Shown: positions 1-27,337 of the stretch, piece after piece
Layout of the letters: every line of letters begins with the position of its first letter
How positions within the stretch are numbered: position 1 is the stretch's first letter
IMG/VR virus record: IMGVR_UViG_3300049021_000015
Location: 1 to 27,337 of that record
DNA from: a virus
Taxonomy: Duplodnaviria > Caudoviricetes
DNA: 27,337 nt
Strand: one strand, 5' to 3'
Program-made: the position numbers and the translations under genes
Notes under the pieces: generated by a model
Seen by the model: the letters and a program-made list of their open reading frames with translations, nothing else
What the model was told of the DNA's origin: nothing
The model's database searches: none

Positions 1-401
1 GCGGCGTACAGGCCGTGGCACCGGGAGCCCCCGCCGGGGTGGGCGGTGCAGTTCTCGACGCCGTGCGCGTGCGCGTCCTCGTCGTAGTTGAAGTCCTTGG
101 GGTCGCACCGGGCGCACTTGCCGTAGTAGCCGCTCTTGGTGCCTGCCCGCATGGGGAAGACGTGGATGCCGTGGGCGGCGTACGCGAGGGCCCACTCCCC
201 GAGGGTCTTTCCTGCGTGGGGGCCACGCAGGACGGTGCCCTTGCCGTCGAGGTATCCGAGGCGGCCGTTGGCGCTCGTGGTCAGATGAGTGCCGTTTGAG
301 GTGTTACCGGGTACCCTGTTACCAATGGTAACTCCGGTAGCCTCGCCTGTTTGTCCCCCTGGAGTTGACAGAGCCTCATCCAGCGGCATAACGTATGTCA
401 C
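1..401 (-). CDS. N-terminal part of a bifunctional DNA primase/polymerase (Prim-Pol); runs off the left edge; not in ORF track
   Basis: Manual translation from GTG at 401 (AGGAG at 413-409): MTYVMPLDEAL...GEWALAYAAHGIHVFPMRAGTKSGYYGKCARCDP...SRCHGLYAA, open to base 1. ALAYAxxGxxVFP and CHGxYAA are typical of actinobacterial Prim-Pol N-termini. Confidence 0.8.
   Translation of the reverse strand, partial: MTYVMPLDEALSTPGGQTGEATGVTIGNRVPGNTSNGTHLTTSANGRLGYLDGKGTVLRGPHAGKTLGEWALAYAAHGIHVFPMRAGTKSGYYGKCARCDPKDFNYDEDAHAHGVENCTAHPGGGSRCHGLYA
365..394 (+). promoter_or_regulatory. Sigma70/HrdB-type promoter facing antisense to the primase gene
   Basis: TTGACA (365-370), 18 nt, TAACGT (389-394); predicted start near 401. 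Confidence 0.6.
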
Positions 402-525
402 GTCAGCGCTCCTATTTGAACTTGAATCGGCGTAGGAACCGCGAGAGCTTCAATGACAGAGCGTCTGGTCCTTGCAGGACCGACACCACGCCCCCGGTCT
501 CTGACCACCGGGGGCTTTGTCGTTT
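401..525 (+). ncRNA. Putative counter-transcribed antisense RNA (~120 nt) covering the primase RBS and leader
   Basis: Bounded by the + strand promoter at 365-394 and the + strand terminator at 490-525. Internal hairpin GGTCCT-TGC-AGGACC (467-481). No credible ORF. Confidence 0.5.
490..525 (+). terminator. Intrinsic terminator on the + strand
   Basis: GCCCCCGGT (490-498) / ACCGGGGGC (507-515) stem followed by TTTGTCGTTT on +. Confidence 0.65.
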
Positions 526-542
526 CTGCTCTCGCGCGCCCA

Positions 543-571
543 AGGGTACGCGGTTGATCGTCTGATGTCAA
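543..571 (-). promoter_or_regulatory. Promoter for the primase-helicase gene
   Basis: Minus strand TTGACA (571-566), 17 nt, TACCCT (548-543). Confidence 0.65.
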
Positions 572-579
572 TCGGCGTG

Positions 580-798
580 TCAACCGTCGAGGATGTGGAC
601 CCCGAACCAGGTGGCGAATCCCGCCCATACCACCCCGAACACCCACCGCCCGGCACGGGTGTTGACCCTGAACCAGCGCCGCGTGGACTCCGATAGGGTG
701 TCTCCGGGGCGCGCGTTCTTCAGTGCGTAGACCTCGAACGCGGCCCCGGCGAGAAGCAGCCCGCCCCATACGGCGTTCGCTGCTGACGAGGCGTCCAT
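580..798 (-). CDS. Small membrane protein (72 aa), lysis region
   Basis: Start reassigned to ATG 798 (MDASSAANAVWGGLLLAG), coupled to the upstream stop; two hydrophobic segments. Confidence 0.75.
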   Translation of the reverse strand: MDASSAANAVWGGLLLAGAAFEVYALKNARPGDTLSESTRRWFRVNTRAGRWVFGVVWAGFATWFGVHILDG

Positions 799-1058
799 CA
801 CGGGCCGCCGAACACCTGGACCAGCAGCGGGATGGCCGTACCGATGAGCGCGGCGGCGCCCGAGGCCATCCACACCCGCTTCTCCAGTGCCGTGACCCTG
901 ATCTCCAGGGCCGCGATGTCGGCACCGTTGCGCACGCCTTCAGCGGTCAGCAGGTCCAGCTTCCCGTTGACCTGGGCGAATTCCTTCTGCATCTCTCCCC
1001 CGAGCTTGGTGATGGCCAGCTCGACGACGAGGTCAGACGTGTTGTCCGGCGCCATCAC
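798..1058 (-). CDS. Coiled-coil protein with C-terminal membrane anchor (lysis accessory/holin-like)
   Basis: DIAALEIRVTALEKRV followed by a hydrophobic C-terminus; start/stop overlaps with both neighbours. Confidence 0.75.
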   Translation of the reverse strand: MMAPDNTSDLVVELAITKLGGEMQKEFAQVNGKLDLLTAEGVRNGADIAALEIRVTALEKRVWMASGAAALIGTAIPLLVQVFGGP

Positions 1059-1267
1059 ACGTCACCCGACAGCGAGGCACTGTCCGGGTTGCCACGTCCA
1101 CGCGCGAGCAGGCCCTTGGCGAGCGACGCCACGGCCGCGACACCGCCACCGAGGGCCGCGTACCACATGTCCACGTTGGACAGCTCGGTGACGACCAGGG
1201 AGCCCAGCGCCCCCTGGATGAAGGTCATGGCGACCCGCTCCAGCAGGTCCTTTATGTACACGTTCAT
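1055..1267 (-). CDS. Holin (r1t-like, 70 aa)
   Basis: Start reassigned to ATG 1267: MNVYIKDLLERVAMTFIQGALG...AVASLAKGLLA...SASL; ERxxxTFxQ pattern; directly after the endolysin. Confidence 0.8.
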   Translation of the reverse strand: MNVYIKDLLERVAMTFIQGALGSLVVTELSNVDMWYAALGGGVAAVASLAKGLLARGRGNPDSASLSGDV

Positions 1268-1959
1268 GCCGCTTCCTCCAGCTTCTTGACGCGCTTCTCC
1301 AGGTCGGCGAGGCGCTGCTCGACGGTCTTCACCGGCACCGTGGGGGCGCCGGGGTTCCAGGAGGCGGGGTGCTTCAGGCGCTCGGCGACGGCGCCCCGGA
1401 AGTCGTTCATGTCGAAGCTGGGGTCGACCTTCCGGCGGGTCACCTCCTTGTGCCCGACCACCGAGTTGGCGGTCCACCCGTGCGCCCGGCAGATCGCCGC
1501 CGCCCAGCGGACGGCGGCGTCGTACTGCTTGGTGGGGTAGAGATCCTTGCCGTCGCCCTTGTTCTCGATCTCGATGCCGTACGTGCGGTCGTTGCCGTCG
1601 ATGGGCTCGGCCGCGTCGGGCCGGGGGTGGACGGATGCCTCGTGGAGCATGGCGCTGAAGGCGTTCTCCGCCACGGTGCCGACGTGGTTCGCCCGGCCGT
1701 GCCCGACCATGGTCGCGACGCCGCTCTTGGCCAGGTGGGTGTGGCACAGCGGGCCGGGGAGGTCGCCCGAGCCTCTGATGCAGAAGCCGAGGCTGTCCAC
1801 GCCCGCCGTGTGGTGGATGACGATCCCGTGCACGGGGCCGAACGGCTTGCCGGTCTCGTCGTCCCGGTTGCGGGTGCGCCAGCCGGGGTTCTCCACGACG
1901 TTCACGCCCTCGGCCTTGAGGAAGGCCACGAGTTCCGTCGCGGTCAGTGGTGTTGCCAT
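1264..1959 (-). CDS. Endolysin, N-acetylmuramoyl-L-alanine amidase (Amidase_2)
   Basis: IVIHHTAG, GPLCH, RANH, YGIEIEN, VGHKE...KVDP motifs. Confidence 0.92.
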   Translation of the reverse strand: MATPLTATELVAFLKAEGVNVVENPGWRTRNRDDETGKPFGPVHGIVIHHTAGVDSLGFCIRGSGDLPGPLCHTHLAKSGVATMVGHGRANHVGTVAENAFSAMLHEASVHPRPDAAEPIDGNDRTYGIEIENKGDGKDLYPTKQYDAAVRWAAAICRAHGWTANSVVGHKEVTRRKVDPSFDMNDFRGAVAERLKHPASWNPGAPTVPVKTVEQRLADLEKRVKKLEEAA

Positions 1960-1968
1960 GTCCCCTCC

Positions 1969-2400
1969 TCAGTAGTCCCAGGTGGTGGCGCTGAACTGCG
2001 CCTGGGTGACCGCTACGGCCTCGGTGTGGTCGTGCCAGACCTCGACCCCGACTGCCTGTCCGGCCCGGCCGTAGAAGGGCCAGACGGTGGTGTGGAAGTC
2101 CTTACCGGCGGTGTCCGTCTGGTCGGTGGAGCCGGTGTCGTCGTGGATGCCGAAGGGGTCGCGGACGAACCGGGCGGCGAACTGCCGCTGCCGGGTGTCG
2201 AACGGCGGCAGGGTGATCGCGTCCCAGCTGACGTTCCGGGCCCACAGGAAGTCGCCGTTGTAGGGCGGGACGATCAGGCACATTCCCTGCTGCATCGAGT
2301 CGTCGTTGCGGATGACGGTGTCGTACGTCAGCAGCGTCCACTCGCCGGGCGGTATGACCTGCGGGGTGTTCTTCCGCTGGAGCTTCGTTTGCGTGGCCAT
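1969..2400 (-). CDS. Hypothetical virion/tail-associated protein (143 aa)
   Basis: Start reassigned to ATG 2400 (MATQTKLQRK) just after the upstream stop; beta-rich; lies between tail and lysis genes. Confidence 0.7.
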   Translation of the reverse strand: MATQTKLQRKNTPQVIPPGEWTLLTYDTVIRNDDSMQQGMCLIVPPYNGDFLWARNVSWDAITLPPFDTRQRQFAARFVRDPFGIHDDTGSTDQTDTAGKDFHTTVWPFYGRAGQAVGVEVWHDHTEAVAVTQAQFSATTWDY

Positions 2401-2408
2401 GACAAGCC

Positions 2409-2930
2409 TTATCCGACGCGCTGGTAGGAGATGAAGGATCGGGACAGGAGGTCCGTGGCCGTGGCGTTGGACGTGCCCTGTGCCCACTGGAACTGCACGG
2501 TCCCCGCCGTCGCCGAGACGATGAGGAGACCCGACTCGTAGATGGCCGCCGCGTTCGCGTCGCCGATCTGGTAGGTCTGCGCCGTGGTCCAGTTACGGCC
2601 GCTGACTCGGACGTTCGTGTCCGTCTCGGACGTGTACGTGGCCGAGTTCGAGGTGGGGCCGTGGCACATCCTCAGCCCGGTCGCACCGGCCGGGATCGAC
2701 CAGGCGGACTGGAAGTCCGGGGTGAGGCTGGTGGACTGGGGGAAGAAGTGCGCCTCGATCCGGTAGACAGCGTTCGCCTCCACATCGAAGAACAGCTCGT
2801 CGTCGTTCTGAGGCGTCGCGTTGGACGTCACGCTCTCTGTCGTCAGCTTGCGCACCACGTTCAGCTGTCCCGAGGTGAGCAGGGACGCGGTGAGCTTCCG
2901 CCCGGCCAGAAAAGTGGGGTATACGGACAC
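2409..2930 (-). CDS. Minor tail/fibre-like protein (173 aa)
   Basis: N-terminal YPTFLAGRKLTASLL pattern typical of actinophage minor tail proteins; GGAGG RBS. Confidence 0.7.
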   Translation of the reverse strand: MSVYPTFLAGRKLTASLLTSGQLNVVRKLTTESVTSNATPQNDDELFFDVEANAVYRIEAHFFPQSTSLTPDFQSAWSIPAGATGLRMCHGPTSNSATYTSETDTNVRVSGRNWTTAQTYQIGDANAAAIYESGLLIVSATAGTVQFQWAQGTSNATATDLLSRSFISYQRVG

Positions 2931-2939
2931 GATTCCTCC

Positions 2940-5159
2940 TTACAGTCCGATGACGGCTGGGTAGGCCAGGGAGAGGCGGGTCCCGCTGGCGTGGGATTTG
3001 ACGACGCCGTTGATGCTTCTGGTCACGTCGAACGTCTGCGAGAGCGCGGTGCCCACACAGGCGTTGACCCTCATGACCTCGCCGCCGACCCAGATGTCGA
3101 AGGGGAAGTCGTCGGGGTACGTGGCGCTGTCGATCCACCGCGTGGCGCCGACGTCGGTGAGCACGTTCAGCACGGTCGACGTGCTGTTGATCGCTCCGTT
3201 CGTCGAGCAGCCCTCGGTGTCGACGTGTCCGAAGAACTCGTCGTCCAGGGAGGCCACGTTGTGCGGCGTGTACGGCGACGTGGTGTACGTGATGTCGTGC
3301 TCCACCACGCCGATGACCTCGGTGTATCCCTCCACGAGGAGGCCGATGGTGTCCGGCGCCATCCATGCGGGCGGGTTCTCGATGTTGATCCGCTGGCCGA
3401 TGTCCACCGCGAGGGCACCGTTCATCCGCTCGATCGACTCCGTGAACGAGGGGTGACGGAGGTTCACCGAGATCTCCGGGTACCGGGGTTCGTCCACGGT
3501 CCCCAGGTGGACACGCCACATCGCCTGGCTGCCGAGCTGGTCGTCGCTCTCCACGTTGACGGTCACGGAATCGTCGTAGCGTCCGACGCCGTTCGGCGGC
3601 GCCTGGGTCGAGAGCGCGCCCTCGTCCAGCGTCTGCTGGCTGAAGGAGCCTCTGGGGCGCGTGGCGGTGACGTCGTTGCGGGTGTACCGGTCGTCGTCCA
3701 CCGGGTCCAGCGGCATCGAGAGGTGGTGCTGGGAGTAGTCCAGCGTCAGGACCGGGTCCTGGTTGTACATCATGGACTTGTTGATGAAGGCCAGACCGAA
3801 CTGGTCGCGCGGCTCGATGAGGCGGCCCACCTCGGCGGTCTCGCACTCCCGCAGCAGGTCCAGCAGGGTGGACAGCCGCTGTGCGCCCATGGGCTGCTCG
3901 TCGTCCGTGTACGTGGGGATGAGCGTGGACAGGTCCGACTCCTCGGACAGCCGCCGCAGGCGCTCCGAGGGAAGCTCTCCGTTGTATCCGTCGAAGGCGT
4001 CCTCGAAGGCGTCGACGTCGACGGAGCCGAAGACGGTGTAGTGGCCGACGCTGCCGCCCTGGAGGTTGGTGTCGGTGGCCGAGTTGAAGTCGGAGAAGAG
4101 GCTGAGGACGCTGCCCGGCGTCCCCGCGTACGTCGTGGTGCCGCTCTCCTCGATACCCGTGGTGATGGGGATCAGTGCCAGCTTTGCGGTCGTGGTGCCG
4201 CCGGAGGCGCTCATCTGGATGTAGACGCGGTTCCACTGGCCGCCCAGGTTGCTGGAGGTCACGCTGATGAAGGGCGACGTGATGCCGCCGCCGACGAGGT
4301 CGGAGATGATCCGGATGTTGGCGGAGCCGTTCAGGTAGACGCGGTGGCTCTCGTACGTGTCGCTGTTGACCTCGATCTCCATGAGCTGCGTCAGACCAGC
4401 CGGAGCCGTGGGGGTGTAGTAGACGAACTCGACACGCCACTCTTCGGTACCGCTGTCGGGCACGGGCACACGCAGCTTGCAGACCTGCGTCTCCAGGGCG
4501 TTGGTCGACAGGATGGTGGGCAGCGGCCCGGAGCCGGGGAGGGTGTCGTTGCTCGCGTAGTCGAAGTTGATGGTCTTCGCCGCCACGTTGCCCTCGACGG
4601 CCGACGCGGCGGACGTGGCTTCCGAGCCGTCCTCAAGCGGCCAGTAGCCCACCGGGTTGGCGGTGGTGATGGCCCGGAACAGGGCACTCTTCAGAGGCGC
4701 CTGGCCCTGTCCCAGGCGCCGCATGACGCCGCCTGCCTCGATCTCCACCCACACGTCTTTGCCGCTGGTGTCCCACTTCGACGGCCACGCGCTGATCTCT
4801 CCGTAGAAGCGGAACCGCCGCACGCCGTTGCGGACCACGCTCACGCGCACGGGGGTGTTGCGCCCGATCAGGCCGTAGTAGGCCCCGGTCGGGTTGCGCG
4901 GGCTGAACCGGCCGTCGCGGTTGTTGATGGTGAACTGGCAGCTGGAGGGGCTGATCTGTGACGCCTCGTCGGACTTGCCACGCGTGATGGTGATGCGGTC
5001 GCGGTAGTAGACGTAGGACGTGATGTCGACCCACGTGTCATCCAGGTACAGCTCCACCAGGGGATGCGTGGCGTTCGCGTACGCCCAGCCGCCGGAGGTG
5101 GGGCTGGACCACCCTCCGGGCTTCTCAAGCCACGATGCGACGCGTGCCGCTCTCGACAT
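2940..5159 (-). CDS. Large minor tail/baseplate protein (739 aa) with LamG-like region
   Basis: WVDIT...ITITRG...NNRDGRFSPRNP N-terminus, PVGYWPLEDG motif, position downstream of the tape measure. Confidence 0.8.
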   Translation of the reverse strand: MSRAARVASWLEKPGGWSSPTSGGWAYANATHPLVELYLDDTWVDITSYVYYRDRITITRGKSDEASQISPSSCQFTINNRDGRFSPRNPTGAYYGLIGRNTPVRVSVVRNGVRRFRFYGEISAWPSKWDTSGKDVWVEIEAGGVMRRLGQGQAPLKSALFRAITTANPVGYWPLEDGSEATSAASAVEGNVAAKTINFDYASNDTLPGSGPLPTILSTNALETQVCKLRVPVPDSGTEEWRVEFVYYTPTAPAGLTQLMEIEVNSDTYESHRVYLNGSANIRIISDLVGGGITSPFISVTSSNLGGQWNRVYIQMSASGGTTTAKLALIPITTGIEESGTTTYAGTPGSVLSLFSDFNSATDTNLQGGSVGHYTVFGSVDVDAFEDAFDGYNGELPSERLRRLSEESDLSTLIPTYTDDEQPMGAQRLSTLLDLLRECETAEVGRLIEPRDQFGLAFINKSMMYNQDPVLTLDYSQHHLSMPLDPVDDDRYTRNDVTATRPRGSFSQQTLDEGALSTQAPPNGVGRYDDSVTVNVESDDQLGSQAMWRVHLGTVDEPRYPEISVNLRHPSFTESIERMNGALAVDIGQRINIENPPAWMAPDTIGLLVEGYTEVIGVVEHDITYTTSPYTPHNVASLDDEFFGHVDTEGCSTNGAINSTSTVLNVLTDVGATRWIDSATYPDDFPFDIWVGGEVMRVNACVGTALSQTFDVTRSINGVVKSHASGTRLSLAYPAVIGL

Positions 5160-5202
5160 GTTTCACCTCCTGTGTCTCCGGACTCCTACCGATCAAGATC
5201 AC

Positions 5203-5715
5203 TCACTCCGACCACCGGATCCACGTGCGCATGTCAACCGCAGTGGTGGGTGTCGTGGCCCTGACACGCAGGAAGGACGAGGTGTCGATGATCGGCCGCT
5301 CGTCCGGCATCCACTGGTACGAGTAGGTGTACGGCGACTCAGACGTGGTCGAGCTGAGCGCGACGACATCGAACGCGCGGGTCGCGGTCGTCGAGCCCTC
5401 CGCCGACGCCGTGTAGCCGGTGTTGGCCGTACCCAGGGTGAGGAGCGATGCCGGGGAGTCCGGGTCCAGCGGCTGCACACCGGCCGCCACGTGCGCGGTG
5501 ACGGTGGCCGCGACGTCCGTCTGGATCAGCTCGATCACGCCGTCCGCGCCGGAGGTGTCGTCGATGGTGAAGCCCCAGGCGATGAGTTCGATCTTCCGGG
5601 TTGCCGGAGTGGACAGCTGAAGCATGGTCTTGATGGCCGTACCGGTGGTAACGGATGCCTGAGCTGCGGTAGTTGCCATGGCCGAGTTCCAGGCCGTGTA
5701 GCGGTGGGCGCCCAT
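5203..5715 (-). CDS. Hypothetical tail-region protein (170 aa)
   Basis: AGGAG RBS, Thr/Ala-rich, high-GC3 codons, directly after the tape measure. Confidence 0.75.
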   Translation of the reverse strand: MGAHRYTAWNSAMATTAAQASVTTGTAIKTMLQLSTPATRKIELIAWGFTIDDTSGADGVIELIQTDVAATVTAHVAAGVQPLDPDSPASLLTLGTANTGYTASAEGSTTATRAFDVVALSSTTSESPYTYSYQWMPDERPIIDTSSFLRVRATTPTTAVDMRTWIRWSE

Positions 5716-5727
5716 GTCTGTATCTCC

Positions 5728-7779
5728 TTACTGGCCTAGAGTTGCCTGGACATTGCCGCCCTGTCGGCGGACTTCTCCTCGCACGAGGTCGACCACGATG
5801 CGGCCCACGCTCGAACCGCCCAGGTGGACGTCGAGGTTGAGGTACTTCGCTCCGCCGCCCCCGCCCCCACCGAGCAGGCGGGCGCTGTCCTCGGTGCTGC
5901 GGACCATCGAGCCGTTCGGCAGGTTGACCAGCTCGGGGCCGCGCTCACCGACGAGCGCCATGCCGCTGGCGAGACCGCCTCGGGCCAGGAACGGGACGTT
6001 CGGGGTGCTCCAGCTGCCGCCGCCCCAGGTGGTGCCGAGGATCTCGACGGACGGCCACGTCCAGCCCAGGTTGTTCCACCAGCCGATGATCGCGTTGATG
6101 GACGCCTTGAAGCCTGTCTTGAAGGCGTCCCACATGCCCGACGCGGCCTTCTTGATCCGGTCGGGGAGATCCTTGATCGACCCGATGAAGTCGTCCCACA
6201 TGTCCCCGACGGGCTCGGCGACGTAGTCGTCCCACAGGTCGCTGAACCAGTCGCCGATGGCCTCGCCGATGACTTCGAGGTCGTCTCCGACGCTGTCGGC
6301 CTTCTCGCCGAGCCACTCGGTGAAGGCGTCCCACCACTCGGGGAGCTTCTCCGTCAGGACCTCGATCAGCTTCTTGACGAACCCGGCCACGATGAGGACC
6401 ACGACGGCGCCGATACCGGCCGCGATGAGGGCGGGGAGGAGCAGGAAGGCGGTGATGATCGCGACCGAGATCAGGGCGATCTTCAGGGCCTCCATCGGGT
6501 TCTCGGTGATGTAGTTGGCGATGTCCTCACCGAGTCCGGCGAGTCCCTCGGCGATCTTCGGGAGGAGTTCGGTGAGCTTCTCCTTGATCTTCTCTCCGAG
6601 GTTCCCGAAAGCGTTGACGATCTGATCGCCCAGGCCATCGCTGCCCTTACCGGCCTCCGTCCAGATCTCGGAGAAGTTCTCCGTCACGAACGACTTGAAG
6701 TCCGCCAGGGCCGGGATGACCGTGTCGCCCAGGAAGTTCACGAGCTTCTGTTCGAGCTTGCGCTTGAACGCGTCGAGCTTGGCGCCTGCGTTGTCGCGCA
6801 GGGCATTGCCCAGCTTGTCCGTGGCGCCCTTGGCCTTGTCCATGCCCGACGCGGCGGCGGCGGTGGCCGGGTCGAGGGCGTACAGGGAGTCGCCCATGAC
6901 GTTGGCCGGGTCGCCGAACAGGGCCGCTGCGGCGTTGAGCTTGACCTGCTCGTCCTTGGTGCCGCGCAGGGCGTTCAGGGTCATGGTGAGCGCCTCTTCG
7001 GCGCTCTTGCCGCCCTGACCCAGCTTGGCGGCCATCTCGTCCGCGCTCAGGCCGATGCTGGCGTATGCCTCGTCGACAGCGGTGCCGCCTGCGAGGGCGC
7101 GCTCACCGAACTGGCCGAGCGCGTCGGCCACCTGGTCGGCGTCGCGGGCACCGCCCTTGAGGCCCTGGGAGATCAGCCCGGTGGCCGTCGCCCCGTCGAT
7201 GCCCATGCGCTTGAACTGGACCGAGTATTCGTTGATGGTGTCGAGGAAGTCCTCGGACTTGTTGGCGCCCGACTGCATGCCCTTGGTGATGATGTCGAAC
7301 GCCTCGTCGGCGTTCTTCGCCAGGCCCGTGCGCATGAGCTGGCTGACGGCGTTGGTGACGCTGCCGAGATCCTCGTCGAAGGTGGTCGCCAGGTCGGCGA
7401 CCTTCGTCGACATGCCCTTCAGCTGCGCGTCGGTCGCGTCCGTCGGCAGCAGACCGGCCTGCATGATCTTCTGGATCGTGTCGGCCGCGCCCTGGACGTC
7501 GGTGGTGATGCCGTCGGCGTACAGCTGGCCCGCGACCTTGCCGTACTTCTCGGCCTCGGCCGGGGTCGCCCCGAGCTGGGCACCCAGCTTGCCGACGATC
7601 TTGCCCTGGTCGAGGGCCTTGGTGACCCCGGCGACCAGCAGGGCGCCAGCCGCCGCACCGGCTCCCGCGAGGATGCCGCCGATGTTCTGGCCGAAGGAGG
7701 AGACGCTCTGCTCGGCGGATCCGAGACCCTGTGCCGTGTTGTCCTGCGCCGTGACGTTGATCTGGACGTTATTGGTCAT
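5728..7779 (-). CDS. Tail tape measure protein (683 aa)
   Basis: Ala/Gly-rich helical protein, DFLDTINEYSVQF minor-tail motif, central hydrophobic segment, Trp periodicity, VGERGPELV near the C-terminus. Confidence 0.92.
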   Translation of the reverse strand: MTNNVQINVTAQDNTAQGLGSAEQSVSSFGQNIGGILAGAGAAAGALLVAGVTKALDQGKIVGKLGAQLGATPAEAEKYGKVAGQLYADGITTDVQGAADTIQKIMQAGLLPTDATDAQLKGMSTKVADLATTFDEDLGSVTNAVSQLMRTGLAKNADEAFDIITKGMQSGANKSEDFLDTINEYSVQFKRMGIDGATATGLISQGLKGGARDADQVADALGQFGERALAGGTAVDEAYASIGLSADEMAAKLGQGGKSAEEALTMTLNALRGTKDEQVKLNAAAALFGDPANVMGDSLYALDPATAAAASGMDKAKGATDKLGNALRDNAGAKLDAFKRKLEQKLVNFLGDTVIPALADFKSFVTENFSEIWTEAGKGSDGLGDQIVNAFGNLGEKIKEKLTELLPKIAEGLAGLGEDIANYITENPMEALKIALISVAIITAFLLLPALIAAGIGAVVVLIVAGFVKKLIEVLTEKLPEWWDAFTEWLGEKADSVGDDLEVIGEAIGDWFSDLWDDYVAEPVGDMWDDFIGSIKDLPDRIKKAASGMWDAFKTGFKASINAIIGWWNNLGWTWPSVEILGTTWGGGSWSTPNVPFLARGGLASGMALVGERGPELVNLPNGSMVRSTEDSARLLGGGGGGGAKYLNLDVHLGGSSVGRIVVDLVRGEVRRQGGNVQATLGQ

Positions 7780-8014
7780 CGAACCCTCCTCCCTCCTTGT
7801 CGTCCCGCTTGGGGTTGCCTCGGGTGTAGATGTTCAGGAGCCGCAGCAGCTCGGCGTCCTCCTGGTAGAGCTGGCTGGGCAGGCAGCCGAAGCGCTCGCA
7901 CAGCCCGATCACGAACTCGGCGTGGGCTAGCTCGCCAGGCTTGGTGACAGGGAGACCGTGCTGATCAACTCCTCCGGGGATTGCGGCCCAGAGGTCGAGG
8001 GCTTGTCCAAAGGG
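7769..8014 (-). CDS. -1 frameshift extension of the tail assembly chaperone (gpGT-like)
   Basis: The -1 frame is open from the slippery site to TAA at 7769: FGQALDLWAA...VIGLCERFGCLPSQLYQEDAELLRLL. Confidence 0.7.
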   Translation of the reverse strand, partial: PFGQALDLWAAIPGGVDQHGLPVTKPGELAHAEFVIGLCERFGCLPSQLYQEDAELLRLLNIYTRGNPKRDDKEGGGFDDQ

Positions 8015-8331
8015 GCCGGGACCTCGCTCGTCGCCCGGATCCACTCGCCCATGATGTCGACGAGCATGTCCATGTCCTGCTCCTGGACGCCCTCGTAGGT
8101 CGCGGGGACGTGGGTGCCGTCGGGGCGGCAGACGTTCCACTCGACGAGGTTGCGCGCGAAGATCCTGAAGATCTTCTCGACGGTCTCGACGTTCTTCGAC
8201 GTCTGAGCGGCCTGGACGGTCAGGATCTCGCCCAGGGCCAGGGCGTTCATGACGACGACGAGGCCCTTGTAGTCAGTGCTGTCGTCGAAGTTGAGCGTGT
8301 ACTTCTTGCGATCCGGGATGAAGTCCGGCAT
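7927..8331 (-). CDS. Tail assembly chaperone (gpG-like)
   Basis: Between tail tube-like and tape measure genes; LVEWNV motif; in-frame slippery heptamer. Confidence 0.8.
   Translation of the reverse strand: MPDFIPDRKKYTLNFDDSTDYKGLVVVMNALALGEILTVQAAQTSKNVETVEKIFRIFARNLVEWNVCRPDGTHVPATYEGVQEQDMDMLVDIMGEWIRATSEVPAPLDKPSTSGPQSPEELISTVSLSPSLAS
8008..8014 (-). other. Programmed -1 ribosomal frameshift site C CCT TTG
   Basis: X XXY YYZ heptamer in the correct reading frame of 7927..8331. Confidence 0.7.
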
Positions 8332-8363
8332 GGGTTCCCTCCAGGGAATCTGTCAGGTACCTG

Positions 8364-8768
8364 TCAGGACCAGGTAGGCGTCGCACCGTCGGCGAGCACT
8401 CCGGGCGCCGACCACGTGAACTCGCCGGACGCGGCGCGGGCCAGGGCGTAGTCGGTGAAGACACACTCGTTGGACAGCGTCTGCGAGGCGATGCCCAGCG
8501 CCACGGTGCGGGTCGCGTCCGAGGAGGAGACGGTCTTGAACACCCCGTGCGACGTCGAGGCGTTGAAGACGCCCTTGAGGTTGATCGAGAAGTCGCTCAG
8601 CAGAAGCAGACGCTCGATCGCGGACTTGTCGACGCCCGTGATGTCCTGAACGCCCCGAGGTGTGGCGAAATCGAACTCGGTCACGTCATTGCGGATGTCG
8701 GTGTTGCTGGAACCGCCGGAGTTGTCCACGGTGAGCGTGGTCCAGCCCTTGCCGGAGATCTTTGCCAT
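8364..8768 (-). CDS. Tail tube-like protein (134 aa)
   Basis: Immediately upstream of the chaperone; DITGVDKSAIERLLLLSD motif shared with 9200..9946. Confidence 0.7.
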   Translation of the reverse strand: MAKISGKGWTTLTVDNSGGSSNTDIRNDVTEFDFATPRGVQDITGVDKSAIERLLLLSDFSINLKGVFNASTSHGVFKTVSSSDATRTVALGIASQTLSNECVFTDYALARAASGEFTWSAPGVLADGATPTWS

Positions 8769-8771
8769 GGG

Positions 8772-9200
8772 TCAGCCCTCCTTCAGGGCGTCGGAGATCT
8801 TGTCGGTGTGCTCGTGGAGGTCTTCGAGCCAGTCCTCCGCGCGCGTGTGGATCCGGCTCGCGCCGGTGGGGTTGCCCCGCAGGTCGCCGCCCCGGACGAG
8901 GTACATCTCCGGGCGCTCGACGCGAGTGCGGTGGCGGGAGTTCTGGAAGCACTTCTGACCGGCTTCGTAGACCAGCCAGGTCAGCCCCTCGGCCTCCTGC
9001 TCGATGCGGTACTTCCGGCCACTGCTCAGAGCCGTGTGGCGGAGGTTCTCGGGGATGCCCTCCAGGTGGACCTTCCAGCCGAACCGGTAGTCCGGGCAGT
9101 CCACTTCCTCGCAGGTGGCCGGGCGGAAGTGCGTCGAGAGCGGGGCCTTGATCGAGTACGTCTGGTAGGCCGCTGCCGGACCGATGGGCTGACGCATCAT
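8772..9200 (-). CDS. Hypothetical tail-region protein (142 aa, Cys/His motifs)
   Basis: Tightly packed between two tube-like genes; CEEVDC and CFQNSRH. Confidence 0.75.
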   Translation of the reverse strand: MMRQPIGPAAAYQTYSIKAPLSTHFRPATCEEVDCPDYRFGWKVHLEGIPENLRHTALSSGRKYRIEQEAEGLTWLVYEAGQKCFQNSRHRTRVERPEMYLVRGGDLRGNPTGASRIHTRAEDWLEDLHEHTDKISDALKEG

Positions 9201-9946
9201 CAGAACACCACCCCTGCCGTCTCGTTCTTGTTCATGGCCACCACGAAGGAGACGGAGGTGACTCCGCCCGAGGTCACCGTCACGGCACGGACGTACCGGC
9301 GAATGGTCGCGGTGTTGGACAGGGCGATCCGCTCGAACGTCGGGGCCGATGTGATCTGGGTGAAGCTGCCGCCGGTGACGTCGGCCCAGTTCGAGTTGTC
9401 GGCGGAGTCCTGGATCTTCACGGTCACGTCCGTGCCGTCGAAGTCAGTGCACTGGAGGTAGAACTGGCCGCCGAAGCTGGCCGAGGCCCCCGTGTCCAGG
9501 CTGGAGCCGTTGGTCGCGGCGGTGTCCGTACGCAGGCCCGCCGTGAGCTGCTGGCACCACTCCAGGCCGTAGGCGTTGCCCTGGGCCTGCACCTTGAAGG
9601 TGAACCCGGCGTCTGCCGCGCGGGATCCGTCGTAGTTGAGCTGCTTGGCCACCAGGCACGCGGCGGGGTTTCCGATCACGCTCTTGTGGCAGTACATGAC
9701 GTGCGTGTCCGTCTCCGGAAGCACGGAGAGCACCGGGTGGGCCTGACCGGCGGACGTGTTGAAGAACGTCGTCACATCGATCATGCCGTCACGCAGGCCG
9801 AGGATCCGCTCGTACGCCGACTTGTTGATCCCCGTGACGTCGAGCGTCGCCACCGGTGACGAGATGTTGTCGACTGACTGGATGTCTCCCGACAGCTGGT
9901 AACCGCCGATGAAGAGTTCCGATGCCAGGCCGTTGGACTTCGCCAT
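9200..9946 (-). CDS. Tail tube-like protein with C-terminal beta-sandwich extension (248 aa)
   Basis: DVTGINKSAYERILGLRD motif; AAGGAG RBS; follows the terminator-like gene. Confidence 0.7.
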   Translation of the reverse strand: MAKSNGLASELFIGGYQLSGDIQSVDNISSPVATLDVTGINKSAYERILGLRDGMIDVTTFFNTSAGQAHPVLSVLPETDTHVMYCHKSVIGNPAACLVAKQLNYDGSRAADAGFTFKVQAQGNAYGLEWCQQLTAGLRTDTAATNGSSLDTGASASFGGQFYLQCTDFDGTDVTVKIQDSADNSNWADVTGGSFTQITSAPTFERIALSNTATIRRYVRAVTVTSGGVTSVSFVVAMNKNETAGVVF

Positions 9947-9960
9947 GATTCACACTCCTT

Positions 9961-10419
9961 TCAGGCGGTCTGTGTGTAGACGTCGGAGATGATGATCGGC
10001 AGGGTCATGACAACCACACGGAACAGAGAGCTGTCCTGGCTGAGATAGCCGCCCTCCGCCCCCAGCGGGTCACCGTGAGCCCCCAGCAGGTCGACGTCCA
10101 TGACCGTGCCGCCGAGCTGGAAGTCGCCCGTGTACGCCTCCATGAGCTTGCTGGTGGCGTCGAGCAGCCTCTTGTCGATCTCGTCCTCGGGCTGAGACTT
10201 GAAGTTCTCGTAGATCCGGATGGACAGCTCCAGCCGCAGCGACGTCGCCGCGAGTCCCGAGACCTCGGCGATGGGGTTCAGTGACGCCAGCCAGATCGAG
10301 CACGTCAGACCGTCGCCCGGCGCCGCCTTCGGCTCGTGGGTGAGCACCTGGTTGAAGATGCCGAGCCGCTTGGCGTGGCTGACGACCTGTGCGTAGATCT
10401 CGGAGACGGCAAGGCTCAT
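9961..10419 (-). CDS. Probable tail terminator/completion protein
   Basis: 152 aa, HEPKAAPG and DFQLGG patterns, canonical position. Confidence 0.65.
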   Translation of the reverse strand: MSLAVSEIYAQVVSHAKRLGIFNQVLTHEPKAAPGDGLTCSIWLASLNPIAEVSGLAATSLRLELSIRIYENFKSQPEDEIDKRLLDATSKLMEAYTGDFQLGGTVMDVDLLGAHGDPLGAEGGYLSQDSSLFRVVVMTLPIIISDVYTQTA

Positions 10420-10793
10420 GACGCCCTCCGCAGGTAGCGGGGCATGATGCGCTGGGCGATGGCTCCGGACCGCTTCTCCAGATCCTGCTGGGCCAGCCTC
10501 CAGTGCCGGTAGCCCTTGAACCGCGTCGACCGGTTCCGCGAGGACGCGCCCGCCAGCCAGGGCCCGTACACCACGCCGGAGTCGGTGACCTGGTGGGCGG
10601 TGCCCCGCTGCTCGACCCGGACGTTGGAGACGTAGTAGCCCGTGGGGTGGCGCAGGAACCGGTCGAGGTAGTGGACGACGAGGCGGCGGCCTTCGTCGGC
10701 CAGCTCGGCGTCCAGCTCCTCGGCGTAGTTGGCCATCGCCCGCTTAGCGCCCCCGTCGAAGAGGGGACCGCTGGCCTTGTAGGACTCGGCCAT
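10416..10793 (-). CDS. Neck/tail completion protein (HK97 gp10-like, 125 aa)
   Basis: Start reassigned to ATG 10793 (MAESYKASGPLFDG); basic protein with VYGPWL...FKGYRHWR. Confidence 0.7.
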   Translation of the reverse strand: MAESYKASGPLFDGGAKRAMANYAEELDAELADEGRRLVVHYLDRFLRHPTGYYVSNVRVEQRGTAHQVTDSGVVYGPWLAGASSRNRSTRFKGYRHWRLAQQDLEKRSGAIAQRIMPRYLRRAS

Positions 10794-11839
10794 CACACCG
10801 CCCCCGTCCTGGCCTTGCGGCCGTGAGAGCGCCGTACGGACAGCCGCAAGGACTCCAGGCCCAGAACCTTCGCCTCGGCCTCGTTGTCCCCGGAGCCAGC
10901 CGTACGGGCGTATCCGGAGCGCGCCTGGAGGAGGTCGTTCATCGCCTCCGCCATGGCCAGCTCGCGCACCGGGCCCGGCACGTCCCACCGGTACACCGTG
11001 GCCCCGGAGTTGTGCGCGGCGGCCGTGGTGCCCAGGGCGCCCCGTGTGACGGTGAGGGTGCGGTAGCCGTAGATGGTCGACCCGGAGTGCGTGGCGAGCA
11101 CGCTGCCGTCCCAGGCCCGGATCACGGTCAGGTTGTTGCCCGCGATGTCGACGATCTTCATGCGCTCGCTGTCGAGCAGGATGACCTCGCCGACCGCGAA
11201 GGAGGAGCCGGTGGTGACCGCGACGGTGACGCTGTTCTCGACGGCGGTCATGTCGGACTGGAGTGTCTGGCCGGTGGTGAGCGTCGAGCGCTCGGTGACC
11301 AGCATGCGCTCCGAGTCCACCTTCAGGACGCTGCCGACGCCTACGAGAGCCGCTGTGGGGCCGTCTACGTCCACGCCCGTCTCGGAGCTGTCCAGAGTCT
11401 CGGCGGTGAGCCCTGCGGCCGTCTCGTCGGCCGTGTAGCCCCACAGGCCGGTCACGGCGACGGCCCGCTGGTGGGTGCCTCCGCTGGCGAAGGCGGCCGA
11501 GGAGTCGAGGTCCATCTCGATGCGGTCGTACGGCGGGCCGGAGTTCACCGGCTCCAGGAAGTAGTCGGACGCCGAGATCGTGGTGCCCCCGGATGACAAC
11601 GTTGTCGCGGAGATCAGCTCGTTCTCGTCCAGCCACAGGCGCCAGGCGCGGGCGTACTGCTGGTTGGGCCAGTCGAAGTACCGGGTGGCCAGGACGGGCG
11701 CGAAGGTGCGGTGGAGGTAGCCCTCAACGGCGCGAGAGGCAGCCTCGATCGCGCGGTCGATCTGCGCGTGGTTACGCGCGCTCTCCTTTGAGTCCAGGGC
11801 TGACTTGACGTCGTCCCTGGTGCAGTACCAGACGCCCAT
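10793..11839 (-). CDS. Head-tail adaptor (gp6/gp15-like) with inserted beta domains (348 aa)
   Basis: Start reassigned to ATG 11839 (MGVWYCTRDDVK); IEAASRAVEGYLHRTF, VTGLWGY, VPGPVRELA adaptor motifs. Confidence 0.75.
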   Translation of the reverse strand: MGVWYCTRDDVKSALDSKESARNHAQIDRAIEAASRAVEGYLHRTFAPVLATRYFDWPNQQYARAWRLWLDENELISATTLSSGGTTISASDYFLEPVNSGPPYDRIEMDLDSSAAFASGGTHQRAVAVTGLWGYTADETAAGLTAETLDSSETGVDVDGPTAALVGVGSVLKVDSERMLVTERSTLTTGQTLQSDMTAVENSVTVAVTTGSSFAVGEVILLDSERMKIVDIAGNNLTVIRAWDGSVLATHSGSTIYGYRTLTVTRGALGTTAAAHNSGATVYRWDVPGPVRELAMAEAMNDLLQARSGYARTAGSGDNEAEAKVLGLESLRLSVRRSHGRKARTGAV

Positions 11840-11901
11840 CCTGTGCCCTTGCTTTCTTGGCCGTACGCCCCGAATGAGACGTAGGGAGTGGGAAGTGTGA
11901 A

Positions 11902-11926
11902 GTTGTCGTGCTCGCGTCAAGTGTAC
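11902..11926 (-). promoter_or_regulatory. Candidate late promoter/activator motif, copy 2
   Basis: GTACACTTGACGCGAGCACGACAAC, 19/25 identical to the motif upstream of terS. Confidence 0.5.
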
Positions 11927-11954
11927 GGGCGCTAGCGTCCATCTGCTAGCGCCC
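11927..11954 (-). terminator. Stem-loop ending the head gene block
   Basis: GGGCGCTAGC / GCTAGCGCCC perfect 10-bp stem directly after 11962..12306; no U-tract. Confidence 0.55.
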
Positions 11955-11961
11955 ACCGACG

Positions 11962-12306
11962 TCAGTCAGAGAACGCGTCCGTCTCGGGGCCATCGGTAGT
12001 CACCGAGCTTGCAGAAGAGGACGCCTCGCGGGCCTTCTTGGAGCGGCTCCCCGTCGAACGGGCAGGCTTCGGGCGCGTGGTCTCGCTCGTCTCGGGCGTA
12101 CTGGACGGCTTCTTCGTAGATGCTGAGGAGGGATTCCCAGGCCATTCAGGCTCCTCCTTCTCCTTCTCCACGGGTGCGTGCGTCGCCCCGTTGGCGACAG
12201 TGATCTTCGGCATTCCGCTCTCCTCGCGGTGGTCGGATCCGCAGCCTGGGCATGCCTGGAGGTCCCAGGCGTATCGCGTGGAACACTCCAGGCACTCCCA
12301 CAACAT
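11962..12306 (-). CDS. Small protein with N-terminal CxxC-CxxC zinc ribbon and a Ser/Thr/Lys-rich tail
   Basis: CLEC...CPGC; AAGGAG RBS; fills the operon gap. Confidence 0.65.
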   Translation of the reverse strand: MLWECLECSTRYAWDLQACPGCGSDHREESGMPKITVANGATHAPVEKEKEEPEWPGNPSSASTKKPSSTPETSETTRPKPARSTGSRSKKAREASSSASSVTTDGPETDAFSD

Positions 12307-12315
12307 GACGGCTCC

Positions 12316-12777
12316 TTACGCCGCGACGAGGGTCGCGCCATCGGTCAGCGGGATCCACGTGACGTAGATCGTGACCGCGCCGTCCACCGAAGAGGCGCCG
12401 ACGAGTTCGACGGTGCCCGTGGTGACGACCGCGTTCAGATCGGTACGGCCGCCGCGCAGGAACTTCGACGCCGCCGTGGTGCCACGGTCGAGGCCGACGA
12501 CCGAACCGGCCGCAGTGTCGGTCGTACCCAGGTCGGTCGCCGTGACGATGACCTGGGTGTCGCCGGTGGTGGGGTTGCCCTGAACGGCGAGCGTGCCACC
12601 GGCCGCCGCGATGGTCGTGGTGACCTTCAGCCACAGGGAGGTGATGAGGACATCGCCTCCCGCCACGGTGAAGCAGGTGATGGTCGGGTCGCCGGAGATG
12701 GCGCCCGAAGCCTTGGAGACGGGTCCCTGGCCGAGAGCGATCTGCCGGAGCTGGGAGCCCTGGATCATGGTGGTCAC
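12316..12777 (-). CDS. Hypothetical virion protein (possible head decoration, 153 aa)
   Basis: AGGAG RBS, beta-rich T/G/V composition, downstream of the capsid gene. Confidence 0.75.
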   Translation of the reverse strand: MTTMIQGSQLRQIALGQGPVSKASGAISGDPTITCFTVAGGDVLITSLWLKVTTTIAAAGGTLAVQGNPTTGDTQVIVTATDLGTTDTAAGSVVGLDRGTTAASKFLRGGRTDLNAVVTTGTVELVGASSVDGAVTIYVTWIPLTDGATLVAA

Positions 12778-12789
12778 ATCGGGCTCCTA

Positions 12790-13227
12790 TCAGGCAACGA
12801 TGTTGCTGGCGAGGTTGGACGGCTTCCGCTGGACGTTGAGGTCGTGGACGAAGGCCATGCAGATACCGCCGTCGACGGTGACCTCGACGCAGTTGAAGCC
12901 CGCCGAGAGCTGGTCACCGCGCACGGTGAAGACCATGGAGTCGTTGGTCGCGTCGTCGCCCGACACACCGAGGTCGAGGGTGTCGTCCTGCTCGGCCATC
13001 GCCGTCCAGGTGCCACCGACGCCAGGGGCCTTGTGCGGGTAGACGTTGCAGTCCAGCGCCTGCTCGGAGGCTCCGGAGATGGACTCCTTGATGGTGGCGA
13101 TCGTCGAGCCGTCGTCCTCGTAGGTGACGAACGAGACGGCCTCGGCACGCGTGAGCGGGATGTGAACCCCGGACGCCGCCGCGATGACGTTGAAGACCCG
13201 GCCGAGACCGGCTCCTGCTGCGGACAT
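12790..13227 (-). CDS. Hypothetical virion protein (possible capsid cement, 145 aa)
   Basis: AAGGAGG RBS; first gene after the major capsid protein. Confidence 0.75.
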   Translation of the reverse strand: MSAAGAGLGRVFNVIAAASGVHIPLTRAEAVSFVTYEDDGSTIATIKESISGASEQALDCNVYPHKAPGVGGTWTAMAEQDDTLDLGVSGDDATNDSMVFTVRGDQLSAGFNCVEVTVDGGICMAFVHDLNVQRKPSNLASNIVA

Positions 13228-13306
13228 GGTGCCCTCCTTGAGGGGGTTGATTGCCTCTGCGGATGACCGGGGGCGGGGGGTTTATTGCCCGCCCCCGGCG
13301 GCGACG

Positions 13307-14677
13307 TCAGGCCCGCTCGCCGAGCTTCACGAAGGGGCTGAGCGTGGCGGTCGAACCGTTGGCCGGAGTCAGGGCCGACTGGAGCCACGGACGCCCGTCC
13401 ACGCGCTGGATCACGCGGAACGCGATCTCGTCGTTGGCGAAGCGGACGTGCTCCGAGGTGGACGCCTGCATGATCTGGCGGTCACCGACCAGGTACTGCG
13501 AGAGGTCCACGAAGTTGATGTCGCCCGCGTCGCCGAGCTTCGGGGCCTTCTCCGTGAACAGGACCGGACGGCCCAGGATGGTCATGGGCGGACCCGACTG
13601 ACCGTTGTTCAGCCAGATCGCCGAACCGCCGGTACCCACCGAGAGCGCCATCGTGGCCAGCTCCGGGAAGGTGTCGTGCGAGGCGACCCAGACCGCGCTA
13701 CCCAGGGAGCTGGGCAGCATCCGGCTGTACATCTTGACGATGTTCTCCCACACGATCGTGTCGGCGGGCTGGCCGGACTCCTTGGTGACGGAGACCGAGG
13801 CGGAGGCGTTCAGCCAGCCGAGCGGCTCACCGGTGCCCGAGCCGTTCATGAACGCGTCGTCCTCGAACCAGCTGAGCGCCTGCGGGAGCTTGCTGGTGAG
13901 GAAGCCGGAGAACGCCGAGCCGTCCTGGAGCAGCTCCGAGGAGGCGACCGCGTACGCGGTGAGCTTCTTCGCGTCGAGGACGACGCGGGAGAAGGACGCC
14001 ACGGACTCCGACAGCGCACCGGCCTCTTCGGTCCAGTAGCAGATCACGCCGCCGAAGACGCTGGAGGCGTGCGAGGTGTCGTCCACGGTCGGGATCGGGA
14101 CCCGGCCGTTCTCCATCGCGATGACCGTGGCGCGCGGGCGGGTGATGCCCGTCTCCAGGGAGAGCGCGAGCAGCTCGGCACGGAGCACCTCGGGAACGAG
14201 GAAGCCACCGTCGGACGGGATGGTCGTGCCGTACGAGTTCTTGATCTTGGTGGCCTTGGCCGCCTTGGCGGTCAGCTCCTCACCGTTCCGCAGCTGGGCG
14301 CGCTGCGGGTAGACCATCTGCATGAACTCGGTGAGGTCCGAGAACTCCTCGTCCATGGCCGCACCGGGGGCCTTGGCGTTGTACAGCGTCTTGCCCTGCG
14401 TGGCACCGCCGCGCTGGGAGCGGAGCGTCATGTTGAGGCGCTTGATGTCGTTGGACACCTTGCCCTTGTCGCCGGTGAGCATCTCGGCGAGCGCCAGCTG
14501 GGTCTGCTCCTTGACCTGCTCGCCCAGCTCCTTGTCCTTGTTCATGACGGTACGGGCGTAGTTCTGGAGGAACGTCTTGCGGCCCTCCGGGTCGGCCCAG
14601 ATCTTGTTGACACGCTCGGTGTCACCCAGAAGCTCTTCCAGTTCCGACGCGTTGGTCGGAATGACGATCTTCGTCAC
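13307..14677 (-). CDS. Major capsid protein, HK97 fold
   Basis: SDGGFLVPE, WTEEA, AKKL, SELLQD, GSGTGEPLG, ILGRPV, RVDGRP motifs. Confidence 0.95.
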   Translation of the reverse strand: MTKIVIPTNASELEELLGDTERVNKIWADPEGRKTFLQNYARTVMNKDKELGEQVKEQTQLALAEMLTGDKGKVSNDIKRLNMTLRSQRGGATQGKTLYNAKAPGAAMDEEFSDLTEFMQMVYPQRAQLRNGEELTAKAAKATKIKNSYGTTIPSDGGFLVPEVLRAELLALSLETGITRPRATVIAMENGRVPIPTVDDTSHASSVFGGVICYWTEEAGALSESVASFSRVVLDAKKLTAYAVASSELLQDGSAFSGFLTSKLPQALSWFEDDAFMNGSGTGEPLGWLNASASVSVTKESGQPADTIVWENIVKMYSRMLPSSLGSAVWVASHDTFPELATMALSVGTGGSAIWLNNGQSGPPMTILGRPVLFTEKAPKLGDAGDINFVDLSQYLVGDRQIMQASTSEHVRFANDEIAFRVIQRVDGRPWLQSALTPANGSTATLSPFVKLGERA

Positions 14678-15423
14678 GCGTGCACTCCTTCCAGTGCGTC
14701 AGCAGCCGCAGCCGCCATGTCCCGGCGGAACTCGTCGGGGTCGAATGCGAAACCGGGCTCCTCGACGGGCTCCGGCTCCGGCTCTGTGGGGGCGACGTTG
14801 TCGGCCTCGGATGTCGAGTTCATGACAACGTTGTCGTTGCGCGCCGTGATGTCGCCGAGAACTTCGTCGGCGAGCCCCGCGTCCACGGCCTCCTGGGCGC
14901 TGTACCAGGTCTCCGCCTGCATGACGGCCCGCCAGTCCTGCGGCGTGCCGCCCGCCTTGTCGGAGTAGATCGAGGCGATGTTGTCGCTGGTCTTGTCCAG
15001 CAGGTCGGCCAGGTCCCGGAGGGTCTTGGCATCACCCATCGCCATACCGGCCGCGTCGTGGATCATCATCGTGGCGTTCTTCGCCATGACGACCCGGTCG
15101 GCGCCCATCGCGATCACGCTGGCGATCGAGGCCGCCAGGCTGTCGACGTACGCCGTCACGCCGCCGCGCTGCTTGAGGGCCTGATAGATGGCCACACCCT
15201 CGAACACCTCGCCGCCTTCGGACGAGATGTGCAGGTCGATCGGTCCCTCGATGGCCGACAGCTCCATGAGGAAGTCGCGGGCGTAGACGCCCCAGCCGCC
15301 GATCTCGTCGTACAGCATGACCTGCGTCGTCGCGCTGGCCTCGGCCTTGTTCTTGATCTCGTACCAGGAACGGGCGCCCTTGGACTGGAGGTTGCGGATG
15401 TCCCTGGCGGTCCATGCCTTCAT
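14674..15423 (-). CDS. Head maturation protease, ClpP family
   Basis: ISSEGGEVFEG, LAASIASVIAMG, MMIHD, ETWYSAQEAVDAGLAD. Confidence 0.95.
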   Translation of the reverse strand: MKAWTARDIRNLQSKGARSWYEIKNKAEASATTQVMLYDEIGGWGVYARDFLMELSAIEGPIDLHISSEGGEVFEGVAIYQALKQRGGVTAYVDSLAASIASVIAMGADRVVMAKNATMMIHDAAGMAMGDAKTLRDLADLLDKTSDNIASIYSDKAGGTPQDWRAVMQAETWYSAQEAVDAGLADEVLGDITARNDNVVMNSTSEADNVAPTEPEPEPVEEPGFAFDPDEFRRDMAAAAADALEGVHA

Positions 15424-16691
15424 GCGGCCACCTCCTCGGGGACCGTCGGGTCTGTCGTGGGCATGACAACCGGAGACGCCGAGGGCTCCGGCTTCTTGAA
15501 CTCCATGGGGGGCAGGCCCAACAGCTGGCAGGCGACCTCGGTGTCGGCACCAGCGGCGACCAGGGCGACGATCGCGTTGACCTTGGCGGTCAGCTCATTC
15601 ACGTCGGCCTGCCGGTCGTCGGGCACAGGCGAGCAGTAGTCGAACTCCACACCCTCGCCGGTCGACCCGAACATCGGCAGGAACTCGTTGTTCAGCACCG
15701 ACTTGATCCGCTCCAGCAGCGACACCAGGATCCACCGGGCGAACATGTACTCGCCCGCCTCGGCGTTGGCCCGGTTGACGTTCTCCGAGGTGCCGAGCAT
15801 CGCCTTCGGGAAGCCGAAGGCCTCACGGATCTGCTCGCTGTTGAGTTGGCTCATCTCGGCGAACTGCATGTCCCGGTGGACGGCCTGACGCTCCACCCAG
15901 TCCATGTCCTCGCCTTCGAGGATGGCCACGCGGTGGGCGTTGTCGGGGCCCTTGTGCTGCTCGTTCCACCGGAACTGGAGGCGCCGGTATTCGTCGTCGT
16001 CGAGGTCACGGGCGACCTTGATGATGCCGCCCGGCTCCGCCGAGTTGAGGAAGTACGCGCGGTTCCACTCATCCGAGAAGCGCACCGAGTCGATCTTCGC
16101 GAGCACGGACTGGACCGGCCCGACCCCCCGGTACTCGGACAGGGGGTCAGGTCGGCGGCTGAAAATGACCTCATCCGTGCCCAGGCGGACCCGCTGGCCG
16201 TCGGGCGCACGGTACTCGTAGCCCGAGATGTAGGTGTCCGCGCTCTCCAGGATCGTCATGCGGTCCGGGCGGACCGGCCAGATCTCCGTGGGCGCAGCGA
16301 ATCCGGACGGGCGGGGCAGATGCCACCAGCCCTCACCCACCAGGAACATGTGCTGGGCGTAGACCTCGACCAGCTCCTGCTGCGTGTAGAACGGGTTCGG
16401 CTTGTTCCACACCTTCAGCGCCAGGTGCTGGGTGACCTCGACCCGGTCGTCCATGCCCTCGTACGCGTACGTGCGGCGGCCGTCCGTCCGCTTGCGGAAG
16501 AGCTGCCAGCGGACGGTCGAGGCGGCCTCGGCGGTGCGGTTGACGATGGCGAAGACGGTGCCGACGTTCTTCATCGCCGTCAGCCCGGCGACCGTCCCGA
16601 TGGGCGCGGGGGCCGGGTAGTTGCCGATCGTCATCCGGGAGAAGGGCAGAGGCTCGGACCGGTTGAGGAGAGCGCTGAGGAGACTGGTCAC
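15420..16691 (-). CDS. Portal protein, HK97 family
   Basis: PNPFYT, LVGEGWW, VRPDRM, FLNSAEPGG, DMQFAE, AFGFP...LG...NRAN. Confidence 0.95.
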   Translation of the reverse strand: MTSLLSALLNRSEPLPFSRMTIGNYPAPAPIGTVAGLTAMKNVGTVFAIVNRTAEAASTVRWQLFRKRTDGRRTYAYEGMDDRVEVTQHLALKVWNKPNPFYTQQELVEVYAQHMFLVGEGWWHLPRPSGFAAPTEIWPVRPDRMTILESADTYISGYEYRAPDGQRVRLGTDEVIFSRRPDPLSEYRGVGPVQSVLAKIDSVRFSDEWNRAYFLNSAEPGGIIKVARDLDDDEYRRLQFRWNEQHKGPDNAHRVAILEGEDMDWVERQAVHRDMQFAEMSQLNSEQIREAFGFPKAMLGTSENVNRANAEAGEYMFARWILVSLLERIKSVLNNEFLPMFGSTGEGVEFDYCSPVPDDRQADVNELTAKVNAIVALVAAGADTEVACQLLGLPPMEFKKPEPSASPVVMPTTDPTVPEEVAA

Positions 16692-16894
16692 CTACGCCCT
16701 CCTTTGGTCAGGGTCATGTCAATTGCCCGGTCCAACAGTAGCAGCGAAAATCCTCCGACGATATACCCCAGGGGCAGGAGGAACAAGGCCACCCCCCAGG
16801 TAATCGCCGCAAGACCTACGGCCGAGAGCCACATCGACGCAAAGACTTTCAGGTACGCCTGCACCCCATCGGGCAGCGCCTTCCACATCTTCAT
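16688..16894 (-). CDS. Small membrane protein between terminase and portal (68 aa)
   Basis: Start reassigned to ATG 16894 (TGATG overlap with terL); two hydrophobic segments. Confidence 0.7.
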   Translation of the reverse strand: MKMWKALPDGVQAYLKVFASMWLSAVGLAAITWGVALFLLPLGYIVGGFSLLLLDRAIDMTLTKGGRR

Positions 16895-18216
16895 CAGCAC
16901 GGGTCTCCCGGACGTCGTCGGACCCGTGCCACCAGGTCCAGCTTGGCGACCATGTACCGCATGGCATCGCAGCCGTGGTCGTTGATCTTCAGCGGCGCCT
17001 CCTTGGGCGCCTTCGTCCCGGTGTTGTCCCAGACGTAGTCGGCGATCTCCTCGACCGTCGAGGTCGGCTTGCCCGCCGCCTTCAGCGACTCGTCCACGTG
17101 CATCACGGAGTCCGCGAAGAAGAAGATGCGGGGCTTGCCGTCGGCCTGCACCTCGAACCGCCTCTGCGTCGCCTGGAGGCCCCGCGAGACGTCCTTCTTG
17201 GCCTTGCCCACGGGCAGGCCCAGGTGCTTGACCAGGGTCGCCCGGTCCTCGGCGTCGTGGTCCGCGATGATGACCGGCTTCGGCTCCCGCTTGTACTTCT
17301 CCATCTGGTTCAAGATCCGGCGGGCGTGGTCCTCGACCAGGGTCTTGGAGTGGTAGATCTCCCGCGTCAGGTACAGGCGGCCGTCGTGGTCGACCCGCCA
17401 CCACTGGGCGACGAAGGGGTTCACGAACCCGAAGTCGATGGTGATGTACAGCGGCCAGTCGTCCGGCACCCTGAACTTGGGGATGACGTGGACCGACGGG
17501 TCGAACTCCTCGAAGATCTGGCCCTCGGCGGCCACCCACTTACCCCAGCGCATGCGCGCGTGGCGGGCGCCCTTCAGGCTGCGGTCCAGACCGTCGATGT
17601 AGTTCCGGCCGACCTCGGTCCAGTCCTTGCCGTCGTGGTAGCCGGGATTGTCCTCGTGCTTGGAGTAGAGCAGCTTGCAGCGGCCCTCGTCCGCGCGGCG
17701 CTTGAGGTGGTGCGAGGGGGCACCGGGGTTCGTGGCCATGAGCAGGCGGGGCTTCTTCAGCACGCCGTTGCGCAGGCGGGTGACCAGGTAGTCGAGGTCT
17801 TCCTCGGTGGACTCGATGGCCTCGTCGAAGAAGATCAGGTCGAACTCGGTCGACAGGATCTTGCTGGCCTTGTCGATACCGCTGACCAGGATGGTCGAGC
17901 CGTTGCCGTACTTGAACGCGGGCGGCTCCTGGGACGAGCCGCCATAGAACCAGACGATGCCGCTGGCCAGAGCCTCGGCGGCGACCTTCTCCCGGAAGCT
18001 GGTCAGCGTCGACGAGGTCAGGCTCGCGTGCGTCTTGCGGACGATCAGCGCCCGGAGCTTCGGGTACTTCATGCACAGCAGGTGCATGTACGACAGGACC
18101 GCGATGGTCTTGCCCGTGCCTGCTGCCCCCGACAGCAGCACCTCGGGGTAGTCCGACTCGAACAGCTCCTTGGCCGCACCACGCGGCTCGACGCGGACCG
18201 TCGTTGCCGTGCTCAT
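16894..18216 (-). CDS. terL: Terminase large subunit (PBSX-like)
   Basis: Walker A GAAGTGKT, Walker B IFFDEA, ATNP, nuclease IDFG and NDHGCDAMRY. Confidence 0.95.
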   Translation of the reverse strand: MSTATTVRVEPRGAAKELFESDYPEVLLSGAAGTGKTIAVLSYMHLLCMKYPKLRALIVRKTHASLTSSTLTSFREKVAAEALASGIVWFYGGSSQEPPAFKYGNGSTILVSGIDKASKILSTEFDLIFFDEAIESTEEDLDYLVTRLRNGVLKKPRLLMATNPGAPSHHLKRRADEGRCKLLYSKHEDNPGYHDGKDWTEVGRNYIDGLDRSLKGARHARMRWGKWVAAEGQIFEEFDPSVHVIPKFRVPDDWPLYITIDFGFVNPFVAQWWRVDHDGRLYLTREIYHSKTLVEDHARRILNQMEKYKREPKPVIIADHDAEDRATLVKHLGLPVGKAKKDVSRGLQATQRRFEVQADGKPRIFFFADSVMHVDESLKAAGKPTSTVEEIADYVWDNTGTKAPKEAPLKINDHGCDAMRYMVAKLDLVARVRRRPGDPC

Positions 18217-18217
18217 G

Positions 18218-18739
18218 TCAACCCAGGTCGGGGAGTTCGACGCCGACGACCTCGTACTTCACGGTGCCGGTCTGCTCAACCTTCGTCGGCTGGTCCAGAC
18301 CCTCCAGCTTCCGGTACGACTCTGCGATCGAGCGCATCTCCTTGTACGCCGCGAGCACCGGCATCGGGTCCTCCAGTGGTTGCCCGGTCTCCGGGTGCGC
18401 GACGACCTTGCCGTGCGCGGTGACGTAGTGGGTCTTGGAGGCGACCTCTTCGGCCTTGCGGTACAGCTTGTCCAGCCGCTCCCGCTCGAACTCGCGGGCC
18501 ACGTCCGTGGCGTCGGCACGTGCCGCCTTGTATGCGCGCTGGACGCGGGCGTGCGCCGCCGACTGCGAGCAGCCCATGCGCTCGCCGATCTCGCGGTAGC
18601 TCAGCCGCTTGCCGCGCAGCCTGGCCGCCTCGATGTCGAGGGCTGCCTGATCGGGGTGCTTCTTGGTGCCCTCGATCTCCTCGCCCTCGCGCAGCAGCCC
18701 GAGCCGGGCCAGCGGTTCCTCCGCCTGCTCGATGGTCAT
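18218..18739 (-). CDS. terS: Terminase small subunit (HTH)
   Basis: Start reassigned to ATG 18739 with GGAGG; HTH LSYREIGERMGCSQSAAHARV; C-terminal KLEGLDQP; abuts terL. Confidence 0.8.
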   Translation of the reverse strand: MTIEQAEEPLARLGLLREGEEIEGTKKHPDQAALDIEAARLRGKRLSYREIGERMGCSQSAAHARVQRAYKAARADATDVAREFERERLDKLYRKAEEVASKTHYVTAHGKVVAHPETGQPLEDPMPVLAAYKEMRSIAESYRKLEGLDQPTKVEQTGTVKYEVVGVELPDLG

Positions 18740-18753
18740 GCCGCCTCCTGGAG

Positions 18754-18778
18754 CTTGACGTGTACTCGTCAAGAGTAC
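18754..18778 (-). promoter_or_regulatory. Candidate late promoter/activator motif, copy 1, containing palindrome CTTGACG-N6-CGTCAAG
   Basis: GTACTCTTGACGAGTACACGTCAAG just upstream of the terS RBS. Confidence 0.55.
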
Positions 18779-18821
18779 CCAGGATTGTTCCGGACGGAAA
18801 CAAACGGTAGGGACCGAACGC

Positions 18822-18850
18822 AAAAGAGCCCCGGCCGAAGCCAGGGCTCT
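18822..18850 (-). terminator. Intrinsic terminator separating early/middle from late genes
   Basis: Minus strand AGAGCCCTGGC-TTCG-GCCGGGGCTCT-TTT. Confidence 0.8.
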
Positions 18851-18865
18851 CTGTCTCACAGGGTC

Positions 18866-19171
18866 TCAGAGTGACGACCGGGTCTTTCGCTCACCGTCGC
18901 CCTGCATGAAGGTCCGGGCGAACTCCCACGCGGTCTCGTTCTGGGGGACCTTCAGCTCCACCCTGCTCGGAAGCTCGATGGGGAGGTCCGGACGCCATGA
19001 CGCCCAGTGCTCGTCGTTGCTGGAGTACGCGTCGCAGGACGGACACCACGTCCCGAGCACCACGGGTGACCCATCGGCGAACACCATGTACACGCGGATC
19101 GTAAGCCCGCAGGTGGTGCACCAGGGCCGGGCTCCCGACCTCCACGCCAGCTGAGTCGGTCGTCGATTCAT
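18866..19171 (-). CDS. Small CxxC-CxxC protein (101 aa)
   Basis: WCTTCG and WCPSCD; TGATG coupling to the upstream gene; followed by a terminator. Confidence 0.7.
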   Translation of the reverse strand: MNRRPTQLAWRSGARPWCTTCGLTIRVYMVFADGSPVVLGTWCPSCDAYSSNDEHWASWRPDLPIELPSRVELKVPQNETAWEFARTFMQGDGERKTRSSL

Positions 19172-19881
19172 CAGTTCTCCTGCGTCTTCTGGAGGGTCTC
19201 GGCGTTCTCCTGGAGGCGCTCCTTGGCGATCTCCAGCGCCCGGCGGGCGGTCCAGTCGGACACCCCGTACGTCTTCATCACGGTGGAGCGGCCGGGCAGG
19301 GGCTCCCCGTTGGCGACCAGCTTCTCCACCAGGGTCTCCTGGTCGATCACCAGCCCCTCCAACGCACGCTCCAGCGTCGTCTGGGGCTCCTCCTGGAGGG
19401 GCGGCTCGAAGGCTGGAGGCGGCGGTGCGGGCAGCTCCTGCATCTGGTCGTACACCGGCGTGACCTGCGGCTGGAGGGCCTCCAGCTCCCCCTCCACGGG
19501 GGCTGGAGAGACCTGGAGGGGAGCCTCCTCGACGGCATCAGGGCGGTGACCCCACAGCAGGCCGTGCACCCGCCACAGGATGAGCGGCGCCACGCTGGAG
19601 ACCCCGATCACCACCCACGCCGTCATCTCCAGGAACTCGCTGGAGAGGAGGTGGGAGGTCGCCACCATCACCAGGAGGACACCCACCGCGAGGGCGGTGT
19701 CCCGTCGCTCCCGCAGAGCCACGAGCACGTACGCATCCAGCGCCGCCGGGAGGCACCAGGCCATCCCTCCAAAGCCGCACGCCACCGCCAGGTCGTACTC
19801 CGCCGACGCGGTGGAGGCGGCGCACACCAGATAGACGATGGTTCCGATGGTCTTGTTGGCCGCTACACTTCGTACTTGCAT
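19171..19881 (-). CDS. Multi-pass membrane protein with C-terminal HTH-like tail (SpdA/DUF2637-like)
   Basis: Start reassigned to ATG 19881 (GAAAGGG RBS); about four TM segments (TASAEYDLA...LPAALDAY...APLILWRVH), Pro/Glu linker, GRSTVMKTYGVSDWTARR. Confidence 0.65.
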   Translation of the reverse strand: MQVRSVAANKTIGTIVYLVCAASTASAEYDLAVACGFGGMAWCLPAALDAYVLVALRERRDTALAVGVLLVMVATSHLLSSEFLEMTAWVVIGVSSVAPLILWRVHGLLWGHRPDAVEEAPLQVSPAPVEGELEALQPQVTPVYDQMQELPAPPPPAFEPPLQEEPQTTLERALEGLVIDQETLVEKLVANGEPLPGRSTVMKTYGVSDWTARRALEIAKERLQENAETLQKTQEN

Positions 19882-19950
19882 GGGTTCCCTTTCGAGGGGA
19901 TCTACCGGCCCGGACCCCGATGCGGGGGTCCGGGCCACTTTCATATCAGG

Positions 19951-20088
19951 TCACTGGTGCGGGCAGTCGGATACCCACCAGCCGCACTGCCCGCAGTAGG
20001 TCGCCGGGCCGTACGAGGGGCCGTGCGGGCATGAGGTGCGGAACCAGCCCCCGCAGGCCACGCAGAAGTAGTTCAGGAGCTTCTTCAC
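19951..20088 (-). CDS. 45-aa microprotein with two CxxC...CPH repeats; not in ORF track
   Basis: GGAGG RBS, GTG overlapping the upstream stop: MKKLLNYFCVACGGWFRTSCPHGPSYGPATYCGQCGWWVSDCPHQ. Confidence 0.75.
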   Translation of the reverse strand: MKKLLNYFCVACGGWFRTSCPHGPSYGPATYCGQCGWWVSDCPHQ

Positions 20089-20525
20089 GACGCCTCCTTC
20101 TGCGGGGCCTTGTCGAGCCACACCAGGTGCGTCCTGGCCGGATCACGCGGGTCACGCACCTTCAGCACACGGGCCTTACCGATGCGCCCCTTCTCGATCT
20201 CAAGCTCCTGACCAGCCTCTTCGTCTTCGAGGGGAGGGGCCTCGGTGGGGGAGGGGAGGGCTTGGTCCGTACCAACCTCGACGTCGGCGAAGACGCCCAC
20301 CGCAACGAACCAGCCAGCCGGGAGGACGTACGGCAGGGCGCCCAGCGCCCACAGCGTGCCGCCCCCGAACCATAGGACGGCCACCGTCCCCGCCGCCCGC
20401 GTGGCGACCAGACCGGCCCGCTTGCCGCCGGTCTCCGCCTTCGCCGCCTGGTACCACCACAGACGCCAGGCCGTGTTCGCCGTCCCCGACCACATCACGC
20501 GGCCCATCACACGGAAGCCGTTCAC
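20085..20525 (-). CDS. Membrane protein (146 aa)
   Basis: Start reassigned to GTG 20525 (GTGA overlap); two hydrophobic segments and a charged C-terminus. Confidence 0.7.
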   Translation of the reverse strand: MNGFRVMGRVMWSGTANTAWRLWWYQAAKAETGGKRAGLVATRAAGTVAVLWFGGGTLWALGALPYVLPAGWFVAVGVFADVEVGTDQALPSPTEAPPLEDEEAGQELEIEKGRIGKARVLKVRDPRDPARTHLVWLDKAPQKEAS

Positions 20526-21025
20526 GCGAACACCCCCGTGAAGACGACGCCCATGCCGTTCACGGCGGAGGCGAGCGGGATGGCGGCGGCACCGGCGATC
20601 GATCCCGACAGGCCCAGCCCGCACCCGGCGATGAAGCCGCCGAGCACCTTCCACTTCGAGATCTTCGAGAACTTGAACAGGGCCACCAGGACCACCGTCA
20701 ACAGGAACAGGATCACGTACCCGCCAGGGGTGAGCACGATCTGCTGGGCCCGCGTCACGTCCTGGTTCGAGCCTCCGACGCCCCACACCAGGCCGATGTA
20801 CCCGGCCAGGTTGTTCACCCACAGGGCGCCCCAGGAGACCGCCCCCAGGCCCGACCAGGCGCCCGCCGTGCCGAGGATCGCGAGGATCCCGTACGCGATC
20901 GAGAGGCAGAAGGAGATGATCTTCTTGGGCTTGTGGCCCTCCTTGATCCACCAGTGCATGGCGAACCAGATGATGATGCCGGTCGCGGCTGCGATCCCCG
21001 CAAGGGATACAGTCGTGTAGTTCAT
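20522..21025 (-). CDS. Multi-pass membrane protein (167 aa)
   Basis: Start reassigned to ATG 21025 (MNYTTVSLAG); four to five Gly-rich hydrophobic segments. Confidence 0.75.
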   Translation of the reverse strand: MNYTTVSLAGIAAATGIIIWFAMHWWIKEGHKPKKIISFCLSIAYGILAILGTAGAWSGLGAVSWGALWVNNLAGYIGLVWGVGGSNQDVTRAQQIVLTPGGYVILFLLTVVLVALFKFSKISKWKVLGGFIAGCGLGLSGSIAGAAAIPLASAVNGMGVVFTGVFA

Positions 21026-21046
21026 GGAGCTACCTCTCCGTGGACA

Positions 21047-21078
21047 GGCCCCCGCTCGCCGGAATCGAGTCGGGGGCC
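21047..21078. terminator. Intergenic stem-loop
   Basis: GGCCCCCG-CTCG...CGAG-T-CGGGGGCC; no U-tract. Confidence 0.45.
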
Positions 21079-21090
21079 GCCTTGTGATGG

Positions 21091-21408
21091 TCAGCTGAGC
21101 AGCAGCCTGTAGGTGAAGGCCACGTCGTACATCTTGTGGACCGGGCCGTCCAGGTCTTCGCCCTTGTCGAACGCCCTGGCGATGGCGATCCAGGTCTCCA
21201 TCAGCCGTTCCAGCGCGTGCTCGTGGGCGTGGTGGGCCATCGTCATGTAGAACGCCCCGGCCGCCGGGAGCAGAGCGCAGTCCGCGTGGCCGTCCAGCGG
21301 GCACGAGCGGTGCTTCCGCACCTCACGCAGCAGGACCGCCTCGGCGTCGATACGGTTCGTGCCCGGCGTCATCGAGCGGATGACCCGGTCGAAGCTCTCA
21401 GGCCGCAT
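21091..21408 (-). CDS. Hypothetical protein (105 aa)
   Basis: GGGAG RBS, operon packing, high GC3. Confidence 0.65.
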   Translation of the reverse strand: MRPESFDRVIRSMTPGTNRIDAEAVLLREVRKHRSCPLDGHADCALLPAAGAFYMTMAHHAHEHALERLMETWIAIARAFDKGEDLDGPVHKMYDVAFTYRLLLS

Positions 21409-21637
21409 CTCCCACCTCGCAGTAGATGCAGCCCGGCGTCGGGTCGATGGTGGGCAGGTGGCGGACGACGTGCTCGACGCGCTGCTCGACCTTCTTCAGG
21501 CCCGTGGTCAGGCGCCGGTCCAGCTCCTCTATGGCGCGGGCGGTCTGGGAGTCCCCGACGAAGACGTTCTCCTCGCCGTCACGGTCTCCGTACATGGTGA
21601 ACTCGGTGATGCGGTCCGGGTTCTCGTTGCGGTGCAT
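21398..21637 (-). CDS. Hypothetical protein (79 aa)
   Basis: Start reassigned to ATG 21637 (AAGGGG RBS); C-terminal H...GCIYC. Confidence 0.65.
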   Translation of the reverse strand: MHRNENPDRITEFTMYGDRDGEENVFVGDSQTARAIEELDRRLTTGLKKVEQRVEHVVRHLPTIDPTPGCIYCEVGDAA

Positions 21638-21653
21638 GGGTTCCCCTTCTGGG

Positions 21654-22295
21654 TTATGCGGCGTTCTTGCCGATCTGCCGTTCGGCTTCCAGCACGTCGT
21701 CCTGGAAGCGGCGCAGAATCTCCGAACAGGCCATGTACTCCTCGGCACATGCCTGCGTCTGGCAGTCGTCCCACAGGTCGTTCAGGTGCAGGACGATCTG
21801 GTCCGGCAGGGACGTGATGACGTCCTTGACGTGCTCCTTCAGGCGGGCCTCTCCGTACGCCTCGGTGTAGCTGGCGACGTGCTGCGCGCAGTGCGTGCGC
21901 AGGGCGGCCATCACCTTCACGTACACCTTGGGGCGCGAGGTGTCGAACAGCGGGGCGTCCTGACGGGAGCCGTTGACCGACTCGTGCAGGACCGCCATGT
22001 TGAACAGCTCGCCGCCCATCTCCCGCGCCCGCAGGGACGGGGTGAGGTCCAGGAACGGCTTCTTGTGGCCACGGCGCATGGCCGCCCGCTGCTTCTCGCG
22101 GACCTCCAGGGCGGCCGTCAGGTGCTCGACCAGGTCCTCGGCGGCCTGGCGGGTCATCCGGGCGGTGCCGTAGGGCTGGCCCTCGGGGTCGCGCAGGCGG
22201 ACGACGACGGTCTCGCCACGGTCGGCGGTCCACACGTCCTGGCAGTTGTCGAAGTAACGGCCGTTGCCCCAGTGCTGCTGTATCAGGGAGATCAC
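21654..22295 (-). CDS. Hypothetical protein (213 aa)
   Basis: Start reassigned to GTG 22295 (GGAGG RBS, GTGA overlap). Confidence 0.7.
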   Translation of the reverse strand: MISLIQQHWGNGRYFDNCQDVWTADRGETVVVRLRDPEGQPYGTARMTRQAAEDLVEHLTAALEVREKQRAAMRRGHKKPFLDLTPSLRAREMGGELFNMAVLHESVNGSRQDAPLFDTSRPKVYVKVMAALRTHCAQHVASYTEAYGEARLKEHVKDVITSLPDQIVLHLNDLWDDCQTQACAEEYMACSEILRRFQDDVLEAERQIGKNAA

Positions 22296-22687
22296 GACGC
22301 CTCCTGGAATCGCTTGGCCACTTCCACGTGGTGGTCGGACACGGCGGCACGGACCCAGCGGTAGCGCTCGGGCTCCGGCATCACCAGACGGGCCTTGAAG
22401 CCACGCGGGTTCTCCGGGCTCAGGGTGTGTCCGGGGTAGTCGTTGAGCGTCTCGTCGGCCATGAGTTCGTCGTACGACGCCTCCTGGTAGCTGCCAACCT
22501 CGATGTCGTGCCGCTGGCTGTAGAGCGCCCCCGGCTTGAAGTCGCTCGCGCGCAGCGACCAAGTGCTGATCGAGATGGTCGTGCAGAGGTCGATCTCCTC
22601 CGTCACAAGACCAGCGAAGCGGCCCTCGATCACGGTCGTCCGCTTGATGTACCCGTCCTGCTCGACTATGTCGTCACTAATGTTCAC
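22292..22687 (-). CDS. Hypothetical protein (131 aa)
   Basis: Start reassigned to GTG 22687 (GGAGG RBS, GTGA overlap). Confidence 0.7.
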   Translation of the reverse strand: MNISDDIVEQDGYIKRTTVIEGRFAGLVTEEIDLCTTISISTWSLRASDFKPGALYSQRHDIEVGSYQEASYDELMADETLNDYPGHTLSPENPRGFKARLVMPEPERYRWVRAAVSDHHVEVAKRFQEAS

Positions 22688-22953
22688 GACGCCTCCTCGG
22701 GGTGCGTGTTCGAGTAGCTGTTCGCCTCGAAGGTGGTGCGCTCGCCGCAGAGACGGTCGAGGGCCTGAGACTGAGTGGTGTACGGCGTCATGCCGCAGGC
22801 TTCGATGGAGTCGCGGACGGCCTGGTGACACTCGGAGCAGACGAGGACGTCCACGGTCAGGGAGCCGTGGGCGCGGCCGTTGCGGGGGCTGTAACCCTCC
22901 ACGGCCATCCGCGCCTTGTTCAGGCAGATGCCGACGCGGTCGAAGGTGATCAC
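22684..22953 (-). CDS. Hypothetical protein (89 aa, CSECH motif)
   Basis: Start reassigned to GTG 22953 (GGAGG RBS, GTGA overlap). Confidence 0.65.
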   Translation of the reverse strand: MITFDRVGICLNKARMAVEGYSPRNGRAHGSLTVDVLVCSECHQAVRDSIEACGMTPYTTQSQALDRLCGERTTFEANSYSNTHPEEAS

Positions 22954-23195
22954 TTCGCCTCCTTCCTCGTAAAGCAGATGAATGTGCCGTCGTCGGCCAG
23001 CTGCGTCTGGAGCGTGAAGCCGTGTCGGCGGGCGTGGTTGCGTGCCACCGACTGGAAGACCCGCGTCGTGGTCTGGTAGTCGGAGCCCTGCTTGAGGTGC
23101 CACCACTCGCCGTCGGTCCAGTCGTTCCATGGGTAGACACCCCTGGCCCCAGGCTTGGGCTTAGTGACCCGCGTGGGGTCGGCGTGTTGTGCCAT
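22950..23195 (-). CDS. Small basic protein, first gene of the early operon (candidate regulator)
   Basis: 81 aa, YPWNDWTDGEWWHL; leaderless promoter directly upstream. Confidence 0.7.
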   Translation of the reverse strand: MAQHADPTRVTKPKPGARGVYPWNDWTDGEWWHLKQGSDYQTTTRVFQSVARNHARRHGFTLQTQLADDGTFICFTRKEAK

Positions 23196-23201
23196 GGGGA
23201 T

Positions 23202-23230
23202 AGCGTATCAACTGGCGTGTCGATTGGCAA
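23202..23230 (-). promoter_or_regulatory. Leaderless promoter of the early operon
   Basis: TTGCCA (23230-23225), 17 nt, TACGCT (23207-23202), 6 nt, ATG; no RBS. Confidence 0.65.
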
Positions 23231-23304
23231 GTCAGGTTCGGGAATCGAGTGTGGGTCGTGTCTGAACCCCTATGTCCGCCAGCCGATTTGAAAAATTTCG
23301 TAAC

Positions 23305-23335
23305 AAAAGGGGTGGGGCCCTTGCGCCCCACCCCT
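23305..23335 (-). terminator. Intrinsic terminator after the recombinase
   Basis: Minus strand AGGGGTGGGGC-N6-GCCCCACCCCT-TTTGTT. Confidence 0.8.
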
Positions 23336-23371
23336 GATCTCAGTCAGTAATCTTCGTGACGATCTGTCATG

Positions 23372-24349
23372 TCATGACAACTCTTCCAACTTCTCTGCGA
23401 TCGAAGCACCGACCGTGTAGGCAGGGCTGTTGGTCAGCCTGTTACGTGCGCGGTCATAGCGTCGTGTAGTACGAGGATCCTTGTGATCCACCGCGTCCTG
23501 CACCACATGCAGCGCAGCTCCCTTGTCCAGCGCATCCGTGATGAACCCGTGACGCAGCACGTGAGGGTGGATGGTGTCCGCCTGCGGTAGCCCTGCACGC
23601 TTGGCCAGGCGCCTCAGCATCTTCCATGCCTCAGGCTCCCCCATACGGGCCCCTGAGCTGGTGATGAACAGCGGGCCCTCGGTGCGTCCATCGAGGTACT
23701 CATCGATCGCGTGAGACGTGATGGGAGGCAGCGCCTTCTTCGAGGTGCCCCCACCCTTGAGGCGCACCGTGATCGTCCTGTGCCCCTTGTCGTAGCCCAG
23801 GCTGTCCACATCGGCGCCCAGTGCCCCATCGATGCGCAGGCCCACGGTGTAGAGCAGCATGCACAGGGCGTAGCTGCGACGGCTGCTCTTGTGGGCCGTG
23901 ACCAGCAGCAGGGCCATCTCGTCCTCGGTGAGGCCCTCGGTGTCCGAGTGGTCCACGTCCACGGTGGGGCGCTCGACGCCGTCGAAGGGGTTGTAGTCCA
24001 CGACGCGCAGGCGCTTGGCGTACTTGTAGAAGCTGGAGGCCACAGAGAGGTACTGGGCGCCCGAGGTGTTCTTCCCGCCGTCCAGGGAGCGTCCGTACGC
24101 CTCGGCGTGCGGGTAACCCGCCTGCATGGGGTGAACGTCCACCGAGCGGCAGAACGCCTCCCAGCGCTTGAAGCCCCGGACGTACGACTTACGGGTGTTG
24201 GCCGACTTCTTCGACGTGATCCACATCGAGACGAGACGCGGCAGGTCGTCGCTGTACGTCTGTTCGAGTTCGCGCCGGGCGCGCTCGGACTCGACCGGCT
24301 CGACGGCCGTCGTTTCGGTACCCGCGTAGGGCTCAAGTGCTGTGCTCAT
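23372..24349 (-). CDS. Tyrosine recombinase, XerC/D-like (SAM-like N-domain plus catalytic domain)
   Basis: GLRIDG (R), LKGG (K), HPHVLRH (HxxR), DHKDPRTTRRYD (H, Y); KSANTRKSY N-domain; start reassigned to ATG 24349. Confidence 0.92.
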   Translation of the reverse strand: MSTALEPYAGTETTAVEPVESERARRELEQTYSDDLPRLVSMWITSKKSANTRKSYVRGFKRWEAFCRSVDVHPMQAGYPHAEAYGRSLDGGKNTSGAQYLSVASSFYKYAKRLRVVDYNPFDGVERPTVDVDHSDTEGLTEDEMALLLVTAHKSSRRSYALCMLLYTVGLRIDGALGADVDSLGYDKGHRTITVRLKGGGTSKKALPPITSHAIDEYLDGRTEGPLFITSSGARMGEPEAWKMLRRLAKRAGLPQADTIHPHVLRHGFITDALDKGAALHVVQDAVDHKDPRTTRRYDRARNRLTNSPAYTVGASIAEKLEELS

Positions 24350-24356
24350 ACAGAGA

Positions 24357-24376
24357 AGGATAACGGACATTATCCT
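24357..24376. other. dif-like candidate recombination site AGGATAA-CGGACA-TTATCCT
   Basis: Perfect 7-bp inverted arms around an asymmetric 6-bp spacer with an ATAA-N6-TTAT core. Confidence 0.6.
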
Positions 24377-24386
24377 GCCGTGTCAA
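24357..24386 (-). promoter_or_regulatory. Leaderless promoter of the recombinase
   Basis: TTGACA (24386-24381), 18 nt, TATCCT (24362-24357), 7 nt, ATG. Confidence 0.65.
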
Positions 24387-24513
24387 GTAGACATGGGCAC
24401 GTCAAGAATTGAGGCCCGTTCTGATGACCCGTCAGTAACATGACGATGAACCTGACTGCGTGTCAGATGATCATGGCGTGCTCATGTCAAGTGCGGTGCG
24501 TTACCACGCCATG

Positions 24514-24557
24514 ATGACAACGTTGTCAAGCCTGGGCCGTCCCGACAACGTTGTCAT
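24514..24557. repeat. Two copies of palindrome GACAACGTTGTC
   Basis: 24516-24527 and 24544-24555; further copies at 11595-11606 and 14824-14835. Confidence 0.85.
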
Positions 24558-24652
24558 GTTGAAAGTTCAACTATGCGAACTCGACTGCGTGAGGTAATTG
24601 AAGATTCAACTAAACGGACTTCTCCACTCAAGGTGGTTGAAAGTTCAACTAT
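24558..24652. repeat. Three TTGAA-NN-TTCAACTA palindromic repeats at 39-bp period
   Basis: TTGAA starts at 24559, 24598 and 24637; copies 1 and 3 are identical over 17 bp. Confidence 0.85.
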
Positions 24653-24760
24653 TCGGACCTTCGCTGCGCCCGGTTGGAGGATCGTACAAAGATCAGAAAA
24701 GTTTGGGATTCGCTTGACATCTCCTGCGGCTTACGGCGCGCGATTTGTCCTGCCACCCTT

Positions 24761-25060
24761 CCCTGTCACACCCACCCGGCAGCCGTCACACCCCCTGTCA
24801 CACCCCCCTGTGACGCCCATCGCCGCAGGTCAGGTGCCCCTGTCACAGGCGTCGCGGGGTGTCACACCCCTAAACGGCTGGGGGCGTCATACACACACCC
24901 ACTACTCCTCTCTTTTGTTCTCCCGCGCATACACTCTTGGAGTTAGGGGTGTGACGGGGTGTGACACGGCCTCTGACCTGCATAAAGACCGTCGCACCCC
25001 CCCTGTGACAGGGGGTGTGACACCCCCGTGACAGGGGTGTGACAGGCACGCTCAGTCACC
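24761..25060. repeat. Iteron-like GTCACA/TGTGAC array, probable replication origin
   Basis: About 12 copies, mostly GTCACA on the left and TGTGAC on the right of an AT-richer core; located downstream of the primase-helicase. Confidence 0.7.
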
Positions 25061-25092
25061 AAGAATCACCCTCTGTAGCCATCTTGGGGCAT

Positions 25093-25121
25093 GAAGAAGC
25101 CCCCACCGAAGCGGGGGCTTC
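25093..25121 (-). terminator. Terminator of the replication operon
   Basis: Minus strand GAAGCCCCCGC-TTCG-GTGGGGGCTTC-TTC directly after 25132..25410. Confidence 0.75.
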
Positions 25122-25131
25122 GTCCGACGGG

Positions 25132-25410
25132 CTACCTGCTGCCCATCGCCTTGTATGCCGCGATCAGCTCTTTCTGATGCAGTCGACGTCCCGCGTCCTG
25201 GCGAGCAGCGTGAATCCGCATCTGAGGGGCGTGTTCACGCGGCGGGAGACCCAGGGCAGCCCTCTTGCGGTCGTACACCGCCAGCCTGGCGTTCTTCCTG
25301 GGGGCATCGCACTCTTCGCCCGGCTGCGCCTTGCATCGAACGCAGTGCAGCCTCATGGCGTACTCGTACGTCGAGTACACCGGCACCTGGGGGTCGTCGC
25401 CCTGGCTCAC
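25132..25410 (-). CDS. Small zinc-finger protein (CxxCxAxPGxxC...HxxR)
   Basis: CVRCKAQPGEEC...IHAARQ; GTGA coupling to the helicase stop. Confidence 0.75.
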   Translation of the reverse strand: MSQGDDPQVPVYSTYEYAMRLHCVRCKAQPGEECDAPRKNARLAVYDRKRAALGLPPREHAPQMRIHAARQDAGRRLHQKELIAAYKAMGSR

Positions 25411-27337
25411 TTGCTCTCCTCGGTGGTGTTGATCGTCATCTGGATGTTGCCGTTGGACTGGGTGGCGGGGACGACCATCCCCTCCTCAGTGGCGAGCGTG
25501 ATGCCCGTGTAGACGCGCATGACCTTGCCGTTGATCCGCTTCTGTCCCTGGGCGATGCCGGGGAAGGCCGCGTAGAGGTCCGTGGCGAACTGGGCGGTGG
25601 TCCCGACGGCCTGCACGTTGTTGACCATGCACCAGCTCTTCCAGGCGGCGAACAGGCTGTCCTTGAGGATCCACTGCCCCTCGCCGCGTACGGCCTGCTC
25701 GTCGACGAACGCCTTGATGGGGGAGGCGTTGTCCCGCTGGGTCTGGAGCGTCTCCATGGCCGAGCCGGGCTGGACGAACCGCCCACGCTCGGTGAGCCGC
25801 TTCAGGCCCTCCAGGGCCCAGTTGAAGATGCCGGGCAGCTCGGTGGTGAGCCGGGCCTCCAGGGTCTCGTCCTCGCGGCCCTCGAAGCTCTGGGTGAACT
25901 GCACGGTGATCCACCGGCTGACGATGGCGCCGGAGACGTCGGAGAACTTCGGGGGCTTGTTGGCGAGGATCATGACGCGGGCGCCGAGCCGTCCCACCCA
26001 TTCTGTGCGGTTCTTGCGGTCGATGGTGATCGAGTCTTCGCCGGTGATCATGAGGAGGCGGGTGACGATGGCGGCGTTGTTGCGGTTCTCCATGTGGGCG
26101 TCGCCGACGACGCACAGGCTCTTGCCGACGAGTCCGGCGAGGCCGAACTGCCGCCCGATGTCGCCGAGCGTGGTGCCGGTGGAGTTCTCCTTGCCGATCA
26201 GCTTCTCCAGGATCCGCGCCACGGTGCCCTTACCGGCACGGGGCGGGCCGATGAGCTGGATGCCCTTCTGGAGGTCGGTGCGGCCCGAGAGGACGTACCC
26301 GGCCCACTCCTGGATGGCCTGGATGGACTCGGCGTCATCGCCGAAGACGAGCTTCAGGAAGCCCAGCCACTGCGGGCATTCGGCCTGGGGGTCGTAGGCG
26401 TACGGCACGGACGTGGTGGTGAAGTAGGCGGGGGTGTGTCCGGTGGTGACCCTGGTGAGGGGGTCGACGAGGGTGTTGCGGCAGGAGATGAGGCCCTTCT
26501 TGCCCGCGCACCCGAGCCAGGATCCGGTCTCCACGCTCTCGTCGAGGTGGGTGACGGCGGAGATGGCGTCGATAAGGTTGCCGATCTTCTTCTGGGTGGG
26601 GTTCCAGGGCTTGAAGAGGGGCTGACCCTTCTTGTCGGCGCCCTGGTAGACGGCGTGTTCCAGCTCCAGATAGAGGCGGGTCTTCAGGGCGGAGGCGCCG
26701 GTCTCGCGCCAGTGGGTCCCCGTCCACTGCATCCACGTCTCGCGCCAGTGGTAGAGGGTCTTGCCCTGGGGGGTGGTCCACAGGGGCTCCAGCTGGCGCG
26801 CGACCTTCATGGGGGCGTCGGGCTCGGCGTGTACGGGCGCGTGGTTGGTGGGGGCGTCCTCGTCGCGGGGCTCCGGGATCTCGACGGTGTCGTTCATGTC
26901 CTGCCCCTTCTGGGCCGTCGAGTTACCGCGAGTAACCCACTGGTATGCCTTGATCGCCTTCCGGCGGGCGCTCGCCACGGTGCCTCGGACCATGGACTCG
27001 TCGTTGTCGGCGTGGAGCCCGGCCTGGGTGAAGATGAACTCGACCTCGTCGTGGTCGATCTGGCCCGCGTTGGCGTACTCGAACGCCTTGACGGCGTTCT
27101 GGAAGAGGACGTTGTTCCGGTGGCCCTGGGGCGCCATGGCCGCCTCGTCGGCGAGCTGGGTGACCCGGTCCTGTACGCCTACCGAGGTCGCGCCTGTGCC
27201 GCCCGTGTACGGCCGGGGGGCGGGCGCCGTGGCCTTCTTGCGCTCGATCTCCTCGACGACCCACATGGGCAGCTCGGGGATCTCCTGCCAGGGGTCGTTC
27301 AGCCACACGTACTGGCCCTTGACCATGGCGGGTCGGC
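25407..27337 (-). CDS. Primase/helicase, P4/D5-like SF3 helicase (5'-truncated at the window edge)
   Basis: Walker A GPPRAGKGT, Walker B LCVVGD, motif C ILANK, GHTPAYFTT...YDPQAECPQW, PriCT-like GHRNNVLF; frame open to the window edge. Confidence 0.93.
   Translation of the reverse strand, partial: RPAMVKGQYVWLNDPWQEIPELPMWVVEEIERKKATAPAPRPYTGGTGATSVGVQDRVTQLADEAAMAPQGHRNNVLFQNAVKAFEYANAGQIDHDEVEFIFTQAGLHADNDESMVRGTVASARRKAIKAYQWVTRGNSTAQKGQDMNDTVEIPEPRDEDAPTNHAPVHAEPDAPMKVARQLEPLWTTPQGKTLYHWRETWMQWTGTHWRETGASALKTRLYLELEHAVYQGADKKGQPLFKPWNPTQKKIGNLIDAISAVTHLDESVETGSWLGCAGKKGLISCRNTLVDPLTRVTTGHTPAYFTTTSVPYAYDPQAECPQWLGFLKLVFGDDAESIQAIQEWAGYVLSGRTDLQKGIQLIGPPRAGKGTVARILEKLIGKENSTGTTLGDIGRQFGLAGLVGKSLCVVGDAHMENRNNAAIVTRLLMITGEDSITIDRKNRTEWVGRLGARVMILANKPPKFSDVSGAIVSRWITVQFTQSFEGREDETLEARLTTELPGIFNWALEGLKRLTERGRFVQPGSAMETLQTQRDNASPIKAFVDEQAVRGEGQWILKDSLFAAWKSWCMVNNVQAVGTTAQFATDLYAAFPGIAQGQKRINGKVMRVYTGITLATEEGMVVPATQSNGNIQMTINTTEESK

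Follow-up and report, generated by a model that had tools for sequence, protein, structure and literature searches.

To our knowledge, the known actinobacterial plasmid prophages depend on parABS. Cluster A mycobacteriophages are described as extrachromosomal parABS prophages, some of them with RNA-based replication control (PMC7157519), and phage-plasmids are reported to cluster around sizes of 50 and 100 kb (PMC11652158). In Streptomyces, pSLE1 is reported to be syntenic with pZL12 (PMC4487206). The DNA analysed here (the window, 27,337 nucleotides) belongs to a soil virus whose host is likely Streptomyces. It is part of a circular 27.7-kb genome that joins a full virion gene set to plasmid-style replication parts and therefore likely persists as a free plasmid. 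We put the probability that it is a small phage-plasmid, that is, a tailed phage that lysogenises as a free plasmid and does not integrate, at roughly 60%.

Circular genome and virion genes

Positions 1 and 27337 of the window lie inside one primase-polymerase/helicase gene, and the window has no terminal repeat. Contigs L009/L001 and L010 bridge its ends, linking position 27337 to position 1 via 329 bp, which gives a circle of 27,666 bp. In run X1, which may be the source sample, a 25,567-bp contig and a 2,160-bp path also close a circle. Terminally redundant virion DNA likewise gives a circular assembly. No host junction was seen in the contigs examined, from which assembly drops rare junctions, and no attL/attR junctions with an integrase, as expected of an AICE or an integrating prophage, were found in the contigs and loci examined. 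Like phage-plasmids, the element thus combines a full tailed-phage gene set with a standalone circle lacking host flanks, as far as contigs that lose rare junctions can display it. ParAB, CI/Cro and a second recombinase were not found among the 44 ORFs scanned, in agreement with the preliminary description, which had reported no host flank, att boundary, CI/Cro switch or ParAB. Megablast of the window against phages and plasmids returned endolysin matches only.

All genes of the window lie on one strand, the minus strand. The siphovirus morphogenesis and lysis set, already considered complete, was recovered from TerL to holin with Pfam/PHROGs matches for TerL, portal, Clp-type protease, major capsid, adaptor, major tail, tape measure, amidase and holin. 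The lysis region (580 to 1959) contains a small membrane ORF, a coiled-coil ORF, the holin (1055 to 1267) and the amidase endolysin (1264 to 1959). The tail module (1969 to 10796) contains the tail-tip gene (2940 to 5159), the tape measure (5728 to 7779) and the major tail protein (9200 to 9946). The head and packaging module (10793 to 18739) contains the adaptor, major capsid (13307 to 14677), Clp protease (14674 to 15423), portal (15420 to 16691), TerL (16894 to 18216) and, judging by position and an HTH, a probable TerS (18218 to 18739). The virion ORFs are all intact, are syntenic over 14 genes with the cultured siphovirus Dagobah and are 57 to 79% conserved in relatives. Further, unassigned ORFs of the tail module are syntenic with Dagobah. 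The tape measure is short (683 aa), and no tail fibre was recognised.

Replicase, candidate origin and antisense unit

The replicase, a Prim-Pol/D5 helicase of 886 aa, contains Prim-Pol, D5_N and P4-type primase domains. Its 5' part (3 to 401) runs on through the 329-bp gap into position 27337, and its 3' part (25407 to 27337) encodes the linker and the D5/P4-type helicase. Prim-Pol replicases occur in phages and AICEs too. An iteron-like array next to the primase-helicase had been proposed, and its enrichment exceeded 1,000 shuffles: the top 6-mer occurs in 11 copies, versus a shuffle mean of 4.1 and maximum of 9. The array, of converging TGTCAC(ACCCC) repeats (24760 to 25050), holds 9 of the 13 copies of TGTCAC in the window and is separated from the replicase gene (rep) by one 92-aa ORF. 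In each of the four relatives examined, and in one S. virginiae plasmid, the replicase is followed by a repeat unit of its own. The array is likely the replication origin, because of these statistics and because it is swapped together with the helicase. The swapped segment (24758 to 26859, minus strand) comprises the helicase half of rep, the 92-aa ORF and the array, and part of the same population has another path of about 2.0 to 2.1 kb in its place. This exchange of helicase and origin within one population is a new observation. We infer the content of the alternative path of about 2.1 kb, because a search of viral contigs gave no match to it.

A predicted antisense (counter-transcribed) RNA unit lies on the plus strand at 365 to 525, with its promoter at 365 to 394, an RNA from about 401 to 525 covering the rep leader and RBS, and a terminator at 490 to 525. 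The predicted rep promoter (TTGACA-17-TACCCT; 543 to 571, minus strand) precedes a strongly folded leader. A generic sigma-70 scan picked up the terminator but missed the antisense promoter. The promoter/terminator pair, described before as lying over the replicase RBS, is present and is kept in both complete relatives; the antisense promoter and the leader hairpin are kept even ahead of a non-homologous replicase. With a promoter and a terminator that oppose the rep leader, the unit has the arrangement expected of a counter-transcribed RNA, and it may set the copy number through rep. The Rfam search returned no family. RNAalifold on three antisense regions gave 9 compensatory pairs of 30 with a covariation term near zero, which is too thin to serve as support. 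RNA runs X18 to X20 were set aside as expression data; they gave short contigs over the recombinase gene (in X20 also the rep leader) that are unstranded and possibly DNA, and the runs had been found with this stretch.

Recombinase cassette, membrane cluster and palindromes

The Xer-like tyrosine recombinase (325 aa; 23372 to 24349) is preceded by a dif-like site, AGGATAA-6-TTATCCT (24357 to 24376, minus strand), which overlaps the recombinase promoter (24386 to 24357) at the -10 element, as the preliminary description had it. The protein belongs to the Pfam integrase family and has XerD as its best PDB match, and it does not reach the XerC and XerD family cut-offs (102 versus 329.6 bits and 100 versus 335 bits). 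It is 31 to 34% identical to proteins annotated as integrases of Gordonia and Arthrobacter phages, and homologues of 62 to 67% identity sit on Streptomyces chromosomes. The site travels with the recombinase on all four close plasmid records and in all 17 genome loci examined (17 of 24 matches), once each and two-armed. In five annotated chromosomal loci, the site adjoins the recombinase and is not one of a flanking pair, and in locus L178 a large serine recombinase adjoins the intact cassette at the edge of the element. Among 401 Streptomyces genomes, an exact match to the site pattern occurs in three, each of which also carries the recombinase, and there is therefore no orphan attB among them. 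Single contigs span the site in four of five DNA runs (X1, X6, X16 and X14; X13 was almost uncovered), with no loose end at the site among the contig ends listed for these four. Since Streptomyces plasmids carry the cassette and prophages with other integrases contain it intact, it is probably a dimer resolvase. In the partial relative L018, a small serine resolvase (PF00239) takes the place of the recombinase. Wherever the relatives cover this region, a resolvase slot is retained, and two unrelated enzyme families occupy it.

The membrane cluster (19171 to 21025) consists of an SpdA-like membrane and HTH protein (19171 to 19881), a Cys-rich ORF (19951 to 20088) and two membrane ORFs (20085 to 20525 and 20522 to 21025). 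The Spd-like character proposed for the cluster is borne out by a match for one of its three membrane ORFs, and the other two are of no known family; the one of these two that was searched had no plasmid match. No similarity was found between the Spd-like ORFs and the membrane proteins of SCP2. Of the features put forward as plasmid hallmarks, the resolvase retained its support, but the Spd-like genes and the recombinase-site cassette are not diagnostic of plasmids because both also occur in chromosomally integrated elements.

The early operon (21091 to 23230) has its promoter at 23230 to 23202, and its first gene (22950 to 23195; 81 aa) is the marker of the clade. This protein was considered as a candidate repressor, a role that found no support: its model (pLDDT 80) gave no HTH-like match, no PDB match at an E value of ≤0.001 and only unnamed viral look-alikes.

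A 12-bp palindrome, GACAACGTTGTC, is repeated ahead of packaging/head and recombinase genes, which is also a new observation. It lies inside the adaptor gene (11595 to 11606), in the protease gene about 150 bp before the capsid gene (14824 to 14835), and in two copies upstream of the recombinase (24516 to 24555). In five Streptomyces genomes its 14-mer form occurs twice, one copy being in a related prophage, and this scarcity indicates that it does not mark a broad host regulon. A literature text search on it returned unrelated papers only. A second palindrome, TTGACG-6-CGTCAA, was not significant (4 matches versus a shuffle mean of 1.2 and maximum of 4).

Relatives, mode of persistence and known systems

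The two complete relatives are DTR circles of 28 to 29 kb with a TraB-type FtsK, the recombinase, its site and a small RHH-like ORF; the queries used found no other recombinase in them. Their FtsK scores above the PF01580 cut-off and matches the S. lividans plasmid NC_001387 transfer gene with 28% identity over 86%. A TraB-type FtsK, as in conjugative plasmids and AICEs, is absent from the window. The 29 marker-gene clusters all lie on contigs of ≤36,232 bp, four of them at 28 to 29.4 kb. None of the 29 has an NCBI source; all carriers are metagenomic, with no isolate assembly, and the marker was not found in GTDB. PLSDB contained no close match to the virion genes. Distant virion relatives (TerL, 49 to 60%) in large chromosomal contigs also carry Spd- or FtsK-like genes. 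The autonomous circle of about 28 kb proposed earlier is upheld in circularity, size and absent host junction by independent contigs and relatives, but not in lysogeny itself, the carriers being all metagenomic. Phage-plasmids as a kind are already known, and no description of this clade was found. We tentatively suggest an undescribed family of soil phage-plasmids of about 28 kb (at least 29 marker-gene clusters) that would lysogenise without integrase, ParAB or classical repressor and swap helicase-origin cassettes under one shared antisense-RNA control, some members spreading through Streptomyces mycelium both by virions and by TraB conjugation.

The candidate plasmid-type functions are the replicase with its cognate array, the antisense unit and the resolvase cassette; ParAB is absent. 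The element might instead be a lytic or carrier-state phage of phage-plasmid descent that uses its replicon for theta replication during infection and is not stably maintained. The one-strand gene layout, the absence of the clade from isolate assemblies and the lack of a recognisable repressor or ParAB agree with this, as does the high and flat depth over the element in soil runs, which fits virions or active infection. This reading is nevertheless unlikely, given the resolvase slot retained by two unrelated enzyme families, the conserved antisense control of rep and the intact TraB of the complete relatives, which is useful only to DNA persisting in a living donor.

Integration by the element's own tyrosine recombinase at a host dif-like site, with the circle as the attP-bearing extrachromosomal form, would suit the Pfam family of the enzyme, its resemblance to annotated phage integrases, its close chromosomal homologues and the ability of contigs to hide rare junctions. 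We consider it improbable, as no orphan attB was found by exact match, chromosomal copies have a single intact site and L018 has a small serine resolvase instead. By analogy with pSAM1, the element could also be a plasmid whose virion module is defective or depends on a helper; pSAM1 bears the same recombinase and site and is reported to have supplied <0.01% of the reads from virions under one condition (PMC11302927). The short tape measure and unrecognised tail fibre fit such a plasmid, but the intact, conserved virion ORFs and their synteny with Dagobah make it very improbable.

For the preferred reading, a free phage-plasmid, we propose the following mechanism. The Prim-Pol/helicase would fire at the array behind its gene, and an antisense RNA of about 120 nt over the rep leader would limit both the output of replicase and the copy number. 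Without a partner, the Xer-like recombinase would convert dimers to monomers at the single symmetric site that lies in its promoter. Stability without ParAB could come from several copies per multinucleoid hypha and from the SpdA-like membrane protein, and some protein may bind GACAACGTTGTC and gate the packaging and head genes. The element of the window would spread by virions only, and its TraB-bearing relatives could also conjugate. If this is true, the clade, with its 28-kb genomes free of ParAB, its exchangeable replicons and its gain or loss of TraB, would offer a compact model of plasmid-phage interconversion in Streptomyces. Streptomyces vectors could then also draw on it for new small replicons and for a self-sufficient site-specific recombinase.

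Streptomyces phage Dagobah (MT711977), described as a siphovirus that software predicts to be temperate (PMC7650747), has the closest cultured virion module (capsid, 52%; TerL, 46%; identical gene order). It differs in its 47-kb genome and 1.2-kb terminal repeats, and no recombinase, site or antisense module was found in it. Cluster A plasmid prophages are defined by parABS, which the window lacks. The window recombinase is 26% identical over 192 aa to SCP2.07c, which we take to be MrpA, and falls in a separate clade. MrpA/mrpS of SCP2 and chromosomal XerC/D are like the candidate of the window in that a tyrosine recombinase takes a plasmid-resolution role, as reported for MrpA (PMC3218068).

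Two complete circular plasmids with virion genes are known from annotation. NZ_CP053567 (Pseudonocardia, 27.4 kb) has a Prim-Pol and primase (37%), FtsK, DUF2637 and a recombinase, and NZ_CP108470 (Streptomyces, 36.7 kb) has the recombinase (46%) and site. Both differ in an annotated ParA or AAA ATPase and in other capsid/terminase genes, and fall outside the clade. The pZL12-type plasmid-phages have ParAB and genomes of 86 to 90 kb, whereas the element of the window has 27.7 kb, no ParAB, a Prim-Pol/D5 replicon and an unrelated virion module. Like the window, pSLE1 and pSAM1 of this type are circular Streptomyces elements with phage genes, and they share with it the recombinase (50%) and the dif-like site.

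Genome content and circularity

The G+C content of the window (27,337 bases, the entire virus record) is 66 to 67%. The GC-frame-guided gene call gave 40 ORFs, all 40 on the minus strand, covering 93.5% of the window. TerL, portal, Clp-type protease, major capsid, head-tail adaptor, major tail, tape measure, amidase and holin genes were assigned with Pfam and PHROGs, confirming the complete virion and lysis set of the preliminary description. Among cultured phages, the closest virion module is that of Streptomyces phage Dagobah, with the capsid at 52% and 14 genes collinear with the window. The ORF at 8364-8768 is about 30% like the major tail protein (9200-9946) over the latter's N-terminal half, and both occur in Dagobah too. 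The Dagobah-type virion matches, the endolysin and the named homologues of the recombinase and one membrane protein suggest that the host is Streptomyces. Seventeen DNA runs of soil or rhizosphere, drawn from 14 studies, contained 96% or more of the sampled words of the window; 10 of these runs were marked as possible sources.

The two ends of the window fall inside a single gene. A stretch of 329 bp bridges position 1 to 27337 in two other contigs, L009/L001 (99.9% identical) and L010, closing a circle of 27,666 bp in which the bridged gene encodes an 886-aa Prim-Pol/D5 replicase (rep). In soil run X1, a 25,567-bp contig and a 2,160-bp path close the same circle. Circularity and the proposed size of about 28 kb are supported by these contigs. 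Circular assembly fits plasmid and terminally redundant virion DNA alike and cannot tell them apart.

Replication region

The repeat array at 24760-25050 exceeds the chance expectation, in agreement with the proposed iteron-like array beside a primase-helicase. Four relatives (L004, L007, L003 and L018) and a 16-kb S. virginiae plasmid each have their own replicase followed immediately by a distinct repeat unit, and these replicases are of at least three types. Segment 24758-26859 (helicase half, 92-aa ORF and array) has an alternative path of 2,094 bp in runs X1, X6 and X16 and of 2,039 bp in X14. The similarity of the L004 replicase to that of the window ends at the same switch point. We infer that helicase and origin are exchanged as one unit. 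The two paths of about 2.1 kb occurred side by side in four soil runs, and in X1 (110 versus 45) and X16 (48 versus 8) the non-window path was the deeper. Three repeats resembling AGTTCAACTA and a number of TGTCA half-sites at 24564-24652, in the interval that separates recombinase promoter and origin, are possibly accessory sites. Small ribbon-helix-helix-like ORFs come after the origin in L003 (1395-1556), L004 (8358-8555) and L007 (8740-8919); none was found in the window.

The Streptomyces-type promoter pattern occurs four times in the window versus 0.3 in shuffles, at rep, the antisense unit, the recombinase and the early operon. The predicted antisense promoter sits within the first rep codons, with a terminator 100-125 nt downstream, and folding predictions gave z-scores of -2.9 for the antisense RNA and -4.8 for the rep leader. 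The promoter pair and hairpin are retained in the complete relatives G001 and G002, the latter with a replicase non-homologous to that of the window. No Rfam family matched the unit. The antisense promoter/terminator pair described over the replicase RBS is upheld as a prediction.

Recombinase cassette and candidate operator

The recombinase (23372..24349, minus strand) has SAM-like and catalytic domains only and is XerD-like, yet below family cut-offs. Its top plasmid matches were Streptomyces plasmids (40-50%), with phage matches at 31-34% and SCP2.07c at 26%. The GGATAA-6-TTATCC motif of the dif-like site (24357-24376) is conserved ahead of the gene in L003, G001, G002 and four plasmids, bearing out the description of an Xer-like recombinase with its own site. 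Single contigs spanned this site in X1, X6, X16 and X14, with little cover in X13; no loose end was found there among the contigs listed, and contigs drop rare variants.

A recombinase homologue was present in 22 of 401 Streptomyces genomes (24 matches). Each of the 17 matches examined was preceded, at a distance of 42-1,606 bp, by a single two-armed site, as counted with a widened pattern; a stricter one gave 0 matches in 510,971 control bases. Orphan copies were not found, the exact pattern matching 3 of the 401 genomes, all three recombinase carriers. Several homologues lie on chromosome-scale contigs, within islands or prophage-like regions, and the cassette is not exclusive to plasmids. 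In these chromosomal elements it is likely not the integrase, since a large serine recombinase lies at the edge of the element at L178, and a low-GC island in a Streptomyces genome (L165-L166; G050:C49 1-31000; homologue at 67%) ends at a truncated Mg-chelatase gene, presumably comM-like. The same island carries Cas3, GSU0053/GSU0054 CRISPR genes, HNH and an Spd-like gene. In L018, a serine resolvase occupies the recombinase slot and the dif-like site is absent.

A CI/Cro switch was not found in the window, as noted before. The 12-bp palindrome GACAACGTTGTC has four exact copies (11595, 14824, 24516 and 24544) versus 0.06 expected with one mismatch. It recurs in 5/5 relative loci (2-4 copies each), without exception ahead of the resolvase gene and close to TerS, protease/capsid or adaptor genes. 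The control set of 585,554 bases had three copies, all within two related prophages. The palindrome looks like an operator. The 81-aa product of the first early-operon gene (22950-23195, minus strand; the marker gene) is disfavoured as its binder, because prophages with the palindrome occur in genomes in which a search found no marker gene.

Lifestyle and relation to known systems

Homologous elements do occur as standalone genomes, G001 (28,371 bp) and G002 (29,424 bp) both being complete DTR records. In both, the marker gene and TerS are separated by a membrane gene and one of FtsK/TraB type; TraB is described as the sole crucial gene of Streptomyces plasmid transfer (PMC4447253). The window, L003 and L018 have a membrane cluster in place of this region and no TraB. 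Within this cluster, ORF 19171 is similar to an Atlas cluster labelled 'transfer protein spdA' (0.92); its HTH end resembles DUF2637 proteins of L003 and L018. SpdA2 of pIJ101 is described as binding a palindrome and having a role in stability (PMC4170104). A plasmid-specific reading is disfavoured by some Streptomyces contigs with distant terminases, which carry Spd-like genes (L073, L075, L079, L101 and L102) or an FtsK-like gene (L071). These six are chromosomal, prophage-like, and share the virion lineage; the genes lie just upstream of the terminase.

The gene that marks the clade formed 29 clusters, and the longest contig carrying it had 36,232 bp. No cluster came from an NCBI isolate genome, and the gene was not found in GTDB. 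ORF 20522, in the membrane cluster, formed 23 clusters at ≥64% on contigs no longer than 28,041 bp; homologues at about 50% are on long Streptomyces contigs. Short carrier contigs fit non-integration and, equally, a lytic life, and the absence of the clade from isolates is the main doubt, within a record set that may lack some entries very close to the window. We regard the observation as real and put the probability that the element is a small, ParAB-free phage-plasmid at roughly 0.6.

No published description of the clade was found in listings of openly accessible literature; PMC13587820 concerns other phages. L011 (NZ_CP108186, 16.3 kb), a circular S. virginiae plasmid with Prim-Pol, primase, recombinase, DUF2637 and terminase genes and no annotated capsid, is possibly a plasmid-borne phage satellite. 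PLSDB already holds circular records of similar size with virion genes. In the published record, repAB with an adjoining iteron is a demonstrated Streptomyces theta replicon (PMC3583192), and phage-plasmids are an established kind (PMC7969092, PMC11652158), known from actinobacteria (PMC10023795, PMC7157519) and from Streptomyces (PMC4487206).

Follow-up and report, generated by a model that had tools for sequence, protein, structure and literature searches.

Antisense control of Rep synthesis is textbook knowledge for plasmids. The described systems that come closest to the locus reported here are outlined below. In the Corynebacterium pGA1/pCG1 family, a ctRNA (cgrI) lies antisense over the rep start and limits both Rep and the copy number (PMC9592669, PMC13088423). 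RNAII of pMV158, a Firmicutes rolling-circle plasmid, is a 48-nt countertranscript that consists of a tail and an intrinsic terminator, inhibits repB translation and works with CopG (PMC4485353). RNAIII of pIP501 is 136 nt long, belongs to a rep leader with convergent promoters, and acts by attenuation, for which a sense-strand terminator is needed (PMC4981023). The CI RNA of phage P4, a phage-plasmid, arises by cleavage of the sense transcript, and its pairing partners are seqA and seqC (PMC4825925). In the extrachromosomal prophages of cluster A mycobacteriophages, which have no Rep, a non-coding RNA next to parABS is the required initiator (PMC7157519).

In the locus studied here, a predicted antisense RNA runs across the rep start of an actinobacterial replicon, as described for pGA1/pCG1. 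It is not a member of that family; no Rfam ctRNA match was obtained even at E 10. It is directed against the Prim-Pol/SF3 helicase of a tailed phage instead of a plasmid Rep, and, unlike in pGA1/pCG1, both promoter boxes lie inside coding codons 3–13. The predicted RNA resembles pMV158 RNAII, as described, in its tail-plus-terminator form directed against rep translation; however, at about 125 nt it is longer, it does not belong to the RNAII family, and no CopG counterpart was found in the window. With the reported pIP501 RNAIII it shares a similar length and convergent rep-leader promoters, but not the sense-strand terminator. As in the account of P4 CI, an RNA (here predicted) would control a P4-family primase-helicase; unlike P4 CI, this RNA has its own opposite-strand promoter. 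The cluster A prophages, for which phage-plasmid status is reported, are likewise actinobacterial phage replicons with a non-coding RNA, but theirs is described as an initiator whereas ours is predicted to inhibit a Rep. Among literature titles and abstract openings, no report was found of antisense Rep control in a Streptomyces phage or of a Prim-Pol/SF3 replicase.

The window, which is the whole stretch analysed (27,337 bp) and the whole virus record, is the nearly closed genome of a small, Streptomyces-like soil phage. All recognised genes (terminase, portal, protease, capsid, tail, endolysin, holin, tyrosine recombinase and primase-helicase) are on the minus strand. Both ends of the window cut inside rep. 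A second sequence, L001, bridges them with 329 extra bases and restores a single 886-aa ORF from GTG 401. The genome is therefore circular and about 27.67 kb in size; in a public run it is present as a single 27,682-bp contig. Capsid relatives with 44–57% identity were present in 8 of 401 Streptomyces genomes. The best plasmid matches of the recombinase were on Streptomyces plasmids (41–50% identity), and it is 46% identical to the recombinase of a closed Streptomyces phage-plasmid. Judged from these capsid and recombinase matches, the host is likely Streptomyces. The coordinates of the features are summarized in Table 1.

Table 1 Features of the rep locus and of the linked replicon genes in the window.
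Feature	Position	Strand	Basis and remarks
Predicted antisense promoter, TTGACA (365–370)-18-TAACGT (389–394)	365..394	+	Sequence and homologue offset; in rep codons 3–13
Predicted rep promoter, TTGACA (571–566)-17-TACCCT (548–543)	543..571	-	Sequence; +1 near 536
Predicted antisense RNA, ~125 nt, 5' end at rep start codon	400..525	+	Promoter/terminator geometry; ends inferred
Apical stem-loop of predicted RNA, loop CGUAGGAA at 431–438	427..444	+	Folding; all 5 leader differences of L002 fall here
Likely intrinsic terminator for the antisense RNA, GC-rich hairpin followed by T-rich tail	490..525	+	Folding and tail composition
Three-way-junction fold, 97 nt, 5' end of rep leader	440..536	-	z −7.66
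Predicted hairpin, GUUCCUA (439–433) with AGGAG ribosome-binding site (413–409)	409..439	-	Folding
rep 5' part, Prim-Pol domain, GTG start	1..401	-	Start aligned with homologues; continues over the 329-bp gap into 27337–25407; whole 886-aa ORF in L001
rep 3' part, D5/P4-family SF3 helicase	25407..27337	-	Domain matches
Xer-like tyrosine recombinase	23372..24370	-	Nearest plasmid-collection matches on Streptomyces plasmids and a phage-plasmid
TGTCACACCCC-like repeats, dense array, two inverted blocks (both orientations)	24760..25046	.	Downstream of rep operon; candidate origin, putative function

Several other elements of the genome were recorded. At 24558–24658, upstream of the recombinase promoter region, the palindrome TTGAA-N4-TTCAA is present three times with a spacing of exactly 39 bp, which looks operator-like; TTGAA half-sites also occur in the rep leader (416–426) and are kept in strain L002. 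The region before the recombinase (24370–24560) is a candidate resolution site, with several TTGAC sites and a pair of GACAACGTTGTC palindromes separated by 28 bp. GTTACC/GGTAAC repeats and palindromes cluster at 303–336, in rep codons 22–33. The membrane-protein genes at 19171–21304 have no family match, and we take them to resemble Streptomyces plasmid spread genes; one has a weak C-terminal GntR-like HTH match. The look-alikes of an 81-aa ORF at 22950–23195 are all unnamed.

The earlier note on this DNA had described two convergent promoters, a hairpin and an AGGAG ribosome-binding site in the rep leader, and re-inspection of the sequence confirmed all of these positions. The pattern TTGACA-17/18-TANNNT occurs at three sites in the 27,337 bp, compared with 0.045 expected from 200 dinucleotide shuffles. 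The sites start at 365 on the plus strand and at 571 and 24386 on the minus strand, the last being located before the recombinase; the first two form the convergent pair, and the one at 365 is the sole plus-strand site in the genome. When region 280–620 was shuffled 20,000 times, a site on either strand arose in about 0.1% of the shuffles, and sites on both strands never did. The promoter pair is more than chance. An E. coli-type promoter scanner called no promoter, because both −10 boxes of the pair fit TANNNT and not TATAAT. The S. lividans promoter consensus is TANNNT and TGAC with 18–19 nt spacers by the authors' count (PMC6742748). The antisense promoter faces no gene, and its predicted +1 falls on the rep start codon. 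A 56-codon plus-strand ORF at 395 begins before the predicted +1 and is broken in L002; a 34-codon ORF at 453 is intact in the window and L002 but crosses the terminator. A 12-nt direct repeat (366–377 and 454–465, 11 of 12 identical) has its first copy in the antisense −35 region. In a longer antisense fold, the second copy is predicted to be able to pair with the terminator tail, as an anti-terminator might.

The hairpin at 490–515 has 9 bp, 8 of them G-C, and a stability of −19.1 kcal/mol. Its plus-strand tail, TTTGTCGTTT, contains 7 T in 10 positions, compared with 3 in 10 on the minus side. The T-tract had been noted as lying on the plus strand, unlike those of the other terminators; the orientation holds, but it is not unique, as the hairpin at 19907–19936 is also T-rich on the plus side (5/10). 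A 17-mer of the hairpin matched 12 viral stretches, two of which are the window phage and the others unrelated, several being generic terminators. Hairpins of this type are common in the window and in other actinobacterial elements, so the hairpin by itself weighs little and the promoter pair is the main signal.

Three elements make up the fold of the predicted RNA, namely an imperfect 5' stem capped by an apical loop, a short hairpin, and the terminator; the span of the RNA covers the AGGAG located 7 nt before the GTG (401–399). The plus-strand fold of 401–527 gave a z of −2.95, which became −0.49 without the terminator. Only the terminator exceeded shuffles in stability; the 5' part was no more structured than they were. 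At the motif level, the predicted RNA has three features of a countertranscript, namely its own opposite promoter, complementarity to the leader and start, and a likely intrinsic terminator. The earlier proposal of a ctRNA-type architecture gains support from this, with a GTG start confirmed by homologues and an antisense promoter that is apparently conserved.

Database comparison yielded no named family. Rfam gave no ctRNA in window positions 1–1500, where four chance matches at E 1–10 were obtained, and no match at gathering score in eight related loci. BLASTN of the leader, and likewise of two distant leaders, against phages and plasmids returned nothing meaningful. YUNR motifs in two loops were dismissed as too short to count. 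RNA runs X18–X20 contributed low, scattered, unstranded contigs, and that none is listed over 365–571 carries no weight.

Homologues with 66–69% identity start where the window GTG does, which places the antisense promoter in coding codons 3–13 with its predicted +1 on the start codon. Codon compatibility was evaluated in 13 proteins including the window. All six close clusters with a full N-terminus (P0004, P0005, P0006, P0007, P0017 and P0018) have residues compatible with TTGACA-18-TANNNT at exactly nt 8–37, as does the window. In five of the six, this is the sole compatible place in about 2,600 nt. The near-copies P0169 and P0176 were also compatible; P0008, P0170, P0166 and P0167 are outside the count, as their called starts lie downstream (P0008 and P0170 form one close cluster). 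Codon 3 encodes Y/Q/H/N/N/H/D, with a middle A throughout, and codon 5 encodes M/M/M/K/T/M/T, with a first A throughout; these are the sets expected if nt 8 and nt 13 were each constrained to A. Mean identity over codons 2–10 is 19%, and codons 3, 5 and 11–13 carry promoter-compatible residues. Among 143 unrelated primase N-termini, the −10 part was compatible in 21 and the −35 part in one. Searches of viral, genome and metagenome collections did not recover the DNA of the 66–69% homologues. At the protein level, by codon compatibility and with shared ancestry not removed, the antisense promoter appears to be conserved among close relatives. Residues that vary where the nucleotides behind them seem constant are indirect evidence of a DNA element. 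Two proteins, P0009 and P0176, combine the same Prim-Pol N-terminus with a swapped helicase domain, and locus L061 shows the reverse swap; the leader and promoter module travels across these differing Rep architectures.

We compared the window with strain L002, which differs at 18 of 800 positions. All five leader differences are confined to 18 nt at the predicted recognition loop (427–444), preserve the apical hairpin through G-U pairs that are workable on the antisense strand only, and alter one loop base. Between these two sequences, the differences have the pattern that would be expected of incompatibility divergence. Three DNA runs were identical to the window there and contained no variant in 280–590, so no covariation is readable for the window leader.

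Three distant phage loci (L019, L020 and L021), with 45–48% identity in the Prim-Pol domain, could be examined as DNA. Each has a single strict site in 1.7–7.0 kb, which is antisense and inside the rep N-terminus, and a tandem second site, TTGACA-18-nAnnnT, closer to the start. Both antisense sites were also present in L066 and L061, which came from a pattern scan with 13 matches, 11 of which were dropped for lack of a rep match. As the proximal −35 was part of the scan pattern, its presence in these two loci is not independent evidence; the pattern is absent from the 401 Streptomyces genomes. In L061, the site precedes a different N-terminal domain. In all five loci, the promoters use a reading frame other than that of the window, and a terminator-like hairpin upstream of the sense −10 box gives predicted RNAs of roughly 235–300 nt. 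The 104-kb genome of L061 is phage-plasmid-like: it encodes a tyrosine recombinase, and its parA lies upstream of the leader at a distance of about 1.1 kb. The 102-kb genome of L066 has neither and carries several XRE genes. Leftward genes lie beyond the hairpin in L020, L021 and L066, so the antisense promoter there may simply drive that operon. No strict antisense site was found in the integrated relatives L017 and L028 or in the plasmid primase loci L003, L004 and L025–L027. Covariation among relatives, proposed earlier as a check, was modest in the five distant leaders, with two-sided changes in 10 of 30 sense and 12 of 29 antisense pairs and an unfavourable covariation term, and it does not discriminate between the strands.

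Other primase leaders were noted in this comparison. Those of pFP11 (L026:3790–3920) and pSTS2 (L027:3820–3940) share a CAGAAAC lead and the hairpin layout with the window; an antisense TACnnT box at ORF nt 3–8 with a non-consensus −35 makes them possible sources of countertranscripts in lab-studied plasmids. A conserved leader of ~90 nt was found directly before Prim-Pol in 21 of 30 loci (L030–L059), which rank highest among the 386 matches to Prim-Pol from 151 Streptomyces genomes. It consists of a GC hairpin with a CGCCAAAG-type loop, followed by GGAG and AGCATG, and is a candidate undescribed cis-regulatory RNA or DNA motif. A covariance model (R1) built from these 21 leaders matched further upstream in all of the other nine loci at 67–100 bits. 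Two-sided changes occur in 7 of 10 pairs. The leader had no Rfam match in the one locus tested, and the window did not match R1 at E 1.

The sequences themselves show a promoter motif on each strand, a hairpin resembling a terminator, the rep start codon, no plus-strand gene for the antisense promoter to drive, and signals of conservation in relatives. From these we infer transcription, the RNA ends, pairing and a translational block, and we favour, with moderate confidence, the following model. The plus-strand promoter in rep codons 3–13 would drive a cis-antisense RNA of ~125 nt, whose pairing with the rep leader would begin at the start codon and extend over the AGGAG. Pairing would hinder ribosome loading and block translation of the primase-helicase, and collision of convergent polymerases would probably add to this block. 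RNA output would scale with genome number, and replication would thus be damped by dosage-dependent feedback on copy number. The least certain step is that the feedback would serve a plasmid-like prophage or carrier state rather than lytic pacing only. The antisense arrangement is real and probably functional.

The promoter could instead be real and act in cis by transcriptional interference only, with the RNA as a by-product. The two promoters face each other 150 nt apart and the antisense one is nearer to consensus; moreover, the promoter is conserved and not the RNA sequence, with RNA length changing from about 125 to 235–300 nt between subfamilies, and convergent transcription acts in pIP501 (PMC4981023). 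Such a reading does not account for a terminator that restricts the RNA to the leader and start region, for a fixed offset that sets its 5' end on the start codon in 7 of 7 proteins, or for strain variation concentrated in one loop, and we regard it as rather unlikely.

The sense leader was also considered as the main regulator, either as a P4 CI-like processed RNA or as a structural switch in which a hairpin occludes the SD and a pseudoknot forms. The antisense RNA would then only tune the leader, possibly via attenuation or by freeing the SD. The 97-nt fold begins at the predicted +1, and its energy is below that of all 1090 sampled 97-nt minus-strand windows. However, the two strands of 440–536 fold equally well (−57.9 and −57.7 kcal/mol), so the energy picks no strand and the case for a special sense fold is weakened. 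The SD is predicted to be paired, with an opening cost of 3–6.5 kcal/mol that varies with transcript length, and the anti-SD strand has its complement in the antisense loop. The loop of the 490–515 hairpin has a perfect 9-nt complement at 285–277 (shuffle p about 0.01, post hoc), but 6 of 83 leader windows reach complementarity of this length. Although rep is a P4-family primase, an upstream seqA site has no room, and the leader has neither a T-tailed terminator on the sense strand nor an Rfam match. Overall, control mainly by the sense leader is unlikely. An immunity RNA of the P4 CI type, a product of sense-leader processing that relies on seqA upstream and seqC downstream and brings about premature termination, was rejected, with a fold that starts at the predicted +1, no sense terminator, and just the post hoc downstream complement.

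In leader-peptide-coupled systems (R1 tap, ColIb repY), a conserved leader ORF is coupled to rep. Coupling of this type was rejected here: the 25-codon sense ORF in the leader has no usable RBS and its frame changes in L002.

The earlier note had also suggested that the RNA could provide immunity in place of a CI repressor. We consider it unlikely that the RNA is a lysis-lysogeny and superinfection-immunity switch of this kind. No XRE, HTH_3 or HTH_31 repressor gene was detected in the window, and this absence of a detectable repressor is the argument for immunity in place of CI. An identical incoming genome would be subject in trans to an RNA covering the rep SD, and P4 replication genes are silenced by RNA (PMC4825925). 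Against this, only the rep operon would be silenced and other promoters would remain untouched; the palindromes at 24558–24658 suggest a protein regulator, and several small ORFs have no assignment. The relatives G402 and G403 carry the antisense module together with XRE-type HTH genes, so this module does not generally stand in for CI; temperate behaviour is itself putative. It is highly improbable that the motif is no regulatory-RNA promoter at all (a chance match, a repeat bound by protein, a primer for replication or a small gene on the plus strand): distant homologues have two or three copies of GTCAAY in their N-terminal extension, as would be expected of binding repeats, but both boxes and the spacing are kept, the ORF at 395 is broken in L002 and that at 453 runs through the terminator, and the iteron-like array sits about 3 kb from the promoter on the circle.

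Copy-number control by the antisense RNA requires a plasmid state, which is putative. The circular genome, the plasmid-type recombinase and the repeat array point to such a state; opposing it, there is no parA in the window and the phage was not found in cultured strains. No close replicon was present in the 401 Streptomyces genomes, where two distant matches reached about 50% identity, and no replicon match above about 44% was obtained among plasmids. The closest relatives are known solely from contigs of at most about 28.5 kb. Control of genome copy number by the predicted RNA is plausible. An unlikely but more far-reaching scenario is that, in a family of small Streptomyces phages without repressor or partition genes, a single antisense RNA governs the whole decision between lysis and a quiet plasmid-like state as well as the exclusion of superinfecting phages. 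Its promoter would lie in the first 13 primase-helicase codons, and immunity groups would diverge by one-loop changes.

If the arrangement is real, conservation of a promoter would be readable from protein sequence alone. The promoter pair, leader, rep and repeat array would form a compact replicon for tunable-copy Streptomyces vectors. It would also hint at the way in which small, uncultured phage-plasmids of soil are maintained when parA and CI are missing.
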